Shown here: one piece after another, positions 1 through 64,000 of the stretch | Position numbering within the stretch: position 1 is the stretch's first letter | Layout of the letters: each line of letters starts with the position of its first letter | DNA from: Promethearchaeota archaeon | GTDB taxonomy: Archaea > Asgardarchaeota > Lokiarchaeia > Sigyniarchaeales > SOKP01 | Reading direction: 5' to 3' | Assembly: GCA_019058445.1 (NCBI GenBank) | Contig: JAHPZA010000001.1 | Span: 32,001 to 96,000, forward strand | Length of the DNA: 64,000 nt | The notes under the pieces: model-generated | Told to the model about the DNA's origin: nothing | Seen by the model: the letters and a program-made list of their open reading frames with translations, nothing else | Database searches by the model: none | Position numbers and translations under genes: made by a program

Positions 1-150
1 TTATATTATCAAAAAAAGGTTTTGTGTGGTAAAAAAATTCTAGTTTTTACCAAAAAGTGTGGTAAGAAAAAACGAATTGTTAAAAATTACCCAAAAAAAT
101 CAAAATAATATTAATGAAATAATAATAATCTAATAACAGGGGTTTTAGGC

Positions 151-1032
151 ATGGTTGTAGAATATGATACGGTTTCAAATTTTTGTCCAGAATGTGGGGG
201 TTTAACGCAAGTTTTTTACGAAAGAGGAGAGACAGTATGTAAGGCTTGCGGTCTGATAGTTGATGAGCGCGGTCTTGACTTATCTCATAGTGGGATAAGG
301 GCATACACAAAGCAAGAAAAAGATAAGAAGGAAAGAACAGGATGTCCTATTTCAATTTTAATGCCTGACATTGGATTGAGTACGGTGATCGACCGAACCA
401 AAATTAAGAATCCAGATTTACGAAGGGCGGCAAAGTGGAATACACATATGACATGGGAAAAGAGGAACATGCTAATCGCTATTACGGAGCTAAAGAGGAT
501 TGGCAGCAACTTGAATTTTCCCGAGCGCGTAAAGAAGGCGGCAGTTCGGCTTTACAAGGAAGTGTTTAAAAGAAAACTATTGCGAGGCAGATCGATAAAT
601 GGTATGGTTGCGGCTTGTGCGTATTTTGTGTGCAAGGAGGAGAAAGTACCCATTACGCTCCAAGAGATTTTAGACGAGGCATCCATAAACCAAAACATTG
701 TAAAAAAGTGTTATAAAATTTTAGTAAGAGAGTTGAATTTAAAATCGCCTCATATCGATCCGGTTTCATTGATTCCAAGGTACTGCGCCGATTTAGGCCT
801 GGGGATTGATGTAGAAAAAGAGACGATAACGGTATTACAGAAGTTTATCGCAAATTCATCCATCTGCGGAAAGGATCCAAAAGGATTATGTGCTGGGGCA
901 ATTTATTTAGTTGCCAAGCTCAAAAACAGAAAAATCAGTCAAAAGGAAATCAGTCGGGTTATCAACGTCACGGAAGTGACCTTACGTTCCCGATATAAAG
1001 AGCTTTTAAATGGTATTAGTTTTAATTTCTAA
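151..1032 (+). CDS. tfb: Transcription initiation factor IIB (TFB)
   Basis: N-terminal Zn ribbon CPECG...CKACG, B-reader, two cyclin repeats (GRS...AAC.Y; GKDPKG..AGAIY) and terminal HTH SQKEISRVINVTEVTLRSRYKEL. Confidence 0.96.
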   Translation: MVVEYDTVSNFCPECGGLTQVFYERGETVCKACGLIVDERGLDLSHSGIRAYTKQEKDKKERTGCPISILMPDIGLSTVIDRTKIKNPDLRRAAKWNTHMTWEKRNMLIAITELKRIGSNLNFPERVKKAAVRLYKEVFKRKLLRGRSINGMVAACAYFVCKEEKVPITLQEILDEASINQNIVKKCYKILVRELNLKSPHIDPVSLIPRYCADLGLGIDVEKETITVLQKFIANSSICGKDPKGLCAGAIYLVAKLKNRKISQKEISRVINVTEVTLRSRYKELLNGISFNF

Positions 1033-1293
1033 ATAAGGATTGTAGAAACTATTTTTCTTTCTTTCTTTTTTTAAAAATTTTTTTAAGAATTAATTAAAAA
1101 TCGTAATTATTTACTAATTTTTTATTGTTTTGAGTAAAATTTAGATTAAATTTTATCGTTTTTTAACAAAAGTTTTATATATAAGTTGATGATAATAGAC
1201 AAATTAATCAACATTTATTTCACAAATAAGTCCAATATATTAAATTATTTTTAAAAAAACAAGGAAACCAACATAAAATAAGATGAGATTAAA

Positions 1294-2694
1294 ATGAGTA
1301 CGGAATGGGAAGATGAAAAGGTATCGATTGGGAAAAGGACGTCATACTCGATGATATGGCTGTTTGATTATATTGTAATAGCAGGTCAATTGTTATTGCT
1401 ATTCCACTATTACCAGGTCGAGATCGGATTATCTACTGCTTTAGTGGGTCTTGCGTTTACAATCTTCGCAGTATGGAACATGATTAACGACCCTCTCATT
1501 GGGTTCCTGACCGATAAGCCCATGCGATGGTCGAAAAAATGGGGGTTGCGGATGCCGTGGATCATTATTGGAGGTGTTCTTACTACACTGTTTTATGTCC
1601 TTCTATTCACGGTGCCTAATGTTGACCCGAAGGAGAATCCTTGGCCGATATTTTGGTACGTTGTAATCATGACATGTCTTTATGACACCTTTTATACAAT
1701 TCTTACTTGTCATGCCTACGGAGGTTTTGCTAATGTATTTCGTACTAGAGAAGATCGCAGGAAGGGTGGTACAATAGGTCAGTTCATGGGTACAGCATCA
1801 CGATTTATTATGATGGGAATATTAATTCCTCTCATTCTTGTAACCGGGGATCCCAGCACATATATTACATGTTCATTATTCACAGCTATAGTGATAGGTG
1901 TTGCTCTTATCCTTTTTATTCCTGGTATCCATGAAAGCGAAGCGGTAAAAACGCGTTATCTTGCGGTGTGGGAGTATTTAAAGGAAAGAAGATTACCCTA
2001 CTTTAAGTTCCTTAAAATCGTATTTAAACAAAGAAATTATATGTTAACTCTTTTTTCTTTCGCTATGTTCACATTTTCATATGCCTTATATTACGCAACT
2101 ACATTATATCTTATTGAGGATGTTTTACGCGTGGGTTTGGAAGCAATGGCGCTTGCTGCTATATCATATACTATAGGTTTTCTAATATCAATTTGGCTAT
2201 GGTCTCGTTTCGTTGCAGATAGATTGGGACATTCGAATACATGGGCGCTAGGTTTGGCAGCTTTAGGTGTTGCATATTTAGCTGCTATGTGGTATACGAC
2301 TGTATTTGAATATGTTCTATGGCATTTTATAGCGGGAGTAGGATCAACTGGATTTTATGCCGTTTGGCAGTCAGTTTTTTCGGATGCATATGATGAGGTC
2401 ACTGACGCAGCTGGGGTTCACCAAGAGGCGTCGCTTGTCGGAATTAATAACTTTTTCTTTCGTTTTTGTTGGGCGATTATTGGTATGGTTATGGCAGGCA
2501 TTTTTATTCTAACGGGGTATGTCCCGGGTGCGTCCGTACAAAAGCCATCTGCCCAAATGGGGATTCGGATACTTGTAGGAGGTATACCTGCAGTCTGTTG
2601 TTTCATTGGAGCTTTAGTGATAGTTTTATTTTACAATCTAAAAGGAGAGAAAAGAGAACAATTAATGAAAAGTCTGCGCGAAAAAGGGCTTTAA
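1294..2694 (+). CDS. MFS transporter, GPH (glycoside-pentoside-hexuronide) family
   Basis: About 12 hydrophobic segments; WNMINDPLIGFLTD and WGLRMPW motifs typical of MelB/GPH symporters. Confidence 0.88.
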   Translation: MSTEWEDEKVSIGKRTSYSMIWLFDYIVIAGQLLLLFHYYQVEIGLSTALVGLAFTIFAVWNMINDPLIGFLTDKPMRWSKKWGLRMPWIIIGGVLTTLFYVLLFTVPNVDPKENPWPIFWYVVIMTCLYDTFYTILTCHAYGGFANVFRTREDRRKGGTIGQFMGTASRFIMMGILIPLILVTGDPSTYITCSLFTAIVIGVALILFIPGIHESEAVKTRYLAVWEYLKERRLPYFKFLKIVFKQRNYMLTLFSFAMFTFSYALYYATTLYLIEDVLRVGLEAMALAAISYTIGFLISIWLWSRFVADRLGHSNTWALGLAALGVAYLAAMWYTTVFEYVLWHFIAGVGSTGFYAVWQSVFSDAYDEVTDAAGVHQEASLVGINNFFFRFCWAIIGMVMAGIFILTGYVPGASVQKPSAQMGIRILVGGIPAVCCFIGALVIVLFYNLKGEKREQLMKSLREKGL

Positions 2695-2904
2695 AAAAGC
2701 CTTTTGATTTAAATTCTAATAAAAATCTTACTTTTTTTTTGATCTTTACTTTTTATAAAAAAATAAGAGAACTAAATATAACCCTTCTCAGTTAGAGCGA
2801 TTATTAAGAGAAAGGTTATTACGAAGTTTTGATATTACTTGAAAGATATAATCTATGAACTCTAAAATATCTTTAAAGCAAAAGAAGTTGTGTAATGAAA
2901 GAGT

Positions 2905-3627
2905 TTAATTTTGGTGTCCGGTCCTTCTGGCAGCAATTTGTCCTACTTTTCTGCCAGGAGGGGCATTTCTGCTGGTAGTAGTAGGTTTATGAGGTGATTG
3001 TTTTGCTCCTCCGCCATAGGGATGAGAAGCTGCGGTCATTGCGACTCCTCGGACGACCGGCCATTTTTTAGCTTTCGATTGCTTGTAGTAAAATTTATTG
3101 CCCGCTTTAACAAAAGGTTTATCGGTTCTTCCGCCACCGGCAACTACTCCTACGGTGCACAGGCAATTTTCGTGAAACCATTTTCGTTTTTTGGAGCGAA
3201 AAAGAAGTTCAACTTTATTACCAGAGCGATTTCTCACAATGGCTGCGACTCCTGAAGCTCGCGCAAATTTTCCGCCATCTTGAGGTTTTCCTTCGATATT
3301 ATATACTAAAGTTCCTAAGGGAATCTCTTTTAATGGTATAATCGTTCCCACTTCAATAGGTTGTCCGCTTTTGGCTTGAACGAACTCATCACCTTCATAA
3401 ATTCCTTCTGGAGGGAGCCATAATCCTTTTTGGCCGTCTTCATATTTTATTTTAGCTAAAGGTGCCCCTCTTCCTGGAGAGTGAATAAGTTCTATGACTT
3501 TAAATTTGAATAGTTCTTCTCCTTCTTTGAAGGGGCGATATTTTACAGCGCCGACATGTCGATGTGAGGGTGAACGCCAAGCTAAAGTTCCTCGTCCTTT
3601 CCGTTGCGCAAGAATTCTCTTTCCCAT
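2905..3627 (-). CDS. rpl2: 50S ribosomal protein uL2
   Basis: MGKRILAQRKGRG, HSPGRGAPLA, WPVVRGVAM...HPYGGG, PPGRKVGQIAARRTG. Start set at the ATG of MGKR. Confidence 0.97.
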   Translation of the reverse strand: MGKRILAQRKGRGTLAWRSPSHRHVGAVKYRPFKEGEELFKFKVIELIHSPGRGAPLAKIKYEDGQKGLWLPPEGIYEGDEFVQAKSGQPIEVGTIIPLKEIPLGTLVYNIEGKPQDGGKFARASGVAAIVRNRSGNKVELLFRSKKRKWFHENCLCTVGVVAGGGRTDKPFVKAGNKFYYKQSKAKKWPVVRGVAMTAASHPYGGGAKQSPHKPTTTSRNAPPGRKVGQIAARRTGHQN

Positions 3628-3768
3628 CTGAATCACGAAATATAGTAATTAGTATAATTTAATTAATAAAAGTTTAAATTTTTTATTATTTTGCGTAGTG
3701 GGTAATGAAAAATTAGGAAATTGAAATAAAAAAAAGAACACATGAGGAGTATTCATAAGTGCAAAAAA

Positions 3769-5127
3769 TTAGAGCTTTTTGTTTTTTAATAATTCGTCTA
3801 TGTTATAATTGAATGCAATGGGAATTTCTCTTTCGATAATCTCACCGGCTATATTTTTAAGGAGCATTTCTTTAACTTCTTGAGGATTAGTAGTTTGTCC
3901 TAATACCCATCCAAGTTTCACATAACCTACTTCGGGCAGCATATTTTTTCCGGGTATGACACCCATATTTTGTAATTCTCGTCCAGTGGAGTATACATTC
4001 ATTCCTACAAACCCATGCAAAGTTTGGGTGGTCATAAGAACAACGATTCCTTCCTGGACGGCTCTTTCAACAGATTCATAAATCGTAGTGCTTACATGCC
4101 CCAGCCCTGTACCGGCAAATACAATACCTTTATATCCTTTATCAATATAGAAATCAATTAGCTCTTTATCTAATCCGGGATAAGAATAGACCAGGGCAAC
4201 CTTTTTTTCGAATTGAGGCAACACGCTTGTTTGAGATTTTGATCTTTTATTATAATTGGTTTTGAACATTTTTATTGTTCTGTTTTGAACCATTCCTAAT
4301 GGGATATCGTCAATTGTTCTAAAGGTATTTCTAACTGAGGAGTGCATTTTTCTTACTAAGGTGCCTCTATGGATTAAGCCATACTCATGTGCAGTGGAAC
4401 CTAACATGGTAACTACCACTTCAGCGATATTTGAAGTTGCAACAATTGAAGCATTAATTAAATTCAATGCTGCATCAGAAGAGGGTCTGTCCGAACTCCT
4501 TTGGCTTCCCACAAGAACAACTGGGATTGATAAATCTTGTAGCATGAATGATAAAGCTGCTGAGGTGTAGCTCATTGTATCAGTTCCGTGCCCAATAATA
4601 ATCCCATCTTTTCCAGAAGTTGCTGCTTCTTCAATTTTTTTAGCTAATTGTTGCCAATAGTCAGGTCTCATATTTTCTGAGAGAATTTCAAAGACAATTT
4701 CCGTGTCAAGATTGCATATTTCAGCTAATTCGGGTACTGCGCTAAAAAGTTCTCCCGGGGTAAAAGAGGGAATAACAGCCCCTGTAGTATAATCTAATCT
4801 AGAAGCCACAGTTCCACCGGTTCCTAATAATTTAATGTTAGGGAGTTTTTTATTGATGGGAAATTGTTTTTCGGGAATTTTATAATGGGCTTCTCTTTTT
4901 CCTATTTTTTCAATAGTGAGGATTTGTGTGGCGTGAATTCCAATGTTATAATTATTTTCAAGCTTAATTTCAATATAATCTGGAGCGGAATATTCATTCC
5001 TAGGGAGCACAATGCCTTCATACTCACCCTCTTTGGTTTTTACTTTAATAATATCCCAAATAGCAACTTTATTTTTTTTTAGGATTTCTTTCCCTTTTCC
5101 TTTATATCCTTTTAAGTTTTCTGCCAT
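3769..5127 (-). CDS. gatD: Glutamyl-tRNA(Gln) amidotransferase subunit D
   Basis: Asparaginase-like TGGTVASR, HGTDTM, GSQRSSDRPSSD; N-terminal KLENNYNIG domain; adjacent to gatE. Confidence 0.96.
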   Translation of the reverse strand: MAENLKGYKGKGKEILKKNKVAIWDIIKVKTKEGEYEGIVLPRNEYSAPDYIEIKLENNYNIGIHATQILTIEKIGKREAHYKIPEKQFPINKKLPNIKLLGTGGTVASRLDYTTGAVIPSFTPGELFSAVPELAEICNLDTEIVFEILSENMRPDYWQQLAKKIEEAATSGKDGIIIGHGTDTMSYTSAALSFMLQDLSIPVVLVGSQRSSDRPSSDAALNLINASIVATSNIAEVVVTMLGSTAHEYGLIHRGTLVRKMHSSVRNTFRTIDDIPLGMVQNRTIKMFKTNYNKRSKSQTSVLPQFEKKVALVYSYPGLDKELIDFYIDKGYKGIVFAGTGLGHVSTTIYESVERAVQEGIVVLMTTQTLHGFVGMNVYSTGRELQNMGVIPGKNMLPEVGYVKLGWVLGQTTNPQEVKEMLLKNIAGEIIEREIPIAFNYNIDELLKNKKL

Positions 5128-7047
5128 TTATTTCAACTCCTTTAATTTTTGCTGTAACATAATTTTTAATTCATTAGAAACGATATTACCGTCAATTTTT
5201 CCCCTCACTTTTTTCATAACTTCTCCCATCAAGGGTCCCATAGCTCTCATTTCTTTTTCTTTTACCATGTCTTCATTCTTAGTTACAATATCTCGTATTA
5301 TTTTCTTTAAATCGTCTTCTGAAATTTTTTCAATTTTTAGCTCTTTTTTAAGTTCATTTATTGATAAATCAGGAGTTTCTGACTTTGCAATCATAAAATC
5401 TTCAATCGCTTCTTTGCCAATTTCGCCATTTTTTAAGAGGGAAAAAACATCGATAAAATCTTTTTCTGTAATATTTTCGACATCTTTCCCGTCTCTTCTC
5501 AACGCCGTGGTTGTCTCTAATAGAGTGGTTATTATAAGAGTAGGATTATCAGGAGTGATTTTGAGTAGCTCATTAAAAAGGTGTAAATTACCGGTAAAAA
5601 TTAATTCTTTAATTAATCGTTCTTCCATTTTATATTTTTGCGAGTATTGCTTGATTATAGTCCATGGATACTCAGGCAGGTTTTTTTGTATCTCTTTAAT
5701 TTCTTTTTCTGGGTTAATTATTGCCTGCGAGTCAGTATCTGGGTATAATCTTGCACCCCCATGTAATTCTCTTAAAAATTCTGTATTGCCATTTTCCAAT
5801 GCTCTACGTGTTTCAGGCGGGACTCCTTTAAAAGCATATTTAACCCGATTAATAATAACATTCATAGCCTTATTGATTTCATCCTGAGTTCCTAAGATTA
5901 ATATAAAACAATCATCTTGTTTTGAATTTAATTGCTTGTGAAGTTTTTTAATATCCTCATCAGAGAATTTATAATTTTTTAAATTTTCATCTGAATGAAT
6001 AATACCTTTCAATCCAGAAATAGATTTAACTTTGCTACTTACTTCGGTGCCAAATCTATAATCTTCCATCAATTCCATCCCAAAAATCCCTTTAAAACCT
6101 TTTATATTAATTCCGTAGAGTTTTTTTCCAGATTTTATTCCTTTGGAAATGAAATTTGACTTAGTATTTGCCATTATTTTTGATAAATCAATAGGCTTAC
6201 TTATGGTATTATCTTCTTTTACAGCTCGTTTCTCCAGTTCTCCTTTAATTTCAACTAATTTTAACTGTCTTGAGACTTCATGATTGATTAGGATTGGAAT
6301 CCAGTCTAATTTTTGGACACCTTTAATCTCGATTCTAGTTCCTTTTTTAATACTTACATTAACATCTTGTCGAATAGAACCTAGAACTTTTTTTACTTTA
6401 GAAGTCCATAGTAGTAATCCTAGTCGTTCGGCAGCTTCACGGCATTCATATGGATCGCTGATATCTGGTTTAGTCGTAACTTCTACTAAAGGAATACCTA
6501 ACCGATCTAGTCGAAAAAAGTTAGTTTTGTTTTCGGTTTTGATTTTTCTGGCGGCATCTTCTTCTAAACAAAGGATGTCTATGCCGATTTTTTTTCCATT
6601 TTCTAATTCCACATAGCCATCTTTCGCAAGAATCATTGTTCTTTGAAAGCCACAGGGGACGCTTCCGTCAAGGTAATTTTTTCTGCACACATGCATTTCT
6701 TCAATGATGTTAGCATTCAGAAGTAACGCAATTTCCATAGCAATTTTTCTCGCTTCATCATTACAGTCAAAAGGGGGAGTTTCATCTAATTCATATGTAC
6801 AAATTACGTCATTATAGCCTTCATAAGTAATGTCCATACCTTTTTCGTATTCCGTAAGCATGGCCTCATCATAGGTCCCCATTTCTCCTAGAACTGGTCT
6901 CATGAAGCGTTTTATCATAAAATCAGGTTCGCGCGTACCTTGTAATTTATTAGGGCATCTACAAAATAATTTTGTGTTAGAATCAAGTTGTTGATGAATT
7001 TCGAGACCACACATAAGACCTAATTTTTCATAATCAAACTCTTCCAT
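5128..7047 (-). CDS. gatE: Glutamyl-tRNA(Gln) amidotransferase subunit E
   Basis: GLEIHQQL, KLFC.CP, DGS...GFQRT, LEEDAAR, LDRLGIPLVEV, IRQDVNVSI, GVPPETR, RLYPDTD. Confidence 0.96.
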   Translation of the reverse strand: MEEFDYEKLGLMCGLEIHQQLDSNTKLFCRCPNKLQGTREPDFMIKRFMRPVLGEMGTYDEAMLTEYEKGMDITYEGYNDVICTYELDETPPFDCNDEARKIAMEIALLLNANIIEEMHVCRKNYLDGSVPCGFQRTMILAKDGYVELENGKKIGIDILCLEEDAARKIKTENKTNFFRLDRLGIPLVEVTTKPDISDPYECREAAERLGLLLWTSKVKKVLGSIRQDVNVSIKKGTRIEIKGVQKLDWIPILINHEVSRQLKLVEIKGELEKRAVKEDNTISKPIDLSKIMANTKSNFISKGIKSGKKLYGINIKGFKGIFGMELMEDYRFGTEVSSKVKSISGLKGIIHSDENLKNYKFSDEDIKKLHKQLNSKQDDCFILILGTQDEINKAMNVIINRVKYAFKGVPPETRRALENGNTEFLRELHGGARLYPDTDSQAIINPEKEIKEIQKNLPEYPWTIIKQYSQKYKMEERLIKELIFTGNLHLFNELLKITPDNPTLIITTLLETTTALRRDGKDVENITEKDFIDVFSLLKNGEIGKEAIEDFMIAKSETPDLSINELKKELKIEKISEDDLKKIIRDIVTKNEDMVKEKEMRAMGPLMGEVMKKVRGKIDGNIVSNELKIMLQQKLKELK

Positions 7048-7160
7048 AGTTAATCAAGTTTTTAGTATAATTTATTATTTTTTCATAATTTCTAGTGTTT
7101 TTGTTGTTCCATCACATATAACGAGGATGAAAAGTAAGATATATCTAATTTAAGTTAAGG

Positions 7161-8252
7161 TTAAGTGAGTGTTTCTTCTAAATAAAATCTTCCATTCTCT
7201 TGAGTAATATTTGCATATTTTGAAAGATGGTTAAGTAAAAAATCATAGTCTTCTTTGTTTTTTTCTTTGGAGAGCCGAATTTGAAAAATTAAATCTGTTT
7301 CATTTTCTATTCGAATCCAGTGCAAATGTTCAAAATATTTTAATAAGCTTAGTAAAAATGTCCCATCTTCTCCGAACTCCTTTAAATCATTTTCAATAAT
7401 ATCAACCCATCTCTCTCTGGCTTTATTATTAATAAAATGTATGATAGCATCATTATCCTCAGCCATTTTACTCCATAAATAATAGGTTTCATCATTAATA
7501 ATACGATTAAAATTTATCATAAATCGAAGATTAGAGTCTACAAGTTTTTTTCTCTCTTTTAAAGCTAATTCTTTCTTATAGAATAAATCTGTCGGGGTAA
7601 GATCATAGCGAGCATAGATATCTTTATCAGAATAAATAAAATCTATTATTTCAGCTCCCATTAGAGCTATTATTGCCGCATTAAATTTGCAATTTTCAAA
7701 ATGTAAATTTCTATAACCTTTTTTAGCAGAATATTCAAAAATTATTGAGGGGTACTTAATATCTTTTTTAGTATAAAATTCTAGATGCGCATCTTTTAAC
7801 ATTTTATTAGAGAACCAGACCGTTTTCAATCGTTCCAAAGATAATTTTAAAGCTTCTAAGTGGTGAGGATCCATATTTTGGGTATAATATTTTCGCACTG
7901 TTAAAATAAAATTGAGCATCGAAAAGATATCAATATCGGTGTATCTATTCATTTTAGCGACCATCTCATGGAATGGAACTATAGCTTTAAATCCAAATTG
8001 ATCATATATTTCATCAATCTCACTGTCAATTACTTTACTAAAATCATCTAATGTTTTTCCTTTTTCAAGAATATTTAATACATTTTCCATTACATAACAA
8101 TAAAACGCAGAAACACTTTTATATCTCACATCATGTGGAAGTTTCTCATGCATAACGTTTACGTGTCTTTTTATCCAATCTTTAAGTGCTGGAGATATGG
8201 AAATTGCCTGCTGGGATATTTTTTTATTAGATAAATATTTTTTCGGAGTCAT
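7161..8252 (-). CDS. Hypothetical protein, possible N-terminal ribbon-helix-helix
   Basis: 363-aa ORF; N-terminus QAISISPALKDWIKR...YKSVSAF has a strand-helix-helix pattern. Function not recognised. Confidence 0.6.
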   Translation of the reverse strand: MTPKKYLSNKKISQQAISISPALKDWIKRHVNVMHEKLPHDVRYKSVSAFYCYVMENVLNILEKGKTLDDFSKVIDSEIDEIYDQFGFKAIVPFHEMVAKMNRYTDIDIFSMLNFILTVRKYYTQNMDPHHLEALKLSLERLKTVWFSNKMLKDAHLEFYTKKDIKYPSIIFEYSAKKGYRNLHFENCKFNAAIIALMGAEIIDFIYSDKDIYARYDLTPTDLFYKKELALKERKKLVDSNLRFMINFNRIINDETYYLWSKMAEDNDAIIHFINNKARERWVDIIENDLKEFGEDGTFLLSLLKYFEHLHWIRIENETDLIFQIRLSKEKNKEDYDFLLNHLSKYANITQENGRFYLEETLT

Positions 8253-8492
8253 AATATATCACGAGTACGAAGGGACTTATTAGTATATATTAGATAAAAT
8301 CTTATAAAAATATTTATTTTTTCATAAAGAAATAAGATTTATTGAATATTTTTTCTTTTATGTAATACATTTTATCCAAAATTATAAGTAACGATTAAGA
8401 TTTCTTAATAAATGTTTTTTTGGAGTGATTAAACAATAATACAAATTAAGAAAAACCTATTATATACATTTAAATAGGGGAATGAAATTTGT

Positions 8493-8604
8493 GACACGGA
8501 TAGATCAATCCATAATAATATATATTTAAATAAGGAGACTTTTGGATCCAGGACCTAAAACAAGCTAAGAAAGAGAGTAGAGGGAGAAGGGCAAAATCCG
8601 TGTC
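8493..8604. other. Candidate structured RNA element closed by a 9-bp perfect stem
   Basis: GACACGGAT (8493-8501) is the exact reverse complement of ATCCGTGTC (8596-8604). It also shares AGGGCAAAATC with the island repeats. Confidence 0.35.
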
Positions 8605-10226
8605 TATAAATTCTTAGAAACAAAAGGTCCGTCTGGTGTATAGCCGAGAGAATAAAACCAATCTTTAGCTCCAATTCCACTTATGACAGCTAATTTGTGT
8701 GCGTCAAAATCTTCGCTTGATATTTTTTCTGCATTTTCCATTAATAATTTGCCATAACCTCTGTGCTGGATTTGAGTGAATCTATTAGGCTTTAAATCTT
8801 TAGGAACTAATTCTCCAACAACTTTAATTTCTCTGATGATCAAGGTTTTTCCATCATTTAATTCCTGTCTATGAGCAAAATCAGAAGGTTTTCTTAAGCG
8901 TAAATACCCCACTAAATAATGTTCTTTTTTATTTTCAAAGGATAAAAAGATCTCATTTCCTTGAGACGCCTCATAATCCTGGCGATATAATTGAATCTCA
9001 TCAAAAGAATGCTCACTTACGGGACTTTTTCTGTTGCTTATTCCATATTCGCGGCATCTAATACAATTACATGATTCATTCGTTATTTTCAACTTTTCTT
9101 GTACAAGTTGTCTTAAATTACTATTTTTACAACCTGCTTCAATCAAATAAGCTGGTATATCCCTCATTATTCTTTGAATTCTCACATAAGAGGGGAGATT
9201 CTTTTTCGCATTTGCTATTAGATCTATTAAATCTTCAGTGGAATAAGGAGTATACTTTCCTTGAATCCACCAGTCATACAATTCCGTTCCCTTAATTACT
9301 AAGCAAGGGTAGATTTTTAACATATCGGGTCGATAATCAGGATTTTCAAATAGAGAAGTGAACAAGTTAACATCCTTTACATAGCTAGAGCCGGGCAAGT
9401 TTGGCATGATATGAGCGTTAATCTTTAATCCAGCATCCTTGGCAATTCTTATTGCCTCGATACTATCAGAGGTTAAATGACCTCGCTTAACTAACTCATA
9501 TATCTCATTATATATAGTTTGAACCCCAATCTCCACGCGAGTTGTGCCATAATCGAGCATCCTATCTATATGAAATTCTTTGCAGTAATCTGGACGTGTT
9601 TCAATCGTTATTCCGATAACTCTTATCTTAGATTTCTCAGCAAAATGTTTTGCTTCTTCTAAAGTATTAACTCTTCTTTCAATAATTCCTTCCAAGGCTC
9701 CTTTAACGAATTCTTTTTGATAGTTTGGATCGGTTGATAAGAATGTACCACCCATGATAATAAGTTCTATTTTGTCGACAGTATGTCCAATGGCTTTTAA
9801 ATCAGTGATTCTACTTTGAACTTGTTCATAGGGATCATAATTGTTATGGATAGAACGTAGTGCCGCTGGTTCACGACCTGTATATGACTGTGCTACATTC
9901 TCTCCGGGTTGAGAAGATTCTCCTGGACAATAGATGCAAGTACCAGGACATGGGAGAGGTTTTGTCATTATAGCTACAACAGAAACACCAGATAAAGTTC
10001 TCGTGGATCTTCTTCTTAGAAGTTTTGTAATAACTTGTTTTTCACTTTCAGTCGCAAAATCTAATATGGTAGCATTCTTAATTACTTTTTTATAATTATA
10101 TTTTTTTCCAATCTGACCCTTTATGTTGGTAATTTTCTGTCGTGAAGTCTTAGGATATTTCATTAAGTATTCGATGATTTCTCTTGAGATTTTCTTTCGT
10201 AATTCAAAATCAGTGGCTTCATTCAT
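8604..10226 (-). CDS. elp3: tRNA uridine(34) acetyltransferase Elp3 (radical SAM + GNAT)
   Basis: RTLSGV, CPGTCIYCPG, SYTGREPA, MGGTF, ETRPD, GVQ, KIYP, QHRGYG, ISGIG. Start set at MNEATD. Confidence 0.95.
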   Translation of the reverse strand: MNEATDFELRKKISREIIEYLMKYPKTSRQKITNIKGQIGKKYNYKKVIKNATILDFATESEKQVITKLLRRRSTRTLSGVSVVAIMTKPLPCPGTCIYCPGESSQPGENVAQSYTGREPAALRSIHNNYDPYEQVQSRITDLKAIGHTVDKIELIIMGGTFLSTDPNYQKEFVKGALEGIIERRVNTLEEAKHFAEKSKIRVIGITIETRPDYCKEFHIDRMLDYGTTRVEIGVQTIYNEIYELVKRGHLTSDSIEAIRIAKDAGLKINAHIMPNLPGSSYVKDVNLFTSLFENPDYRPDMLKIYPCLVIKGTELYDWWIQGKYTPYSTEDLIDLIANAKKNLPSYVRIQRIMRDIPAYLIEAGCKNSNLRQLVQEKLKITNESCNCIRCREYGISNRKSPVSEHSFDEIQLYRQDYEASQGNEIFLSFENKKEHYLVGYLRLRKPSDFAHRQELNDGKTLIIREIKVVGELVPKDLKPNRFTQIQHRGYGKLLMENAEKISSEDFDAHKLAVISGIGAKDWFYSLGYTPDGPFVSKNL

Positions 10227-10387
10227 TTTAGAATTGTTAACGAAAATAAAGTTAGGGCTAATAATTTGTATTGTATTTATATTTATATACTTTATAACGT
10301 AAATATTTTGGGATTTCAATCAAAATAGCTTAGATTTCATAGTATTAAAGGAAAAAATAAAAAAATGAGATTAAATTGTTAAATAGA

Positions 10388-11692
10388 TTAAATTTTTTCT
10401 ACTACAGTTGCGATACCTACGCCTCCCCCTCCGCACATCATTTGGAGGCCATATCGTTTATTGTAGTTATTTAGATAATGAATCATCTCAGTGAAATAAA
10501 TAACCCCTGAGGCACCAATAGGATGTCCGATGGCAATCGCACCTCCAGTGGGATTTTGCCTTGGATCATCAAATTCATAACCAAGATCTTTACAAAACGC
10601 GAGACATGGAGACGCAAAGGCCTCATTTGGTTCTATAACATCAAGATCATCAATGGTTATATCGGCACGTTTTAAGGCTTTTCTACTTGCTGGTATAGGA
10701 GCAGTTAACATAATCGTTACCTCATCTCCCGCAACAGCAGTGGATACTATTCGCGCCAATGGTTTTAATCCTAAAGACTCTGCTTTTTCTTCAGACATTA
10801 ATAACGTCGCAGCAGCTCCATCAACTATTTGCGATGAATTCCCTGCTGTAACCCTTCCATTCTTTTTACGGAATACAGGTTTCAGGGAACTTAACATTTG
10901 CCAAGCTTTATCAGGTTCATCTAAGTAGGCGGGTCGCACAGTTTGATCTTTTGTCACTGTAACCATTTCTTGTTTTTGTTTGCCCGTCTCCTCATCTTTG
11001 ATGGGTTTCATAGTTTCGTCAGTGTATTTCTTCAAGTAAGATACTGGAACAACTCGTTTATAATATTCATCCTCTTTTCGCATTGCTTGCGTTGCTTTCA
11101 CGTGGGACCACGCACCAAATCTATCTAAGTTTTCACGGTTAAATCCATAACGGTCGCAAATCATCTCAGCAGATACTCCTTGCGGTACAAAAATCTTCAT
11201 GAATTCTTGCATTTTATCAGACCAAATAACAGGATAATTTTTTATTTGAGTAACGATTTGAAAAGTAATTCCCATGCTATAATGAGTCATATTCTCTACT
11301 CCTGCCGCAATCATCATGTCGCCATCCCCCACTTTTATTGCATTTGCACATGTATTTATCGCTTGAAGCCCTGCATTACAATATCTATCAACAGTTGCTC
11401 CTGCAATTTCTATGGGCAAACCAGCCATTATAACTGCTACCCTCCCGATATTACCTCCTTGCTCACCTATTTGCGATAAACATCCCACATGACAATCTTC
11501 GATTTCACTTGGATCGAAGTCTGGACATTTTTCTTTGGTCCTTTCCATTAGTTTTTGTAGTACTGTTATTAATAGATCCTGAGCCGAACATTCTCTGAAT
11601 GCTCCACCTAGTTTTTTCATCTGAGCTCTACTAGATTTTCCCACTGGTGTTCTAATGGCATCAACTACAACACATTCTTTTAATTCTCTCAT
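10388..11692 (-). CDS. Thiolase (acetyl-CoA C-acyltransferase)
   Basis: RTPVG, catalytic DRYCNAG, TAGNSSQIVDGAA, NEAF, GHPIGASG, CGGGG. Confidence 0.95.
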   Translation of the reverse strand: MRELKECVVVDAIRTPVGKSSRAQMKKLGGAFRECSAQDLLITVLQKLMERTKEKCPDFDPSEIEDCHVGCLSQIGEQGGNIGRVAVIMAGLPIEIAGATVDRYCNAGLQAINTCANAIKVGDGDMMIAAGVENMTHYSMGITFQIVTQIKNYPVIWSDKMQEFMKIFVPQGVSAEMICDRYGFNRENLDRFGAWSHVKATQAMRKEDEYYKRVVPVSYLKKYTDETMKPIKDEETGKQKQEMVTVTKDQTVRPAYLDEPDKAWQMLSSLKPVFRKKNGRVTAGNSSQIVDGAAATLLMSEEKAESLGLKPLARIVSTAVAGDEVTIMLTAPIPASRKALKRADITIDDLDVIEPNEAFASPCLAFCKDLGYEFDDPRQNPTGGAIAIGHPIGASGVIYFTEMIHYLNNYNKRYGLQMMCGGGGVGIATVVEKI

Positions 11693-11791
11693 TTAAATCA
11701 TCATTAATTTTCAGATTTTTAATTAACCTCTAATTTTAAAAAAGATTTCAAAAAATTGTTAATTATTATATCTGCATTGGATATTAATAAA

Positions 11792-12664
11792 TTATTTTGT
11801 AAAATCAACTAATTCATCCATATTAATATTCAAATTTTTTAAAAGGCTTTCTGCCTCACTTATCATATGATTAATCAGTTCCTCTACAGAAATGAAATGG
11901 TCAATATTCGGAATTGCCATAGACATATCGGTATATTGCGGTCTGTTGGACTTAAAATGTAAGACTTTTTCAATGAATTCAGGATCAAAACAATTAGTGT
12001 TAATAATTTGCTTTTTCCACATTTCAGGAATTGGACTTTCAATGGTTGGGAGAAATGCTGTACACATGTGGACTGCTTGTGCTCCTAAGATCAGAGCCGC
12101 CAACATTCCTTTTCCATCACATATCCCTCCAGAGGCAATAATTGGTTTTTTTAAAAATTTATTTATATTAACCATATTTATTAAAAATGTGTTTTGTTGA
12201 GGATTTTTCAACCCACCTCCCTCAAGTCCGGTTAAGATAATTGCATCAGTCTTCATTTTTTCTGCAGAAATAGCATGTCGCATTGTAGTGGCCTTATGAA
12301 TCCATACCATATCTTTTTCTTTAATTCTATTTCCTAAGTCTTCAGCTTTGAAAGCAGCGGTTATTATGGTCTTTATCCCTTCTTCTTTTGCTATCTTTAA
12401 ATATCTATAATAAGGATGTCCTGGTTTCACTTTGGTATCAACAGAGAAATTAATCCCGAATGGATTATTTGTAATATTCTTTACATAATGAATTGCACTT
12501 CTAAATTCATTTTCCGTTTCATACGAAGATGCGGTGAGAACACCAACTCCTCCTGCTTTACTTATTGCTGCAGTCAATTCCTTATTATCATAGCCAGCAA
12601 AAGCACCTAGGATAATGGGATATTGGCAGCCAATCATTTCAGTTATTTTTGTTTTCCATCTCAA
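11792..12664 (-). CDS. Nitronate monooxygenase/FabK-like FMN oxidoreductase
   Basis: KITEMIGCQYPII, AAISKAGGVGVL, PFGIN, G.EGGG, PIIASGGICDGKG..AAL.LGA. Confidence 0.85.
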   Translation of the reverse strand: MRWKTKITEMIGCQYPIILGAFAGYDNKELTAAISKAGGVGVLTASSYETENEFRSAIHYVKNITNNPFGINFSVDTKVKPGHPYYRYLKIAKEEGIKTIITAAFKAEDLGNRIKEKDMVWIHKATTMRHAISAEKMKTDAIILTGLEGGGLKNPQQNTFLINMVNINKFLKKPIIASGGICDGKGMLAALILGAQAVHMCTAFLPTIESPIPEMWKKQIINTNCFDPEFIEKVLHFKSNRPQYTDMSMAIPNIDHFISVEELINHMISEAESLLKNLNINMDELVDFTK

Positions 12665-12783
12665 TTATAACACGTCAAGTTTTTAAAAGTCAAAAAATTA
12701 AAACTTAGTTATACTTAGTTTTATCTTAATTCCCATTAAATGAAAGTTAAAAATAAAATTATTTGAAAATATATTTTCTAGAA

Positions 12784-13428
12784 ATGAAGTTAATATTTTG
12801 TGATATAAATGAACAAATGATTGAAGCTTGGAACAAATATTTTACTCAAGATTCCAATATCGAGATATATCATGGTTCTATTTTTTCTCTACATACGGAT
12901 GCGATTGTAAGTCCCGCAAATTCGTTTGGTTTCATGGATGGGGGTTTAGATCTCCAAATTTCGAGGTTTTTTGGATGGCATGTACAAGAACGCCTTCAAG
13001 AACTTATAAAACATAAGCATCATGGAGAATTACTAGTGGGAAATGCTGAAATTGTTCAAACTGACCATGATATAATCCCATTTGTTATTTCAGCCCCCAC
13101 AATGCGAGTTCCGATGATCCTAAAAAATTCAGTAAATGTTTATTTAGCTACAAGAGCATTATTGATGTTAGTAAGATATGGAGAATTTCCAAATGGTAAA
13201 TTAATCAGAGATTCTGTAAAAAAAATTGCGATTCCTGGTATGGGAACTGGAGTAGGCCGTGTAACTTTTGAGATTTGTGCCCTACAAATGAAAAAAGCAG
13301 TGGATGATTTTTATTATGAAAAATTAAAATTCCCAGGTTCTTGGTATGAAGCTCAGAAGAATCATCAGTTACTATATTCGAAAATTACCACTGATCTACA
13401 AATTGATAATAAAAACGAGCAGATTTGA
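12784..13428 (+). CDS. Macro domain protein (ADP-ribose binding/hydrolase)
   Basis: DAIVSPANSFGFMDGGLD, APTMRVP, PGMGTGVG. Start set at MKLIFCD. Confidence 0.9.
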   Translation: MKLIFCDINEQMIEAWNKYFTQDSNIEIYHGSIFSLHTDAIVSPANSFGFMDGGLDLQISRFFGWHVQERLQELIKHKHHGELLVGNAEIVQTDHDIIPFVISAPTMRVPMILKNSVNVYLATRALLMLVRYGEFPNGKLIRDSVKKIAIPGMGTGVGRVTFEICALQMKKAVDDFYYEKLKFPGSWYEAQKNHQLLYSKITTDLQIDNKNEQI

Positions 13429-13447
13429 AAAGAATATAAGGAAATAA

Positions 13448-14302
13448 TTACTCAACAGGGATTTTTTTGCCCGAAAAATCACGTTTATGCTTGCCAAAAT
13501 CTTCAATTTTGCTAAGGGTTAATGAATCAAAAACAGGTCCATCCTTACAAACTAGTAATCCTAGTGGATCCATGGCGCAGAGCCCACATATTCCGCAACC
13601 ACATCTCATAATTCTTTCAAGACTCGCATACAATTCAATATTGTGTTTTTCACATATTTGAAATAGTTTATATAACATGAGTTCTGGACCACAGGCATAT
13701 ACAATTAGGTTAGAGATATCATTTTTATTATAATCCTTTATTATGTTTTCAAATATATCCGAAGCAAATCCTTTTACTCCATAACTCCCATCATCAGTAC
13801 AATAATGAAATTGAGAAATTTCCTCGTTATAGATTTGAAACTCATCCATATATATTAAATCGCTCTCTATTTTAGCCCCCTCGATAACGGTAAAGTTAAA
13901 TCTTCTATTTATCAGTTCAGTTGAGAGAGCTTTTAACGCAGCCATTCCAATCCCACCTCCGATCAAGAAGATTTGCTTAGAATTATCCTCCGGAAGTTTA
14001 AAATAAGTACCTAAGGGACCTCTCACCCCAATATAATCTCCAATTTTTAAATTATGAAGGGCATTTGTGCATTCACCAATATTTTTTACCGTAATAGACC
14101 AGTTTCCGTCTTCACCGTATCCAGATATTGACATGGGAATCTCATCCACTCCCGGAACCCATATCATCACAAATTGACCCGGTTTAGGATGAATATATTT
14201 GTTAGGGTTGTTTTCTTTCATATTAAAAATAATGGTCTTAACTCCATGGCATTCATTAATTATTCGTTTGATACTTACAGTTCTTATGGTATTTTCAGTC
14301 AA
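13448..14302 (-). CDS. pyrK: Dihydroorotate dehydrogenase electron transfer subunit
   Basis: PGQFVMIW, RGPLG, GGGIG, ACGPE, CGCGICGLC...VCKDGPVF [2Fe-2S] motif; overlaps pyrD. Confidence 0.95.
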   Translation of the reverse strand: MTENTIRTVSIKRIINECHGVKTIIFNMKENNPNKYIHPKPGQFVMIWVPGVDEIPMSISGYGEDGNWSITVKNIGECTNALHNLKIGDYIGVRGPLGTYFKLPEDNSKQIFLIGGGIGMAALKALSTELINRRFNFTVIEGAKIESDLIYMDEFQIYNEEISQFHYCTDDGSYGVKGFASDIFENIIKDYNKNDISNLIVYACGPELMLYKLFQICEKHNIELYASLERIMRCGCGICGLCAMDPLGLLVCKDGPVFDSLTLSKIEDFGKHKRDFSGKKIPVE

Positions 14303-15221
14303 AATCTGGCACCTCTTGAGTTTTAAACTGATGAGCTAATCCTTTTATCTCGTTAATTGATGTAAATTCGTGTTCTTTAAGATACGTAATTAATCCTTTA
14401 TTAATTTCGCTAATTACTTCTAATCGCTTATATAATGCGGTACCTATCTGTACTGCTGAAGCTCCAGCTAAAAGAAATTCAACTACATCTTCCCAGGAGT
14501 CAATACCTCCACACCCAATAATGGGGATTTTTAAGCATTTAAACAGATCATACACTTTTTTGATGGCGATTGGATGAATAGCCTTTCCCGAAAGCCCTCC
14601 ACTACCATGAGATAAAACTGGTCTTTTAGTATTCACGTCTATTTTCATTGCTGCTAAGGTATTTATAGCAACAACAGCATCGGCACCACCTTTTTCAGCG
14701 GCTAAAGCTATTTCATTTAAATTTGTAACATTAGGGTTCAATTTTACAAAGACAGGAACAGAAATATTCTCTTTTAGATACTTTACGATATGATATGTTA
14801 AATTTTTATCAATCCCAATAGAAGAGACTTCAGCATGAGGGCAGGAGATATTTATTTCAATTGCATCCGCCCCAGCTTTTTCGGCTTTTTTAGCTACGTC
14901 TAGATAAATCTCATTAGTGTCTCCGAATACGCTCACTATAAGCGGGATATGTTGTTCCTTTATTTTTCTTATTTCTGATACAAATTCATCAATTCCAGGA
15001 TTTCCTAATCCAACGCTATTCATAAAAGTTCCGGGATATACTTCGATTATTGAAGGATTTTTATATCCTATTCGTGCTTTTGGGCCGATAGATTTGGTAG
15101 TTACCGCACCGGCACCGGCATTGATAACTCTCATCATCGAAGAATAAGATACTCCAAGAATACCCGAGGCTAAAATAATTGGAGATTTTAGGTTTAAACC
15201 AGAAATATTTGTTTCTAGCAT
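14295..15221 (-). CDS. pyrD: Dihydroorotate dehydrogenase family 1B, catalytic subunit
   Basis: ASG, TKS, NSVGLGNPG, EINISCPH, VKL.PN, INT, GGLSG, IIGCGGI, AVQIGT. Confidence 0.95.
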   Translation of the reverse strand: MLETNISGLNLKSPIILASGILGVSYSSMMRVINAGAGAVTTKSIGPKARIGYKNPSIIEVYPGTFMNSVGLGNPGIDEFVSEIRKIKEQHIPLIVSVFGDTNEIYLDVAKKAEKAGADAIEINISCPHAEVSSIGIDKNLTYHIVKYLKENISVPVFVKLNPNVTNLNEIALAAEKGGADAVVAINTLAAMKIDVNTKRPVLSHGSGGLSGKAIHPIAIKKVYDLFKCLKIPIIGCGGIDSWEDVVEFLLAGASAVQIGTALYKRLEVISEINKGLITYLKEHEFTSINEIKGLAHQFKTQEVPDFD

Positions 15222-15307
15222 TTTTTAAAAGAAAAAATTACTTTCTATCTTATAATTATTTTTATTGGAGAATATTTAAATTCTTAATAATTAATAGAAT
15301 TAGGAAA

Positions 15308-16531
15308 ATGAAATGTTTCATTGTTGATACCTTCATAGGAGTTTTTGCATTTGATGAGACCGGTAATATTTTAAATTTCATAGATTTTGATGGAAATACT
15401 CAAACGATAATAGAGTTCTATAACTCAATTGATTTAGGAATAATTGAGAAAGAATATGAACAATTTCTTGGAGAATTAAAAACTTCTGGGTTTGATGAAT
15501 TTAAATTTGATAATAAAGAATTAAGAGAGATTAGTACTGAAAAATTAGGATATCAAACTGTTTTGGAACCTTATTCTTTAGAATTTAAAAACTTTAGATT
15601 AGATTTAGAAAATCAACTGAAAAAAGTTGGATTATCTATTTCACGAGAAGAATTATTGGAAAAATATAAGATAATCAATGAGGAACTCATTAAAAAGAAA
15701 GTAAGTCAGCTTGGTGGACAAAGTGATAATATTATTATTCAAATCATAGAAACACTTGATATGCTTAAAAAATCACTTAGTTTATTTTCAACTCGTTTAA
15801 GAGAATGGTATGGACTATATTTTCCCGAGTTAACAGATAAGATTATTGAAGATAATATTCAAGTGGCGCATTTAGTAACCACTTTAGGTGAAAGAGAAAA
15901 TTACACAGTTGATAATATAAAGAAAAACTTTGAATTTAACGATCATTTAGTAAAAAGTTTAGCTACAAAAGCCTCTGAATCAATGGGTGCAAATTTTGAT
16001 CTAGGAATGGTACAAAATTATGCACATCAAATCTTATCATTAGATTCTTATAGGAATGAGTTAGAACATTATTTAGATGAGTTGATGGAAAAATCAGCAC
16101 CTAATCTTAATGCGATTGTGGGTAATCTAATAGGAGCCAAGCTTATTGCGAAAGCAGGAAGTTTAAAAAAGCTTGCTTATATGCCTGCTTCAAGGATTCA
16201 ATTACTAGGAGCTGAAAGAGCACTCTATAGATTTCTTAAAAGTGGAGAGAAGAGGCCTAAACATGGATTAATCTTTCAGTGGAGACAGATAAGGAGCAGT
16301 AAATTCCATCAAAGAGGTAAAATCGCTCGAGTAATAGCTGGGAAAATAGGTATTGCTTCAAAGGTGGATTATTTCGGGGGGGAATTTATAGGAGATGTTT
16401 TGGCAAAAGATATTGAAGAAAAAATAAAAGAAATTGAAATAAAATATCCAAAACCTCCAAAAAAAAAGAGTGAACCCGCAAAGCCAATCAGGAAGAGACC
16501 TCGAAAGAAAAAAAAAAGAGTTCAACAGTGA
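15308..16531 (+). CDS. nop5: C/D box sRNP scaffold Nop5 (Nop56/58)
   Basis: RLREWYGLYFPEL, APNL...G..IGAKLI..AGSL..LA..PAS.IQLLGAE, PKHGLIFQ, RGKIAR; basic tail. Start set at MKCF. Confidence 0.95.
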   Translation: MKCFIVDTFIGVFAFDETGNILNFIDFDGNTQTIIEFYNSIDLGIIEKEYEQFLGELKTSGFDEFKFDNKELREISTEKLGYQTVLEPYSLEFKNFRLDLENQLKKVGLSISREELLEKYKIINEELIKKKVSQLGGQSDNIIIQIIETLDMLKKSLSLFSTRLREWYGLYFPELTDKIIEDNIQVAHLVTTLGERENYTVDNIKKNFEFNDHLVKSLATKASESMGANFDLGMVQNYAHQILSLDSYRNELEHYLDELMEKSAPNLNAIVGNLIGAKLIAKAGSLKKLAYMPASRIQLLGAERALYRFLKSGEKRPKHGLIFQWRQIRSSKFHQRGKIARVIAGKIGIASKVDYFGGEFIGDVLAKDIEEKIKEIEIKYPKPPKKKSEPAKPIRKRPRKKKKRVQQ

Positions 16532-16667
16532 AATTGTATAAGATAAATGAGTTAATTTTACGCTGAAATTACGATTTAATAGGCTAAATTATAAAGTATA
16601 CTAAAAGCGTTTAGAAAAAAATAGCTTTGAAAAGAATTCAAATTATATTAGAGATTAGTATAGAATA

Positions 16668-17525
16668 ATGAACGTCCCATTAAACATTGACTTAAAAGGA
16701 AAAACTGCTGTTGTAACGGGTGGTGGAGGTATTCTTTGTGGATCTTTTTCAGAGGCACTTGGGAAATGTGGAGCTAAAGTTGCAGTGTTAGATTTACGCA
16801 AAGATGCGGCAGATAAAGTTGCCAATAAAATTAAGGCAAGTGGGGGAATTGCTATGGGGATTAAGGCAAATGTATTGCAACTTACGAGTTTATTAGAAGC
16901 TGAAAGGACAATTTCAGAAAAATTTGGTCCTTGTAATATTTTAATTAATGGTGCGGGGGGAAATCATCCCAAAGGCACAACTTCAAACGAGTTTTTAACT
17001 GTGGAAGATTTAGAACGTAAAGAAGAGGGATTCAAAACGTTTTTTGATTTGGATCTCGAGGGTTTTAAGTTTGTATTTGATCTAAATCTTATTGGTACTC
17101 TTCTACCAACTCAGGTTTTTGCTAAAAAAATGATACATCAAAAAAACGCAGTTATTATAAACATCTCTTCGATGAATGCCTTTTTGCCACTCACTAAAAT
17201 TCCAGCATATAGTGGAGCCAAGGCAGCAGTGAGTAATTTTACAAAATGGTTAGCTGTACATTTTTCAAGAGTAGGAATTCGTGTAAATGCGATTGCTCCA
17301 GGATTCTTTTTAACAGATCAGAACCGACATTTGCTTATTGAAGATGATGGATCATACACACTTCGAGCAGAAAAAATAATGAGTCAAACACCTATGCAGC
17401 GTTTTGGTAAACCCGAAGATTTACTGGGAACTCTTCTCTGGCTTGTTGATGATCATGCATCTGGTTTTGTAAATGGAATTGTAGTCCCTGTAGATGGTGG
17501 TTTTTCTGCATATTCAGGAGTATAG
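16668..17525 (+). CDS. uxuB: SDR oxidoreductase, probable D-mannonate oxidoreductase (Bacillus-type UxuB)
   Basis: TGGGG.L, INGAGGNHPKGTT, NISSM, YSGAK, RVNAIAPGFF; adjacent to uxuA. Confidence 0.8.
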   Translation: MNVPLNIDLKGKTAVVTGGGGILCGSFSEALGKCGAKVAVLDLRKDAADKVANKIKASGGIAMGIKANVLQLTSLLEAERTISEKFGPCNILINGAGGNHPKGTTSNEFLTVEDLERKEEGFKTFFDLDLEGFKFVFDLNLIGTLLPTQVFAKKMIHQKNAVIINISSMNAFLPLTKIPAYSGAKAAVSNFTKWLAVHFSRVGIRVNAIAPGFFLTDQNRHLLIEDDGSYTLRAEKIMSQTPMQRFGKPEDLLGTLLWLVDDHASGFVNGIVVPVDGGFSAYSGV

Positions 17526-17578
17526 TTAGATGTATAAAGAAAGGATAAGATCTATACTTACAATAAGGTGATAAAGAT

Positions 17579-18631
17579 ATGATAATGACTTTCCGATGGT
17601 ATGGGGTTGATGATCCAATCCCTCTTAAGTATATAAGGCAGATTCCAAGAGTATCGGGGATTGTGTCTGCGTTATATGATGTTCCTATAGGTGATGTGTG
17701 GCCTCTGGAAAAGTTGAAATTGCTCCAAAAGAATATTGAAGCTGCCGGATTAAAGTTGTCTGTAATTGAGAGTATACCTGTCCATGAAGATATTAAATTA
17801 GGACGTAGTAATAGAGATGAATTGATTGAAAATTATTGTCAAAGTATTCGAAATATGGGCTCTCTTGGTATAGAAATACTCTGTTATAATTTCATGCCGG
17901 TATTTGATTGGACTCGAACCGATTTAGCAATGGAGCATTCTGATGGATCAACATGTCTTTGTTATAATCAAGAAGAGTTAAAGAAAATAGATTTAAGAAA
18001 AGATTCTTTAGAACTTCCAGGGTGGGCAACGAATTATACGAAAAAAGAATTAGAGGTTCTTTTAGATGCATATCTTGAAGTTGATGATGATGCGCTATGG
18101 GCAAACTTAGAATATTTCTTAAAAAGAGTAATTCCTGTTGCTGAAGAATCTGGTGTTAAAATGGGTATTCATCCAGACGATCCCCCATGGTCTATCTTCA
18201 ATCTTCCCCGCATAATAACTGACGAAGCTGCGTTAGATCGTTTTATTCACATTGTAGAAAGTTCATCAAATGGAATAACGTTTTGTACGGGTTCGTTTGG
18301 TCCAAATTCAAAAATGGATTTAGTGAAATGTATTCGTAAATATGGTGCGATGGGGCGGATTCCGTTTACACATTTACGAAATATAAAGCGCACGGGGGAA
18401 TATAGTTTTCATGAAGTTGAGCATCCGACCGAGTTTGGTGATATCAACATGTATGAAGTTATAAAAGCGTATATAGAGATAGGATTCACTGGAGCTATAC
18501 GTCCAGATCATGGAAGAATGATCTGGGATGAAAAGGGTCGTCCGGGATATGGATTATATGATCGGGCATTAGGAGTAATGTATTTAACAGGTCTCTGGGA
18601 GGGAATTCAAAAGACCCTTCAAAATAAATAA
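17579..18631 (+). CDS. uxuA: Mannonate dehydratase
   Basis: MTFRWYG, ESIPVHEDIK, CYNFMPVFDWTRT, HPDDPP, RPDHGR, PGYGLYDRALG. Confidence 0.96.
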   Translation: MIMTFRWYGVDDPIPLKYIRQIPRVSGIVSALYDVPIGDVWPLEKLKLLQKNIEAAGLKLSVIESIPVHEDIKLGRSNRDELIENYCQSIRNMGSLGIEILCYNFMPVFDWTRTDLAMEHSDGSTCLCYNQEELKKIDLRKDSLELPGWATNYTKKELEVLLDAYLEVDDDALWANLEYFLKRVIPVAEESGVKMGIHPDDPPWSIFNLPRIITDEAALDRFIHIVESSSNGITFCTGSFGPNSKMDLVKCIRKYGAMGRIPFTHLRNIKRTGEYSFHEVEHPTEFGDINMYEVIKAYIEIGFTGAIRPDHGRMIWDEKGRPGYGLYDRALGVMYLTGLWEGIQKTLQNK

Positions 18632-18653
18632 ATAATAAATTGAGGTAATAAAG

Positions 18654-19349
18654 TTGAGTAAACTAGAAATTAGGAAGCACCCAAAACTTTTTGAAGTGTA
18701 TGTTTCAGGGCCGTCGGATAATCTAAGATTGTATTCAAAAAATTTGATACCCGGACATAAAGTCTATAGTGAAAGGTTAATTGACTATAAAGGGATTGAA
18801 TATAGAGAGTGGGATCCTTATAGAAGTAAATTAGCTGCTTTAATTCTGGAAAATCCCATGAGCAATTTTCTATCAAATACTCTAAATTGCCTCTATTTAG
18901 GGGCGTCATCAGGAACTACAATTTCTCACCTTTCTGATATTGTTAAGGATGGAATAATTTATGGAATTGAATTTGCAGAACGGAGCATACGGCAATTAAT
19001 TCAAAACACTTCTAATAGGAAAAATATCATACCTATATTAGGAGATGTGAGGTATCCTGCAAGTTATGCGAAATCAATTTTTAATGAAATAGATTTGATT
19101 TATCAAGATGTAGCACAGCCTAACCAAGCGGAAATTGCTGTATTAAATTCTGATTATTATCTTAAAAAAGATGGATTAATCATATTAGCTATAAAGTCTC
19201 AATCAATAGATAGTGTTTCAAAATCACAAGAAATTTATAAGAGAGAAAAGGAGATACTTGAAAATGCGGATTATGAAATTTTAGAAAGCATTAATATCCA
19301 TAAATATGCAGCTAATCATATCGTTTTAATAGTCAAAAAGGAAAATTAA
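18654..19349 (+). CDS. flpA: Fibrillarin-like 2'-O-methyltransferase
   Basis: VYSE, YREWDPYRSKLAA, LYLGASSGTTISH.SD, YQDVAQPNQ. Confidence 0.96.
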   Translation: MSKLEIRKHPKLFEVYVSGPSDNLRLYSKNLIPGHKVYSERLIDYKGIEYREWDPYRSKLAALILENPMSNFLSNTLNCLYLGASSGTTISHLSDIVKDGIIYGIEFAERSIRQLIQNTSNRKNIIPILGDVRYPASYAKSIFNEIDLIYQDVAQPNQAEIAVLNSDYYLKKDGLIILAIKSQSIDSVSKSQEIYKREKEILENADYEILESINIHKYAANHIVLIVKKEN

Positions 19350-20023
19350 TCAAAATAATCAGTTATTTTTTTACTTCCAACTTCTTCACGTAGGATTTTT
19401 TTTGTGGTTTCCCAGGTTGTTCTCACAAAGTATGGCACTTTTTTATTCTTTCTAATCCATTGCTTAAGAAAATCAGTAGTTCTTTTATCAGAGGGATATC
19501 CGGAGCCTATATCTCCATATTTCTGCTTTAACTTATCGATTATGGTGTCTCTAGTATCTTTAGCGATTATCGAAGCTGCAGAAACTATTGGATAAATATC
19601 ATCAGCTCTATGTTTAGAAATTATATTTGTTGGTTTATAGTGTAATAACATTTTTATAGCGTTTCCAAATCTTTTTTCATTTACATCTGCCGCATCTACA
19701 TAAATGACATCAGGTTGTAGTTTATTAATAATCTCTGCCATTTTTAATTCTTCTAATCGATTTAAGGTAATTTTATCTTTTTCTCGGTTATCAATTTCTT
19801 TCGCAGAAACTATTATAACCTCAAAAGAATGACAGTTCTGTTTAATTATTTGGGTTAACTGAGCCCTTTTTTTAGGGGAGAGTTTTTTAGAATCTCGTAC
19901 TCCAATTTCTTTTAAAATAGTAATTTTAGATTCATTAAAACAAACACCACATATAACGAGCGGTCCGATGACTGGTCCTCTGCCAGCCTCATCAATTCCG
20001 CATACAAGATTAGCTTTCTTCAA
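19346..20023 (-). CDS. rnhB: Ribonuclease HII
   Basis: GIDEAGRGPVIGP, DSKKL, VSAASIIAK, GSGYPSD; C-terminal PIP-box-like KKITDYF. Confidence 0.97.
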   Translation of the reverse strand: MKKANLVCGIDEAGRGPVIGPLVICGVCFNESKITILKEIGVRDSKKLSPKKRAQLTQIIKQNCHSFEVIIVSAKEIDNREKDKITLNRLEELKMAEIINKLQPDVIYVDAADVNEKRFGNAIKMLLHYKPTNIISKHRADDIYPIVSAASIIAKDTRDTIIDKLKQKYGDIGSGYPSDKRTTDFLKQWIRKNKKVPYFVRTTWETTKKILREEVGSKKITDYFD

Positions 20024-21038
20024 ATAATTCCACGAAATCCTTTTCAGTATCCATCTTTTCTAAATCTTTTAATTTAATTACAGGAACTTTAATATTATCA
20101 CTGGTTAATCTTATTTTATGATTTGATAATTTAAAATCATCATTCACAATGAAAAACGCGTTTTTATGAAAAAATTTCGCAAACGATCTAAGATGATGAA
20201 GGTTTAATTTTGCAACTTTTGTAGTGTCTTGGGAAAGTCCAGATAACACCGGATAAAATTCATCACCGGTATTTAAAACGTAATTATTCGAAGAAATGGA
20301 AAATTCAAAAGGGAGTTGTCCTTTCTTATACCAAATGGTTGAAACTCCAATATCCTCAAAAATATCTTGAAGATGTGATTCAACATCAGTAAGGTCTCGT
20401 TTTTGGGATTTTTCTTCTTGAATGAAGTTCACCTTAATTTGCCATTCGAATACGTTAATTTTTCTAAAAATTGTTTTGTCATCAAGGATTTGGAGTATTT
20501 TCTCAGCAATTTTTTGAGAAGGACGCATCGTTTCATTTTCATAAGAACATAGAGTTCGTTTTGTGACTCCTAACTGTTCAGAGATTTCCTTTCGAGATAT
20601 ACTTTTTTGTTCTCTTATAGATTTCACTAAATTTCCATCAAGGAAAATAATTTTTCCTCCTTTTCTACTCAAGCATGTAGGGTAGATATTACTATTCAGA
20701 ATCATAGATATTGTTCTACTTGAGATAAATGGCAGATCTTCTCGTAGATATATAGTATTATCTTCTAGTTTATTGTAGCGATTCTTGATTCCAATTAGTA
20801 ATGGATGACAGTCCAATAACATACATAAATTCTTTAAATTTTCAATGACAGATTCATTTAAATTATCGATATTAGGAAAAACTTTTACTAAATAAATCAA
20901 GTTATTCTTTTTTATTAAAAAGTCAACACAAAACTTAGTTTTCTTATTTAGTATATCATGAAAAGTTAAAATTTCATAGTTATTTTTCTTAAATAAGGAC
21001 TCAAGACCTTGAAGAATATTATCTACCATTATTTCCAT
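20010..21038 (-). CDS. Conserved archaeal HTH regulator (COG1395-like); chimera of element-supplied 5' part and host 3' part
   Basis: NID motif, LED..IY.R..LP.I, GG..IFLDG, Cro/C1 HTH (SRKEISEQLGVTKRTLCSYE). The first ~127 aa are paralogous to 54204-54605. Confidence 0.85.
   Translation of the reverse strand: MEIMVDNILQGLESLFKKNNYEILTFHDILNKKTKFCVDFLIKKNNLIYLVKVFPNIDNLNESVIENLKNLCMLLDCHPLLIGIKNRYNKLEDNTIYLREDLPFISSRTISMILNSNIYPTCLSRKGGKIIFLDGNLVKSIREQKSISRKEISEQLGVTKRTLCSYENETMRPSQKIAEKILQILDDKTIFRKINVFEWQIKVNFIQEEKSQKRDLTDVESHLQDIFEDIGVSTIWYKKGQLPFEFSISSNNYVLNTGDEFYPVLSGLSQDTTKVAKLNLHHLRSFAKFFHKNAFFIVNDDFKLSNHKIRLTSDNIKVPVIKLKDLEKMDTEKDFVELFEES
20659..20672. repeat. Left junction: CCT core plus arm TTCTACTCAA
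   Basis: Arm 20663-20672 matches the reverse complement of 54204-54213 (TTTTACTTAA) at 8/10. The CCT falls at the codon where protein similarity between the two gene copies ends. Confidence 0.6.
20838..20892. repeat. 55-bp direct repeat, copy 1 (1 mismatch to 54393-54447)
   Basis: ATTTTCAATGACAGATTCATTTAAATTATCGATATT[A/T]GGAAAAACTTTTACTAAA, read directly from the sequence. Confidence 0.9.
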
Positions 21039-21594
21039 TATGTGAATAACATAAATGAATAAAAAATTTTTCTATTTATTTCAAATTATTTTTTGAAATT
21101 GTTGTATATTTAAACTCTACAGATTTCAAATTTTTGAAATATTTCTTAAATTTCTAATTGTTAAATACACTCTTAAAATTAATATACAAAATAAATGCAT
21201 TAGACTAAGAGTAGAAGAAGTTTATAGCACAAATAAACACATCCTAAAAATTACCTATAAATTATTGCCTATTAATATTTTATGCATACTAAAATCAATT
21301 CATAGATGAATTAATCATATGATAAGGAATAATTAATAAATCTGTGAACAATTTAAAAAAACCAATTATACCTTTTCTTTGACATTCCTTCCAGATTCCA
21401 TAAGGTATCCCGTACATTGTGAAAAAACATATAGTAATGTATGGCTAAATCCCGAAGTGTGACCAAATCATCTAAGTTTGTAGTATCTACGAGCTTTTTG
21501 GAGATTTTCTAATTTTTTTTACAATAATCCTAGTAATATTTACAATGGGATTCCTAATTTTAAAAATATTTTACTATGAAAATTTGAAATATAA

Positions 21595-22701
21595 TTAATG
21601 ATTTATTACAAAATCAATGAAAAATTCCATTTGTTTTTTTATAATTTCTACAAACTTAGTTCTTATTAAATTTAGAGAATTAATATTATGAAGTACCTTG
21701 TTCCTCAGACCATAGGTCAAGAGAAAACTATTATGGATTGGGTCATTGGAACGATAATTATTGTTAAGAACATGTATTAATGTATTTTCCAGCTGAGATT
21801 CCTCAAAGTCGGCATTTATACCCCGTTCTGTATTCCAGAGATAAATATCATTACATAATTTAATGTAAATATTATATAATGTGGCATTATTGCTCAATGA
21901 ACCCCTTAATTTTAGCTTACAAGTCGATTCAATCAAAAGACAAATATCACCTATTATGCTTGCTAAAGTCAATTCACCTAAGGTTGAGTTGAAATAATCA
22001 CTCCGTATTTTAAAATATCGGTTTAACTTATACATTCTAGATGTAAAAAAACAAATGTGATCTAACCACTCCATATAATTTGAACTTATTGTAGAAGGAA
22101 TATCTAAGAAATTCGAATAGAAATCATCAAAAGAATGACTACCTAAAAATTGATTTTCTATGAACCTTACAATCGATAAAACAGCTGAATCTTGAAGAGA
22201 TCTATCTAAAGTAATTAATTGAAATGATGGGGTTCTAGGAAAATTATCTTGCCCTCTATGTTTGAGGTGATCTTCTTTTAAACTAAGGTGAATTTTTAAT
22301 AATCCATCTTCAAATTTCGCATGTTTCAATTCATATCTTCCCATATTGTAGTAAGCGGCTCCTTTATGCGTATGGACTCCTACATCATCTTCATATTTAA
22401 TAATTTTTGTTAAAAAATCAACTGTATTCCAATATAGTTTTTTACTGGGGGTTCTTTGGTAATTACAAATTAGAGAGTAAAGAATATCGTCAATTGGGGC
22501 ATAATTAACGCCAATATCGGGGAGAGGAGTTAATGCAGCTTCAAATTGCTCAACATCCCTCTTTATTGGGTGAGGAAATGAGTTATAAAGGGCATAAAAA
22601 TTGCTATCAGTTTGGTGATTTAAATATTGCTGCAAATTTTCTTTCAAATTTTCTGATTGAATATCATCTAATCCAAAACTTCTGAAATCAATATCAATCA
22701 T
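21595..22701 (-). CDS. Putative HEPN RNase with a TPR-like helix
   Basis: C-terminal Rx4H motif LRNKVLH; HKGAAYYNMG TPR-like segment. Confidence 0.6.
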   Translation of the reverse strand: MIDIDFRSFGLDDIQSENLKENLQQYLNHQTDSNFYALYNSFPHPIKRDVEQFEAALTPLPDIGVNYAPIDDILYSLICNYQRTPSKKLYWNTVDFLTKIIKYEDDVGVHTHKGAAYYNMGRYELKHAKFEDGLLKIHLSLKEDHLKHRGQDNFPRTPSFQLITLDRSLQDSAVLSIVRFIENQFLGSHSFDDFYSNFLDIPSTISSNYMEWLDHICFFTSRMYKLNRYFKIRSDYFNSTLGELTLASIIGDICLLIESTCKLKLRGSLSNNATLYNIYIKLCNDIYLWNTERGINADFEESQLENTLIHVLNNNYRSNDPIHNSFLLTYGLRNKVLHNINSLNLIRTKFVEIIKKQMEFFIDFVINH

Positions 22702-23277
22702 TCTTAAATCTAGATTATAAATTATATCTTTTAATTAATATTTTACCTATTCATAATTTATACATTTGAGAAAAAGACCTTCAGTCTTTCGAATTGTTAA
22801 TTACCACAAAATCCATATTCCCCTTTATATGTAAAATATCACCTATCGCGGAATGAATAAGAAGATATTATGAAGTATAAATGGATCTATTAAACTGATG
22901 ATGGTAAAACAAAAAAAGCAAAAAGGAATCATAATATTTTGCAATTAATCATCGTATTTCTTTATTCATTACTAAATGGATATTCATTTATAATAGTATA
23001 AAATATTAAGGTCAAAATTGTTCATAGATGTATGAACTATTACAATAAAACATTTCATCCTTCTATGATTTATTGTATAATCTCATCCCACAAATTTATA
23101 TGCCTTACTTCTATTTAACATTTAAGAAAGAATCAAATAATTCAGTCTTACATTGGATTTCGCTCTGTTAAGACTTTTTTGGAAGCTTAACACTCTCTCT
23201 TTTTTGCATTTTGGATTGGATTTGGATTCCTTTCTTTTCCTATTTTTTAATTAGAATTTATTTAAATAATATTGGAT

Positions 23278-23500
23278 TTTAAAAAGGGCGACTCCTTGCC
23301 ACGCAACCTCAATACAAGGTCAAAAAATAAATAGGGGGAGGAGGGCAAAATCAAAGTGTATTTTCATACACTAACCAAAAGACAAAAATCCAGGGTGTGG
23401 CAGGAGTCATAGTTTTTGGTCTAACAATAATAATCTACAATAGTATTTATAAACTCTTAAGTGAAAATATAATATGGATTGGCAATATTCATTCCTCAGG
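23278..23500. repeat. ~220-bp direct repeat, copy 1 (copy 2 at 40615-40832)
   Basis: Near-identical over the first ~150 bp, then decaying similarity through the TATA-containing flank. Confidence 0.92.
23281..23422 (-). ncRNA. Candidate ~140-nt structured small RNA, copy 1
   Basis: Closing stem GACUCCUGCCAC/GUGGCAAGGAGUC; hairpins AGUGUAU-GAAA-AUACACU and ACCUU-GUAUU-GAGGU; TTTATAAA at 23446-23453; U5 tract at the 3' end; no ORF conserved between copies. Confidence 0.6.
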
Positions 23501-23759
23501 TAAAATATTCCTTCTTTTTATTTACTAAATGAGAAATAAAGCAATATCATTTTACAACTTAAAAGTTATTCAATAGATAATATTAAAGTTCTTATTTCCT
23601 TAATAGCTCTTATAATTTTGAATTAGAAAAGCAAAAAAATATTTATTTACTTAAATATAATTTTGTAAAGCCATTTATTATATGAATACATAAAAAAAAT
23701 CCATCCAATTTAAAAATATTGAAATCTATTGTAAACAATACAAATGAAGTGATATTATT

Positions 23760-24869
23760 ATGATATATCCAGAAACGATTGAAGTAAGCGATGTTAAAAG
23801 GATAGAGAGTCATGCTAATATAATATTATTGCCATCGGAGTTTTATAAATTTATAAATATTGAAGGTTTTAAAACTGTGTTTTTCAAGAACAGAGAACTA
23901 TTTGTGTTTAAAGATGGTGTATATATTGGGACACCGATATTAAATAATTATAAAACCTATGAGGAACTCGCAATAAAAATTGAATCGTTGCTGGAAAAAG
24001 GATTTAAAACACCCATTGAAATTTTAGAAGGATATCTTTTTGACTTAGAGGATTATAATTTATATTTAGAATTTAAGGAGAGTAGCTTTAAAAGATCGGT
24101 TTCACTTTCCGGAAATTTAAGAAATATAAACCGATCTGATTTTTCCCGTGAATATGAACTATTTTTAGAAGCTAAAAAATTTGGAAGTACTGAAAGAAGT
24201 ATTTTTCAAGAAGCTAAGAATGTTGGAATCCCCACATTTGAAGAATATACCAAATTCAAAGAGAGTGATTTTTACTATGGAACTCCTTCAAATTTTAATA
24301 GAAATAAAAATACTTATATTGAAAAGTATAGGGAATTCGTAGGAGCATCAAAAGGGGGTTTTATATCAAGAGATCAATATCTTGAAGCTAAAATGAAGGG
24401 ATTTAGCAATAAAGAAATTTATGATAAATTTATTAAAAGTGGTTGTAAAACTAAACAAGAATATGAAAATTATTTACCTTACATTGAAGATTTACCGAAA
24501 ATACTTGAACCAATGGGAGAAGATATCTTACATACTTTAAGAGAGGCAGATGAATTTTATAATAGTAAAAAATATGGAGAATTTTATAAAAAAAGGTATT
24601 TAATAATAGAAAACATTTCTAAAAGAGCTTGTGAAGAAATTCTTCAAAAAAGACCTAAAAATACAGTAATTGAGGAAATTTTGAATGAATTAGAATTAAC
24701 CACTAAGACTAAAATTGTAAATAAAGATAAAATGAAAAAGTATAGAGAATTGAGGAATGATGTAACTCATGAATTAAAGAATCCAATCACTAGAGAAATT
24801 GCAGATAATGCACGTACTTTTTTTGATGAATTATATACCAACTTAAAAGTCACACTTGAGAAAAATTAA
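23760..24869 (+). CDS. Repeat-containing protein with C-terminal HEPN-like domain
   Basis: Short EA(K)xxGF/I...Y repeats in the middle; LRNDVTH Rx4H motif near the C-terminus. Confidence 0.55.
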   Translation: MIYPETIEVSDVKRIESHANIILLPSEFYKFINIEGFKTVFFKNRELFVFKDGVYIGTPILNNYKTYEELAIKIESLLEKGFKTPIEILEGYLFDLEDYNLYLEFKESSFKRSVSLSGNLRNINRSDFSREYELFLEAKKFGSTERSIFQEAKNVGIPTFEEYTKFKESDFYYGTPSNFNRNKNTYIEKYREFVGASKGGFISRDQYLEAKMKGFSNKEIYDKFIKSGCKTKQEYENYLPYIEDLPKILEPMGEDILHTLREADEFYNSKKYGEFYKKRYLIIENISKRACEEILQKRPKNTVIEEILNELELTTKTKIVNKDKMKKYRELRNDVTHELKNPITREIADNARTFFDELYTNLKVTLEKN

Positions 24870-25029
24870 TATAAACAATCCTTTTTAAAAAAGAAAAACA
24901 GCTTTTATTCCATTCTCCTTGATAATTAAAGTCCCATCGTAGTCCCACTCTCATTTCTAACGGGATTAAGAAAAGAATAAAGAAAGTTTTTCTATTAAAA
25001 ATAGAAAGTCATAAAAAATAGTTAAAAAA

Positions 25030-25632
25030 TTACTGTCTAAAATTTATTTTTAGAATGTCTGAGAAATCTAATTTTTGGTTTAGATTTCCCCGAAAATATT
25101 TTCTTCTAGTGTAATTATGCTTCCAATATTTTCTAAGGTTCTCTAAAAATTTATCTATAATTTTAACTCCATTTTCAGGAATAATATGTCCTGGAAAAGC
25201 TCCAAATAAATCTGGTCGAAAAAATTCACCTTCTTTAAAAGAATGCTTTTCAAAATAACCTCTCTTATGCAGTATATATTTTTCTCCATTAATATAGAAA
25301 TTTACGTGAAAATGAGTTTTATTATTACTAAATAGTCCTAAAAATTTTCCACACTCACTATAATTTTGGACAAGAATATCACTATAAAAATATTTATCAA
25401 TTCGGTTCTTTTTAAGAACCTCAATTATTTTTACTCGCTCTGAATCATCAAAACTTTCATTCTTCAGTTTATGATTCGCTATTATAGTTTTATATTCATA
25501 AAAGATTAATTTTTCAATAATTTCATAATAATTCCTAACTCGTTTAGTTAAGAGCCGATCATCCATAAAATGATCCCAAAACACGATTCCTATGGCGATA
25601 ATACCAATAATTCCACTGATATAATATAACAA
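25030..25632 (-). CDS. Hypothetical membrane-anchored protein
   Basis: N-terminal hydrophobic helix. The frame stays open upstream to about 25716 with a second hydrophobic helix, so the true start is uncertain. Confidence 0.5.
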   Translation of the reverse strand: MLYYISGIIGIIAIGIVFWDHFMDDRLLTKRVRNYYEIIEKLIFYEYKTIIANHKLKNESFDDSERVKIIEVLKKNRIDKYFYSDILVQNYSECGKFLGLFSNNKTHFHVNFYINGEKYILHKRGYFEKHSFKEGEFFRPDLFGAFPGHIIPENGVKIIDKFLENLRKYWKHNYTRRKYFRGNLNQKLDFSDILKINFRQ

Positions 25633-25930
25633 ATTAAATAATATTCCTAAAACAATTGAACATATAACAAGTATTATAAGAAATAATGGAGAAACATTTT
25701 CTCTTTTAATGAACCTTCACCCTTTTAGATACACAATTATATTTTCTAATTTTCAAGGATATAAAGAAAACACACCTATTTAAATGTAGTAAGAAGGATG
25801 TTTATTTGTATTGAAGTCTATTAATCAATAAATAAGTATATTAAATATTATTAACATGAAATTCTATTCTTGATATAATAAATGTTATTTTATCACAAAA
25901 TCATTTTTCACATGATAAAATCCAGAAATT

Positions 25931-28900
25931 ATGACTAATCCAACAATTTATGAAGTCGCCAGCAAATTAAAGCCATCATATAAGTATATTGATTTTAGAG
26001 CAGCATATTATAAAGATGAAAATAATAATTTGAAGCATATTGTTTCAGTTTTCAGATTTACTAATAAAGAGTGGGATGATATCGATTTAATCCATACTAA
26101 CTTAAAAGCAAATTTTGAGAATAGCGATTTATTTCATATTGAATTCGAGATTTTATCACTTGATCAATGGGAAAGCAAATGGAACGAAATTAATGATATG
26201 CTTTTAAGTATTCAGAAAAATTTTAATTTAAATCAATTAAAATTAGATAAAAATATAAGAAATAGGAGATATACTCCTTGGATTTCAGAAAATGATTTAG
26301 AATTTAACTCTATCCAATTTAATATATTGATAGAAAGTCCCCAAGCTCATCATAATAAATTCCAATTTCTATTAGGTCATGAAGATTTACGTAGTAAGGG
26401 ATATGAGTCTATATATCCAATTATTTCCAAAGAATTACAAATAAAAGAATACAATATAAACACTCCTTTATATTCAACCTTTATTTTTCCAATATATTCA
26501 AATATTTCTAATTTAAATTTTACAAATAGATATCTTGTAGGTGATATCGAATTTAATGAAATTTATCAAAACTCTCGTATTTTTATTGAATATTATCTTA
26601 GAGGGCAATCAATAGGAAGAATTGGAGAATTTTTAATAGAAGACCGTAAGGATGAGATCCAAGATGAAAACTCCATACTGAATAAGAAATTACATTTCAG
26701 AATATTTATAGATCAGAAAGAACTTGAAAATGAACCACTTAATTCTCTATTATTAATAAAATTTTATTTTCAGCCGTTAAACTTGAATGTATTAGAATAT
26801 GAATCCTATTATGATTCTATAAGAACACAGATTAAAAATATAGACATATTACCTCAAGATCTCCTAAAAGTTATAAATCCTATATTAGAATTCAACCTTA
26901 TAGAAAGAAGGGAGTTTCATGAAAAATCTAAGAAATATATAAAAGAATTAAACTTGGGAGAAATAAAACTAAAATTCCAAATTTTAAAGTCAAATATTGA
27001 ATGGCTTGAAAACAATGAAAATAAAAAGATACTCAATGATTTTTTTATAAGCGCTGCCAATCAAAATAATGTAGGATATTTCAATGTGTTCCGAGAATTA
27101 ATAATATTTATATTTGATAGCACCATTAAGCAGAAACTCATTGAAGATAATGATTTAATTTCGAGAATAAATGATTTTATCATCCAGTTTAATATTATTG
27201 CTTCATATGATTATAAATTATATTCCTATAATGAATCTTTAGAAAAGATTCATGATAAAATAAAATACATTTATGATAAATATTTTAGGAGAGAGCCAAA
27301 ATGTCACTCAATAGTAGATAACTATTTTTTAGAAACTTACAATATTGAATTTCCAAATTTATTTTTAGAATGTCATTATGCAATAACAGAAGATATGGAT
27401 TGTGTAGTACATCTGATTTACAATAATCCTAAACATTTCGATTATAATAATATTTATATACATTTTTGGATTTTTACAGGTAAAAATAAAGAAAACATCT
27501 GGGCAGATCTAGATAAAAATACACTTGGGAATATTAGTAGGTTTATTAATGAAATACTTAATTTACATTTGATTGAACTCAAATCAAAGATTGATATTCC
27601 CTATCAATTTAAAATTGGACCGTCTATTAAAAAAGAGCAATTGTCTGAGGAAGATTTATTATGGATAAAACAAGATCGATTTTCTCTTGTAAAATGGAAA
27701 TTTGAGGGAAAAGATTATGATTTTAAAAGGTTTAATATATTTGTTGGTAAAAACAATAGTGGCAAAACTTATGCCTTAGAAAAAATATATTTAGAAAGGG
27801 AATCATTAAAAATAGATAATCCTTCAATTAGAGATAATTTTAAGGACAATTACAGACCTCATGAATCAATTGAGTTTTTCTTTATTCCGAAATCTAGAGT
27901 TTTAGATAGTCATATAGGAAAAAGAAAGAATCCAATAAATGCTCTTATCAATTTTTTTCAATCATTAGATAAGCTAAAAAGCAATCCAATATATGAGAAT
28001 ACTCAAGCGAAAGAATTTAGCGAACAGTATGAAGATTATAGGATGAGTAACATTTGGAAAATCCCTAATTTTTTACAGTTAATTGATTTATGCTCTTACG
28101 ATTATAAAAATGATTCCCGACTAGAATCTGGGGATATTCAGCTAATTAACAGCAATCAGGGAGAGATTTTATTTAGGCATTTGGAAAAGACTTATCAAAA
28201 ATGGGTTGACAAAATTGAGCATTTTTTCCCAGATATTCGAATTAATCGTGTAAAAGATAAAGGGGTTGAGGGTGATATTCAAATAGAAATAGAAGATAAA
28301 GTTTTAAATCGCAAAATCTATAATTGGGAAGAATACGGTTCTGGAACCCACGAATTATTTAATTTGATTTTTCTTATTGAATTTTTAAAATGTGTTCCTG
28401 CGATTAATTCCAATCAATTCAAATTATTACTAGCAAATCAATTAGACTTAACAAATAAATCAGATTATTTTATTGCACCAGTCAGAAATAATCGTGTAAT
28501 ATTAATTGATGAACCTGAAATTAGCCTGCATCCTTCACTTCAAAAGGATTTTTTTCAGTATTTATATGACTCATCTCAATTAATTCAAATATTTATCGCA
28601 ACGCAATCGTCTCATTTCCTTGAGATTAGAGGATTTGAAGAAAAACTGAATAAAGATATAGCTGTTTTTTTATGCAAGAAAGAATCCAAATTATCCAACA
28701 AATTTTTAAAAATCCCAATAAATAAATTAAATTACATTAAAATAATTGATGAGATTTTTAATTATAATCCCCTAGATACAGCCTTTTACCTTTCTAAAAA
28801 TAATTATCAGCACCTTTTAAATGCAGATTTCGAAGTATTCGAATTGGATATGATAAAAAGATTACAAAGTAATAGATCAGATTACGACTCTAATTTTAAT

Positions 28901-29911
28901 AAATTGAAACAATTAGGGACTCTAAATGAAGTTTATGATATGAGATTAATACAGAATGTACTTCTATTGATATCAAATCCACTTGAAGTTGATTTAAATG
29001 ACAAAGACATAGAGATTAAATTACTTAAGCAAATCATTATTTGCCCAATGAACAAAAATAAAAAAATAATAGAGAATAAAAAGGAAAGATATTGGCATTT
29101 TATAGAGTCAAATTGGGATATTAATATTGCAAAGAAATACAGTGTATTAAAATATAATCAGGAACAGAAAGAAATCGTGAAGAATATAATAACTACGAAA
29201 CTTTCTAAAATTAAAGAAAATGGAATTGAAGAATATGGATCACTTCTTGTATTTCCTGAAAACTCAATTCCTTATGATAGTATTGAAGATTTAATTGATT
29301 ATGCTAAATCAAATAAAATTATAATTGTTGGTGGTATGGAGCATTCTAAAGTATCGGAAATTGAACTGAATTTAAATAAAATTAAGATAAAATATCCAAA
29401 TCGAATATTTACTGATAACTACAAAAAAATCGTTGCAGATCAAGAAATTAATGATGATATATTTATCAATCAAGCCATTATCATTAATGCTGATCAGTTC
29501 ATTTGCTTTCAAATTAAAAATGTGCCTTTTTATCATTTAAAATCTAACTCTCAGGAGGGCATTCCAATAATATTTAATCCTTACTTTAAGAAAATTAAGA
29601 CTGTTGTAGGGAATGTGTCGGTATTTATTTGTAAAGATTTTTTAGTAAATTATGAGATTATTGACAAATGGATGGATAAAAATAATATCAGAACAATTGT
29701 TATTCCCTCATTTACGGGATTGGTTAATCCTTTTAGAAATAAATTTGGAGATTTAATACACAACACCCAAAATACGGATAAATCTTTTATATTTGTTAAT
29801 ATGGCTGAATATGGAGGTTCTGGAATATATAATTATAAAAATGAAAGAGATTTTGAACCTGGAGAAGATGGTCCATTTAAATCTCAGGATGAAAAATGCC
29901 GTTTTTTTTAA
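25931..29911 (+). CDS. Large ABC-type (OLD/AAA_15-like) ATPase fused to a C-terminal nitrilase/C-N hydrolase domain
   Basis: Walker A GKNNSGKT, signature YGSGTHE, Walker B ILIDEPEISLHP, ATQS switch; nitrilase triad motifs LVFPENS (E), QIKN (K), FICKDF (C). Confidence 0.8.
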   Translation: MTNPTIYEVASKLKPSYKYIDFRAAYYKDENNNLKHIVSVFRFTNKEWDDIDLIHTNLKANFENSDLFHIEFEILSLDQWESKWNEINDMLLSIQKNFNLNQLKLDKNIRNRRYTPWISENDLEFNSIQFNILIESPQAHHNKFQFLLGHEDLRSKGYESIYPIISKELQIKEYNINTPLYSTFIFPIYSNISNLNFTNRYLVGDIEFNEIYQNSRIFIEYYLRGQSIGRIGEFLIEDRKDEIQDENSILNKKLHFRIFIDQKELENEPLNSLLLIKFYFQPLNLNVLEYESYYDSIRTQIKNIDILPQDLLKVINPILEFNLIERREFHEKSKKYIKELNLGEIKLKFQILKSNIEWLENNENKKILNDFFISAANQNNVGYFNVFRELIIFIFDSTIKQKLIEDNDLISRINDFIIQFNIIASYDYKLYSYNESLEKIHDKIKYIYDKYFRREPKCHSIVDNYFLETYNIEFPNLFLECHYAITEDMDCVVHLIYNNPKHFDYNNIYIHFWIFTGKNKENIWADLDKNTLGNISRFINEILNLHLIELKSKIDIPYQFKIGPSIKKEQLSEEDLLWIKQDRFSLVKWKFEGKDYDFKRFNIFVGKNNSGKTYALEKIYLERESLKIDNPSIRDNFKDNYRPHESIEFFFIPKSRVLDSHIGKRKNPINALINFFQSLDKLKSNPIYENTQAKEFSEQYEDYRMSNIWKIPNFLQLIDLCSYDYKNDSRLESGDIQLINSNQGEILFRHLEKTYQKWVDKIEHFFPDIRINRVKDKGVEGDIQIEIEDKVLNRKIYNWEEYGSGTHELFNLIFLIEFLKCVPAINSNQFKLLLANQLDLTNKSDYFIAPVRNNRVILIDEPEISLHPSLQKDFFQYLYDSSQLIQIFIATQSSHFLEIRGFEEKLNKDIAVFLCKKESKLSNKFLKIPINKLNYIKIIDEIFNYNPLDTAFYLSKNNYQHLLNADFEVFELDMIKRLQSNRSDYDSNFNKLKQLGTLNEVYDMRLIQNVLLLISNPLEVDLNDKDIEIKLLKQIIICPMNKNKKIIENKKERYWHFIESNWDINIAKKYSVLKYNQEQKEIVKNIITTKLSKIKENGIEEYGSLLVFPENSIPYDSIEDLIDYAKSNKIIIVGGMEHSKVSEIELNLNKIKIKYPNRIFTDNYKKIVADQEINDDIFINQAIIINADQFICFQIKNVPFYHLKSNSQEGIPIIFNPYFKKIKTVVGNVSVFICKDFLVNYEIIDKWMDKNNIRTIVIPSFTGLVNPFRNKFGDLIHNTQNTDKSFIFVNMAEYGGSGIYNYKNERDFEPGEDGPFKSQDEKCRFF

Positions 29912-30196
29912 TTAGTTATATAATAAGAATATATCATTATCATTAAACAACAAGAGTAAATATTTTATTAGGTCTTTCTAATATTCTTCTCTTATTTTAT
30001 AGTTAAATTATATTATGAATGCAAATCGGAGTTTTTCTAACGATATCAATATTTAACAATTTATATATCTATGAAGTATTTTTACCCTTGATAAAATTTT
30101 AATTATTAAGATTTTAACATAAAGACTTTACTTAATTTTTTAAATAAGAGTTAGATATTAATAAAACTGAAAATATTTGTATGTGGATGTAATACA

Positions 30197-31087
30197 ATGA
30201 AAATAATTCCGAAAATGGTTAATAGTCATGTGAACTTTCAAAATCTTGGAATTAGAGAAGATGAAATTGAAGATCTTAAGTATATGATCGAAAAACATGA
30301 GGAATTCAATGAAAATCTTGAGATTATTATAACTAAAAATTTAATACAAGATATAATTAAAGAAGATTTTAGAATTCGGGAAAAAATTCGTGAGAATATA
30401 AATTCTTTTCGCTTAGATATTGCTCTTGGGAGATCTATCTCTAAAGAAGAATTATATAGTGAATATCAAGATATAAAAATATGTTATTGTACACATAAAA
30501 ACAACTTTAATGCAACGATTCTCATAATTTTCCATGAATTATCTCATTTTAATGACTACTTTGATATTGATTATGATGATAAAAAGAAATGGATTAGTGG
30601 TACTATAAGTATATCAAAAAATTTACAATTATACGTAAAAACCATATTAAACGAATTTTATGCAGAATATAATGTTGTAAAATTAATCAATAACCTCTCG
30701 AGATATAAAAGATTTAAAAATGATTTAGAAAATCTGGCAAATTCTTTTCTTTATAATGCAAATAATCTTTATTTTGATAAATTAGTATACCAAAATAAGC
30801 TTTCAAATATGGAATTAATGAACCTTTATTTTGAAAAGGGTTTTAAAAACTTATTTCATTTTTTAGGTTTAATGCGAGGTTTCGATGATATCACAGAAGA
30901 TTTAAATTTACAGGATTCTTGGCAAGAATTTATTCAAAATAACAATCTTTTCAGTTCAAATTTTCTAAAATCTTTGAAGTCTGAATTATTTAAAAATTTT
31001 AATAAACAAAAGGAAATGATTGAAACCACTATACTCAATATGCTTAAAGAATATTTTAAGAGAAATCATAATATTGAATTTGGCTAA
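30197..31087 (+). CDS. Putative zinc metallopeptidase (HExxH)
   Basis: IIFHELSHF, with downstream NEFYAE as a candidate third-ligand helix. Confidence 0.55.
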   Translation: MKIIPKMVNSHVNFQNLGIREDEIEDLKYMIEKHEEFNENLEIIITKNLIQDIIKEDFRIREKIRENINSFRLDIALGRSISKEELYSEYQDIKICYCTHKNNFNATILIIFHELSHFNDYFDIDYDDKKKWISGTISISKNLQLYVKTILNEFYAEYNVVKLINNLSRYKRFKNDLENLANSFLYNANNLYFDKLVYQNKLSNMELMNLYFEKGFKNLFHFLGLMRGFDDITEDLNLQDSWQEFIQNNNLFSSNFLKSLKSELFKNFNKQKEMIETTILNMLKEYFKRNHNIEFG

Positions 31088-31472
31088 AAAACATATAGAT
31101 TATTGAGTAAAATATAATTAATTAATATCATGGAAGATTGAATGAACATTTAGATATACAACAATATTTCTTTTTAGGTAATATCTTCCTTTCTTTGCGA
31201 TTTTTCAATATCTAAAACAAAATTATTATCTTTTTTTATACTCATATTATTCATAATATCAACAGGGAGAAAAGCAAATAGTATTTTTTATAGTCAATAA
31301 GTAATTGAACAAGTCTAAACACAATTAATAAGTAATATAGGAATATACAAGGTTTTGTTTCTTTAAAATAACAATTATTGCATAATTATTATGTAATATT
31401 TAAATTTTTAAAACAACATACTATTAGCCCCACAAATAGATAAATCCAACTTAAATATAACAGCTTATATTC

Positions 31473-31649
31473 ATGAACGGTTACCGATGTCCACGCTGTA
31501 AAAATACCGAAATTATTGATTATGGAAATAGGTTTGACTGTCCGTTATGTGAGCTTGAATTTGAGGAAAAAGATACTGATGAGTTTAAGAATGAGGGTGT
31601 ATCCTTGCAATTAAAGAAAAGTTACGATTATAAAAGAACTAAAGAATGA
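31473..31649 (+). CDS. Small zinc-ribbon protein (58 aa; not in the ORF track)
   Basis: Hand translation MNGYRCPRCKNTEIIDYGNRFDCPLCELEFEE...; two CxxC motifs. Confidence 0.6.
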   Translation: MNGYRCPRCKNTEIIDYGNRFDCPLCELEFEEKDTDEFKNEGVSLQLKKSYDYKRTKE

Positions 31650-31797
31650 AAATTGATTTAATAAGAAACATTCGATATCAAAATTATTGTATTTTTTAGG
31701 TAAATTTATTGAAGTTTCCAAAAGTTATAATCAATTGCAAATTTTTTTTAAAAATTTCAAATCTTAGTTCATTATTCATTCTCATGGATATAGAGAG

Positions 31798-32562
31798 TTA
31801 CCATTTAATTCTTAAAATCTTAAAGTCTCTTTCTCTTATAATAATACATTCAGAATTTTGTTCTTCATCATAAAATACATTTACCCCTGAAGATCCCTCT
31901 GGAAGCAAGTAAAAATTTTCTGTCTTTCGTTCCCCTCTATAATGGACTTCATAGATATAGTTTCTAGTTTTATTTTGAACATCTGGTCTTATTCTATCCC
32001 CGTTTTTGAGTATTAAAATATTACTATTCCCTGATTTTGCCATATTAATATCGGATGAAATTCTATCATCAGGAAACATTTTTTGATTCCAAAAATGAAC
32101 TAATAAAATAAATTTCAGATGAGGGTTTTTTTCTAAGTCTAATTTAGCCATTTTATCAATATTTTTTAAATAAACTTCTCGATAATATGAATTTGCAGGA
32201 AAATATTTGATTTCTTCAGACGACCATATCAATTGAACAATATTATGACTTTTTTCCTTTATAACTAAAGTAAAAGGACAGATATATTCATTGTAAAAAA
32301 CATTAATTCCTTGCCATCCAACTGGAAGATTTCTGAATTCCTCTTCTTTTCGCACTCCCGAATAGTGAATTTCGTACAATTTCTTCTCAGATTTATTCCA
32401 AATATCTGGTTCATAATTGTTTCCATTAGTTAATGTTAAGTGAGGAGGATATTTTTGAAAATAAGTTCGTACATCATCCTTCGGATGCTTCTCTTTCAAC
32501 CATTGAGCAACTTTTAATGTATAGAAAGCATGAGGATCATCATCAAATCTAATCTCATTCAT
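31798..32562 (-). CDS. Internally duplicated PD-(D/E)xK-like nuclease
   Basis: Two repeats: EPDIWNK..KKLYEIHYSG.RK...LP.G..GINVFY and RPDVQNK..NYIYEVHYRG.RK...LP.G..GVNVFY. Confidence 0.6.
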   Translation of the reverse strand: MNEIRFDDDPHAFYTLKVAQWLKEKHPKDDVRTYFQKYPPHLTLTNGNNYEPDIWNKSEKKLYEIHYSGVRKEEEFRNLPVGWQGINVFYNEYICPFTLVIKEKSHNIVQLIWSSEEIKYFPANSYYREVYLKNIDKMAKLDLEKNPHLKFILLVHFWNQKMFPDDRISSDINMAKSGNSNILILKNGDRIRPDVQNKTRNYIYEVHYRGERKTENFYLLPEGSSGVNVFYDEEQNSECIIIRERDFKILRIKW

Positions 32563-32821
32563 AGTGTTTTAAATAAAAATGAATTTACTTAATATATAGT
32601 ATCATTTTGAACTATTAAAACACTTATAAATTGCAAAATTATTATCACTTTGGTATAATAAATTTGTTAATGGAGGAGAATACTATAAAAAGTAATGTGC
32701 AATCTTCAATACTTAGAAATCCAATAGTGATTGCAGCATTTATTTAATCAACAATTTTTCTGTTCTTTGAGATTTTGATTATAAGACCGTTATCTTTTTC
32801 TATACTTTAGTATATATATTT

Positions 32822-34291
32822 TTAAGAATTAGGTATATATTTCAAAATATCTTCAATATAAGTTTTACATGGTTCAAAGTCTTCTTCAATAAATCTATTA
32901 TGGGCAAGATCATTTCTAATATTTGTTAACTTTTCAAAGGGTGCTTGAAATCTATATTTTTGATTAAAAAATTTTCTAAAGATGTTATTCCAATTCTTTC
33001 TATATAAAATTATATCGGAATAATTCATAAATGTGAGAAAATCTATTACTTGATATGTTCTTTTAGGTTCAATTATTTCTTTTTTTGATTTTAGGTCTTC
33101 TGCATCTTTTCGTATATCTTTTTGGATACCTTGATCCCACCAATCGTCACCATAATGTTTTTTTAATTGATTTTTAATAAATTGTCGAATTGTCAATTCA
33201 AAATCACTAATTAGATTATTAATTGTGTTCTTTTTTTCTCTTATATCTGTTATATTAACTCTAATATCTTTATACTCCTTTAAATAGTCTTTAGTTTCAT
33301 TTATGATACTTTCTGACTTTAATACAATTTCTTTTTTTAATTTAGTCAAAATAGTTGAATAATTATAGAAAACGTCATAATATTCAAATTCTTCATTATC
33401 AGAATTGATAATTTCAATAAACTTTAAATAACTGTTTATAATTTTAATAAGGTCAAATCTACCTCCCGCTTTAAATTGCTTATATAAAGACTTAAGCTTA
33501 AATCCATACTCAGATTTTTTTAATACCTTAAGGATATTTAAAGAATATAGATTCTGGATGTTAATGATTTCTATTTTTATCTCTTTTTGAAGATCTTCAT
33601 AATTAATGGATTCTGGATTATCTAAAATTGAGATAATACTATCATGTCTATCTTCAATATCATTATAAGCTTCTCTGATAATCTCATCAATTGTTAATTT
33701 TAATCGATTAATATATAGTTCTGTAATGTTAAATAATAAGAACCATGCTATGCAAAATATATAATATTTTAAAAAAGGATTTAAGAGGAATTCTAAAATT
33801 AAATCAGTATTTTTTTCAACATAAATCATTGAAAAATTTAATATAACTATTTCTATTAATATTAAAATGTAATATACTAATAGAAATATGCTAAGAATAT
33901 AGCCGCTAAATTTTATTCCATCAAAAATTCTAGCTTTAGAAAACCATGACTTACAACTCTCTAAAGAATTTTTATCGTCTAGTGTATTTCCAGAAAAAAG
34001 TATTTTTACTTCTCTATAGAATTTTTCATTATAATTTTTAACATTCTTTTTCCAAGGAAACTTAAATCTTATACCTATTATTACTAAAGGCCCTATAAAT
34101 GATAATGTAAATATGAGAAGAATTGTTACAAAAATTAAAAAATCTAAAGAATAATATAAAGAAGATAAAAATATGGCAGTAATAATATAATATATCCCTA
34201 ATACTTTTTCAAAAAATTTACCTTCTTTGATTTTTTTTCTACAGAATTCTATAAATTTCTCTTTATTAAATTCTTTCATTTTAATATTCAT
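32822..34291 (-). CDS. 4-TM membrane protein with C-terminal Swt1-like HEPN domain
   Basis: Four hydrophobic helices; FELTIRQFI...YGDDWW...DFLTF..Y..II...NW..IF...IRNDLAHNR. Confidence 0.75.
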   Translation of the reverse strand: MNIKMKEFNKEKFIEFCRKKIKEGKFFEKVLGIYYIITAIFLSSLYYSLDFLIFVTILLIFTLSFIGPLVIIGIRFKFPWKKNVKNYNEKFYREVKILFSGNTLDDKNSLESCKSWFSKARIFDGIKFSGYILSIFLLVYYILILIEIVILNFSMIYVEKNTDLILEFLLNPFLKYYIFCIAWFLLFNITELYINRLKLTIDEIIREAYNDIEDRHDSIISILDNPESINYEDLQKEIKIEIINIQNLYSLNILKVLKKSEYGFKLKSLYKQFKAGGRFDLIKIINSYLKFIEIINSDNEEFEYYDVFYNYSTILTKLKKEIVLKSESIINETKDYLKEYKDIRVNITDIREKKNTINNLISDFELTIRQFIKNQLKKHYGDDWWDQGIQKDIRKDAEDLKSKKEIIEPKRTYQVIDFLTFMNYSDIILYRKNWNNIFRKFFNQKYRFQAPFEKLTNIRNDLAHNRFIEEDFEPCKTYIEDILKYIPNS

Positions 34292-34482
34292 TGAATTTGT
34301 TTTCTAATATTATCTAAATTAAAATAACGAACATCTGAAAAATCAAACTGAAAAAACCTAAAAGAATGTAGGTTTTCAAATTTCTTCATAATAATCCTGA
34401 GATTTTTTTGCTTAATTTAAAACTAGCTAGTAAAAATATTAAATATCATTATTAAAGTATTAATCTACAAGAATAATGTAAA

Positions 34483-34504
34483 ATTTGGATTTCCAAATCC
34501 AAAT
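34483..34504. promoter_or_regulatory. Perfect palindrome ATTTGGATTT-CC-AAATCCAAAT, putative operator
   Basis: 10-bp arms in a divergent intergenic region. The core GGATTT-N2-AAATCC recurs at 40842-40855. Confidence 0.4.
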
Positions 34505-34703
34505 ATTATCATTATTAATAATTAACTATTTAATCAGTTTAAAAAATATTATAAAAAATTGGAAAAATAATCAGTTATAGATATATGAATTTTCTATATT
34601 CTTACTTTAATAATTTTTCAATTTGATATTATTCAAATTTAATAATGCAAATTATTTATTAGATAGTAGAAAATAAAAAGATAATCCATATTTGATTATT
34701 ATT

Positions 34704-35960
34704 ATGAGTAAAAACAATTCTTGCTATTGGTCTAAATCAAGAAATTGTAATAGGATTTCTTTCAAAGAGATTAAAGATATATTTATCATAGGTTCATGTG
34801 ATGAGGACAGAGAAGAATATATCGATATAATTAAGAAAATTATTCAAGAAATCGGATTATATCCTATTTTTGCAGAAGATTTAAAAGAAAATAATAATTT
34901 AGACGCATTTTGCGATAATATATGTAGTCATATAATCAGTTCAAGATTAATTATTAATGATATATCGGCTCCAATAAGAGAAATATGTAAAAAATGTGGT
35001 ACAACCGATTTTTTTCCAAGTTTAAATGTCTATTGGGAATATGGATATGCAGCAGGATTGGGGAAACCACAGATTGTTATTTGTGATCAAGAACAAATTA
35101 ATAAAATACCATTTGATGTTGCAGGAAAGCAAATTCAACCTTATACGAAAGAAACATTAGAAGAAATCTTAAAACCGTTAATTGAAAATGAATTGAAAAA
35201 TCCAATTCCAAAATCCAGATTCCAAGTATATTATTCTGATTCTGAAAGAAAGGAGATATCTGCTCAAGAAGTTGAAAATATTAAGCAAGAATTAAGAACA
35301 AGTATTTCTCAGAATGATTTAAAACTTATTTTTACCTTTTTTCCGAAATTTGAAGAACCAAATCTATTTCCCTTAGATAATGAAATGATTGAATTTTTAA
35401 AATTAAATTTACCAAGACGTGTTGATAAGAAATATCCTGTATTTAGAGGATTTTCGAATTTCGCTTTAAAGCCTACATATATCTCATATATTTCTGATTA
35501 TATATGGTTTGGAAATAATATTATTATAAATAGTGATGGAATTATTGGTTATGGGATATATGTTAATGGAGATAAAGCTTTGATTTATGGAAAAATTAAA
35601 ATGTTTCCCTTCCATGAAATTTTGAATTGCTTTCTTGCAATTTTAGGGTATATACAAAGGATATTTGAAAAAGAACAATATGATGATAATATTAATTTAT
35701 CCATGGATATAGAAAACATTTCAACTTATCGTTATACTGTTGGTAATTTAGAAACGTCTGCGGCAATTTATAATGAAAATATTGGCAAATTTAATGGTAA
35801 TGGTATAAGGCCAATAAAGAGAGAGATAAATCTTTTAGAGTTAAAGAATCCAAATTATAAAATTAAAATCTCTAAATTCTTTTTCAATTCAATCCTAAGA
35901 GGATTTGGCAAAACTGATTCAGATAAATATGAAGAATTTCTAAAAAAAATGCAAGATTAA
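34704..35960 (+). CDS. Nucleoside 2-deoxyribosyltransferase/TIR-like domain protein
   Basis: IFIIG, I...I.SS.LII.DIS, SLNVYWEYGYAAGLGKPQIVI, IPFDV; a CKKC insert. Confidence 0.7.
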   Translation: MSKNNSCYWSKSRNCNRISFKEIKDIFIIGSCDEDREEYIDIIKKIIQEIGLYPIFAEDLKENNNLDAFCDNICSHIISSRLIINDISAPIREICKKCGTTDFFPSLNVYWEYGYAAGLGKPQIVICDQEQINKIPFDVAGKQIQPYTKETLEEILKPLIENELKNPIPKSRFQVYYSDSERKEISAQEVENIKQELRTSISQNDLKLIFTFFPKFEEPNLFPLDNEMIEFLKLNLPRRVDKKYPVFRGFSNFALKPTYISYISDYIWFGNNIIINSDGIIGYGIYVNGDKALIYGKIKMFPFHEILNCFLAILGYIQRIFEKEQYDDNINLSMDIENISTYRYTVGNLETSAAIYNENIGKFNGNGIRPIKREINLLELKNPNYKIKISKFFFNSILRGFGKTDSDKYEEFLKKMQD

Positions 35961-36194
35961 CTTGATTATTATTTAAAGTGTTTTACAATTAATCTATGAA
36001 TATAGCATATTTTTGATCTTATTGATATTATATTTAATTTAATTAAAAAATATGAACATTTCTTTAAGTTTCTAATTTTTGAGTCTTCGTTAAATGAACA
36101 AATTATCGATATTTTAGGAATCATTAAATAATTGTTCAATGTATCTATAATTAATCATTAAATAATTGATTAATAAAGAATAGTTGAATAAATT

Positions 36195-36656
36195 ATGAAT
36201 ACATTTGAAGATATAGAAAACAGAATAAATAGTATGATAGCTAAATTTGAACTCTACAAAACACATATAAGAAGTGAAATCAATAAAAATGAAAATTATT
36301 TGAGAATTAATTCCAAACTGATTAATTTAAATCAAGAAACTTTAGGATATTTCATAAATTCAAAAGATAAGAAAAAAACTGCTCGAGACCTTAAAAAGTT
36401 AAGAAGTGAAAGAAATGTATTACTAAAATTTTATGATAAATTTAAGCATTTTTATAATAAATTTTCAATACATTTCAATCATGTTATTCTAATATCACGA
36501 ATTAGTGCTTTAATTCTACAAAATGAGAAAATTTATAATCCCTTTTTCAAAGAAATTCTTGATAAAATTGATATAAAATTGAGTTTAATTTTAAAGAAAT
36601 TTTTTAAATTGAAAAATAAAGTAAAGAGATTTCATAATAATGTAAAAGATCAATAA
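36195..36656 (+). CDS. Hypothetical protein
   Basis: 153-aa basic helical ORF; no motif recognised. Confidence 0.4.
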   Translation: MNTFEDIENRINSMIAKFELYKTHIRSEINKNENYLRINSKLINLNQETLGYFINSKDKKKTARDLKKLRSERNVLLKFYDKFKHFYNKFSIHFNHVILISRISALILQNEKIYNPFFKEILDKIDIKLSLILKKFFKLKNKVKRFHNNVKDQ

Positions 36657-36701
36657 AAATTTTTAAGAAATAATAATAATTTGACTAAGCAGATTTCATT
36701 C

Positions 36702-39173
36702 TTAAGGTTTATTTACTTCTGATAAATCAATTTTCCATTTTTTCATTGATTTATCATAAAAAATTTTGTTCTTTTTTTTCATTACTTCAAAGATATCTTT
36801 TAAACCATATTTTATTATCTCTTTTTTTGTAGCGGGTAAAATTTTTATTAATTTTCCAAATTCAGCTTTAGAATCTGTTATTTCTTTTATTTGATCTGAA
36901 TCATCTTCAGGTAGTTTTTCATTATCTCCCAAATTTGATAAAAATTTTAATATTAAATTAGGATTTGAAAGAATATTTGAGATTAATAACAAATCTGCTC
37001 CAATTTTATACCCAAATACACCCCAACTTCCTTCTCGCAAATCGATTGATTTTGAAAAGAAATCATTTCCTCTATACAATCCATTAATAATGTTTATTTT
37101 TTCGAGATAAACAGTTCTAATTAGATCAATATTTTTCAGTAAAAGTTTATTATTCAATTTTATGTTCTCATTATCAAGTGTCGTATAGGCAAGACATACT
37201 CCGAAATAACACAAGATACCAAAGTCTGTGTCTAAAAACTCAAAAAAAATATCTTCTATTTCAGAGTTTTGCCTTTTTAAAGTTTTTAAATAACCAAAAA
37301 AAATGGAAAGTGCTAATAAATGTTCAAAAATTATTTTTTTTTCGGTATATTTTCCAAATTCCTTGCCTAATTTCAAGATTTCATTGAATAAAATATTTGA
37401 AATAAGAATCCTAAAATCGTTTAAATCTAATTGATCAGTAGAGGATAATCCATCAAAATATAATTTAAAATCAATAATTACTCGGTTAAGTTGATCTAAA
37501 AAAGGTTCAAAGATTGATTCTCTTTTTTTTTCCTGTATTCGAATAATATGATTCCTATACAGCTTAATCAAAAAATCAGTCAATACCTTCGACCAATTTA
37601 ATAAGGATGGGTTAATTTTTGCATCCATGATAAAGGCTTCTTCACTAAGATAAATTTTTTTCCCATTCTCAATTTTGAAATCTCCTTCTTTTAATTTTGA
37701 GGGATTATAATAGGGATTTTTAAGATTTTTCGAAGTTAATATATTTGGAAATATTTCCTCAAAAACACTAAAAAAAATAGGATATCCATGCCATACATCA
37801 TAAACAGTTAACATGAGTTTTTTATAAGAATCAAATAAATTAAATTTTAATTCGAGAGGGAAATTCAATTTTATTAATTCTTTTATTCTATATAATTGAA
37901 CTCCTTTTATTACTAAATCATGAGTAGAATGTGATGCGATGATTGAGCCCATGGATTGTATTATTCTCACCAAAGGATTTCCATAATAATTTTCTGATTT
38001 CTCTAATATGACTGAGATTCTTTCTGCTATAATTTGAAATATTCTATTTGTTTTATCAAATAAGTTGGTAGCTTGTTTCGAATCAATTTCTTGATATCCA
38101 ATATCTTTAAATAAAAAAATTAATCCCTCAATAGAATAAGCCATAGAGAGATCAAAATACGGAGATTCGAGTGCACAAATTATATAACCTTCTAAAAAGT
38201 CAAGGATGCAAGATTCAAATGAAGGATTTTTCTCTAAAATTAAATTAATTTTGACTTGTACATTATCCCTTACAAATTCTCGATTTATATAAGGAGGAAC
38301 TGCAAGTCTTCCTAGATTTTTAAAGATATCTGGATCAGCGTATTCAGAAGATAATCTTATTTCCACTAATATGTTTAAAGCATCAATATTTATTTTTTCG
38401 AAATAAGAATTAAATAATTTGGTTGTTTTATTTAATTTCATAGATGGGAGTGCTTCTTTAGTATATTCAATTAAATTTCTTTTGGTTTTTTCTTCGAAAT
38501 CTCTATCTTCTTTATCAACTTTTGGGATAAAATTAGGTAAATCTAATTTAAATTTACTCTTTTTATATTCCTTATTAAAAACGCCATTGATAACCTTTAT
38601 TCTTTTTTCAAAAAAATCTAATGCTTTTATTGTAGTTGTACCCGATTTTAATAAAGGAAGGATTAGACAACCAAGTGTCATTATAATTAATAGAATGAGA
38701 GGAATTAAGATAATTAAAATTTGAATAATGAAATGTAGTTTTAATTGATATATGGAAAGAAATACTATAAAGATTATTTCAATTATATAAATAATTGAGA
38801 AATAAATTATATATCTCACAATATTTATAGATTCTTGAATATAATTACTGACAGTCGTACTTTTAGTAAATTTTAAAATTAATGCATAAATCGAAATTGA
38901 AAGAGTGAAAAATCCAAAAGTCCAGCTAATCAGAGAAATACTTATCGAAATTTCATGATTATCTTCAAATATATTTGAGTTAATAATCAGAAATCCTAGT
39001 AAAATTGAGATTATTGAGATTAAGAGTATATAGAACTTAATATCTTTAAAGAATGGTTTTTTAATTTGAAAATTTTTCTTATTCCCACTTTTAACAAAAT
39101 TTATTTTTAGTTTTTCCTTGGTTTTAGTAAAACTTTGAATTAATTTAGCTTTAATATTCATTTTTATTCCCAT
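36702..39173 (-). CDS. Large protein with four N-terminal TM helices and a helical soluble domain
   Basis: 823-aa ORF; hydrophobic segments in about aa 45-175. Confidence 0.55.
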   Translation of the reverse strand: MGIKMNIKAKLIQSFTKTKEKLKINFVKSGNKKNFQIKKPFFKDIKFYILLISIISILLGFLIINSNIFEDNHEISISISLISWTFGFFTLSISIYALILKFTKSTTVSNYIQESINIVRYIIYFSIIYIIEIIFIVFLSIYQLKLHFIIQILIILIPLILLIIMTLGCLILPLLKSGTTTIKALDFFEKRIKVINGVFNKEYKKSKFKLDLPNFIPKVDKEDRDFEEKTKRNLIEYTKEALPSMKLNKTTKLFNSYFEKINIDALNILVEIRLSSEYADPDIFKNLGRLAVPPYINREFVRDNVQVKINLILEKNPSFESCILDFLEGYIICALESPYFDLSMAYSIEGLIFLFKDIGYQEIDSKQATNLFDKTNRIFQIIAERISVILEKSENYYGNPLVRIIQSMGSIIASHSTHDLVIKGVQLYRIKELIKLNFPLELKFNLFDSYKKLMLTVYDVWHGYPIFFSVFEEIFPNILTSKNLKNPYYNPSKLKEGDFKIENGKKIYLSEEAFIMDAKINPSLLNWSKVLTDFLIKLYRNHIIRIQEKKRESIFEPFLDQLNRVIIDFKLYFDGLSSTDQLDLNDFRILISNILFNEILKLGKEFGKYTEKKIIFEHLLALSIFFGYLKTLKRQNSEIEDIFFEFLDTDFGILCYFGVCLAYTTLDNENIKLNNKLLLKNIDLIRTVYLEKINIINGLYRGNDFFSKSIDLREGSWGVFGYKIGADLLLISNILSNPNLILKFLSNLGDNEKLPEDDSDQIKEITDSKAEFGKLIKILPATKKEIIKYGLKDIFEVMKKKNKIFYDKSMKKWKIDLSEVNKP

Positions 39174-39744
39174 AAGTTTATATCTTTAGGTTTAAGTCTT
39201 TAATTATAAATTGTATATTATATTATAAGAAATAGACTTCTGCAAATTTGTAATTTTTGAATATCTTGTAACCATTTATTATATTAAAATTCATTAATAA
39301 TCCTTTAATGTTTTTTAAAGAAACAATGTGTAAAGTAATAATTTATTTTCCCTCCTATATAAAATGGTAATAATATAATATGTGAATCTATAGAAGTAAA
39401 ATAAATAAACTTAAAATATTGATAAAAATGAAAAAATGTGAGTTTAGCTAATATGTTCTGATTCAAAAATAAAGTTCGGAAAGATCAACCAAAAAGTTCT
39501 CATATCAATTTTAACCATTTAAATCACTTATTTTTAAAACACTACAATTTATAATCTAATTTTTAATCATTTTTGTCTTATTTCATAATAAAAAAAATAG
39601 TAATATATTATTTTACTCAATAACGTTTGCGATTTTTATTTAGAAAAAAATAATAACAATCTTGTTAATTATTAATTAAATCTTTAAGTCGAATATAAAT
39701 ATTCTAAAAAAATAAAAATTATAAAATAAAGTTTGGTGTTATAA

Positions 39745-40521
39745 TTGAATCCTGAAAAAGCTCTGAAAATTCTTACCGAATTAATAGAAGAAATAAAAAA
39801 TACTAATTATGATCAAAGGAAAAGCGTAATAGAAAAAGCAAAAATGACAGTTAGAAAAATTTTTGGAAGTAATTCTATTAATTTTAAAGAATTTAAGGAA
39901 ATTAAATATGGATTAAGGTTCCTCACTTCTAATACGCCTAAACAGAGGTTTTATGAATATTGGGAAAAAACTGATAAAAAAAATATGATTTCTAAACTAT
40001 CTGCATACATTGATGAATTAGAATTAGATATTGATGATGATATTGTAAAACCTACAGAGATTGAGCAATTATCAGATCAAATTTTTATTGTACATGGAAG
40101 AGATGAAGAAATTAAGGAAGCTGTAAAAAATGTTCTAATTAAACTTGATTTAGAACCCATTATTTTACATGAACAAGCTAATAAAGGACGAACCATACTT
40201 GAAAAATTTGAAGATTATTCGAATGTAAGTTATACGATTATATTGTTAACTCCAGACGATAAAGGATGTTTAAAAAATGAATCATCTTTAAAAGAAAGAG
40301 CAAGACAAAATGTAGTATTTGAATTTGGATTTTTTGTTGGAAAATTAAGAAGGGATCATGTTTTTATTTTATATAAAGAGTCAGAATCATTTGAAAAGCC
40401 ATCAGATATAGATGGATTAATTTATTGTAATTACGATGAAAATGGAGCATGGAAAATGAAGTTAGTTAAAGAAATGAATGCTATTGGTTATCAAATAGAT
40501 GCGAATAAATTAATATCTTAA
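39745..40521 (+). CDS. TIR-like nucleotide-binding protein (Cap12/Pycsar-type TIR)
   Basis: IFIVHGRD, PIILHEQ...GRTI.EKFE, LLTPDD, RARQNVVFEFGFFVGKL (catalytic E), PSDIDG. Confidence 0.88.
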   Translation: MNPEKALKILTELIEEIKNTNYDQRKSVIEKAKMTVRKIFGSNSINFKEFKEIKYGLRFLTSNTPKQRFYEYWEKTDKKNMISKLSAYIDELELDIDDDIVKPTEIEQLSDQIFIVHGRDEEIKEAVKNVLIKLDLEPIILHEQANKGRTILEKFEDYSNVSYTIILLTPDDKGCLKNESSLKERARQNVVFEFGFFVGKLRRDHVFILYKESESFEKPSDIDGLIYCNYDENGAWKMKLVKEMNAIGYQIDANKLIS

Positions 40522-40614
40522 TCTACTTTTCGTTTATATTCCTACAAATCATTTTCAGGAAAATTTAGTAAATTTTCATATTTTTTGATGATTTTTATAG
40601 ATTTTTTTTGTATA

Positions 40615-40832
40615 TTTAAAAAGGGCGACTCCTTGCCACGCAACCTCAATACGAGGTCAAAAATCAAATAGGGGGAGGAGGGCAAAATCAAAGTGTATAA
40701 AAATACACTAACCAAAAGACAAAAATCCAGGTGTGGCAGGAGTCATAGTTTTTGGTCTAATAATAATAGTCTACAGTAGTATTTATATACTCTTAGGTGA
40801 AAATATTAAATAGATTGGCAATAATCATCAGG
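40615..40832. repeat. ~220-bp direct repeat, copy 2
   Basis: Matches 23278-23500. Confidence 0.92.
40618..40758 (-). ncRNA. Candidate ~140-nt structured small RNA, copy 2
   Basis: Same stems as copy 1. Differences fall in loops or linkers, or change U-G to C-G. A TATATAAA box lies upstream on the minus strand. Confidence 0.6.
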
Positions 40833-41142
40833 TGCAACATTGGATTTCAAAATCCGTGTTAGATATTCTTATACCATCTAGCATTGACATCTTCTGAAAA
40901 ATTTTTCCTGATAATAAGACCATGCATAGCTTTTAAACATTAAGAAAAAATAGGAAATAATCAATAAAGATTTACAATAGTAATATATGAATTGAATCTT
41001 TTGATCCGAGAATGAATTAAAGAGAAAATACATTTAGGATATATACTAAATGATAAAGAGATGAAAATATTCTAAATCTTGACAGACTCTTATTTTATAT
41101 TTATAAATTAATATAATAACAGAGTAACAAATACTTTCAAAT

Positions 41143-41733
41143 ATGTCGAAGATTTATTATATATATAAAAATCCTGTTTTTTGTATCTTAGAAAATGAAT
41201 TTGGGCTATCTATGATTGAGATAAAAATAAATGAATTTACCAGAAGATTTTTACTACTAATCAATTTTCTTGGGAATAACACAGCCAAAAATGAGAAATT
41301 TTTAAAAACAAAGAAAAGGTTTTTGAAATTATATTATTTATCAATGAATTCAAAAATTTTAGATAAAGTTTTAGAGATCTTATCAATAGAGAAAAGTGAA
41401 GATCAAGAAAGGTTTAGAAATAAGTTAAAGGATACTTTTTTTATATTTTTACATGGTGTATATTTAAAAAATTTCGCTAATAAAATTTCGGAATCAATTC
41501 GGCTTGATTTAATCAGAATTGAAAGAGATGGCAGGTCTTTTATTTATTATTTAACAAAAAAAGGATTAGAATTAGTAAAAAGTATCATAAAAGAAAATAA
41601 TTCTTCTACTCAAGAATATATATCTAATTTGAAAAAAATGAATCCTTTAAAAGAAATCTCTACAAAAATCATAACCAATATCATAGATAAATTAATAAAA
41701 AAAAAGACTAAAGAAATCGGAACAAGGGTTTAA
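41143..41733 (+). CDS. Winged-helix protein, possible ABC-3C/Lamassu middle component
   Basis: LIRIERDGRSFIYYLTKKGLELV wing motif; abuts the SMC-like gene. Confidence 0.5.
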   Translation: MSKIYYIYKNPVFCILENEFGLSMIEIKINEFTRRFLLLINFLGNNTAKNEKFLKTKKRFLKLYYLSMNSKILDKVLEILSIEKSEDQERFRNKLKDTFFIFLHGVYLKNFANKISESIRLDLIRIERDGRSFIYYLTKKGLELVKSIIKENNSSTQEYISNLKKMNPLKEISTKIITNIIDKLIKKKTKEIGTRV

Positions 41734-43743
41734 ATGTTAAAATATATGGTTAAAAGTAATTATTTAAAAATTAATAGAATTAAAATCGAAGGTATCTGGA
41801 CTTTAGACCATGAATTTAAAGGAGGATTAAATGCAGTTATAACAGCAAATAAACATGGAAAGACTACTTTGATTCAAACAATTTTAGCAGCTATTGGTTT
41901 TAGCGATAAAAGAAAAAATGAAGCTAAAAAAAATGCTAGTAAGGTCTATTTAGAACTTTTACTTAATGATAAACTAAAAACCATCGAGATGGACACTAAT
42001 GAAACAGATAAAGGTTATAAAACATATCTTTATTTGCAGGATAACGTGAATATTGATGGTTTTGATCAGAAAAAATCTAAAATGATATCAAGAAAAGATC
42101 TTAATGGATTGATTGAAAAAGAAATAGGATTAAATCCGTATATTTATCGCGACAAAGTAAATAAAAGATATCCATTAAATAATCTAAATCAATCTTATCG
42201 AGCTTTTTATTTAATGCAAGGAAAAGCTAATGAAATAATTTCTGATTATCAAGCACAAGATATTAGAAGGACAGTTACACAAAGTTTGTTAAGATCACCT
42301 AAAGAATCAAATGTTTTTGAGGATAAAAGTACGGACTATGGGAGTCAGATAAAAGAAAAGGATAAAGAAAAGGATGCTATAATTAGATCTACTAATAAGA
42401 AACAGCACCAAATAAAAGAATATGCGATTAATATAATTTCAGATAAAGAAAAAATTGAAGAAATAGATTTTAACAAGATTGAGTCAATTGAAAAGATAAT
42501 TATTGATATTGATTCTCAAATTAACGAGATTAGCAAAAATAAAAATGATTTAATTAATAAATTAAATGATATTTATGATAATGTGAAAAACCATGAGATT
42601 GTTCTAAAAATTGAGAAATTGGTAGAAGATCTTGATAATAATAAAAATCAAACCTTTAAGGAATCATTAATATTGGAGCAAGAAATTAATTCAATATCAA
42701 AAAAAATTCAATATTATCAAGAAGAAATAATTGAAATTAATAATAAATTAGATAAAAGAGATTATTCAATCCCACTAAGAGTTCATAATCCAACAAATAT
42801 TTGTGATAGATGTGGTCGAAAATTACCTACATCAAGAATAAATTTGGAAAAACAGACTCCTCCAAAATGTGCACTGTGCGGTCGTATAAGAGATGTTAAT
42901 CTCTTAAAGCCAGAAAAATTAAAAGATCGAAGAAAAATAATAGAAGAAACTTTGAATATTCAAAAAAATAAACTTAACCACAATGAAACAAAAAATAAAA
43001 AAGTACTTCAAAAAATATTAAAAATAAAAAATTCAATTGAAGAGAAAAAAAATGAAATTGAAAATTTAAGAAAAAATCTAACAAGGGAATCGACTAGTAA
43101 AATATTAGAAGAGTATAAGAAAATTGATGATGAATTAATCGATTGGAAAGAGAAAAAGATAAATGTATTTCAATACGCTGAAAACCTAAGAGAAATACCA
43201 AAACTCAATAAAGCCATTAGCAAATTAAGAAAGGAAAAAAAAGAATATGATGCTAAATTCAAATTTAAGGAAAAAATTAGAGAAGATTGGGAAAGAAATA
43301 TTCAATTCTTCATGAAAAAGGTAGGTTTTGAAGATGAAGGTGATAAAATAATCAAGTTAGATCCTAAAACTATGCTTCCAACTATAGATGGAAAGTCTTG
43401 GAAAAATGACCTTGTGGATAATGAAAAACATTTATATAATTTAGGTATGTATTATTCTTTTTTGAAATGCTCATTGATTCATCAAATAAAATATCCTCGT
43501 TTTATTGTGTGGGATTGCTGGAAAACAGGTGAATTAGATAAAGAAAAAGCTAAGCGAATAGGTAAAATATTAAAAGATCTTAATGAAAAATATAGTAATG
43601 ATTTTCAAATGATAATATTTACTGCTGACGAAATAATAGAAGGATATATACCGCCTGAAAATGTATTAAAGAGAAAATTTACAAAAGAAAAAGAAGAATA
43701 TTTATTTTTAGAAAAAGGTGTGATTAAATATTCCAAACCATAA
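41734..43743 (+). CDS. SMC/Rad50-like ABC ATPase with Zn hook (LmuB/ABC-3C-like)
   Basis: Walker A TANKHGKTT, Q-loop FYLMQG, coiled coil with CDRC...CALC, degenerate signature LVDNEK, Walker B FIVWD, ELD, FQMIIFT. Confidence 0.75.
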   Translation: MLKYMVKSNYLKINRIKIEGIWTLDHEFKGGLNAVITANKHGKTTLIQTILAAIGFSDKRKNEAKKNASKVYLELLLNDKLKTIEMDTNETDKGYKTYLYLQDNVNIDGFDQKKSKMISRKDLNGLIEKEIGLNPYIYRDKVNKRYPLNNLNQSYRAFYLMQGKANEIISDYQAQDIRRTVTQSLLRSPKESNVFEDKSTDYGSQIKEKDKEKDAIIRSTNKKQHQIKEYAINIISDKEKIEEIDFNKIESIEKIIIDIDSQINEISKNKNDLINKLNDIYDNVKNHEIVLKIEKLVEDLDNNKNQTFKESLILEQEINSISKKIQYYQEEIIEINNKLDKRDYSIPLRVHNPTNICDRCGRKLPTSRINLEKQTPPKCALCGRIRDVNLLKPEKLKDRRKIIEETLNIQKNKLNHNETKNKKVLQKILKIKNSIEEKKNEIENLRKNLTRESTSKILEEYKKIDDELIDWKEKKINVFQYAENLREIPKLNKAISKLRKEKKEYDAKFKFKEKIREDWERNIQFFMKKVGFEDEGDKIIKLDPKTMLPTIDGKSWKNDLVDNEKHLYNLGMYYSFLKCSLIHQIKYPRFIVWDCWKTGELDKEKAKRIGKILKDLNEKYSNDFQMIIFTADEIIEGYIPPENVLKRKFTKEKEEYLFLEKGVIKYSKP

Positions 43744-43831
43744 TAATAAAAATGAAATAAAATTAGATTACATCCCCGAAAAAATCACATTTAGAGAAAA
43801 GAACTCTTTTTGGATTTTAACTTCTTTTCTT

Positions 43832-44689
43832 ATGCTTCTTTCTTTGCTTTTACTAATCTTATCCATTCATTTCCACTCCAATTCTATGTTAAGTGAAATA
43901 TTAAGAGATTTAAATTCAGCTGTTATTATTTCAATAATTATTGGTTTAATTTTTATTAAAATCCCGGAATCTTATTTTTTAGCTCGTAATATTAGGTTAG
44001 TAGAGTTTTTAATCGAAATAAAAGAGTTCGAAAGTGCTGAGGCTATCATATTAGAATGCTTTAAAAAAAACCCAAATAAATCAAAACTTTTTGACCTTTA
44101 TGGTAGACTATTGATTGAAAAAAAAAATTTGACATTAGCTGAAAAAATTTTATTACGAGGGCTTGAAAAAAGTAATAAATATTCTCAACTGCATTATCAT
44201 CTTGCTATAATTTATCTCCTAACCGAAAACATAAAAAAAGCTAAAGAGCATAATGAATATGTTATAAAAAAATTCAGAAAAAATCCGAAAGCTTTACAAC
44301 AAAAAATTATAATACTATTTAAACAGGAGAAATATAGTGATATAATAAATTGTTATGAGATAAATCTTAAATATTTTGAAAAGAATGAAATTATTCACGA
44401 GGAAATTATAGCTTATACATTATTTAGTGCTGCTCAATTAAATGATCTTGAAAGATATAATAAACTCTTGGGGAAATTGAGTTTTGAGGATTTAAAAAAC
44501 AATCTCAACTCTTATAATATTCTTATTTCTAGCTATTTAATTGATGATAAACAAACAATGAAGAAGATGATAAATTATATAGATAAACATAATGTATATG
44601 AATATCTAACAAAAGAGCAGATTAGTAATATTAAAAAAATTGAAGAAGATATAAAAACAAATCCAATTATGAGAACTATTGAAATATAA
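43832..44689 (+). CDS. Membrane-anchored TPR protein
   Basis: Two N-terminal hydrophobic helices followed by TPR-like repeats. Confidence 0.6.
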   Translation: MLLSLLLLILSIHFHSNSMLSEILRDLNSAVIISIIIGLIFIKIPESYFLARNIRLVEFLIEIKEFESAEAIILECFKKNPNKSKLFDLYGRLLIEKKNLTLAEKILLRGLEKSNKYSQLHYHLAIIYLLTENIKKAKEHNEYVIKKFRKNPKALQQKIIILFKQEKYSDIINCYEINLKYFEKNEIIHEEIIAYTLFSAAQLNDLERYNKLLGKLSFEDLKNNLNSYNILISSYLIDDKQTMKKMINYIDKHNVYEYLTKEQISNIKKIEEDIKTNPIMRTIEI

Positions 44690-44870
44690 CTCCCATAATA
44701 TTAATTTCAAAAGGTTTGTGATAAGGTAATAGATTCTCACATAATTAAGAATAGCAAAAAACTGAAATTTCGTACTCTAATGGTTACTCATGAGATTAAT
44801 ACAAAAATTTAAAATTTATTCTTTGAGTTTTATTTTAGAATCTTAATTACATAACTTAAATTGAGATAAA

Positions 44871-45533
44871 ATGGATAAAGATTTAAAACAGGTTTTTATA
44901 AAACAATTAAAAGATGTAATCGAATTCTATGAAAAACCAGAGCGAAAAAGTAATAGGTTAGCAAGTAATATAATAACGAGAGCTAGAGCTGTAGTTGAAA
45001 GAATTACTGGTAAAAATTCAAATTATTATAAAAAAATTGACGAAGTTTTAAATCAATATCAAGTATATGAAGATAATTATACTAATAAACTTCAAACTAT
45101 AATGGGAACAGTTGATGCGTTACTTTTAGATTTAGAAGCAGATTACTTAAAATCGCTTACAGAATTAATCCATGATGATATCTTCTCAAATTATTTAGAA
45201 ATGGCAGAAGAATTTTTAAACGATGGTTTTAAAGATGCATCAGCGGTTATCGCAGGGAGCACTCTTGAAGAATATCTTAGGAAATTATGTAATAAGAATA
45301 ATATTGATGTAAAAATTATTTCTTCAGGTAAAGGAAAACCGAAACCAGCAAGTCAATTGAATCAAGAATTATATAAGAAAAATAAAATTAAGAAAGGTGA
45401 AATGATGCAAATCACTGCTTGGTTAGATATAAGAAATAATGCTGCACATGGCAAATATAATGAATACAATAGCCAACAAGTCGATTTAATGATAAAAGGT
45501 ATAAAAGTTTTTACTTCCAATAATCCAGCTTGA
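44871..45533 (+). CDS. HEPN (DUF4145-like) protein
   Basis: LEMAEEFL..GFKDASAVIAGSTLEEYLRKLC...WLDIRNNAAHG. Confidence 0.8.
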   Translation: MDKDLKQVFIKQLKDVIEFYEKPERKSNRLASNIITRARAVVERITGKNSNYYKKIDEVLNQYQVYEDNYTNKLQTIMGTVDALLLDLEADYLKSLTELIHDDIFSNYLEMAEEFLNDGFKDASAVIAGSTLEEYLRKLCNKNNIDVKIISSGKGKPKPASQLNQELYKKNKIKKGEMMQITAWLDIRNNAAHGKYNEYNSQQVDLMIKGIKVFTSNNPA

Positions 45534-45712
45534 ATTTGAAAAAAAGGATATTGATGAGGTTAAGGATGAGAACAGTATTCTTTTAATAGAAGAAAAATAA
45601 GGGATAATAAAAATGCTAAAGAATGAAAATTAAAGTGAAAGAGAATATTAAAACAGCATTATAAGCTATAAATATAAAAAGAACAAAAATAGCGAAAAAC
45701 AGCGAAAGACGA

Positions 45713-45868
45713 TTAGTGTGAATTTGAAGAGGATTTGTTTGCTTTTTCCTTTTCTTCTAAAAGTAAGAGAATTATGTTTACAGCTTCCGAGTACGTTTTA
45801 CATCCGTACTTTTCTTTAACCTTTTCTAACCTTTCCTTCACGTTTTCAGATACATCAATCGAAGGCAT
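45713..45868 (-). CDS. Small ribbon-helix-helix (CopG/VapB-like) regulator, 51 aa; not in the ORF track
   Basis: Hand translation MPSIDVSENVKERLEKVKEKYGCKTYSEAVNIILLLLEE...; divergent from the 46283 gene run. Confidence 0.7.
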   Translation of the reverse strand: MPSIDVSENVKERLEKVKEKYGCKTYSEAVNIILLLLEEKEKANKSSSNSH

Positions 45869-46282
45869 AATTATATCACAATAATAAAGTACCTAATTTA
45901 ATTTTACTTATTACGATTCTTATAATGATCAGAGAATTATTTAATTCTTTTTATAATAACTACCACACATTTTTCTGATTTATCTAAGAATACGTATGGT
46001 TTTTATTATTATATTAAGAATCAGCTTTTGATTATCTAAATAGTATTTTAATTAGATTACTAATGATTATAAAATAATCCATAATCTATATAAGAAGGGT
46101 TATGAAAATTGTCACAAGATTTAAATACTTATGTAATAATTATTAGACTATTGATAAAAATTTAATTCACGATTAAGTGAAGTTTTTGTCGGATAAAGGC
46201 ACAATTTAAAAGGTTTGAGGGAGTGTGAGAAGAATTTCAGCACGGGGTTATGTGAGAAATGAAACAAGAGGGGGATGTAGCA

Positions 46283-47083
46283 ATGTTTCCCAATAAAAAT
46301 CCAATAGTCAGTAGTGAGAGCAGGGGAATTGAAAAGCTACAATTTAATACTAAAGATTTTTTAGAAATAGATGAAAGGTATGAATCAGAAGTACAGCTTT
46401 ATTCAAAGAAAGTAGAGGTTTTAACCTCTCTACTATATCGAGCAATATCACTTTTGGAGTCACATCAATTACGGATAAACCCAACTCAAAAAATCTACAT
46501 AGAAACAGGAGTTCCTGCAATTAATCCCAAACTAAATACCCAATTAGCACAATTAAAGTTTTTTGAAGTCAATTCAACACTTACAAAACATATGTCAGCA
46601 TGGTTTAATCTAATTCAATTTTATTCGAGATGTTTATATACCTCTTATAATGACAAAAAATTTTTGCGAATGAAAGCTCAAACGTGGAACTCAGAGGTAA
46701 AAGACATGCACCCGCTTATGAACTTTTATTTAGGCGGACAATTCGGAGAACGAGTAAAAAACGAGGTTAGAATTTCAGATGGTATGGTAGATCACGTAGT
46801 TGATGGGATTCCGATTGAAGATAAATTGCTCAAGAAGTCCAAACACGAAGATATTGAATTAGTTATCTCTGAATTATTCCATGAACATTTAGATCAAGTC
46901 AATAGACAATCGGGGATTAGCGGATTTTCCATTTTATGCGTGGTAGATATACGCACCGATGTCAAACAGAATAGAATTAAGAGTTCTCCGTTAGCAAAAT
47001 GTTTTCGGATTTTTTTTGAGAATAATTGTTGGTATGCCACTTTTGTATTTCAGGCGTTTACCAAATCCCCCTCACAAATTTAA
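46283..47083 (+). CDS. Putative PD-(D/E)xK nuclease
   Basis: NEVRISDGMVDHVVDGIPIEDK (E...D...ExK); SD-like GAGGGGG before ATG 46283. Confidence 0.55.
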   Translation: MFPNKNPIVSSESRGIEKLQFNTKDFLEIDERYESEVQLYSKKVEVLTSLLYRAISLLESHQLRINPTQKIYIETGVPAINPKLNTQLAQLKFFEVNSTLTKHMSAWFNLIQFYSRCLYTSYNDKKFLRMKAQTWNSEVKDMHPLMNFYLGGQFGERVKNEVRISDGMVDHVVDGIPIEDKLLKKSKHEDIELVISELFHEHLDQVNRQSGISGFSILCVVDIRTDVKQNRIKSSPLAKCFRIFFENNCWYATFVFQAFTKSPSQI

Positions 47084-47105
47084 AAATAACGGTAAGGATA
47101 GAAAA

Positions 47106-47435
47106 ATGCATTTAAGTATATTAGGAGAATTACCACCGCCCAAGAAAGAAAAAAAAGAGGAAAAACACAAAATCGCCGAAATTTTTAAACAATTTGCGAT
47201 ATGCATTCGGGGCACAATTGCTAACAAATATACCTTCGCAGAATTAGAAGCAATGGCGTTAGAACAGGCAATAAGGGTAAACAGAATAAAAGAAGAAATG
47301 TTAGATGCGGGGAAGAATAGATTATACCGTTCTATTTCTCGTCTTACCAGAAGAGTAAATAGGTATAGAAGAAAGAGAAGTATATTAAGAAATGAAAGAA
47401 AAAGAATGAGGAGATTAAAGAGTAGTGTATTATAA
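47106..47435 (+). CDS. Basic hypothetical protein
   Basis: Arg/Lys-rich C-terminus. Start set at MHLS. Confidence 0.5.
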   Translation: MHLSILGELPPPKKEKKEEKHKIAEIFKQFAICIRGTIANKYTFAELEAMALEQAIRVNRIKEEMLDAGKNRLYRSISRLTRRVNRYRRKRSILRNERKRMRRLKSSVL

Positions 47436-47655
47436 AGATAAAAGATCTAAATTCAGAGCAAGACTATCAATTAAACGAGCTAAAAAGCGTGAGTGGGAAC
47501 AGAAATTAGATTTTATTATTCAAGTCGTAGTTATAGGTGGGCAATCGTGTAATCCGATTTTGGTCGAAGAATTGATAAATGAAATAAAAACTGTAAATTT
47601 GGAGGGAAAAGAAAGGATTATCGAGGATTTGAAAATAATACTTCTCGATTTATGA
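47425..47655 (+). CDS. Hypothetical protein
   Basis: 76 aa; overlaps the previous stop codon. Confidence 0.45.
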   Translation: MYYKDKRSKFRARLSIKRAKKREWEQKLDFIIQVVVIGGQSCNPILVEELINEIKTVNLEGKERIIEDLKIILLDL

Positions 47656-47806
47656 TACTACCATATTATTAACAGGCGGGGAAGGTAAAGAGTTGCTCAA
47701 ACTAAGTTTCTTATATTCGCAAGATATTAAAGAGCGGGGTAGCCTCTTTATCCCTAAAGCCGAATGTAATAAAAAATAAAAAGAGGGTATATGTAGAATA
47801 TCTAAA

Positions 47807-48385
47807 ATGACCGATTTTACCGATTCAATGGAGTTTTTTGTAGTATATCTTATAGTGAGCTTAATTTTATTCGGATTAGCTATTTTCTTCTACATTACCT
47901 ATAAGAAAGGACACGAATGGAGGGGATTAAAAGTTATCATTTGTATCCTAATTGCTATATCTCTAATATTTTACATGGTAAGCTCATTTACCAATTTAGA
48001 GGGAACACAGATCCCACCGAGAGCAGATTTTAAATTTGTATTTACCATGACTTTTTTCTTTCTATTGTTAATTTCCGTCTATTTGTTTCTTTCTTTATTT
48101 TTCAAAGAAGATGATAATTACTATTCGGAGCAGGAAGATGATACAGAAGAAAGTGAAATGGAAGATATAGAATATACGCATAAAATTAACTCTCATACAA
48201 TATCGTTTGAGCCGAATTATGAGGGTGAGAACAGTATTGAAAACAAATTTTACCCAGAAAGCGAACAATACAGATTTACCGCAAATAAAGAAGATCTCTC
48301 TAAAGACAAGGATTTACAGGAGTTAGAACAATTTGTGAATACTCTATTTGAGAAGCAAAAAAGAGGGAAAACAGATGACAATTGA
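47807..48385 (+). CDS. 3-TM membrane protein with acidic C-terminus
   Basis: Three hydrophobic helices, then an acidic linker. Confidence 0.6.
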   Translation: MTDFTDSMEFFVVYLIVSLILFGLAIFFYITYKKGHEWRGLKVIICILIAISLIFYMVSSFTNLEGTQIPPRADFKFVFTMTFFFLLLISVYLFLSLFFKEDDNYYSEQEDDTEESEMEDIEYTHKINSHTISFEPNYEGENSIENKFYPESEQYRFTANKEDLSKDKDLQELEQFVNTLFEKQKRGKTDDN

Positions 48386-48695
48386 TATAAGAGTAAGAAA
48401 TTTGGAAGACACATTATACGCAATTAATTTATTCATTGATAAACACATTTCTTATATAAATACCAGAAAAGTAAGGAAGTATTTAAATGTAGATTCGTCT
48501 AACAGGTCAAAGATTAACTTTATAGGGCGTTCTCTCCAATTTTTACAAAAGAAAGGGATATTAGAAGAAGTACATCGGAGTAAAACCATTCATTATAAGC
48601 TATTAAGGAAGGAGAAAATAGATATACAAGAATTTATCGAACAAATGGAAATACATACATCCTCTACAAAAAAGAAATTATTTTTAAAAAATTAG
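48375..48695 (+). CDS. Winged-helix DNA-binding protein
   Basis: INTRKVRKYL...IGRSLQFLQKKGILEEV....IHYKL. Confidence 0.55.
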   Translation: MTIDIRVRNLEDTLYAINLFIDKHISYINTRKVRKYLNVDSSNRSKINFIGRSLQFLQKKGILEEVHRSKTIHYKLLRKEKIDIQEFIEQMEIHTSSTKKKLFLKN

Positions 48696-48714
48696 TAGGA
48701 AGGAATTAAAAAAT

Positions 48715-49122
48715 ATGTTTGAGCAAAAAGTATTAGTAAGGATTTTAAACTGCACTAAGTTTGATTTGAGGGAAATTGAGAATTTTTGTATCAAATTCAA
48801 GAAAAAATACGGAGAGGATGTATTTGGTAAACTCATAAGTGATTTATACGAGATACGACATACATTTTTCCATTATAACAATACCATGAATGAGCTATGG
48901 TATTATCTACTCTGTCACGTTGTTAAAAAGTATATCGAGCCACAGGGAATTAAGTATTGTTATGATGAGTTTTGCGATCTGAAAGAGAACTTTACTAATC
49001 CTACATTTCGATTCAAATACTCGGATTTTAAAGATTTGGAATTGGAATTTATGAGAGCAGGGGTAAATACTAACGTTTTGCATAAATTAATTAATGATTT
49101 AAATTATTTTTTAGAACGATGA
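48715..49122 (+). CDS. Hypothetical protein
   Basis: 135-aa ORF with an AGGAAGGA SD-like sequence upstream. Confidence 0.5.
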   Translation: MFEQKVLVRILNCTKFDLREIENFCIKFKKKYGEDVFGKLISDLYEIRHTFFHYNNTMNELWYYLLCHVVKKYIEPQGIKYCYDEFCDLKENFTNPTFRFKYSDFKDLELEFMRAGVNTNVLHKLINDLNYFLER

Positions 49123-49175
49123 TAAGATATAGGATTGAATAGAATCCAATTAAAAATTTAAAAAGGTAATAACTA

Positions 49176-49952
49176 TTGATAGAAGACCAAATTAATTATA
49201 ATACTGAACAGGACAAGAATATCATTTTTAAAGATGTTATGCTCATTAATATTACCGTATCCGATTATCAGTCAATAACTCTCAGGCATAAAAAATTATC
49301 ATCCGAGAAGGAAAAAATAATGATAAACAGGGCATTAGATTTTGCGATGGATGTGTCAGACAAAGATTTTAGAGATGAGTCGGTAATTCATATCGTAAAG
49401 CCACGAGTAGAGGCAGATTTTTTTATGAAAATGGGGTTTGCTCATTTTTCGAGTGCTTCTGACCTATGCATTTATATAAAGTGTCAAAGTCTTGCTCGGT
49501 TTGAATTTTGGTGTAAAATCATCAGATCTTTTATCATAGATATTCGTTTTAAAACTATTTTCTTGGATTGGGGATATTCGGAACAGCTAAGAATCGAGGA
49601 TGTAAAAAATGAACTTGGTGATTGTATCCCTTATCTCAATACCCAATTTGAAATTGATACGTGCGAAATTGATTTTGATATTTCCGATGATTCAGACGAT
49701 ATACCCGAATACCTAAAAACCAAGCTAGATAACGATCCCGCATTAAGAGAATTTACTGAGGATTTTGCGTACTGTCCTATCTGCGGAGATGAGAATGATA
49801 TAGAAATGCTTGTGGAAGTTTACGAGGCAGATAAATCACTATTTAAAGAAAAGCGTGATAAGTTGTGTGAGTTAAAAAACCTTGATGCTGTTAGAGGAAT
49901 ACCCATCAAAATCGGGATTCCTTGTTGCGGGTGCTTCTACAACATTTTTTAA
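49176..49952 (+). CDS. Hypothetical protein with C-terminal Zn finger
   Basis: CPICG...CCGC. Confidence 0.5.
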   Translation: MIEDQINYNTEQDKNIIFKDVMLINITVSDYQSITLRHKKLSSEKEKIMINRALDFAMDVSDKDFRDESVIHIVKPRVEADFFMKMGFAHFSSASDLCIYIKCQSLARFEFWCKIIRSFIIDIRFKTIFLDWGYSEQLRIEDVKNELGDCIPYLNTQFEIDTCEIDFDISDDSDDIPEYLKTKLDNDPALREFTEDFAYCPICGDENDIEMLVEVYEADKSLFKEKRDKLCELKNLDAVRGIPIKIGIPCCGCFYNIF

Positions 49953-50122
49953 TGACTAAATGATAATTAATTTTTTGAATAAAACATTTTTAAATAACCA
50001 TTTCTAATGAGGAGAATAGGAATATTTACACACAAATTTTGAAAAATGATCAATAGAAAATATTATAAAAAATCGCTTTTCACCTTAAATTAAAAATATT
50101 ATAATGAGGTGTAAGAAAAAGT

Positions 50123-50362
50123 ATGAATAATGAAGACCAAAGAAATAAAAGCAATGATAATAAAAAGAACAACTCTATCGATGAGGAAGAACTTAAAGAA
50201 TTAATTCGGGAAGTTCTTTGTGAAGATTTCGGGATGTGTTCCATAGATCAAAAAATTGAACTATTAGACAAGCCAAAACATTATACGGGCATTATTGGAA
50301 GCAATCATTTTGAAGAAATCACAGAAGAAGAATTTAATCGAAGAAGTAAATCCAAACAGTAA
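50123..50362 (+). CDS. Hypothetical protein
   Basis: 79 aa; GAGGTG SD upstream. Confidence 0.45.
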   Translation: MNNEDQRNKSNDNKKNNSIDEEELKELIREVLCEDFGMCSIDQKIELLDKPKHYTGIIGSNHFEEITEEEFNRRSKSKQ

Positions 50363-50394
50363 AATTCCAAGATGATATTCAACAAAATTTTATG

Positions 50395-50448
50395 GACTTC
50401 AAAGTATAGACTTTAAAGTAAATCAGAAAATATGTGGACTTTGAAGTC
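50395..50448. repeat. Three quasi-palindromic 11-12-mers GACTTYRAAGT
   Basis: GACTTCAAAGT 50395, GACTTTAAAGT 50409, GACTTTGAAGTC 50437. Confidence 0.55.
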
Positions 50449-50671
50449 AACAAACTTGAGGAATACTTTATAGATCTATAAAATGTTTGATATATTTAAA
50501 GAAAAAATGTTATGGCATACATTTAAAAAGAGATTTTACTATAAAATAGGTAGAGGATTTTGAAATTTGTAATAGACTTGTTGATTGCTCACAATGAAAT
50601 TTCGTTTTAAAAAAATCTTGTTGGCAAACATTTATAAATACCCAATATAAAAATAAGGTTTGATATAGCTT

Positions 50672-51010
50672 ATGGAACGAGAAAACTTTTCACTATATGG
50701 TAATGGAGATTTGCTAACATCTCATAGATATCTTGTTTCAAACCTAAGTTTTAAAGCAAGAAACGGTATAGCTACAATCAATTTACCTTTCAGTAAAAAG
50801 TTTCATTTACGGCATAAAACACAAATCGTTCCGTTGAGTTTATCTATGATGGAGTTAAACTCCAATGAGTATAAACTATTTGAGGCATTTTCACTTTTTA
50901 GGTATCAACAAGTAGATCTAAATTTTTTTGAATATAAGTCTATACTTTTTTGGTATCAAAATTTGAAAGACGAGCAAAAGTTTATAAAGACATTGGTATT
51001 TAGGAATTGA
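50672..51010 (+). CDS. Hypothetical protein
   Basis: 112-aa ORF downstream of a TTTATAAA box. Confidence 0.4.
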   Translation: MERENFSLYGNGDLLTSHRYLVSNLSFKARNGIATINLPFSKKFHLRHKTQIVPLSLSMMELNSNEYKLFEAFSLFRYQQVDLNFFEYKSILFWYQNLKDEQKFIKTLVFRN

Positions 51011-51077
51011 ATATAAGAATAAAATTTAATTAAAAATAGCTATAAAAATATTAAAATTATAATGTGAGGGATGTAAA

Positions 51078-51392
51078 ATGTATGATAATGATAATAAAAA
51101 TAGTAAAAAGTCTAAAATTGCTAGAGTTTTAGCAGAAATAAAAGTTATTATAAGGAAAAATAAAGATTTAGGACTTTCCGAAGAGCTAATAAGGAAGCAG
51201 AATGCAAGCGACTGTTTCATTCTAGATTATCTCCGAGGCGAGAATGTTGAGTTTGAAAGCGTGGAGGAAGTTAATCAGACCGTAGAGGATCTTCGTGTCA
51301 TACTCTCTGAGGAAATTATAAGATATAAACCAGAAGGACAAATTAATAAGCTTCCTCATTGCGATTATGATCCAACTAAAATTAAACGTTAG
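51078..51392 (+). CDS. Hypothetical protein
   Basis: 104 aa; GAGGG SD; directly upstream of the 932-aa gene. Confidence 0.5.
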   Translation: MYDNDNKNSKKSKIARVLAEIKVIIRKNKDLGLSEELIRKQNASDCFILDYLRGENVEFESVEEVNQTVEDLRVILSEEIIRYKPEGQINKLPHCDYDPTKIKR

Positions 51393-51412
51393 TACGGAAA
51401 GAGAGTGATATA

Positions 51413-54211
51413 ATGGAAGATGAAAAGAAGCCAAAAAAGAGATCTCCCTTAGATAATTACGAAAGCGAAATGAAAAAAGATATGTTTGGACAAGTTGTCA
51501 AAAAGAAAGCAGGAGACACACCGAAAAAGCAGGAGGCACAACAAAAGAAAAAAACCCCTTCAAATTCATCCCCGCTAGACACATACGAAAGCAAAATGCT
51601 TCAAGATAAAGCTTCTACGGTTGTAAAAACACCAGATAATAATATTTCGATTGGACAGGGATACTGTTCAAATGAATCTATTTTAAATGCGTATGAAACA
51701 GAAATGTTAAATCAACACGTTTCGAACACCTTAGATCCTAATCGATCTGGAAGTAAGAAACCGAATAAAAAGAAAGCTCCATCTGACGAATGGAAAATCG
51801 TCATTTATGAAGCAGGATTAAAATATATAAGAGCATTAAAAGAGAACTTATATATCGATGACAAAATTATTAAATTGATTACTAGCAAGAAAAATATTTC
51901 AAAAATATTTAATCATCTCTTCATAATCTTCAATGAAAAGAGAGGCAGAAGAACTTTAGGTGTATTTTTACTTATTTTTTATGGTTTTTATGATTCTGAT
52001 AATTTTGAGGATTTACTCAACAAATTAAAGGAATTTTCAGATATGAGTTATGATAGACTCTCAGAATATGTTAAGAAACTGATTGATGACTTTTACGAGG
52101 TCACTGGTCAAGATCTTTATCTTATATGGATGGAGAAAGCGAAAACACAAGAACTTGAAAAAGCACAGAATTTCAAGGAGTTAATTAATAATGATGTTAA
52201 TATAATTCCAAATGAAAGACAAACTTTAGTGAATAACAAAATGGAAACACCAAACATAAATATTCCTAATTTTCGAGTGAGAGTAAAAAACCATTTCGAT
52301 TATATTTTAAGTTCAATTGAATGTACATCTAATCAAAAAGAAAATATTTCACTTAAATCTACCAATATACTAAAGGAGTTTATTTCGAGAGCAAAAAATA
52401 ATGAATTTACTATCTCTAGTAGAGCAGATCCTAAAATAATTGCTACCAGTATAGTGTATACAGCAATCGTATCAAATGAAAATATGCCAGAGATTAACAT
52501 GACTCAAGTAGCTAAATTAGGAGGTATAAAATCACCAAGAATTACATATTACTATAATATATATTTTAGAGAATTGTATCCTCGAATAACGTTTGACTCA
52601 ACCGTATACAAATTAACACCGATTAAATTAATTTTTTCGTTCTATTTTTTTCAACTGCTTTTAAATAGAAATATTAAGTTTTCCAATCAAATTCAAATAA
52701 TAAAAAAGGATATTTTGAATAACACAAATCTTCCAAAAGAATTAGATGAGGTAAATGTTAGAGAACTCCAAGAGATTGCGAAAAATTATCCCGATGTTTT
52801 TACTAAATATTTCAGCGATATGTTCAATATAGTGAGATATTTAATGGAATTAGCTACACTCTATAGAATAATTGGTGCTTCTATAAAAATCCTACCAATC
52901 GCAAAAATGTTTCATAAGAGAGGTATTAATTTAACACAAACGGTTGACGGTTTTCATCGATCTTTAACAGAAATTTTCGATTTTTTAAAAGAAAAGAATT
53001 TTAAGTTTTTTCCTAAACGAGTAGAATCAACAGACACTCCCAAAAAAGAGAGACCTGAGAAACAACGTCAGATGAAAAGAATTGTTGGAACAAGAATTAA
53101 ACTATATATAATAAATCATATTTATAACGGGAAATATTTTAAAAAAGGAAGAGAAGGCTGTCCAAAATGCTTGAATAAGGGTTTAAAAACGGATATTACT
53201 AGGATTAAGGGTTTGGAATTCCACCATCCTACTGAAATGAGAGAGATGCAATATACTGCGGAAAATCTCTATCAGTTATTTATTAACAATCAGCTTAATC
53301 CCTATTTTCTAGACGATCTGATAGAGGCAATGCAGAATGAAAAGGTACAATTATTATGTACTAACCACCATAACTTACTACATCATGAGGATTACCATGA
53401 TTTTAAATACTTAATTAATTGGGCAAACATATTTTCTTATCCAGCAGAGATCATCCGCTTATTAATCAGAGTTGCGGTAGATAATTTTCATAAAACTAAA
53501 GACTTAACTATTGACGAAAAAAAAGGGAAGCGAAGAAATTTACGATCTAAAATAAAGAAAAAATATGTTTTAGAGTTTTTTAATGGAAGATATTGCCCTG
53601 CTTGTGGAAAATTCAACACATTGGATCATTTAACAGCATTCCATTTTAGTCATATCGATCAACGTAACGAAGATATTGATATTCTTAGATTATTTCGAGA
53701 TAAATCATGTTCTAAAATAGTTAAAGCATTAGTAAATGAGGGTGGTGGATTTGTTTGTGGAAATTGTCATACAGTTTTTCACTTTGATAAATATATCCCC
53801 CTTTTAGAAGAGATTTTTGAGGATAAAGCAATAATAAACAATATTATAGAAGATTATGAAAATGTCAGAGATAAATATTCCCCTATATATAACGCCTCAG
53901 TTGGAGACCCATTAAAAACATCCAAAGCTCAGTACGGCAAGTTTCAAAACTATCTAATGTCTATTTATGCAATTTCAAATTCTGGTAATGACGTTACACA
54001 TTCTACTTTAAGCGAATATATGGGGTTGGCAATACCATCTATATTCAAGTTTTTTAAACAAAATAAGAAGCTAGTTAGCAAGTATATAGATATTAACATA
54101 GGAAGTTCAGGTTGGAACGGAGAGGAAACTAAATATTCTTTAAATGCAGACGGAGAAGAACTAATAAGGGTAATTAATCACTTTAGGGACTATTTCAGTT
54201 CTATTAAGTAA
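51413..54211 (+). CDS. 932-aa protein: TFB-like cyclin/HTH repeat, two Zn-binding HNH-like domains, C-terminal winged helix
   Basis: ADPKIIATSIVYTA...INMTQVAKLGGI...ITYYY resembles TFB repeat 2; CPKC..LEFHHP..LLCTNHHNLLH; CPAC..FHFSHI..FVCGNCHTVFH; VTHSTLSEYMGL...YSLNADGEELI. Confidence 0.7.
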   Translation: MEDEKKPKKRSPLDNYESEMKKDMFGQVVKKKAGDTPKKQEAQQKKKTPSNSSPLDTYESKMLQDKASTVVKTPDNNISIGQGYCSNESILNAYETEMLNQHVSNTLDPNRSGSKKPNKKKAPSDEWKIVIYEAGLKYIRALKENLYIDDKIIKLITSKKNISKIFNHLFIIFNEKRGRRTLGVFLLIFYGFYDSDNFEDLLNKLKEFSDMSYDRLSEYVKKLIDDFYEVTGQDLYLIWMEKAKTQELEKAQNFKELINNDVNIIPNERQTLVNNKMETPNINIPNFRVRVKNHFDYILSSIECTSNQKENISLKSTNILKEFISRAKNNEFTISSRADPKIIATSIVYTAIVSNENMPEINMTQVAKLGGIKSPRITYYYNIYFRELYPRITFDSTVYKLTPIKLIFSFYFFQLLLNRNIKFSNQIQIIKKDILNNTNLPKELDEVNVRELQEIAKNYPDVFTKYFSDMFNIVRYLMELATLYRIIGASIKILPIAKMFHKRGINLTQTVDGFHRSLTEIFDFLKEKNFKFFPKRVESTDTPKKERPEKQRQMKRIVGTRIKLYIINHIYNGKYFKKGREGCPKCLNKGLKTDITRIKGLEFHHPTEMREMQYTAENLYQLFINNQLNPYFLDDLIEAMQNEKVQLLCTNHHNLLHHEDYHDFKYLINWANIFSYPAEIIRLLIRVAVDNFHKTKDLTIDEKKGKRRNLRSKIKKKYVLEFFNGRYCPACGKFNTLDHLTAFHFSHIDQRNEDIDILRLFRDKSCSKIVKALVNEGGGFVCGNCHTVFHFDKYIPLLEEIFEDKAIINNIIEDYENVRDKYSPIYNASVGDPLKTSKAQYGKFQNYLMSIYAISNSGNDVTHSTLSEYMGLAIPSIFKFFKQNKKLVSKYIDINIGSSGWNGEETKYSLNADGEELIRVINHFRDYFSSIK

Positions 54212-54216
54212 AACCT
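54204..54216. repeat. Right junction: arm TTAAGTAAAA plus CCT core
   Basis: Inverted partner of 20663-20672; contains the stop codons of both the 932-aa gene and the truncated regulator. Confidence 0.6.
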
Positions 54217-54392
54217 CTGCGAGCGAGTATGTGCGGATATTTCTGTTCTTTGAGTACATTCTCTAACGTCTTTAATGTTATGAAGGGTAATTCCTCTCTT
54301 ATATAAATTGTATTATCTTCTAGATTTTGATATCTGTTCTTTATTCCGATTAAGAGTGGTTTTGAATTTAATAAAGCAGACATAAGTTTTAT

Positions 54393-54447
54393 ATTTTCAA
54401 TGACAGATTCATTTAAATTATCGATATTTGGAAAAACTTTTACTAAA
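54393..54447. repeat. 55-bp direct repeat, copy 2
   Basis: 54/55 identical to 20838-20892. Confidence 0.9.
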
Positions 54448-54761
54448 AAGATGGAATTATCTTTTTTTACCAAAAAATCAAAACAAAACTTAGTTCTTTT
54501 GGTAGATTCCTCGAAATGAAAGGTTTCGAAATGTTTTTCACTTAAGAGGGCAGCAATTCTTTGTATTATGCTATCAACTGTCAATATCCTAATAGTAACA
54601 AGCAAAATCTTATAAAAAAGTTTTTCTGTTTAAGGTAATAATATTAGTTGGTTTATTTCTAATCAACTATTAAAGTAGAATCCTAGTTTTTCGCATCATA
54701 TTTACTCGTTAATTTTTTTATTAAAAATTCATTTTAATAAATATTTAAAAATAGGTAAAAG

Positions 54762-56006
54762 TTGAAAATCGTGTTAAAAATTGATAAAGCAAAGTTCGAT
54801 CCGATTGAATTATCTGACTTTCCAGAAATAGTTGAAAGGAAAGGGGTTGGACACCCCGATTCCGTGTGCGATGCGGCTGCTGATGCCTGCTCAAGAGCAT
54901 TATGTAAATATTATTTTGAAACTTTTGGTCGATATTATCATCATAATGTCGATAAAGCTGCCTTAGTTGGGGGAATATCAAAACCAGAATTCGGAGGCGG
55001 CATTATTCTTGAACCAGAATATTTTTTAATTGTAGGGAGAGCAATTAATCAAATCCTAAGAGAGAATAAATTAGAATATATCCCCGTCGCAACCATTTGT
55101 CTTGATGCATGCAGACAGGTTGTAGGAAATGTATTTCGAAACATTGATATTACTTCAAATCATCATATCCAGTTTGATTACGCGGTAAGACCAGGTTCTA
55201 TTGATTTGACGGGAGTATTCGAAGAATCTGATGCAAAAGAGCAGGTACCATTAGCAAATGATACGAGTTTTGGAGTAGGTTATGCCCCCTATTCAGATGT
55301 CGAAAAAATAGCTTTAGAAGCAGAACGATTACTTAATTCTGATGCTTTTAAAGATAAATGCCCTGCTTCGGGAGAAGATATAAAAGTTATGGTACAGAGA
55401 GTAAATAAAGATGTAGATATCACGGTCTGTGGAGCAATGGTTACGAAATACATCAATAATAAAGACGATTATGTGAACTATACAAATCAAATGAAAGACG
55501 CAGTATTAGATTTAGCAGCAAAGATCATCCCGGAAAAGAATTGTAGCTGTTCTGTGAATGTAGGTGATAATATTGAGAGAGGTATTCTTTACTTAACTAT
55601 TACGGGAACTTCTGCAGAAGCAGGTGATGATGGTGAAGTAGGTAGGGGCAATCGATCTAACGGTTTAATAACTCCATGTAGAACAATGAGTCTTGAAGCT
55701 GTCTGTGGAAAGAATCCGATTAATCATGTTGGGAAAATTTACAACGTGCTTAGTACAGAGATCGCAAGAGAGATTTATGAAAGAGGACAAGGCGATATTG
55801 TTGAAGCGCATGTAAAACTCTTATCTCAAATTGGCAGACCGATTACGGATCCTTGGATTAATTCTATCAGTTTGATTCCAGCCGATAATGTAAATTTTTC
55901 AAGTATTTCGAAAATTGCCGAAGAAGTTTCAGAAGAGAAGTTAAGTAAAGAAAAATTAATAGATCTTCGGGAACGCCTCATTGCTGGTAAAGTGCAAGTT
56001 TTTTAA
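54762..56006 (+). CDS. mat: S-adenosylmethionine synthetase (archaeal type)
   Basis: [65 protein letters not shown]. Confidence 0.96.
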
Positions 56007-56090
56007 TTTTTTTTATTCTTTTTTTATTAATATTTAAAACTATAATTTCTAATAGTTACCCAACACAATTCTTTTGTTAGTGAATATATA

Positions 56091-56372
56091 TTGAGCTTGG
56101 ACAAATGGATAAAGACTGAAAAGGAAGAAGAGAAAAAAAAAGAGGATGAGAAAAAAAAGAAACCTCTGAAAAAAAAACCGCAATCAGAAAGTATAAATCA
56201 AAATATTGAGACTACAAAGACTCACGATACCCGATTAAAAAAACTGACAAAATACATCCTCATTTGCCCAAAAAAATCCTGCGGTTATCAAAAAACATTA
56301 ATGAAAAAACAATTAATTGAGAACGACAAAATTTGTCCTAGATGTAAGGGGAATATGAAGGTTAAAAAATAA
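56091..56372 (+). CDS. Small Zn-ribbon protein
   Basis: CPKKSC...CPRC; charged N-terminus. Confidence 0.6.
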   Translation: MSLDKWIKTEKEEEKKKEDEKKKKPLKKKPQSESINQNIETTKTHDTRLKKLTKYILICPKKSCGYQKTLMKKQLIENDKICPRCKGNMKVKK

Positions 56373-56376
56373 AAAC

Positions 56377-56616
56377 TTACTCTTTCTTTTCCACAACCGG
56401 TTTAACTGGTAAATTTTTCAGATTAAATTTGGTTTCACAGTAGGGACACGTATCTTTTTTTCTTGTATATTTTATAATAATATATCCAATTCCGAGGGTA
56501 AAGAGAGTCAAAAAGCACATTATTTCGTTATATTTTTGATCAATATCTTTTCTTTTAAGCTCAACTTCGCGTTCACAGGTTTCACAATAAATTATTCTTT
56601 TTACCGTAAGAATCAA
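56377..56616 (-). CDS. LITAF-like Zn ribbon protein (CxxC-hydrophobic helix-CxxC)
   Basis: CETC...IMCFLTLFTLGIGYIII...CPYC. Confidence 0.55.
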   Translation of the reverse strand: MILTVKRIIYCETCEREVELKRKDIDQKYNEIMCFLTLFTLGIGYIIIKYTRKKDTCPYCETKFNLKNLPVKPVVEKKE

Positions 56617-56862
56617 CCATTATTCATGTATTTTTTTAATATTTTTAATTAATGCTAGCTGATTTAATTAGCTTTTGTCCAATGTCAAAAAGAAAAAAAT
56701 TAATTTAGTTCTTATTAGATCGAAAACTTCTGTGTAAAAAAAAGATTTATAAAATAGCTTTATAATTATAGTGATTATAGATTCGCAATAAAACAATTAC
56801 CAAAAAAAATATTATCTAATTATACACAAAAATTCGTTTCAAATTAAAATGAGGTAAAGTTA

Positions 56863-57858
56863 ATGACAATATGTTATCATTGTGGAGTGGAAATTCCTCA
56901 AAATGAGGTTTATCTTTGTGAAAAATGTGGTCAAAACTACTGTGGGTTACATAGAGATCCTGTGAACCATGAATGCAATATTGTAATAGAATCTTTAAGA
57001 TCTCAGCAAATGCAAACTCCAGTGCCAACTTATAGGGAAGTTCCTTCATATGAATCGACAACAGATTCGACTGTACGTGGAACTACCGACGGGAGCTTTA
57101 ATTGGTACCGACAAGAAAGGCAAGTCCCAGAGAATGCGTTTGATCCAGATTCTGGAATTGAATTTAAGGGAATTTTATTTCCGTACAAATCAGAATTTTT
57201 ACATTTATTAATTGGCGCAAGCCTAATTTTCTTAATCGGGTTAATAGTGTTTTATAATCCCCAATTAATTCGTCTAAATTTGACCTGGGCCATCTTTTTA
57301 CTTGCAGGATTCTATACAACAGCGTTTCTCTTTCATGAATTTGGGCATCGTCAGGTCGCTAAACATTTTGGACTTCAAACCAAATTTCGATTACTTACGT
57401 TTGGTATGATATTAACTGTATTTGGTTTGATAGCAGGATTCTGGTCGCTGCTTTCAAATTCAGTAAGCTTGCCCATATTAGCTTTGCCTGGTGCTGTCGT
57501 AGTTTTGGGCTTAGATAAGATTGATCGTAGAACAGGGTTATGTAAATCGGCTGGTCCGATTGTTAATTTAATATATGGTACAATTCTTTTGATTATTTCG
57601 TTAGGAATTCCTAAAGATTTATTTCCCTTAAATTTATTTATAGGGTATGCTGCTGCTTTAAATTTTATGTTAGGATTATTTAACATGATACCAATTGGCA
57701 TTTTAGATGGACAGAATATTTTTAAATGGAAAAAATCGGTCTATTTTCTCTTAGCTGGTTCATTGATATTGATGCTAATAATTTCTTATTCATTGATTTA
57801 CGCTCCAATAGAAACTTCATTATATGTACCCGAAAGCATGAAAAGTACTGCCGGTTAA
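56863..57858 (+). CDS. AN1 Zn finger fused to site-2 protease (M50)
   Basis: CYHC..CEKCGQNYCGLHR....HEC; HEFGH; AGP..N; FNMIPIGILDG. Confidence 0.88.
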   Translation: MTICYHCGVEIPQNEVYLCEKCGQNYCGLHRDPVNHECNIVIESLRSQQMQTPVPTYREVPSYESTTDSTVRGTTDGSFNWYRQERQVPENAFDPDSGIEFKGILFPYKSEFLHLLIGASLIFLIGLIVFYNPQLIRLNLTWAIFLLAGFYTTAFLFHEFGHRQVAKHFGLQTKFRLLTFGMILTVFGLIAGFWSLLSNSVSLPILALPGAVVVLGLDKIDRRTGLCKSAGPIVNLIYGTILLIISLGIPKDLFPLNLFIGYAAALNFMLGLFNMIPIGILDGQNIFKWKKSVYFLLAGSLILMLIISYSLIYAPIETSLYVPESMKSTAG

Positions 57859-58036
57859 ACTCATCTAATATTTTTTTTATAATTTTCAAATACTAAGCGT
57901 TCTGCATTTTTATAGGAAAAATTAAATTGCATTCTTAAACTAAAAAAATAGAAGGATAATATTTTTAATATAATACCAGTTTTAATATAACAATAAATAA
58001 GAAAATAGTTAGAAAAAGGAATAGGGTTGGAAACTA

Positions 58037-58915
58037 TTGCCATTTTGTGTATTTTGTGGAGAAGAAATAGGATATCTGCCATTTAAATGTAAATATTGTG
58101 GAGGTACTTTTTGTAAGAAACATCGCTTACCTGAAAACCATGAGTGTACTTTTGAATTAAAACATATTTCAGTGGTTCCCACATCTTCTGGGGAGCCAAG
58201 TAGAAGTTATCAGGAAGAGCAAATAAAAAAACCTAGAAGACCGCAATATGAATTTAGAGGGTTTCAAAGAACATATATGAGCAAGACAGAATTTAAAGGA
58301 ACAAAATTATTAATAGGCATGATATTGATTTTCTCCATAGTTGCTTTATTTTTTTTTCTTTTAGATCTTAATCAATATATATACTTGAGTGTTCATGGTC
58401 TTCTGTTTTACTTTAGTTATTATACATTTTTTACAGCACTATTTATTGGTTCTGGGGGGTTTATTGGTCTATTATTTCTGTTTATTATCTTATATTTCTT
58501 ATATTATATGGCAAGGGTTATTGAAATGCAATATGGAACTAAGTTTTTAATATTTCTATATATGATATCTGCTCTTTTTTCGGCTATGGTATTTGTGGTA
58601 TTAAGGGTTCTACTTCATTTTTATTATCCCATCGAATCGTACCCCGTTTATGTAGGATTGGCATGGGGTGGAGTTTTGGGAATCCTTTCATTTACTATAT
58701 TTCCTTATTATAATCGAAAAATCACAGGATTAATGTATTTTATACCCATGAGAATGAAAGGAAAAACCTTTTTATTACTTATAGTTTTAATCAGATTAAT
58801 TCCAGGGTTGTTTTATTCTCTGTTGAGTCCATTATACATCCTTTACTATTTTCCCGATTTAGGAGGGATTTTAGCATCCTATCTTGTATATCGTATTAAA
58901 TTTAAGTATCGTTAG
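58037..58915 (+). CDS. AN1 Zn finger fused to rhomboid-like membrane domain (probably inactive)
   Basis: CVFC..LPFKCKYCGGTFCKKHRLPENHEC; IEMQYG..FL..Y; the GxSG and HxxG positions read GLAWGG and PDLGG. Confidence 0.8.
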   Translation: MPFCVFCGEEIGYLPFKCKYCGGTFCKKHRLPENHECTFELKHISVVPTSSGEPSRSYQEEQIKKPRRPQYEFRGFQRTYMSKTEFKGTKLLIGMILIFSIVALFFFLLDLNQYIYLSVHGLLFYFSYYTFFTALFIGSGGFIGLLFLFIILYFLYYMARVIEMQYGTKFLIFLYMISALFSAMVFVVLRVLLHFYYPIESYPVYVGLAWGGVLGILSFTIFPYYNRKITGLMYFIPMRMKGKTFLLLIVLIRLIPGLFYSLLSPLYILYYFPDLGGILASYLVYRIKFKYR

Positions 58916-59021
58916 TGAGATGATTTTGTTGAGAATGAGAATCATAAGAAATATCAAGGCTCAACAATTTTCATTTATATATTTTATTCAATTGTAAAAA
59001 CTTTACTAAGATGTTTGTAAA

Positions 59022-59684
59022 ATGCCTGAGGAACAAGCTTCTAAAATTATAGAGTTAAACGAAGATTTAATAGAAAATAATGAAAGATTAGCTGACCGAA
59101 ATAACCAGATTTTAAAAGATAATAAAATTCGTTCATTTGATGTAGTCGGAGCTATAGGAGCTGGTAAGACCGCATTATTAGAGACAATATCTGAACGATT
59201 ATCTCAAAAAGTAAAGATCTTAGTAATTAATGGCGATGTTGCTACTAGAATTGATGCTGATAGGATTGAACAGCACGGTGTAAAAACCATTCAAGTGAAT
59301 ACTGGGAGAGAATGTGCCTTAAATGCCTTTCATATTTCTCAAATATTAAAAAATATTGATTTAACAAATTATCAGAACGGAGTTTTATTCATTGAAAATG
59401 TGGGCAATTTAATTTGTCCATCTGATTTTATATTAGGTGCCGAAAAAAGAATTGTAATTGTCTCAATCACCGAAGGAGAATGGGTAATTAGAAAACATCC
59501 ATTGTTGTTTAAATTTTCAGACATTGCGGTAATAAACAAGATAGATTTAAACGATGTTGTTGAGGTTAATATTGATAAGATGATTAATGATGCGAAAGAC
59601 ATAAATCCGAATCTTAAAATTTTTACAACGAGTGCTAAAACAGGAGAAAATATTTCAGAACTGATAGAAGCATTAGAAATATAA
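59022..59684 (+). CDS. hypB: Hydrogenase nickel incorporation GTPase HypB
   Basis: GAIGAGKT, GDV.T..DA, ENVGNLICP, NKID, SAKTGE. Confidence 0.9.
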   Translation: MPEEQASKIIELNEDLIENNERLADRNNQILKDNKIRSFDVVGAIGAGKTALLETISERLSQKVKILVINGDVATRIDADRIEQHGVKTIQVNTGRECALNAFHISQILKNIDLTNYQNGVLFIENVGNLICPSDFILGAEKRIVIVSITEGEWVIRKHPLLFKFSDIAVINKIDLNDVVEVNIDKMINDAKDINPNLKIFTTSAKTGENISELIEALEI

Positions 59685-59749
59685 CACATTTGATTTTTGA
59701 TTTTTTGAAAGTTGGGGGAACTTATATTCTTAAGTTATTTAAATATTAA

Positions 59750-59861
59750 GAGAAGGAGATCAAAATTCAATCCAAAACTCCAAATACGAGGGAGTGTTAG
59801 GCTTTAAAAAGGCTAACGGGGGCGAAATGTAGGCTAGGATGGAATTAATAGATTCCTTCTC
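59750..59861. ncRNA. Candidate structured small RNA
   Basis: Closing stem GAGAAGGAGATC/GATTCCTTCTC; internal hairpins ACTCC..GGAGT and GTTAGGCTTT..AAAGGCTAAC; a GC-rich patch in an AT-rich intergenic region. Confidence 0.45.
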
Positions 59862-60387
59862 AACAATAAATTAGATTATAACTATTTAAAGGAAAAATTT
59901 TTTCTATTTTTTCTTTAAATACTTTTGATAGAGTTTCTAAAATAAAGAATATTGTAGAAATTAATCATTGATTAACGTCGTAAAATAAACCTTGAAAAGA
60001 TTAAGTTGTAAAAATTTGAGAGTTTAGACGTACTATTCAAGAAATTAATTTTTGCCCCGAGATAAATCAAATTAGATTTTCGAGTTATTTTTCTATGGAT
60101 GGTTTATTTAGAAGATATTTTTGGGGTATGATATTTAAAAAGGAAAAATTGTGTTTTGTTTAAAAAAAATTGAATTTTTATTTCTTTATTTGGTTCCAAA
60201 ACCTTAAGAACTTTTTTATAAAAGGAGATTTCTAGAAATTGGATTATCTATTCGCTGTTTTAGATTGCTATTCAATTTTCCAATAATGTTACTAATAAAA
60301 AGATAGCATTTAAAAAGGTGACTCGGTCACATAATAACAATAATGCAATCAGAACATAAGATAATTTAAAAAAACTTGATCAAAAAT

Positions 60388-60741
60388 ATGGCAACAGAAA
60401 AATATCTGCATAGTTTCAATCAAGATTTGGATTTGGAATGTAAAAATAAATATTTCCAAACTAAAAAGAAGTCAATTTTAGATAGAGTTAATTTGGAGAC
60501 TTATAGATTATTAAAATGCTTAGATTTCCCAATATCATTGAAAAACTTAATAATTGAAAAATTTATGAATTTTTGGATTGCTTTTAATCCTGGAAGCAAA
60601 GATAGGAATTTTGAGATTCTATTGCCAATGACCATTTATCACGTTTTAAAATCACAAAAATTTCCATTAAACGAAAAAGAATTATTTAAATTGTCTAAAA
60701 TTACGAATAAAGAATTTAATACATTCAAACAAGTTCTCTAA
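60388..60741 (+). CDS. Single TFB-type cyclin-fold protein or remnant
   Basis: RLLKCLDFP..LK........RNFEILLPMTIY..LK....PLN..EL resembles TFB repeat 1. Confidence 0.4.
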   Translation: MATEKYLHSFNQDLDLECKNKYFQTKKKSILDRVNLETYRLLKCLDFPISLKNLIIEKFMNFWIAFNPGSKDRNFEILLPMTIYHVLKSQKFPLNEKELFKLSKITNKEFNTFKQVL

Positions 60742-60896
60742 GTACTTGTCATTAATATAAAACCAAAACGATGAAATTATTTAAGATAAAATCCTAAAAT
60801 TTGGTGATTTTTTTAGTGTAGAATAGTTTTAAAAAAATATATTTACAAAATAAATAGCTAATCAAAAGAAAGAAATTGAGGGAGAAGGGGCGCATT

Positions 60897-61688
60897 ATGG
60901 AAGGAAAGATTAGTAATTGGATAAAAAAAGGTAGAGATTATTATAAAAAGGGGCAATATGAAACCGCTCTTGAAATGTTTAAGGAAGTATTAAACATTTA
61001 TCCAAATAATATCACTGCATTAAATAAAGTAGGTAATATTTATTATGCGTTAAACAACTTGCCTGAAGCATTAAGCGTTTATAATAATTTACGCTCATTA
61101 AGTAAAAGATTGGGGTTATTTGAAAAAGAAAGAGAGGCTCTTGAAAAAATCGGTCGCATATATACTTTGCAGGGCAAATATTCAACCGCGATAAATGTAT
61201 ATTTAGAAGCTCTTACAATTTATGATCAAATTGAACCTACCGATCTTAAACCAAAAGAGGAGAAGATATTGCTTTTTTATAATATTGGGGATTTATATAA
61301 AAGACAAAAGGATTATCATAAGGCTTTATCATTATATAAGCAATTACTTCAAATACATTCTGAGTTTGGTCCTTTGGGAGGAATAGCAGATGATATATCG
61401 GAAATAGGAGGGATATTGAAAAAACAAAAAAATTTTCCTGATGCTTTGAATAAATTCAAAGAAGCCCTCCAAATATATAAAGTGGAAAAATCTTCGTTTA
61501 AAACTATAATTACCCTATTTGAAATTGGTAAGATTTATTACAAGCTAAACCAATATCAGGAGTCGCTCCTATACCTAAATGATTCATTAGAAAACTTTAA
61601 AAAACTTGGTTTTAAAGGACCAAATGATTATTATTATGAAAAAACAAAAGAATTGATAAAAAAGATTAAAAAGAAAAAAATTGATTAA
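60897..61688 (+). CDS. TPR protein
   Basis: About six TPR repeats (IG.IY...G.Y..A...Y..AL). Confidence 0.85.
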   Translation: MEGKISNWIKKGRDYYKKGQYETALEMFKEVLNIYPNNITALNKVGNIYYALNNLPEALSVYNNLRSLSKRLGLFEKEREALEKIGRIYTLQGKYSTAINVYLEALTIYDQIEPTDLKPKEEKILLFYNIGDLYKRQKDYHKALSLYKQLLQIHSEFGPLGGIADDISEIGGILKKQKNFPDALNKFKEALQIYKVEKSSFKTIITLFEIGKIYYKLNQYQESLLYLNDSLENFKKLGFKGPNDYYYEKTKELIKKIKKKKID

Positions 61689-61863
61689 AAAACGCCATAT
61701 TTATGGAGTAGAGATATTTTTTCTTATCCTAATCATCATCTAGATTTTTTTCATTAATCCTTTTAGAAACTTCAGAGCAATATTTTAAATAAGCTAAAAA
61801 TTTTAAGAAAAGAAAATTAATATTATTATAATCTAATTGGATAAAAATTGATGTTGTTAAATT

Positions 61864-62283
61864 ATGTCCATGCGACAATACAATACGGAGTTAGGGCTCT
61901 TAATTGATAAAATCGTCAAAGTATATCTTGATGACGATAAATTTTTCGTTGGTCAATTAAAAGGCATCTCAGAAGATTCAAATTTGATTTTAATTAATGT
62001 TAAAAATGAGAAGAAAAAAACTTTTCCAAAAATACTTGTAAAAAGTTCTTATTATAATTATGTAAGTTTAGAGGAAGAACCATTTCCAATGCAGGCGCTT
62101 GCTGATAGAATAGCTAAAATTTTCTCTCCGGGTCATGTTGATTTAAAAGAAGAACAGAATGTCATTTCAATTTTAAATGGAAAAATTATCGTAGATGAAG
62201 AGGGCGTGAGAGGCTCTGGTCCTTCGGCTGATAGAGTAAGAAAAATTTTTGAGCAATTTAAAATGGATCTTGAGGGAGATTAA
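61864..62283 (+). CDS. Lsm/Sm-like RNA-binding protein with C-terminal extension (SmAP3-like)
   Basis: Sm1 motif LIDKIVKVYL..DKFFVGQLKGI...SNLIL.N; C-terminal domain ending G.GPSADRVRKIF. Confidence 0.8.
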   Translation: MSMRQYNTELGLLIDKIVKVYLDDDKFFVGQLKGISEDSNLILINVKNEKKKTFPKILVKSSYYNYVSLEEEPFPMQALADRIAKIFSPGHVDLKEEQNVISILNGKIIVDEEGVRGSGPSADRVRKIFEQFKMDLEGD

Positions 62284-62303
62284 AATATTTTTATTTTTTT
62301 ATT

Positions 62304-62843
62304 TTATAATGTTGAATTACTTTCTCTAAAAATATCAAGTAAATTCTTTAATTGTAAATTATGAATAATGTTTTTCAATGTGGCTTTTCCTAATGGAGTA
62401 ATTTTAACAATATCTAACCCCTCTACATTAATTTCCCGCAGATAATCATTTTCAATCAAAAATTTAATATCAGAATCCCAAACACTAGAAAAAATTTCTT
62501 TTAAATCATCTATTTTAACATTTTCATCAAGTTCTTTAGTCAGTGCTAAAATTAAAGCTAAAGTACCATATTGGCTTGGAGTAATATTATCATCTTTTCC
62601 TCCAACAGTTAAGACATAATAATTTTGATCCAAAAATTTCGTTTTTATTAGTTCAAATCCAATATTATTAAGATTGACATAGACCTCATTTATAATTTGG
62701 TCAAAATCAAAATTTTCGCTGAGATTCCTAAGGTCTTCTTCTCGAATCATTTTCTGCTGATTGGTTAAAATAAGTTTTGAAATAGTTTTTACAATATCCT
62801 CAGAATTAGAACTTTTCATGGACTCATTCAATTTTTTCATCAA
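62304..62843 (-). CDS. Tandem winged-helix-like protein (possible KITE/ScpB-like SMC partner)
   Basis: LNNIGFELI...YYVL and FLIENDYLRE...VKITPLGK wing motifs; coupled to the SMC-like gene. Confidence 0.45.
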   Translation of the reverse strand: MMKKLNESMKSSNSEDIVKTISKLILTNQQKMIREEDLRNLSENFDFDQIINEVYVNLNNIGFELIKTKFLDQNYYVLTVGGKDDNITPSQYGTLALILALTKELDENVKIDDLKEIFSSVWDSDIKFLIENDYLREINVEGLDIVKITPLGKATLKNIIHNLQLKNLLDIFRESNSTL

Positions 62844-64000
62844 TTTTTATTATTTTTATATTTTGAATTTTTTTTTTCATTTCTAAATTTGAGATAATAA
62901 ATATGAGATTAAAGGTTTTCAGACTTTCTTCTTGCTCAAAGATGGGTAAAATTTTAGTAATCGTTCGGTATACAGAACCTCTTTTATTATATTCGCTTGG
63001 AATAAATAAGTTTGAAAAAATTATATTTTTAATCTGTAAGATTACTCTGATAGAAATATAAAATACCATAACGAAATAAATTTTTTCTGGAGTTGTTAAA
63101 TCTTTAAATTGAATATTTTCTTTATTAGAACGCAAGAAAGAGGTAATTATAGAGAAATTATTAAAATCTTCGCTAATTACAATTTGAAATTTCATTTCTA
63201 AATTAATTTGGCGTAAAAACATGTTGATCAAATCTTCAAGATCGCCACACAAAATTTCTACTTTTCTAAAATTTTCTATAGAATCAATGATCTCATCATT
63301 TTCATAAGATATTGAAAAAGATTTACTAGTTTTGCTTAGCGTTTCATTAATTTCAGTCAGTTCCTTTATAATATCTGAAAGATTTTCTGGTTGTTCAAGA
63401 TCTAAATAATTAGTTTTATGTGATAATAGGTTTATTTGATTCGAAATATCATCAATTTCATTTTCAATTTCCTGTTTTGATTTTATTGTACTGTAGGCAG
63501 ACACATCAACTTCTTTCCAATCTTCATTCTCATTTAATTTATTTTTTAGTTCACTTTTTAGTTTATATAGTCTTGCTTCATCATTGGTAATCGTATTAAG
63601 TAATGAATTATAATCTGTTTGCATAGTTTGAAAACTAGGATTAATTTGGTCTAAATTTACCTGTGATTCATTAATTTTCACATTAAGTCGATTAATTTCA
63701 TACTGATGCTCCTTAGCTTGTCTTTGCAATGACTTAATGGCTTCAGCTTTCGAATAACTTTTTTTATGAGGTAGATCGAGGTTTAACTCATCTTGACTAT
63801 TCTTTTGAGTCGCATCACTCATTTCTCTTGTAATTGTATTAATTTGGTTAAAACAATCTTTTTTTTTCTTTGTTAATTCTTGAATAAGTTCTTTATAATT
63901 ATTAATCGTATCAAGAATTTGATTTCGTTTATTATTTAAATACAGATAATCTTCTTTGGTATAGGCAAACTTCTTTTTATTTACAATTATGGACGCATTT
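62824..64000 (-). CDS. C-terminal part of an SMC-like coiled-coil protein; runs off the window
   Basis: The frame is open from 63822 to the window end (checked by hand); coiled coil followed by a degenerate head (DLTTPEK...IIFSN...LIFIIS). Confidence 0.6.
   Translation of the reverse strand, partial: NASIIVNKKKFAYTKEDYLYLNNKRNQILDTINNYKELIQELTKKKKDCFNQINTITREMSDATQKNSQDELNLDLPHKKSYSKAEAIKSLQRQAKEHQYEINRLNVKINESQVNLDQINPSFQTMQTDYNSLLNTITNDEARLYKLKSELKNKLNENEDWKEVDVSAYSTIKSKQEIENEIDDISNQINLLSHKTNYLDLEQPENLSDIIKELTEINETLSKTSKSFSISYENDEIIDSIENFRKVEILCGDLEDLINMFLRQINLEMKFQIVISEDFNNFSIITSFLRSNKENIQFKDLTTPEKIYFVMVFYISIRVILQIKNIIFSNLFIPSEYNKRGSVYRTITKILPIFEQEESLKTFNLIFIISNLEMKKKIQNIKIIKIDEKIE

Follow-up and report, generated by a model that had tools for sequence, protein, structure and literature searches.

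An integrase-less 33.5-kb island at a domain boundary of a conserved Lokiarchaeial regulator, and a candidate nuclease-associated family of related inserts

Several mobile elements integrate into protein-coding genes, among them the SXT/R391 ICEs at the 5′ end of prfC and phage 21/e14 at the 3′ end of icd, both of which use tyrosine integrases. Thaumarchaeal iMGEs take the 3′-distal parts of protein genes as integration sites, and thaumarchaeal ICEs encode TFB homologues, as plain proteins beside ParB (PMC6563490). Free-standing HNH homing endonuclease genes, such as mobE of phage T4, spread by intronless homing with co-conversion of flanking markers (PMC2790892). For Asgard archaea, the sources covered here describe aloposons that integrate at tRNA genes and a viral integrase in HeimV1 (PMC8813620), as well as Atabeyarchaeia iMGEs with tyrosine integrases (PMC11529989); the other integration sites given in these two sources are short att motifs. 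A term search returned no mention of TFIIB in PMC11529989 and none of HNH in PMC8813620.

The window analysed here is a 64,000-nucleotide stretch of a Promethearchaeota genome (JAHPZA010000001.1:32001-96000; contig C1 of G000), in which a regulator gene occurs on the minus strand both as a chimeric gene of 342 aa (20010-21038) and as a 5′ fragment of 133 aa (54204-54605). The original prediction had placed both ORFs at these positions, and its hand count of ~57% identity over ~123 aa is matched by BLASTP (70/125 identities, 56%, E 3e-47); the similarity also ends where it had said, at LSRKG/GKIIF in the chimera versus LARRG/FT-stop in the fragment. Fibrillarin, rnhB, the regulator and MAT (the S-adenosylmethionine synthetase gene) follow one another without interruption in 14 of the 19 related loci, and the interval 20659-54213 is therefore an insertion; the proposed insertion into the regulator is real, and the empty rnhB-regulator-MAT locus is present in relatives. 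When 20658 is joined to 54214 by way of one CCT, an uninterrupted ORF results, as had been foreseen, and this 346-aa product is 85.8% identical over its full length to that of the closest relative, G007, the chimera reaching 73.2%. The junction is conservative to within 3 nt, with host codons neither lost nor duplicated. GC content is 0.21-0.26 in the interval (0.29-0.32 in its last 9 kb) versus 0.31-0.36 in the flanks, where rnhB is 80-88% identical to its closest relatives and its start overlaps the regulator stop by 14 nt; MAT directly adjoins the regulator in the 14 related loci. An independent Logan contig, probably from the source run, spans the right border (52100-54422) without mismatch, so that border is not specific to this assembly, and a second sample carries both island and flank at ≥99% identity. 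The interval (C1:52,659-86,213) is a horizontally acquired 33.5-kb island at the N-terminal/HTH domain boundary of a conserved Lokiarchaeial regulator, with the following features.

19346-20023, minus strand: rnhB (RNase HII), host flank; Pfam RNase_HII E 2.5e-52, same synteny in relatives.
20010-20658, minus strand: host-derived 3′ part of the regulator (aa ~128-342; HTH_3 and C-terminal region), with HTH_3 at aa 138-186.
20659-54213: inserted island of 33,555 bp; no counterpart in 14 related loci, low GC, host-like ORF upon removal in silico.
20659-21038, minus strand: insert-borne replacement N-terminal domain (aa 1-127), PDDEXK_19-type by the PF26553 annotation of homologues.
21039-21086, minus strand: promoter-proximal stretch carried with the module, a putative promoter with a T-rich TATA-like box ~25-30 nt before the ATG.
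25931-29911, plus strand: ABC/AAA_21 ATPase-region protein of 1326 aa (AriA/NsnB/PtuA-like); Pfam AAA_21 E 5.7e-10.
32822-34291, minus strand: HEPN (Swt1-like) protein; Pfam HEPN_Swt1 1.6e-11, PADLOC PDC-M34B 5.8e-18.
39745-40521, plus strand: TIR-domain defence protein; Pfam CAP12-PCTIR_TIR 4.8e-38, PADLOC PDC-S35 6.4e-83 over its full length.
41734-43743, plus strand: LmuB-like protein (Lamassu SMC-type ATPase); PADLOC LmuB 7.5e-21 over residues 11-654.
45644-48846: backbone block of five small ORFs, 97% identical in nucleotides to a second island of G000 at C9:189279-192480 (blastn).
51413-54211, plus strand: hallmark 932-aa protein, with a disordered N-terminus, a TFB-like cyclin fold, two HNH-like Zn motifs and a wHTH.
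54204-54605, minus strand: remnant, the ancestral host N-terminal domain as an intact 133-aa ORF, beside the native promoter region common to MAT.
54762-56006, plus strand: MAT, host flank; Pfam AdoMet_Synthase 1.7e-144.

The regulator thereby remains a complete, though chimeric, gene, and rnhB, which overlaps it, retains an upstream gene. The chimera bears out the postulated domain swap, since a foreign segment (aa 1-127) is fused in frame to host aa 128-342: its C-terminal part is 86.5% identical to G007 and 82.2% to G003, its N-terminal 127 aa merely 54% and 52%, and the remnant 88.9% and 86.5%. A phylogeny of the N-terminal domain groups the remnant with G007 (100/98) and the left copy with G006, P0153, P0154, P0155 and P0156 (100/99), the last four of which are 67-76% identical to it and closer than the right copy. 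N-termini of this left-copy clade are fused to the C-termini of four or more host clades, and in the C-terminal tree G000 with G007 (100/95), G006 with G001/G005 (99/95) and P0154 with G018/G021 form separate supported clades. The right copy thus tracks the host, and the left groups with N-termini of other lineages, including other insert-bearing loci. The expectation that the left copy would group with elements holds for those loci but not for the clade as a whole, as the left-type N-terminus is also found in an ordinary, uninterrupted MAT-regulator-rnhB locus of another lineage (P0155), which makes the module that lineage's natural allele and not an element-specific sequence. The dS between the two N-terminal copies is ~2.2 (saturated), so they are not the product of a recent duplication within the genome. 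Between the remnant and G007, dN/dS is 0.17 and dS 0.43, similar to the functional C-terminal part. A 54-nt near-identical block common to both copies is equally conserved in G007 and P0155 and is therefore a conserved motif rather than a product of gene conversion. The foreign tract may extend a few codons beyond the remnant end (GGK versus GGG).

A new promoter and rewired expression had also been proposed. Some 40-48 nt are indeed carried along with the module; the upstream homology to the left-type genes of P0155 and G006 extends just 38-48 nt 5′ of the ATG, and the same stretch can be aligned with the upstream region of the host copy. As this stretch has its counterpart in the native promoter region of left-type genes, a rewiring of expression does not follow.

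Judged by its gene content (LmuB-like, TIR, HEPN and ABC ATPase), the island would qualify as a defence island. The 1326-aa ATPase matches PADLOC NsnB (4.4e-14) and AriA (3.1e-13), and the HEPN_Swt1 gene has a 92% identical copy, at the nucleotide level, in the second island (blastn against C9). The five small backbone ORFs have no Pfam or PHROG match.

The borders themselves carry little that resembles an attachment site. CCT alone is common to both, with no direct repeat above chance, and terminal inverted repeats at the island ends are at chance level; 42% of random end pairs in this AT-rich DNA score as well as the CCT repeat with the dyad of the excised form, and the att-like signal that had been read into these features is thus no more than chance. 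The absence of a recognisable integrase did stand: profile searches for recombinase families were empty in both islands, the Pfam scan taking in all ORFs of ≥100 aa. A six-frame whole-genome scan for tyrosine recombinases (PF00589) gave two matches, at C9:114618 and C6:27026, neither of them in either island, and PF16795 gave none above cut-off. Genome-wide, there was no match to serine recombinases (PF00239, at E ≤ 1), to Cas1 (PF01867) or to PF01609, the sole DDE transposase family scanned, and all eight copies of TnpB (PF07282) above cut-off lie outside both islands. Known element types were rejected accordingly. A tyrosine-integrase element of the SXT, phage 21, pNOB8 or SSV type shares with the island a target gene kept by an element-borne end (here the in-frame 342-aa chimera) but is set aside by the missing tyrosine recombinase and identical att core; a serine-integrase element by the absence of a resolvase or large serine recombinase; a casposon by the lack of a Cas1 match and the chance-level inverted repeats; and a DDE or TnpB-type transposon by the absence of PF01609 and PF07282 matches inside the islands.

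The stop of the hallmark gene overlaps that of the remnant. An AF2 model of the 932-aa protein (pLDDT 87.7) has a TFB core that superposes on 1ais_B (Z 13.0, rmsd 1.9 Å over 95 aa) and a wHTH resembling that of IdeR (Z 9.7). Two motifs, CxxC..HH..CxNHH and CxxC..H..CxNCH, are invariant in the family, and in the models a helix follows each strand bearing the conserved His/Cys, as in the beta-beta-alpha fold. Pfam HNH falls on motif 2 in one family member, P0039 (23.2 bits against a GA of 21.4); the window's own protein has no Pfam match, and fold searches with the HNH region gave no significant match (best Z 5.7; Foldseek E > 1). By language model, the C-terminal half lies nearest to phage HNH+HTH proteins (0.85-0.87), which we treat as a lead only. 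We think that the protein is probably a sequence-specific nuclease that starts insertion. Some family members also bear a TFIIB-type Zn ribbon.

This protein family is patchy and was seen in Lokiarchaeia-type MAGs only, with 191 representatives among 1.84 billion proteins, and all 11 genome loci found belong to Promethearchaeota/Loki or archaeal MAGs. It occurs in 8 of 41 relatives, in several copies (three in G000, five matches in G006), and the sister genomes G007/G003 and G001/G005 have no family gene at the regulator locus; such sporadic presence, at one defined position within a conserved gene, is a trait of homing endonucleases. In at least five other loci, counting the second island, the gene has a gene remnant on one side and a replaced gene end on the other. 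Homologues at 61-72% identity adjoin the same regulator four more times, and the hallmark recurs there in G006, where an insert of just ~4 kb (contig C98) separates a foreign N-terminus from a host-type remnant, in L062, where a left-type N-terminus accompanies the homologue, and in L063, where the stop of the hallmark gene abuts a G007-like remnant. More distant homologues lie between the remnant and the replaced end of other genes in L026 (remnant and module 91% identical over 112 aa), L052 (66% over 64 aa) and L031, a C-terminal variant; in the window, L026 and L052 the remnant ends where the module ends. The hallmark is often the sole large gene in an insert of 3-4 kb, and its position and orientation relative to the module vary between loci. 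The second island of G000, on C9, is 32.7 kb long, shares a 3.2-kb block at 97% identity with that of the window and splits a conserved ~750-aa methyltransferase-like gene at GNPPW/YTFRD with the same polarity; it has no replacement module, and ~5 host nucleotides are missing from the account at its junction. Given these related inserts, the original prediction's suggestion of an undescribed class of Asgard integrative element is reasonable. Remnants in related inserts measure 131, ~45 and ~33 aa, so Campbell-type integration at a single fixed site, on the pattern of SXT or phage 21, is not established. Border duplications of gene ends also occur without the hallmark (MAT in G006, two more in L052 and ~11 more in G000), so that this signature is not peculiar to the 932-aa protein.

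The explanation we favour, with modest assurance, is a family of inserts, nuclease-associated and integrase-less, that compensate for the genes they split. The island would be a member of a Lokiarchaeia-type family whose sole constant large gene encodes the TFB-cyclin/double-HNH/wHTH protein, and whose inserts occupy protein-coding genes and supply a replacement for the severed part. Insertion would begin with cleavage by the 932-aa protein as a sequence-specific nuclease, and joining would fall to host recombination or repair, in a homing-like manner, rather than to a conservative integrase. The defence genes would be cargo accumulated between the gene for this protein and the module. The host's first domain stays behind as the 133-aa stump, and the island ends in a short promoter stretch and the foreign allele. 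The absence of att repeats and terminal inverted repeats is as homing predicts. Several points count against this reading: HNH enzymes are not known to join DNA, the fold searches of the HNH region gave nothing significant, gene ends are also duplicated at borders without the hallmark, the hallmark varies in position and orientation relative to the module, the C9 island has no module and leaves ~5 host nucleotides unexplained, and module and remnant of L026 are so alike that the occupied junction would nearly recreate the target. The nuclease model also does not explain the origin of the first module-bearing insert. It is possible, and we suggest only tentatively, that Lokiarchaeia hold an undescribed class of mobile element in which a TFB-derived double-HNH protein replaces the integrase, a spare gene part is carried, domains are moved between lineages and landing pads arise for defence islands of >30 kb.

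A junction conservative to within 3 nt could also come from a conservative recombinase that escaped recognition and integrates and excises the island in the Campbell manner at a specific site, whether the 932-aa protein acting in a new way or another, unannotated island protein. In this case attP would lie between the module 3′ end and the 932-aa stop, and the module would be a former attR brought from another host by aberrant excision. The intact remnant, with its purifying-selection-like dN/dS, would fit an island that still excises and an old domain that is reused, and the coinciding remnant and module ends of L026 and L052 point the same way. A circular form would place the 932-aa gene and the module at its junction, which integrases and att sites usually flank. 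We nevertheless consider this fairly unlikely, as neither island has a tyrosine or serine recombinase or Cas1, the shared core is just CCT with a chance-level dyad, related remnants stop at different residues (131, ~45, ~33), the C9 junction is not conservative, HNH chemistry involves no covalent intermediate, and reads yielded neither a circular form nor an empty site.

Dedicated machinery may not be needed at all if a chromosomal segment of another Lokiarchaeon, with a left-type regulator and the DNA upstream of it, entered on one or a few occasions by homology-facilitated illegitimate recombination, its anchor being the conserved HTH/rnhB side and microhomology serving at the opposite end, with the 932-aa protein as cargo (a TFB-derived regulator or defence nuclease). 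Junction microhomology of just 3 nt, left-type N-termini as ordinary alleles in uninterrupted loci (P0155), the frequency of gene-end duplications without the hallmark and a foreign tract that may run past the remnant end are all in keeping with such an event. What makes it improbable to us is the recurrence of the hallmark beside remnant/module pairs from four or more host genes across different MAGs, often as the only large gene of a 3-4 kb insert, together with the four further occurrences of 61-72% homologues beside this regulator; nor does it predict coinciding remnant and module ends in the window, L026 and L052, or a hallmark stop exactly at the border in the window and L063. The genome is a MAG and the two copies share the 54-nt block, so misassembly of two strains, or a partial in-genome duplication of the regulator 5′ end that later diverged, was also weighed. 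Either is highly improbable given the independent contig across the right border, the second sample with island and flank at ≥99%, the dS of ~2.2, the nearer relatives of the left copy in other genomes (P0153-P0156, 67-76%), the conservation of the block in G007 and P0155 and the same architecture in G006.

Asgard mobile elements are little known, and those described in the sources covered here use tyrosine or viral integrases, at tRNA genes or short att motifs. The present island is integrase-less and well bounded; sister genomes have its empty site, a further copy interrupts a different gene of the same genome, and small relatives occur in other MAGs. Since one unusual protein links all these inserts, the possibility of a new insertion mechanism can be tested directly, with a single protein and known empty and occupied sites. 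The locus documents how one domain of a conserved archaeal regulator was replaced horizontally while the displaced domain remained in place, and so a tangible path to gene chimeras in the lineage closest to eukaryotes; it also gives the location of at least two defence islands of G000 and suggests how they may be acquired.

Like SXT/R391, phage 21/e14 and the thaumarchaeal iMGEs, the island sits in a protein gene, supplies a diverged substitute end, leaves a remnant and carries accessory cargo. Unlike them, it has neither a tyrosine or serine integrase nor an identical att core, replaces a whole 127-aa domain with its putative promoter at the 5′ end, and belongs with inserts whose remnants vary in length. 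With free-standing HNH homing genes it shares a patchy distribution, among close relatives, of a gene (here one with HNH-like motifs), foreign-type sequence beside a host gene and borders without repeats, but the protein combines two HNH-like motifs with a TFB-like cyclin fold and a wHTH, its cleavage is predicted only, the recipient gene part is kept as a remnant instead of being converted, and the inserts reach 33 kb with defence cargo in an Asgard host. The TFB-like cyclin fold encoded in the island recalls the TFBs of thaumarchaeal ICEs, whereas here it is part of a 932-aa protein, fused to two HNH-like modules, at the insert border. Finally, the island resembles aloposons, HeimV1 and the Atabeyarchaeia iMGEs as an integrated Asgard element with accessory or defence cargo, and differs from HeimV1 and the Atabeyarchaeia iMGEs in that neither a viral nor a tyrosine integrase was found within it.

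The regulator gene occurs twice in the window, at either end of a low-GC interval:

20010-21038, minus strand: chimeric regulator, full-length ORF of 342 aa (left copy)
54204-54605, minus strand: 5' fragment of the regulator, ORF of 133 aa (remnant)

Residues 3-127 of the longer ORF match residues 8-131 of the shorter at 56% identity (BLASTP, E 3e-47), with the shared region stopping at LSRKG/GKIIF on the left and LARRG/FT* on the right. GC content is 0.21-0.26 between the two ORFs, ~0.30 in the last 9 kb and 0.31-0.36 outside. The original prediction had described this pair accurately, in coordinates, identity and end of similarity. An HTH_3 domain occupies residues 138-186 of the 342-aa ORF, and the N-terminal part of the regulator's database homologues is annotated PF26553 (PDDEXK_19). 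The displaced domain is an intact ORF downstream of the native promoter region, so that, judging from sequence, the cell may make a free PDDEXK_19 domain beside the chimeric regulator.

A large insert has entered this gene. The regulator is present in 36 of 41 related genomes (six-frame search), and the predicted empty site was seen in 14 of 19 loci fetched from other genomes as a contiguous run of fibrillarin, rnhB, regulator and MAT (the SAM synthetase gene), with the regulator start facing MAT. Joining 20658 to 54214 via one CCT, which defines the insert as 20659-54213 (33,555 bp), restores an in-frame allele as predicted: a stop-free ORF of 346 aa, host-like throughout and 85.8% identical over its full length to that of the closest relative, G007, compared with 73.2% for the chimeric ORF. 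Misassembly or local duplication is effectively excluded as an explanation; a Logan contig from the probable source run bridges 52100-54422 with zero mismatches, and the island and flank recur at no less than 99% identity in another sample from the study that produced this run. As to signs of excision, the Logan contigs list no loose end at 54216.

The first domain of the left copy is foreign, and the right fragment is the ancestral host domain, as follows from their identities to G007 and to the next closest relative, G003, together with their substitution rates. Identity to these two genomes is 88.9% and 86.5% for the right fragment and 86.5% and 82.2% for residues 128-342 of the left copy, while the left N-terminal 127 residues (the module) reach only 54.0% and 52.4%. 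Compared with each other, the N-terminal copies are saturated (dS ~2.2). Against G007 the remnant has a dS of 0.43 and a dN/dS of 0.17, similar to the functional C-terminal part (0.51 and 0.135), and has therefore been constrained until recently, or still is. Database searches with the left N-terminus returned proteins P0153-P0156 at 67-76% identity, the bulk of matches being at or below 56%. Trees of both N-terminal copies behaved as anticipated, with the right copy tracking the host and the left grouping with the N-termini of other lineages: the maximum-likelihood tree unites the left copy, genome G006 and P0153-P0156 in one clade (support 100/99) and the right fragment with G007/G003 (100/98). 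In the C-terminal tree, separate supported clades hold the window's own genome, G000, with G007 (100/95), G006 with G001/G005 (99/95), and P0154 with G018/G021. Since P0155 carries a left-type N-terminus inside an unbroken MAT - regulator - rnhB - fibrillarin locus, the module is one of the normal alleles of some lineage and also occurs outside inserts.

The island was also predicted to bring a new promoter. It does supply a foreign 127-aa domain with a minimal promoter stretch, but the stretch is homologous to one that the host copy already had. Upstream homology between the left copy and the left-type genes P0155 and G006 extends no further than 38-48 nt before the ATG, and this stretch lines up with the T-rich box of the host copy; a homologous minimal promoter therefore travels with the domain. 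As rnhB overlaps the regulator stop by 14 nt, in the window and in relatives, it probably depends on the same promoter. Two candidate features of the duplicated domain were rejected. A 54-nt near-identical block, considered as an att core or gene-conversion tract, has the same nucleotides in G007 and in left-type P0155, and homologous recombination inside the domain was discarded as the integration route for this event, the remnant being host-like and the module foreign-like over their whole lengths.

The right border of the insert is occupied by its hallmark gene:

51413-54211: border (hallmark) protein, 932-aa ORF, ending 2-5 nt from the border and overlapping the remnant stop

A search of 1.84 billion proteins yields 191 representatives related to the conserved core of this protein (residues 256-932). 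In an AlphaFold model with 31 homologues as input (mean pLDDT 87.7), residues 32-138 resemble the Pyrococcus woesei TFB core (1ais_B; VIA-align, Z 13.0, rmsd 1.9 Å, 95 residues) and residues 587-664 IdeR/DtxR-type winged helices (VIA-align, Z 9.7), this wHTH also being supported by a PDB profile search (E 8e-4). TFIIB-type Zn ribbons occur in some family members. Between the TFB and wHTH domains lie two modules with the invariant motifs C-x2-C ... HH ... C-x-N-H-H and then C-x2-C ... H ... C-x-N-C-H. The second module of one member matches Pfam HNH at 23.2 bits (gathering threshold 21.4); fold searches of the region (Foldseek, VIA) gave nothing significant, with a few Cas9 HNH chains at E 2-4. 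Motifs, secondary structure and a single profile hit are thus the basis for assigning the two modules to HNH.

The hallmark protein marks a family of related inserts. Of 41 relatives, 8 encode it, and these make up a single family-level group; G000 has three copies and G006 five matches. All 11 further genome loci found with a 7-sequence alignment query come from MAGs classed as Promethearchaeota/Loki or simply as archaeal. Homologues at 61-72% identity recur at the same regulator in G006 (contig C98) and at the fetched loci L062 and L063. The G006 regulator is 77-78% identical to its sisters in the C-terminal part and only 29-52% in the N-terminus, and a ~45-aa host-type remnant lies 4 kb upstream with the hallmark gene in between. 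At L062 the hallmark gene adjoins a left-type N-terminus; at L063 its stop abuts a G007-like remnant ending at about residue 33. More distant homologues lie between the remnant and replaced end of other genes: at L026 (91% over 112 aa; insert of 2.9 kb), at L052 in an alcohol-dehydrogenase-like (ADH-like) gene whose empty site is present in G000 C6 (66% over 64 aa) and, as a C-terminal variant of this arrangement, at L031. The main reason for taking the hallmark protein as the mobility determinant is that it is the sole sizeable gene in small inserts. G000 itself carries a second island:

G000 C9, ~181.4-214.2 kb: second island, sharing a 3.2-kb block with the window island at 97% identity

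The two islands also share a HEPN gene (92%) and an RNA-like repeat (~90%). The C9 island interrupts a conserved methyltransferase-like gene of ~750 aa at GNPPW/YTFRD, with the same polarity to its target as in the window and without a replacement module. A complete 867-aa N6-methyltransferase-like gene (G000 C9:181460-184063; L038 5460-8063) adjoins the split gene, and at L051 a distant full homologue (32%) lies beside a truncated host gene; these are possibly whole-gene substitutes instead of 5' modules. The RNA-like repeat (~235 nt) lies at 23260-23493 and 40611-40849 in the window, its third copy being at G000 C9:198917-199167 (89-90% identical).

Several other arrangements were observed. 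MAT, neighboring the G006 insert, is a second 5'-end replacement: a 76-aa 5' fragment and a complete copy, 85% identical over 73 aa, enclose a gene for a 444-aa membrane transporter and no hallmark gene (L022, G006:C98; 7531-7761, 8085-9419, 9710-10945). Downstream of three hallmark homologues, a hairpin-forming insert of 29-31 nt lies between the adjacent gene segment and the remainder of the host gene, exactly at the host ORF's continuation point:

G000 C9:269054-269700 (L032 ~700-830) and L055 12220-12260: loci with hairpin insert
L052 12385-12415: hairpin insert
L053 ~12150-12185: hairpin insert

A ChlI-like gene has GATTCTCAATTCGCTTCGAATTAGGATTCG at this point and an ADH-like gene has TCTTGAAAG-AAAA-CTTTCAAGA, with a compensatory change between L052 and L053 that preserves the stem. 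Either the frame is disrupted or a stop is introduced, but the gene segments on both sides are intact and conserved. A bulge-helix-bulge intron was rejected for L052, L053 and copy A, as the structure drawn shows a lone 3-nt bulge and splicing would not mend the frame; possible explanations of the hairpin are a recognition site, a very small element and a device acting at the RNA level. Across G000, roughly twelve more inserts of 1-29 kb are flanked by a gene-end fragment and a full gene on the same strand (mostly C-terminal, 50-98% identical), and may be further integrase-less islands in a genome with only two tyrosine recombinase genes. Insertion polarity was found in 12 of 18 fragment/full-gene pairs genome-wide, not significantly above half. 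Examples of the flanked inserts are:

C10:652107-684115: further pair
C10:613483-621767: further pair
C9:312795-320146: further pair
C4:239143-245501: further pair

The cargo of the window island comprises:

ABC-ATPase, AriA/NsnB-like
HEPN_Swt1 protein, PDC-M34B
TIR protein, PDC-S35 (E 6.4e-83)
LmuB-like ATPase
further HEPN candidate, weak and under the Pfam cut-off

The backbone ORFs have no matches in Pfam or PHROGs, and the empty PHROGs result leaves a provirus without support. Whole-genome six-frame scans bore out the expectation that no integrase would be recognizable: the two tyrosine recombinases of G000 are both away from the islands, TnpB-like genes all lie outside both islands, resolvase, Cas1 and DDE_Tnp_1 gave no hit in the whole genome and no SSV-type integrase scored above cut-off. 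CCT is the only sequence common to both borders. A terminal inverted repeat or dyad was rejected, as the best inverted match at the island ends (8/10) is equaled by 42% of random island pairs. The window and C9 islands end in similar sequences (TTTACTTAATAGAAC vs TTGCCTTAATAATTC), a likeness that is inseparable from AT-rich chance and was therefore left out of the argument.

We regard the insertion, the foreign source of the first domain and the kinship of the inserts as demonstrated. For the joining of the DNA we infer a homing-like process, which fits because there is no recombinase, there are no border repeats and two HNH motifs are conserved. In this model the hallmark protein, as a nuclease, would cut the empty allele, host repair would copy the insert into the cut allele, and the module would act as a device keeping the target gene working. 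Against it count the differing orientation of the hallmark gene between loci, the differing length of the remnant (131, ~45 and ~33 aa), the C9 junction, which is not conservative, and the gene-end duplications that also border inserts without a hallmark gene. Both a cryptic conservative recombinase and one-sided homologous recombination with illegitimate joining are live alternatives to the homing-like process.

That an element mends the gene it enters is a known principle, exemplified by SXT/R391 and phage 21/e14. The same principle applies to archaeal iMGEs entering 3'-distal gene regions (PMC6563490). The literature searched holds no example of the present combination, in which an element without an integrase, with a TFB/double-HNH/wHTH hallmark protein and more than 30 kb of cargo, replaces a whole 5' domain in an Asgard host. 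It is possible, if on balance somewhat doubtful, that the insert family constitutes a class of element that is genuinely new. In having a patchy HNH gene beside a foreign-type gene segment, it is reminiscent of the intronless homing of phage T4 mobE (PMC2790892).

Follow-up and report, generated by a model that had tools for sequence, protein, structure and literature searches.

The window analysed here, a 64-kb stretch of Lokiarchaeia DNA, carries two copies of what is very probably a real RNA gene, belonging to a conserved, uncatalogued small RNA family of Lokiarchaeia that we designate family A. Copy 1 (23281–23410, minus strand), delimited by its fold and by a covariance-model match of 150 bits, comprises about 120 nt inside a closing helix plus a pyrimidine tail. 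Copy 2 (40618–40746, minus strand; core 40711–40730, P2 40692–40709, P3 40642–40658) gave a covariance-model match of 140 bits. The two copies, spaced by 17,337 nt, are 94% identical along a stretch of 117 nt and 88% identical in the 108 nt next to it. Both had been recognised in an earlier note on this DNA (23278–23500 and 40615–40832), but they are not the only ones, the host genome (4.6 Mb, 31% G+C) holding at least seven full copies and several divergent ones. A degenerate 3' half of a further copy (8529–8598, minus strand, E 0.001) directly follows the stop codon of ELP3, and could be either a remnant or a 3' UTR-derived form. Scanning with Rfam 15 matched no family at gathering score in the window (best E 2.3, in 22700–24000), and no description of the RNA family was found in the literature covered, most subscription papers lying outside the search.

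Following copy 1 along the minus strand, a TATA-like box (23444–23453), recognised by sequence and by the family-wide enrichment described below, lies within an upstream promoter region (23411–23492) that was duplicated together with the RNA in three recent duplicates, two in the window and one on contig C9, and predicts a start approximately 20 nt upstream of the closing helix; the corresponding box of copy 2 is at 40780–40789 (minus strand). The closing helix P1 consists of 12 bp and one bulged A, its 5' arm (23397–23408) pairing with 23290–23302, and is variable in sequence while the pairing is kept. It is followed by the invariant core CUGGAUUUUUGUCUUUUGGU (23374–23393), which includes the first Sm-like tract and a second U4 tract and may form a weak GGAU-UUUU-GUCU hairpin, by the hairpin P2 (23355–23372), with a variable loop and a covarying stem, and by a GAUUU(U/C)GCCCU box with a pyrimidine tract (23334–23352). 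A third, not conserved, U-tract runs into the hairpin P3 (tract and hairpin 23305–23328, hairpin 23305–23321), which is missing from some genera, and the 3' arm of P1 ends in the terminator-like tail CCCUUUUU (arm and tail 23281–23302, tail 23281–23289). The minus-strand TATA box, bulged 12-bp closing stem, two hairpins and U-run end previously proposed were thus all located in copy 1.

Folding of the minus strand gave z-scores of −4.0 and −5.2 for the two copies, with none of 200 shuffles equalling them, and the plus strand of copy 1 folds too (z −3.0). As already pointed out, the two copies differ by changes that preserve pairing (P2 loop GAAA to UUUU, P3 U-G to C-G) and by a 1-nt indel that shortens the sole small ORF from 19 to 12 aa. 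A covariance model was used on Asgard genomes, and the helices covary among homologues. Over 27 homologues, 95% of the cells are paired; two-sided changes number 20, where shuffles give 4.6, and pairing falls to 35–45% when the structure is slid along the alignment. Once the alignment is widened and fitted to the model, compensatory change is seen at each of the 17 pairs.

The minus strand, also favoured in the earlier note, is supported by an excess of G-U over A-C mismatches isolated within helices, both in P1 (29:9, p 0.002 in the stricter count) and in P2 plus P3 (65:24). A looser count of P1 went the other way (G-U 177, A-C 272), which we put down to the inclusion of non-helical junction positions. 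Upstream of the RNA on this strand, 93 of 162 loci moreover have a BRE-TATA-like motif, versus 39 and 29 in two controls, and the excess persists when each context is counted once (25 versus 14). The sense orientation of a group II intron present in one homologue (see below) also favours the minus strand. The distance from TATA to helix varies, suggesting that a leader may be trimmed. In the flanks of some members, not all (L012, L014, L018, L002), A-rich leaders are complementary to the pyrimidine linker over up to 13 bp, a possible alternative fold of the precursor.

The exact 17-nt U-rich core occurs in 124 of the 134 genomes of the host's Lokiarchaeia family (reversed control, 0). Outside that family it is present in two of the phylum's 265 other genomes, in one case as a chance match inside a gene. 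In total, 193 core-bearing loci of the host family were counted, a handful of them chance matches. The 17-mer missed a sister family of genomes, recovered by the covariance model through a member in a closed genome of 6,035,313 bp; a variant core is present there in 11 of 14 genomes, another host being a closed genome of 4,324,194 bp, and the two closed sister-family genomes have three or four structured copies each. The sister-family RNA has the same closing helix, P2 and P3 with one extra hairpin. In other Asgard groups a broader covariance model, under strict filters, gave no convincing match, to be read as "not found" and not as "absent". A possible divergent member in a third family (L348, G038:C149:69-181; 22 bits, E 0.5) has a closing helix, P2 and the core-like UUUUUGCCUUUUGG. 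AT-rich divergent copies of family A, with the core kept and every stem changed, were noted at L036:8429 and 9030 (G000:C6:656428 and 657029, 600 nt apart), L037 and L134, and one copy on contig C4 has an altered core. Family-like copies are also carried by an IMG/VR contig of 224,826 bp classed as viral (L197) and by a contig binned as Patescibacteria (L272), possibly host DNA or mis-binning.

Across both families of genomes solely A-U4/5-GUC-U4/5-GG is invariant, the lengths of its two U-tracts being swapped between them, and the second-best kept element is GAUUU(C/U)GCCC, 3' of P2. Three AU4-6G motifs are indeed found in each window copy within 126 nt, as reached by only 8 and 10 of 2000 shuffles (about 0.5%), and had been read as three Sm sites in single-stranded linkers. 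Folding predictions, however, place the first tract in a weak hairpin of 4 bp capped by a UUUU loop, and it is the only invariant one (GAUUUUUGU in the host family, UAUUUUGU in the sister family, in both followed by U as in U7); the second and third are not conserved, one further AU4-6G being found in 84 of the 193 core loci and two in 11. Likewise, CCUCC, the basis for a suggested anti-Shine-Dalgarno regulator, is present in 102 of 193 homologues and its tract folds into a hairpin in the sister family, and the alternative pairing of GACCAAAA is possible in three of 193. The three-site, anti-Shine-Dalgarno and alternative-pairing readings thus fit the window copies and not the family.

Seven copies in six genomes (L186, L250, L282, L292, L329, L335 and L336) carry, in the pyrimidine tract, an insert of 29–30 nt framed as a bulge-helix-bulge, in which a helix of 4 bp (CCCU with GGGG) is flanked by a 3-nt bulge at each end, both on the 3' sides; the window copies are without it. 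Such a motif characterises substrates of the tRNA splicing endonuclease (PMC7714728), an enzyme that the host genome encodes. Excision at the standard cut sites restores the consensus tract exactly in the insert-bearing copies, and the insert stems vary in sequence and still pair, all at a single shared position. The outer exon helix amounts to about one pair, and a loose bulge-helix-bulge scan, having matched five members on each strand, does not discriminate. The claim of an intron thus rests on the exact restoration of the consensus, and by this and by their geometry the inserts fit tRNA-type introns.

An intron of a different kind was found in G026:C117 (L122:4312 onward), where a group II intron (RF02012, 61 bits) lies just 3' of the core, in sense orientation, and includes a small stem-loop with CUAACC, the complement of the family's GGUUAG. 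A second paralogue in the same genome (L123) is cut short at that very site by the end of its contig, which suggests that the group II intron homes to the conserved core. Matches to GTGCG after the core were ordinary P2 stems except in G026. Two kinds of intron would mark the element as RNA.

One copy per genome is syntenic over nine genera, its neighbours being a gene for a 130-aa membrane protein on one side and, on the other, one for a radical SAM protein with an HMPTM zinc ribbon, which we take to belong to the tetraether synthase family; this synteny does not reach the sister family. Further paralogue classes adjoin malate dehydrogenase or helicase-like genes, and many are in variable regions. 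The orientations of the neighbours are even (20/18/15/14 over 67 independent gene contexts), and in some genomes inserted genes separate the RNA from its radical SAM neighbour. The near-universal core and the syntenic copy argue for a housekeeping RNA, and the random orientation of its neighbours for a stand-alone gene. These data are very hard to reconcile with a short leader peptide (MTPATPWIFVFWLV...) or with a cis-acting element in a leader or 3' UTR. An AUG is often present ahead of P1, and some upstream stretches complement the pyrimidine tract; the core is, however, in mixed frames with respect to that AUG (57/51/21, with no AUG in 64), ORF lengths scatter, third codon positions are invariant, and the orientation of the neighbours and the intervening genes do not suit a cis-leader. 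A cis-regulatory leader or riboswitch was rejected for want of a fixed co-oriented position in the same 67 contexts.

Both window copies lie in a low-GC island (approximately 20–46 kb) with HEPN, TIR, AAA-ATPase and Lamassu-like genes. Related genes for HTH-type regulators (20010–21038 and 54204–54605, the second shorter; 221 nt at 76% identity) flank the island. The HEPN (Swt1-like) gene at 32790–34298 is duplicated at 92% identity at G000:C9:208013-209524, in an island with the third near-identical RNA copy, and the start of the ORF at 46259–47083 recurs near C9:191820. A TIR effector gene (PDC-S35 model) and, after it, genes like LmuC and LmuB occupy 39745–43743; the genes next to them are not assigned to a complete Lamassu system.

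This setting had led to the view of an element-encoded antitoxin for the HEPN/TIR cargo. An RNA antitoxin or defence regulator for the HEPN, TIR and Lamassu-like genes, of the type III toxin-antitoxin kind, would agree with the position of both window copies beside HEPN, TIR (PDC-S35) and LmuB/C-like genes and with the clustering of extra copies in variable regions. We nevertheless regard it as very improbable, since the conserved copy is vertically inherited in a housekeeping locus beside the radical SAM lipid enzyme, the paralogues adjoin malate dehydrogenase or helicase-like genes, and the neighbours are unrelated from copy to copy and randomly oriented, with neither tandem repeats nor a fixed toxin partner; the viral contigs gave one family-like match only. 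The "element-encoded" part of the proposal is, on the same grounds, not supported, and a type III toxin-antitoxin RNA was set aside as the copies are single units with unrelated neighbours.

A non-autonomous mobile element (a MITE, or a REP- or attC-like DNA site) could be thought of, the family being multi-copy, with paired ends and with recent duplicates that share a unit of 225–240 bp (about 100–120 nt upstream plus the RNA, ending at or just past the U-run). We consider this reading largely refuted and give it hardly any credence: the paired ends covary and are not fixed, neither target duplications nor terminal repeats were found in register at the recent duplicates, integrase genes are far off on other contigs, one copy is syntenic in nine genera, and an RNA is indicated both by the G-U bias and by the tRNA-type introns. 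By these features the family matches neither a MITE nor an IS-derived element. For the flanks of the island, no relative with the same flanks was found for an empty-site comparison.

Just 45 nt from the 3' end of copy 1, and tail-to-tail with it, lies a second RNA-like gene of about 113 nt, here named family B (23124–23236, plus strand). Its long closing helix encloses the invariant loop AUUGGAUUUCGCCCU, which has one mismatch in this copy, together with a single hairpin and a pyrimidine linker. A more divergent copy is at 59750–59861 (minus strand), and a weak, degenerate family B-like motif (40838–40855, plus strand) is head-to-head with copy 2. The exact 14-mer of the loop is present in 99 of the 134 host-family genomes (reversed control, 6/161), and the terminal helix, varied in sequence, in 54 of 62 collected copies. 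Its strand was assigned by analogy and by a weak G-U excess (G-U 13, A-C 5, p 0.10). Family B is multi-copy (loci L392–L421), and a short form occurs in many genomes of genus g11 (L369–L390). Families A and B have the GAUUUCGCCC box in common and are often within a few kb of each other in islands.

These features are consistent with A and B being one class of small RNPs, defined by a closing helix and the GAUUUCGCCC box and bound by a lineage-specific or other RNA-binding protein rather than by an Sm protein. The two families are alike in distribution, build and box, and are restricted to Lokiarchaeia families; in both the host and the sister family of genomes, predictions put the longer U-tract of the family A core in a UUUU tetraloop that is closed by U-G and sits on a stem of 4 bp, with the same energy in the two (−1.7 kcal/mol) and the stem strands exchanged, which resembles a shape recognised by a protein. 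We hold this to be rather unlikely, if worth retaining: the copies are not accompanied by any particular protein family, a search of 37 host-family genomes gave no Ro60, and the box is only partly kept in family A (AUUUYRCC in 95 of 193). A Y RNA was specifically rejected, TROVE being found in 0 of 37 host-family genomes, with one weak match in the sister family, and the stem covarying.

Base pairing offers another explanation, in which the open loops would serve as seeds that pair with mRNAs, Shine-Dalgarno sites among them, or with rRNA, such as the GGGGUGAAAUC loop of 16S helix 23. Sibling sRNAs indeed keep their seeds fixed while the stems drift, the exact predicted excision of an intron placed in the pyrimidine tract implies that this tract may matter, and the box shared by A and B can form 11–12 contiguous pairs with the loop of 16S helix 23, a pairing that common variants keep. 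However, no duplex of family A beats shuffles (p 0.1–0.6 at 16S helix 23; B core p 0.03–0.24), and the 16S loop changes in the sister family with no matching change in the RNA. Complements of the core near start codons or on coding strands are not enriched versus permuted controls, and CCUCC is present in about half of the copies, with GGAGG in 89 of 3282 genes. On balance we judge it unlikely that the RNA acts by base pairing, although the match to helix 23 stays a lead. An rRNA guide was discarded, as the duplex of a 25-nt core with 16S (p 0.008) dropped to p 0.25 for the 20-nt invariant core and was gone in other rRNAs; so was a C/D or H/ACA guide, there being no conserved boxes and the longest Watson-Crick match of the core to 16S/23S being 7–8 nt, no better than shuffles. 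No 16S rRNA gene was detected in the host assembly (92.6% complete, 10 contigs), in which about five tRNAs are clear; the missing 16S rRNA gene and tRNAs are perhaps unassembled.

The reading we tentatively prefer, while holding it to be somewhat short of probable, is that family A is a housekeeping, multi-copy small RNA acting in trans, whose U-rich core would be bound by the archaeal Sm ring. The fixed parts are short and U-rich and are carried by a scaffold of free sequence, the two U-tract lengths swap between families, and no significant complementary target was found in 16S or 23S rRNA or near start codons, a picture typical of RNAs that bind proteins. The host SmAP1, encoded on contig C2, has intact pocket motifs (DxxMN, IRG). 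SmAPs bind U-rich RNA (PMC12817955), and the family A core resembles the Sm site of U7, AUUUGUCUAG (PMC11417402). The host genome has three SmAP genes. The one in the window (61864–62283, plus strand), named in the earlier note among the SmAP proteins to try for binding, is of the SmAP3 type, without canonical uridine-pocket motifs and not linked to the RNA; SmAP1 is the better candidate.

Several observations weigh against an Sm-ring ligand. U-rich motifs are cheap at 31% G+C, and the Sm-like tract is predicted to be partly paired in the host family, being inside the 4-bp hairpin in 84% of members (mean pair probability 0.76), whereas the sister family has it open. In every member P1 closes around the site, unlike in snRNAs, where the Sm site is open and has an adjacent 3' stem-loop (PMC6954390); a preformed homoheptamer thus could not thread the RNA as eukaryotic Sm rings do. 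The invariant stretch of 20 nt exceeds the need of an Sm site, family B keeps the GAUUUCGCCC box alone, which is not an Sm consensus, and the RNA is found in just two families while SmAPs are widespread across archaea.

If an Sm-ring ligand is admitted, the following model can be proposed from the sequence data. The RNA would be transcribed from the minus strand by its own BRE/TATA promoter, as the motif enrichment suggests, with a short A-rich leader that is probably trimmed back to the closing helix. The helices, as covariation shows, are a sequence-free scaffold, which would hold open two conserved elements, namely the A-U4/5-GUC-U4/5-GG core and the GAUUUCGCCC box. The core would most likely bind SmAP1, either in a stable RNP or by titrating the ring from other U-rich RNAs. 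Extra copies would arise by duplication of promoter and RNA, the unit of about 225–240 bp being that observed, and gather in variable islands, where they may change the dose rather than serve the neighbouring genes. A bolder version, which we consider improbable, is that the stable, closed-helix small RNPs of A and B are a Lokiarchaeia class in which an archaeal Sm ring is loaded onto family A at an internal site like that of U7 or U2, and the tRNA-splicing machinery matures this RNA, making it a prokaryotic forerunner of Sm-class snRNPs.

Eukaryotic Sm/Lsm proteins derive from Asgard archaea, and in the literature searched no dedicated RNA partner of an Asgard Sm protein is described; family A, by comparison, is multi-copy, occurs in nearly all genomes of two Lokiarchaeia families and keeps a single U-rich motif invariant. 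Even leaving Sm aside, tRNA-type introns in a small RNA other than tRNA, which is also targeted by a group II intron and accompanied by a box-sharing sister family, would be new archaeal RNA biology.

Among known systems, the type III toxin-antitoxin RNAs (ToxI, CptI, TenpI) are comparable as small structured RNAs, family A lying near nuclease-like defence genes in the window, but family A has neither a tandem array nor a fixed toxin, and its conserved copy is in a housekeeping locus. Y and vault RNAs are alike in length (about 100–130 nt), paired ends, pyrimidine-rich loop and 3' CCUUUU tail; the stem sequence of family A is not fixed and there is thus no Ro box, unlike in Y RNA. Non-tRNA substrates of the archaeal splicing endonuclease include pre-rRNA, one mRNA and one 5' UTR (PMC7714728). 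They share with our copies the 4-bp helix with two 3-nt bulges around the insert, whereas the host of the insert is here an uncatalogued small RNA.

Stand-alone paralogues with a fixed core, drifting stems and U-richness are also seen in the SmAP/Lsm-associated small RNAs of archaea and in the Hfq-dependent sibling sRNAs of bacteria, such as Qrr1-5; from both of these family A differs in having no target found, a closed multibranch fold and, in some copies, tRNA-type introns. The Sm-class snRNAs (U7, U2) resemble family A in the short U-rich motif AU4-5G(UC) next to a 3' stem-loop, in small size and in the Sm-fold proteins of the genome. On the contrary, the site of family A is inside a closed loop, partly paired in the host family, and followed by UC and not by a purine, with no cap, heteroheptamer or known guide region. 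The features tested place the RNA outside the Sm-class snRNAs, Y RNAs, guide RNAs, type III antitoxins and MITEs, and yet it may work like an Sm-bound small RNA.

What the first reader, a model, noticed from the sequence alone, without database searches (positions are those of the whole stretch)
54204..54216. Protein breakpoint coincides with a 3-bp repeat and a dyad that exists only in the excised form
Seen: CCT at 20659-20661 and 54214-54216 sits at equivalent codons. Joining the element ends gives (minus strand) TTGAGTAGAAA-AG-GTTTTACTTAA, a dyad matching at 8/11 and centred on a dinucleotide inside the shared core. The left arm is also coding sequence of the replacement domain (L-S-R-K). 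The right arm holds the stop codon of the 932-aa gene. Known: serine integrase attP sites are dyads around a shared 2-bp core. Inference: insertion was precise and site-specific, and the replacement gene is recoded to double as a recombination site. The arms are short and AT-rich, so chance is not excluded.
Basis: partly seen in the sequence, partly recalled or inferred. Interest (0 to 1): 0.72.

Follow-up and report, generated by a model that had tools for sequence, protein, structure and literature searches.

The report
Gene-patching defence island, no integrase
A 33.5-kb defence island sits exactly inside the most conserved motif of a regulator gene of a Loki-type Asgard archaeon and brings its own replacement front end for that gene, but the proposed serine-integrase-style dyad is no better than chance; the likelier driver is the neighbouring nuclease-like gene, whose relatives sit beside other patched genes.

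Summary
The sequence facts hold. CCT lies at 20659-61 and 54214-16 in register, the joined ends give an 8/11 dyad, and the arms hold L-S-R-K and the stop codon of the 932-aa gene.

The breakpoint is real and sharp. Six relatives have the uninterrupted gene order RNase HII, HTH regulator, AdoMet synthetase. The window has 33.5 kb inserted at the invariant ARRGGG motif, with a foreign 126-codon N-domain and the displaced host N-fragment. A related element in G006/G004 patches the same gene at the same codons.

The serine-integrase reading fails:
- No known recombinase was detected by Pfam, PHROGs, NCBIfam or fold search.
- The dyad occurs at 0.46% of positions, or 10.7% with modest freedom.
- The shared "core" is only 3 nt.
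- Another strain has a junction 2 nt longer.
- The foreign tract overruns the host fragment's end by about 3 codons.

The 932-aa protein has a TFIIB-cyclin fold, two HNH-like zinc units and a wHTH. Its Loki-only family clusters by neighbouring target gene, always at a conserved motif. My best reading (about 0.5) is a homing-type targeted break followed by homology-directed copying.

Earlier notes of this scan, on the window's own genome and on another genome, had already flagged this protein family as a candidate selfish DNA-cutting gene.

The parts
19346..20023 (-). Host flank: RNase HII gene
   Evidence: Pfam RNase_HII E 2.5e-52. It lies next to the HTH gene in all empty-site relatives.
20010..21038 (-). 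Hybrid HTH regulator gene (342 aa, open): foreign N-domain joined to the host C-part
   Evidence: Translation. HTH_3 at residues 138-186. The C-part is 87%/82% identical to G007/G003, but the N-domain only 54%/52%.
20010..20651 (-). Host-derived part of the regulator gene (from about codon 130 to the stop)
   Evidence: Nucleotide identity to G007 is 82-97% from the junction onward.
20652..21038 (-).
   Evidence: It is 52-58% identical to every host allele searched, and 56% to the replacement N-domain of the G006 element. Codon AAA at 20652-20654 replaces a Gly that is invariant in all but one of the 17 host-type alleles aligned.
20652..20672 (-).
21039..45643 (.). Cargo of the island: defence-type genes. 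These include an ABC/AAA_21 ATPase (25931-29911 +), a HEPN Swt1-like gene (32822-34291 -), a TIR gene of PDC-S35 / CAP12 type (39745-40521 +), an LmuB-like ATPase (41734-43743 +) and a HEPN gene (44871-45533 +)
   Evidence: Pfam; PADLOC. No tRNA and no Rfam family in 18000-57000.
45644..51412 (+). Backbone of small co-directional genes. Positions 45644-48846 are duplicated at 97% nucleotide identity in a second island of the same genome (C9:192480-189279)
   Evidence: Contig depth is about twice that of the flanks.
51413..54211 (+). 932-aa protein P0003: disordered N-terminus, TFIIB-type cyclin fold, two Zn/HNH-like units, MarR-like wHTH. Candidate mobility enzyme
   Evidence: VIA Z 12.7 to P. 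woesei TFB (residues 287-393) and Z about 10 to MarR proteins (839-932). PHROG HNH endonuclease E 3.8e-5 for residues 706-804. Invariant CxxC..HH..CxxHH occurs twice. Pfam and NCBIfam give nothing.
54204..54216 (.). Flagged right junction. Holds TAA of the displaced fragment (54204-06, minus strand), TAA of P0003 (54209-11, plus strand), the last host-like base at 54213, and CCT at 54214-16
   Evidence: A source-run contig spans 52100-54422 with no difference.
54204..54605 (-). Displaced original N-terminal fragment of the regulator gene (133-aa ORF ending ARRG-FT*)
   Evidence: It is 89%/86% identical to the G007/G003 orthologues over residues 1-131.
54762..56006 (+). Host flank: archaeal AdoMet synthetase. 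It lies about 250 bp from the regulator gene in empty-site relatives
   Evidence: Pfam E 1.7e-144; synteny.

Best explanation
Shown:
- A 33.5-kb island (about 20652/20659 to 54212/54213) is inserted in the conserved archaeal HTH regulator gene, inside its invariant ARRGGG(V/I)IFLDG motif.
- The island carries a diverged copy of codons 1 to about 129 with its own upstream region, so a full-length hybrid gene persists.
- The original 5' part of the gene stays behind as a 133-codon stub next to the host's AdoMet synthetase gene.

Inferred:
- The insertion was not made by a conservative integrase acting on a dyad.
- More likely, the 932-aa TFIIB-fold/HNH-like/wHTH protein at the island's edge recognises and cuts the uninterrupted motif.
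- The broken gene would then be repaired from an island-bearing copy. The host-type C-part and the retained N-stub with its flank would serve as the two homology arms.
- The founding event may have joined the N-side end by end joining.
- The replacement N-domain would do two jobs. It keeps the regulator functional, and it changes the motif (SRKGGK for ARRGGG), so the carrier is no longer a target.
- The defence genes would be cargo that rides along.
For: Empty sites and a sharp switch of ancestry at the junction:
- Six relatives have the empty site, and the switch is sharp.

The same gene and codons are patched independently:
- In G006/G004 the neighbouring P0003 homologue is 61% identical and the foreign N-domain is 56% identical.

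No known recombinase:
- None was found in the island. The P0003 model shows only TFIIB-cyclin and wHTH folds plus Zn/HNH-like motifs.

P0003 homologues lie beside other patched or split conserved genes, each at the gene's most conserved motif:
- iolM/ADH-like gene at CGI|CGSD, with a duplicated N-part, in G061; G120 has the homologue and the same insert but no retained N-fragment.
- A C-terminal 48-aa duplication in G006:C36.
- A methyltransferase split at GNPP|WYTF by the sister island in G000:C9.
- A ChlI-like gene at MNPEE|GELRPQ.

Other points:
- In a maximum-likelihood tree the homologues group by neighbouring target gene with 100% support. The clades are HTH, iolM, ChlI and a fourth.
- The junctions are not reciprocal. 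There is a 3-codon overlap in the window, 5-6 target nt are missing in the C9 island, and another strain shows a 2-nt difference.
- Free-standing HNH endonucleases are known to mobilise themselves and flanking DNA by gene conversion (PMC2790892).
Against: - Nuclease activity is not shown. Pfam finds no HNH. Foldseek gives only a weak Cas9-HNH hit (E 1.2). The Cys/His units could be plain zinc ribbons of a regulator.
- No co-conversion gradient is visible in the host C-part.
- Homing of a 33-kb insert between archaeal chromosomes needs DNA transfer, which was not shown.
- In the window P0003 lies at the far end of the island, convergent with the stub. In G006, G061 and G120 it lies directly upstream of the patched gene.
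- Target-clade agreement may partly reflect vertical descent. The ChlI clade is syntenic, and G006 and G004 are identical.
- A patched AdoMet synthetase gene in G006 has no P0003 gene within its own 2-kb insert.
Confidence: 0.5

Rival explanations
1. This is a classical integrative element. An unrecognised site-specific recombinase performs conservative attP x attB recombination at the junction. The enzyme could be P0003 itself as a new kind of integrase, or another island ORF such as the 368-aa gene at 21595-22701. attP would carry the 5' part of the target gene, as SXT does for prfC or e14 for icd.
For: - The architecture is the same as in gene-restoring integrative elements: a displaced gene end plus an element-borne replacement (PMC2791158; PMC6379469).
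- P0003's stop codon lies 2 nt from the island end, where integrase genes often sit.
- Enzyme clades follow target genes, as integrase and att pairs do.
Against: - No tyrosine, serine or DDE family matched by Pfam, PHROGs or NCBIfam, and no recombinase fold appeared in the P0003 models.
- attL and attR share only 3 nt in register.
- The foreign tract overlaps the stub by about 3 codons.
- The strain behind P0043 differs by 2 nt at the junction.
- The sister island lacks 5-6 nt of its target.
- Neither a circle joint nor an empty-site contig appeared among the joints and loose ends shown for the source run, and the island's depth equals that of the host. Contigs are weak evidence here.
Confidence: 0.25
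2. A serine integrase acts on a short imperfect dyad that exists only in the excised form and is centred on a 2-bp core inside the shared CCT/AGG. The replacement gene would be recoded to provide one arm.
For: The 8/11 dyad and the 3-nt shared triplet are present as described.
Against: - No Resolvase or Recombinase domain occurs in any island ORF.
- The dyad is expected at 0.46% of positions at fixed geometry, and at 10.7% with small freedom of centre and spacer.
- The arms are 11 nt, whereas serine-integrase att sites span about 40-50 bp (my own knowledge).
- Junction heterogeneity of 2 nt would shift the proposed core.
Confidence: 0.03
3. No dedicated enzyme is involved. The island entered by homology-facilitated illegitimate recombination or ordinary recombination of transferred DNA at a variable hot spot between two core genes. 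P0003 would be a transcription factor of the island (TFB-like plus wHTH) and not a nuclease.
For: - TFIIB-cyclin and MarR-like folds are the only confident structural matches.
- HNH is not confirmed by Pfam or by fold search.
- The patched AdoMet synthetase gene in G006 has no P0003 gene in its own insert.
- Cargo is exchanged between the two G000 islands by recombination: the backbone is 97% identical while the ends are unrelated.
Against: - Untargeted events would not hit the same codons of the same gene twice with elements whose marker genes are 56-61% identical.
- They would not end the displaced stub within 3 codons of the end of the replacement tract.
- They would not place P0003 relatives repeatedly beside breaks in the most conserved motifs of unrelated genes, with clades matching targets.
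Confidence: 0.15

Closest known systems
SXT/R391 integrative conjugative elements in the 5' end of prfC (Hochhut & Waldor 1999, as cited in PMC2791158)
   Same: A large cargo-bearing island inserted site-specifically in the 5' part of a conserved protein-coding gene that stays functional. From my own knowledge of the 1999 paper (not stated in PMC2791158), the element supplies a new 5' end.
   Different: SXT uses a tyrosine recombinase and nearly identical attP/attB sequences. Here no integrase is detectable, the junctions share 3 nt, and the replaced part is a whole 126-129-codon domain at about 55% identity.
Prophage e14 (and phage 21) in icd of E. coli (PMC6379469, citing Hill et al. 1989)
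   Same: The element carries a diverged duplicate of the displaced gene end, so the host gene remains intact and a pseudo-fragment is left at the other junction.
   Different: In e14 the 3' end is replaced (163 bp), with homologous attL/attR and a tyrosine integrase. Here the 5' end is replaced and there is no att identity.
Free-standing HNH homing endonucleases of T-even phages (MobE, Seg proteins): intronless, trans and collaborative homing (PMC2790892; PMC2988022; PMC10448857)
   Same: - A stand-alone HNH-type gene sits next to the site it is thought to target.
- Targets lie in highly conserved coding motifs.
- The carrier allele is protected by an interrupted or altered site.
- Flanking DNA and neighbouring small introns are carried along. 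In relatives, P0003 homologues lie beside 30-nt stop-containing hairpin inserts and foreign first exons.
   Different: - The known cases are phage genes of a few hundred codons, with co-conversion tracts up to about 2 kb.
- Here the protein is 650-1000 aa with a TFIIB-cyclin fold and a wHTH.
- The host is a cellular archaeal chromosome and the cargo reaches 33 kb.
- The displaced gene end is kept as a duplicate.
- Cleavage is untested.
Large serine integrases and their attP sites
   Same: Only the idea of an imperfect dyad around a short central core.
   Different: There is no serine recombinase gene, the arms are 11 nt and within chance, and the junctions are not reciprocal.

Membership tests
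Serine-integrase integrative element | The element encodes a serine recombinase (Resolvase/Recombinase domains) | tested here: not met
   Pfam scan of all 26 island ORFs of 100 aa or more found none. PHROGs and NCBIfam on the candidate ORFs gave none.
Serine-integrase integrative element | attP is an imperfect dyad around an identical central dinucleotide shared with attB, above chance | tested here: not met
   The 8/11 dyad occurs at 0.46% of positions, or 10.7% with freedom of centre and spacer. The junction differs by 2 nt in another strain.
Integrative element with tyrosine integrase that restores its target gene (SXT/prfC, e14/icd type) | Tyrosine recombinase gene in the element | tested here: not met
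   No Phage_integrase or related hit at E<=0.01 in any ORF. The P0003 model has no such fold.
Integrative element with tyrosine integrase that restores its target gene (SXT/prfC, e14/icd type) | An identical core sequence is repeated at both junctions (attL/attR) | tested here: not met
   Only AGG (3 nt) is shared in register. The 55-nt near-identical block at 20838-20892 / 54393-54447 is not the crossover, because the right copy is host-like on both sides of it.
Integrative element with tyrosine integrase that restores its target gene (SXT/prfC, e14/icd type) | The element supplies a replacement for the displaced gene end, keeping the gene open | tested here: met
   The hybrid ORF of 342 aa is open. 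Its N-domain is foreign and its C-part is host-like.
Integrative element with tyrosine integrase that restores its target gene (SXT/prfC, e14/icd type) | Excision to a circle and a restored empty site | tested here: inconclusive
   Only assembled contigs could be laid. One spans the junction unchanged. No joint or loose end at 54213 is among those shown.
Free-standing HNH homing endonuclease | HNH (beta-beta-alpha-metal) nuclease domain | tested here: inconclusive
   PHROG HNH endonuclease E 3.8e-5 for residues 706-804. Two invariant CxxC..HH..N..CxxHH units. Pfam finds none. Foldseek's best hit is the Cas9 HNH domain at E 1.2. VIA finds nothing.
Free-standing HNH homing endonuclease | The insertion or target site lies in a highly conserved sequence, and the carrier allele has the site interrupted or altered | tested here: met
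   ARRGGG(V/I)IFLDG is nearly invariant in the orthologues aligned. The hybrid alleles read SRKGGK (G000) and CKK-RR (G006). Other family members lie at CGICGSD, GNPPWY and MNPEEGELRPQ.
Free-standing HNH homing endonuclease | The enzyme lineage is specific for one target site | tested here: met
   Maximum-likelihood tree of 14 homologues: the HTH, iolM, ChlI and 'x' clades each have 100% support and match the neighbouring gene. The sample is small and partly vertical descent.
Free-standing HNH homing endonuclease | Co-conversion of flanking markers around the site | tested here: inconclusive
   The N-domain is wholly foreign, but the C-part shows no gradient beyond about 20 nt.
Free-standing HNH homing endonuclease | Site-specific cleavage of the empty allele | not testable with these tools
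   Needs purified protein and a substrate.

The most novel reading that the evidence does not exclude
The TFIIB-fold/double-HNH/wHTH proteins of Loki-type Asgard archaea are a new class of target-specific mobility enzymes. They cut the most conserved motif of a chosen host gene. By homology-directed repair they then spread 'gene-patching' cassettes made of a replacement gene end, sometimes with a 30-nt spliceable hairpin. In the window, the cassette carries a whole 33-kb defence island. That would be a homing-endonuclease-driven genomic island in a cellular chromosome.
Probability: 0.35. Interest if true: 0.85.

Novelty: new variant of a known kind. Interest (0 to 1): 0.6.

Why it matters
Integrated elements of Asgard archaea are barely charted, and the ones described use integrases or have no known mechanism. 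This case shows a large defence island that enters a core regulator gene without breaking it and without any recognisable recombinase.

It links the island to a lineage-specific protein family that repeatedly sits beside repaired or split conserved genes. If that family proves to be a site-specific nuclease, three consequences would follow:
- It would explain how defence islands, foreign exons and the 30-nt mini-inserts noted elsewhere in this scan move between Loki-type genomes.
- It would add a new architecture to the homing endonucleases.
- It would give sequence-specific DNA cutters with large DNA-reading modules.

For annotation, it warns that 'truncated' and 'divergent' copies of a core gene 33 kb apart mark island borders.

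Tried and rejected
1. The 55-nt near-identical block (20838-20892 / 54393-54447) as the true att core. Rejected: the right copy is host-like on both sides of it.
2. The look-up of encoding contigs for the contexts of P0003 homologues.
3. The search for related loci with the 19-sequence alignment failed. With P0003 alone it found nothing in genome contigs or viral contigs.
4. Partial gene duplications around the two P0003 paralogues in G000:C9. None was found at E<1e-6.
5. Laying public runs. All four runs are contigs. Among the joints and loose ends shown there was neither a joint nor a loose end at 54213 (236 further loose ends were not shown). The 40601-to-54240 'joint' has a 20-nt side in a repeat and is probably spurious. 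Runs X3 and X4 hold only relatives' host flanks. No statement on excision can be made.
6. Fold searches for a recombinase or a clear HNH fold in P0003. The whole model and residues 560-810 gave only TFIIB-cyclin, MarR-type wHTH and a weak Cas9-HNH hit. A PDB profile search gave only wHTH repressors.
7. Canonical bulge-helix-bulge geometry for the iolM hairpin insert. RNAfold gives a helix, a 3-nt bulge and a 9-bp hairpin, not a textbook BHB. Left open.
8. G133:C30, whose P0003 homologue groups with the C9 island's copy, has no orthologue of the split methyltransferase next to it, only a distant (32%-identical) match to its N-part about 1.6 kb away.
9. Two recent Asgard virus and provirus preprints hold nothing on this family or this site.
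Full report
**What is at the coordinates**

The window (28.7% G+C) is G000:C1:32001-96000 of a 4.6-Mb archaeon. The homologues of its proteins carry Promethearchaeota/Lokiarchaeota labels.

- On the minus strand, 20010-21038 is an open 342-codon gene with an HTH_3 domain at residues 138-186.
- 54204-54605 is a 133-codon ORF homologous to the first about 126 residues of that gene. It ends ...ILARRG-FT*.
- The 932-codon gene on the plus strand ends with TAA at 54209-54211.
- CCT is present at 20659-61 and at 54214-16.
- The two N-domain copies align without gaps at a constant offset of 33,555 nt, so the triplets lie at equivalent codons.
- The joined ends contain the quoted 24-mer with arms matching 8/11.

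The literal observation is therefore correct.

**Is the breakpoint real?**

In G007, G003, G001, G005, G022 and G021 the gene order is orf18654, RNase HII, HTH regulator, then AdoMet synthetase about 250 bp further on. None of them has an insert.

Against the two closest of these genomes:
- The right-hand fragment is 89% and 86% identical over residues 1-131.
- The first 126 residues of the left-hand gene are only 54% and 52% identical.
- The remainder of the left-hand gene is 87% and 82% identical.

At the nucleotide level, identity of the left gene to G007 jumps from about 40% to 82-97% across one 45-nt bin. The window therefore holds a 33.5-kb insert. The left gene is a chimera of a foreign N-domain and the host C-part, and the right ORF is the displaced original 5' part.

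A 55-nt block (20838-20892 / 54393-54447, one mismatch) looked like a candidate att core. It is not the crossover, because the right copy is host-like on both sides of it.

**Exact junctions**

Orthologues read CG(C/A) AG(A/G) GGT GGA GG(A/C) (A/G)T(T/A) AT(A/C) TTC, which encodes R-R-G-G-G-(I/V)-I-F.

- The right junction keeps host bases through GGT (to 54213) and then reads TTT ACT TAA.
- The left junction reads AGT AGA AAA GGA GGA AAA ATT ATT TTC.
- The third Gly is invariant in all but one of the 17 host-type alleles aligned. This includes the closest uninterrupted allele found, P0054, which reads ARRGGGVIFLDGTLVKSL.
- That Gly is Lys in the window's hybrid and Arg in the G006 hybrid.

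The foreign tract therefore most likely runs to about codon 129, while the stub ends at codon 127. The two junctions overlap by about 3 codons and share only AGG in register.

A second strain (P0043, ENA, 624-bp contig) has the same stub and the same island end, but with two extra nucleotides on the host side. Its protein reads ARRG then VLLNRTEIVPKVINYPY, which is exactly the +1 frame of the window's sequence. Such raggedness is not what conservative site-specific recombination leaves.

**Chance value of the dyad**

With 11-nt arms and a 2-nt spacer, 0.46% of all window positions and 0.43% of random joints reach 8/11. If the centre may shift by up to 3 nt and the spacer runs 0-6 nt, 10.7% of random positions do. 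The dyad carries no weight by itself.

In G006 the stretch equivalent to the left arm matches at 7/11, which is uninformative in AT-rich coding DNA. The other junction there has been lost.

**Content of the island**

No tRNA and no Rfam family lies in 18000-57000.

Defence-type cargo:
- an ABC/AAA_21 ATPase (AriA/NsnB-like);
- two HEPN proteins;
- a TIR protein (PDC-S35 / CAP12 type);
- an LmuB-like ATPase.

No ORF of 100 aa or more matches a serine, tyrosine or DDE recombinase in Pfam. The candidate ORFs give nothing in PHROGs or NCBIfam either.

In the source run a contig spans 52100-54422 without a difference, and island depth equals host depth. The exception is the backbone, which is present twice in the genome.

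**The 932-aa protein**

P0003 has 39 homologues, all unnamed, in Promethearchaeota data and without Pfam domains. It occurs in 57 of 154 genomes of the order, often in several copies.

- The AlphaFold model is confident from residue 280 onward.
- Residues 287-393 match archaeal TFB (1ais_B: Z 12.7, rmsd 2.0, 95 aligned).
- Residues 839-932 match MarR-type wHTH proteins (Z about 10).
- Between these lie two units with invariant CxxC...HH...CxNHH-type residues.
- The second unit hits a PHROG annotated as HNH endonuclease (E 3.8e-5).
- Pfam does not see HNH. Fold searches of residues 560-810 give only a weak Cas9-HNH hit (E 1.2).

The nuclease assignment is therefore probable but not proven. No recombinase fold appears.

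**The same family beside other patched genes**

1. G006:C98 and G004:C121. A 61-63% identical homologue lies directly upstream of the HTH gene. That gene is again chimeric: its C-part is 77-78% identical to G001/G005 but its N-domain only 42-44%. The switch falls at the same codons (ILCKK-RRIIFMDG). A remnant of the host N-part lies further on.
2. G061:C60. In order: a host-like N-fragment of an iolM/ADH-like gene ending at KRCGI, a 230-aa partner gene, the P0003 homologue, a divergent N-part, a 29-nt hairpin, and the host C-part starting ICGSD. G120:C78 is similar.
3. G006:C36. The homologue lies between an 893-aa gene and a duplicate of that gene's last 48 residues.
4. G000:C9, about 181,425 to 214,175. 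This sister island shares a backbone at 97% nucleotide identity with the window. It has a 35%-identical P0003 paralogue and unrelated ends. It splits a conserved 760-aa methyltransferase at GNPP|WYTF, with 5-6 target nucleotides missing and no replacement.
5. G000:C9:269750 and its syntenic counterpart in G111. These lie upstream of a ChlI-like gene carrying a 30- or 32-nt stop-containing hairpin inside MNPEE|GELRPQ.

Every site is the most conserved motif of its gene. A maximum-likelihood tree of 14 homologues groups them by neighbouring target with 100% support. The sample is small and partly vertical descent.

**Mechanism**

Four lines argue against the serine-integrase reading and weaken any conservative-integrase reading:
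- targets in invariant motifs;
- carrier alleles with the motif altered or interrupted;
- enzyme clades that track targets;
- ragged, non-reciprocal junctions with no detectable recombinase.

They fit the logic of free-standing HNH homing endonucleases. Those enzymes nick or cut the empty allele and are copied in together with flanking DNA, and with neighbouring introns in 'collaborative' or 'trans' homing (PMC2790892; PMC2988022).

In this reading the retained N-stub is not debris. It is the right-hand homology arm that lets the whole island be copied. The replacement N-domain keeps the regulator working and removes the target.

I put this at about 0.5. An unrecognised integrase, possibly P0003 itself, gets 0.25. 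Enzyme-free recombination with P0003 as a regulator gets 0.15. The serine-integrase dyad gets 0.03.

The main weaknesses:
- nuclease activity is untested;
- the C-part shows no co-conversion gradient;
- P0003's position in the window differs from the tandem arrangement elsewhere;
- a patched AdoMet synthetase gene in G006 has no P0003 gene in its own insert.

**Relation to earlier notes of this scan**

First-stage notes on this window had already called P0003 a candidate mobility enzyme (e1-5497886, e1-5497899).

A follow-up on another genome (e1-5569412) described the same iolM site. It reported a 30-nt insert, a foreign first exon and 'a selfish DNA-cutting gene' beside it in relatives.

Other notes interpret the 30-nt inserts as tRNA-type mini-introns (for example e1-5504684). 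I did not test splicing. My fold of the iolM insert is not a textbook bulge-helix-bulge.

**Verdict**

- The precise, gene-restoring, site-specific insertion is confirmed and recurs.
- The serine-integrase and dyad interpretation is not supported.
- What is there is a new variant of the gene-restoring genomic island, probably driven by a Loki-specific TFIIB-fold/HNH-like protein family.

Noticed in passing
G000:C9:269020-269060 (outside the window); L040:13865-13946: A ChlI/MoxR-like AAA+ gene is interrupted inside MNPEE|GELRPQ by a 30-nt hairpin insert with an in-frame TAG (32 nt in G111). It lies directly downstream of a full-length P0003 paralogue and its 230-aa partner gene. Earlier scan notes call such inserts tRNA-type mini-introns.
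   Followed up: partly
L045:9316-9546, L043:13060-13100, L054-L058 (iolM/ADH-like gene of relatives; intact in G000 C6:562073-563119): 29-30-nt stop-containing hairpin inserts lie at CGI|CGSD in G061, G120, G130, G131, G112 and G136, with compensatory stem changes. G021 has one six codons downstream. Only G061 and G120 have a P0003 homologue next to the gene. N-parts of closely related genomes differ far more (78-86%) than their C-parts (96-97%).
   Followed up: partly
G000:C9:181425-214175 (outside the window): A second island of the same family splits a conserved 760-aa N6-methyltransferase-like gene at GNPP|WYTF and supplies no replacement. Its backbone is 97% identical to window 45644-48846. 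It carries a Type ISP-like enzyme (orf881) between the junction and its P0003 paralogue.
   Followed up: partly
window 23235-23493 and 40573-40849: A repeat of about 230 nt occurs twice inside the island (88% identical). It also occurs at C9:198.9k, 203.7k, 384.7k and 386.3k, at C4:351.0k and at C6:874.9k. There is no Rfam match. It could be a small mobile element or an RNA gene.
   Followed up: no
window 20838-20892 and 54393-54447: A 55-nt block encoding VKVFPNIDNLNESVIEN is identical but for one base between the foreign and the host N-domain copies, which are otherwise 50-75% identical. It is also 86-97% conserved in G007 and G003. This could reflect an unusual DNA-level constraint or gene conversion between the two copies.
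   Followed up: partly
L035:7531-10945 (G006:C98): The AdoMet synthetase gene of G006 is patched in the same way. A host-like N-fragment (residues 1-75, ending ALVGGIS-VYRSTP*) is followed by a CitMHS transporter gene and then a full gene whose first about 20 residues are divergent. No P0003 gene lies inside this 2-kb insert.
   Followed up: partly
L039:9950-15210 (G006:C36): A P0003 homologue, itself split into two ORFs, lies between an 893-aa conserved gene and a 54-codon ORF that duplicates that gene's last 48 residues (65% identity). This is a C-terminal version of the patch.
   Followed up: partly
window 54204-54216 versus protein P0043 (ENA contig, 624 bp): Another strain carries the same junction with two extra host-side nucleotides, so its stub reads on in the +1 frame for 17 more codons.
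   Followed up: yes

Follow-up and report, generated by a model that had tools for sequence, protein, structure and literature searches.

Which activity split a regulator gene in this Lokiarchaeal chromosome and joined a foreign copy of the missing half to what was left of it? The window considered here, the whole 64,000-nt stretch that was analysed, is located in a 4.6-Mb genome. In four relatives (G038, G032, G025, and G017) a regulator gene with HTH_3 and PDDEXK_19 domains directly adjoins the AdoMet synthase gene, and this intact arrangement represents the empty site. The element is thus optional at a fixed locus. In the window the regulator is in pieces, and an uninterrupted reading frame of 932 aa ends beside one of them:

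20010–20651, minus strand: 3′ half of the regulator, of host type and continuing the frame of the foreign half (82–87% at the amino acid level to G038/G032)
20652–21038, minus strand: element-borne foreign 5′ half, codons 1–129, with the recoded junction motif LSRKGGK (53–55% at the amino acid level to G038/G032)
21039–51412, no strand: AT-rich cargo of ~30 kb between the foreign half and the nuclease gene, with defence-type genes (HEPN, TIR, Lamassu-like LmuB/C, AAA ATPase)
51413–54211, plus strand: predicted homing endonuclease gene, 932 aa (from ORF, alignment, model, and dN/dS)
54214–54605, minus strand: stranded host 5′ half of the PDDEXK_19/HTH_3 regulator, ending at RRG|GG, the left junction and predicted cut site (86–89% at the amino acid level to the sisters G038/G032)

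The full-length regulator copy (21038–20010) sits 33 kb from the stub and is chimeric, with a foreign 5′ part and a host 3′ part that cross over between about 20651 and 20550. The foreign half groups with nuclease-linked alleles (support 100/99), and its placement with host halves was rejected (AU p 4e-6). At the other end, the stop codon of the 932-aa frame (54209–54211) and the end of host-like sequence (54214) are separated by 2 bp, as the first-pass annotation had noted. At this RRG|GG junction two host glycine codons give way to element-borne sequence. A 2323-nt contig from a sample that is probably the source spans the junction with no differences, and no empty-site branch at 54214 appears among the contig matches listed. 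Among the sequencing runs listed for the searched part of the window, none is an RNA run. GC content falls from about 0.35 to 0.19–0.32 between 21 and 54 kb.

The structure model of the 932-aa protein is confident from residue 281 onward, and the protein is laid out as follows:

51413–52252, plus strand: variable N-terminal region, aa 1–280, without family conservation (alignment; pLDDT mostly below 50)
52259–52591, plus strand: single TFIIB/cyclin-fold repeat, aa 283–393 (structural match)
53159–53383, plus strand: HNH unit 1, aa 583–657 (C583, C586, H604, H605, C649, H652, H653, H657)
53594–53782, plus strand: HNH unit 2, aa 728–790 (C728, C731, S746, H747, C782, N784, C785, H786, H790)
53924–54208, plus strand: winged helix-turn-helix, aa 838–932

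The strand–strand–helix arrangement of each HNH unit carries a CxxC, a histidine after strand 1 and, in the helix, Cx(N)(H/C)H. Across 73 sequences, with identities down to ~20%, eight positions of this pattern never vary (C586, H605, C649, C728, C731, H747, C782, and H786); position 746 in unit 2 is Ser in the window protein and His or Asn in 63 of the 73. A Pfam search with the single 932-aa protein returned nothing significant, while Pfam HNH matches 19 of the 73 family members (best E 4.5e-6) and a PHROG HNH family matches residues 706–804 (E 3.8e-5). Atlas HNH models align at TM 0.50 across both units and at 0.70 (by the match) across unit 2. The two HNH-like units that had been read from the letters are upheld by the invariant residues and by these matches; per-domain comparison with solved structures recovers the cyclin and winged-helix domains, and PDB fold searches with the two-HNH model gave helical noise and weak Cap5 and Cas9 HNH rows. 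The catalytic-type histidines and zinc-type cysteines of HNH, a known homing nuclease family, are therefore intact, and activity is predicted from the sequence.

The terminal winged helix, likewise proposed earlier, matches MarR/DtxR types (residues 838–932, Z ~10). For the segment described as TFB cyclin repeat 2, the fold stands and the repeat number does not: the top solved match of residues 287–393 is archaeal TFB 1ais_B (Z 12.8, rmsd 1.9, 95 residues), and the alignment falls on TFB repeat 1 (1108–1206). Likeness to repeat 2 comes from a DPK motif and a weak HMM match to residues 244–293 of a 303-aa protein of the genome (E 0.026), so the label is not settled. BLASTP of the 932-aa protein against the TFB at position 151 gave no significant match, and Pfam TFIIB and zinc ribbon models found none; with one cyclin repeat only, the protein lacks the zinc ribbon and two repeats of TFB/TFIIB. 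The repeat is probably an accessory DNA-binding module, and it is missing from many family members.

A promoter-targeted nuclease or transcription hijacker working through this repeat, offered earlier as an alternative, would suit the top structural match and the fact that most insertions lie in or close to the 5′ part of genes. We regard it as very unlikely because the breakpoints fall in conserved coding motifs, 190–900 bp within coding sequence, and because many members at target loci do without the repeat; the single repeat and missing zinc ribbon of the window protein also speak against it.

With a threshold of E 1e-30, the family profile recovers 111 cluster representatives. Within the host family, 61 of 134 genomes have a match, some of them several copies; among ~265 other genomes of the phylum there are 2, both with weak matches. 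Nearly all of the ~50 homologue loci lie within one Lokiarchaeia family, the named protein relatives are from Promethearchaeota (Lokiarchaeia-type Asgard archaea), and no relatives of the 932-aa protein were found in the viral contigs searched. A more distant, shorter tandem-HNH subfamily without the cyclin repeat (L167–L195) is common in the same host family, and neither introns nor stubs were detected near it.

Homologues sort by the gene that they flank. In a tree of 31 labelled loci, nine flanking-gene labels require eight changes, which is the minimum (500 shuffles gave at least 18); kinship of the hosts inflates this statistic, although the alcohol dehydrogenase (ADH) and chelatase clades each span genera. 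As the genomes are kin, locus counts do not represent independent events. We considered whether the window protein is a relic that has lost its activity or been domesticated, with vertical inheritance at every locus. Decayed copies are known (G047, G068, and G005 C36), and the 61% identity to the G005 homologue is near host divergence. This possibility appears very remote in view of purifying selection (dN/dS 0.14–0.31 per domain, vs. two relatives), the absence of the gene from sister genomes, and the occupation of the same target in different genera (ADH in g11 and g2; chelatase in g1, g2, and g11).

All four nearest relatives of the window protein (one clade, support 100) flank the same regulator. 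In G005 and G049 the nuclease gene lies just upstream of the regulator, in tandem, with a 48-codon stub farther up; the foreign half could be shown in G005. The L261 locus is divergent and has a foreign half with the same LSRKGGKII ~950 bp from the nuclease, i.e., the window layout without the 30-kb cargo, and at L262 a 37-codon host stub converges on the nuclease stop. The position at the element end had been likened to that of an integrase; among the relatives the nuclease gene may be upstream of its target in tandem, diverge from it or converge on it, so the end position is not a rule. The RRGGG-type motif is kept in 28 of 28 nuclease-free alleles and changed in all three nuclease-linked alleles, whose foreign halves form one clade (100/99) separate from those 28. 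This shared clade, at the same regulator in the nearest relatives, indicates that nuclease and rescue half travel together. Stub lengths differ (131, 48, and 37 codons), so only the window stub marks the motif.

G005 shows further rearrangements. Its AdoMet synthase is also duplicated (L001:2185–5599), with a CitMHS transporter between the copies and without a nuclease of its own; the 70-codon stub is 96–97% like sister genomes, and the N-part of the full copy 84–85%. A 30-nt BHB-like intron lies in the DEAGR|GP motif of its RNase HII gene (L001:11133), 1.2 kb from the nuclease. RNase HII was rejected as a target in the window, where the gene is uninterrupted and host-like.

The window island has a counterpart, to which it is linked by two segments:

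45644–48846, plus strand: 3.2-kb module, a 97% duplicate in the second island (C9:189279–192480)
21132–21284, no strand: end sequence, 73% match to the far end of the second island

This second island (G000 C9:181424–214176; L113, L114, and L124) is 32.7 kb long, has the same polarity, lacks an integrase, and carries a paralogue of the nuclease (35% identical) close to one end. It is inserted at NPP|W of an N6-methyltransferase gene that is whole in G032, with 5–6 bases lost, and no rescue half for the broken gene was found in it. It carries, among others, Type ISP, OLD-like, and radical SAM genes.

The shared polarity and end sequence of these two ~33-kb islands, and the loss of 5–6 host bases at both, are what one would expect from an integrase- or transposase-like enzyme that inserts the element at the target motif, the replacement half being the usual attP-borne repair piece. 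It also fits that no recombinase is encoded within the island: we found neither a tyrosine nor a serine recombinase there, and the two tyrosine recombinases of the genome are elsewhere. The first-pass annotation had named a recombinase acting on the junction as evidence against a nuclease, and none is present in the element. A repeat search of the window island turned up neither an att core nor terminal repeats, and the target is not duplicated. A 3-bp AGG crossover core was rejected: the GGK codons past the overlap recur in L261, which marks them as part of the element, and one crossover at this place would fail to restore the host site. Variable position and orientation of the nuclease relative to the junction, together with stub-free loci that fit gene conversion, likewise argue against an integrase-like enzyme, and to our knowledge HNH domains do not join strands. 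We therefore consider it unlikely. The e14 element and phage 21 in Escherichia coli icd are integrative elements that restore a split gene by means of a tyrosine integrase and an att core; the window island resembles them as a large island within a coding gene with a replacement piece, whereas neither the integrase nor the core was found.

The 3.2-kb module common to both islands holds a second nuclease-like ORF (46259–47083, 274 aa), which resembles restriction-endonuclease clusters of the PD-(D/E)xK type. It could have made the insertions of both islands, so that part of what shaped the large islands may be an activity other than that of the 932-aa protein. Elsewhere this ORF forms the C-terminal part of larger ORFs. 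Contig depth over 45600–52200 is ~2x that of the flanks in run X1, and variant alleles at 49–51.4 kb that are not in the assembly possibly stem from another copy of this module. A ~240-bp repeat at 23235–23493 and 40573–40849 has further copies on C9 and C4.

The ~30-kb cargo, absent from the compact relative L261, is rich in defence genes, among them a Lamassu-like LmuC/LmuB pair (41143–43743) and a TIR gene (39745–40521) that matches PDC-S35. The 932-aa protein might itself be cargo, namely an McrA-like defence or restriction nuclease, with the junction made by something else. McrA is the sole solved-structure hit by sequence (E 0.014), and one paralogue adjoins a Type ISP methylase gene. 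This explanation seems improbable to us, given that most homologues stand alone in core operons without defence genes, that clades follow single host genes, and that it leaves the link to introns and chimeras unexplained.

That link is seen in other clades, where homologues co-occur with split host genes as the homing proposal had anticipated. With the regulator, three loci have a native part that is stranded and host-like and a replacement that is foreign and in frame. In a zinc ADH gene the stub is 95–98%, exon 1 70–72%, and exon 2 92–93% identical to closest relatives, and the stub ends at CGI. In a TOPRIM-type gene the values are 83–89% (stub, ending at DAD), 72–77% (N-part), and 86–97% (C-part). 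A stub in a third gene ends at VPI. The names chelatase, MoxR, and TOPRIM are our presumptive assignments from motifs.

Where the nuclease lies upstream of a ChlI/D-like chelatase, ADH or MoxR-like gene, a 29–32 nt insert with a stop or frameshift interrupts a conserved motif in 6/6, 4/4, and 5/5 cases (15/15 in total, two being nuclease remnants). Background frequencies, counted from open-frame lengths with most inserts then read directly, are 10/122 genomes for chelatase, 7/67 for ADH, and 4/103 for MoxR-like genes (4–10%). No nuclease was found beside uninterrupted alleles of these three genes. All 27 inserts fit a bulge-helix-bulge (BHB; a 4-bp helix, two 3-nt bulges, and frame-restoring cuts): the standard cuts restore the frame, and the helix pairs at 4/4 positions in 22 and at 3/4 in five. 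Inserts at the MoxR site show compensatory helix changes, and the genome has a splicing endonuclease gene. The inserts are thus of the EndA-spliced BHB intron type, with splicing predicted. Selenocysteine read-through was rejected for the split neighbour genes, whose features are 29–32 nt insertions.

The host ADH stub of G046 stops precisely at the position that the intron occupies in the imported copy, which would tie the break to the intron site. Some introns have no nuclease beside them, as would follow from loss of the nuclease; the window locus has no intron. With convergent loci left out, linked alleles are altered at the conserved site throughout, by recoding in 3/3 (vs. 0/28 nuclease-free alleles) or by introns in 15/15. 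Introns and stubs were the features scored at many convergent loci, DUF1667 and CutA among them, and at the MoxR paralogue, and neither was seen there.

Several additional loci were recorded. A third paralogue (C9:269750–273354; G000, L074) is paired with a 222-aa partner ORF, which accompanies many family members; the chelatase gene downstream of the two contains a 30-nt BHB intron. At L095, L163, and L265 the nuclease gene faces a full-length, divergent aminoacyl-tRNA-synthetase-like or PUA gene in convergent orientation, and a host-like 3′ fragment lies inverted beyond the nuclease. More short stop-containing inserts were seen in genes directly downstream of nuclease homologues (L165:about 7920, L166:5291, and L160:327).

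Known systems share parts of this pattern. Fungal mitochondrial mobile ORFs form hybrid genes in Allomyces macrogynus atp6 and in Glomus atp6, atp9, cox2, and nad3 (PMC3630166); there, as in the window, a host gene has taken in an endonuclease gene together with a foreign substitute for one part, and its own version of that part is stranded. Those ORFs encode GIY-YIG or LAGLIDADG enzymes and replace the 3′ end in an organelle genome, whereas the window has a 930-aa tandem-HNH protein, a replaced 5′ half, and 30 kb of cargo in an archaeal chromosome. In phage intronless homing by the free-standing T4 endonucleases SegF, SegG, and the HNH enzyme MobE (PMC2988022), the optional nuclease gene is likewise a neighbour of its target, cleavage occurs at some distance from the nuclease gene, and the linked allele resists it (both as predicted here). 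The T4 enzymes are small single-nuclease phage proteins with full replacement and no stubs, and the window family has no Pfam or fold match to them past the generic HNH motif. Collaborative homing of F-CphI with an ORF-less psbA group I intron (PMC6083498) likewise joins a free-standing nuclease and a neighbouring gene that has an intron in a conserved site; in the sister clades, not at the window locus, the partner is a 29–32 nt BHB intron in an mRNA, predicted to be protein-spliced, rather than a ribozyme. Archaeal tandem HNH proteins with PF18780 (HNH_repeat) have a similar predicted two-unit structure (TM 0.50) and are ~300 aa long, whereas the window family has no PF18780 match and adds cyclin and winged-helix domains. 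By sequence criteria, the family has the testable features of free-standing homing endonucleases and matches no described family. Neither this family nor any such cassette from an Asgard archaeon is described in the literature that we searched, which leaves out most subscription journals.

Overall, the 932-aa protein is probably a free-standing, target-specific homing endonuclease of a new tandem-HNH family, with cleavage predicted. Against this reading stand the weak HNH rows among solved structures, the unequal regulator stubs, the convergent loci and MoxR paralogue at which neither intron nor stub was seen, the kinship of the genomes, the second island that carries no rescue half, and, as its main loose end, the second nuclease-like ORF. 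The earlier suggestion of a homing nuclease with a recoded allele gains from the HNH fold and from homologues beside split or protected host genes. The two HNH units may cut both strands, as was also proposed; unit 2 departs from most members in having Ser746. The window member would recognise the regulator and break it at or beside the conserved RRGGG codons, and the break would be repaired from a donor with the nuclease and the recoded 5′ half. On the 3′ side, homologous recombination may have yielded the observed chimeric, working gene. On the 5′ side, recombination farther upstream would leave no stub, and joining without homology would strand the host half as in the window. The recoded motif would block re-cutting; in clades that target other genes, the BHB mini-intron found at the motif may protect in its place. 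The 30-kb defence cargo between the two parts of a compact cassette would then be a hitch-hiker.

A wider reading, to which we give slightly less than an even chance, is that a Lokiarchaeia-restricted family has switched its target to at least nine different core genes and is actively moving DNA of three kinds: mini-introns of the tRNA type, which enter mRNA genes; halves of genes, which are exchanged between lineages; and 30-kb defence islands, which are carried along without an integrase. The tandem HNH would then act as a single-chain, retargetable double-strand cutter. The invasion of protein-coding genes by introns has puzzled biologists for a long time, and for BHB introns in coding regions crenarchaeal cbf5 was long the main known example (PMC2738675). 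A named enzyme family with target motifs and paired empty and protected alleles makes nuclease-driven intron spread testable in vitro, and its members are naturally occurring large-site nucleases for which targets are predicted. The locus also brings chimeric core genes and integrase-free island mobility to a chromosome of the archaeal group nearest eukaryotes. Together, the nuclease relatives and their introns suggest a route for the spread of introns into protein genes in the closest prokaryotic kin of eukaryotes.
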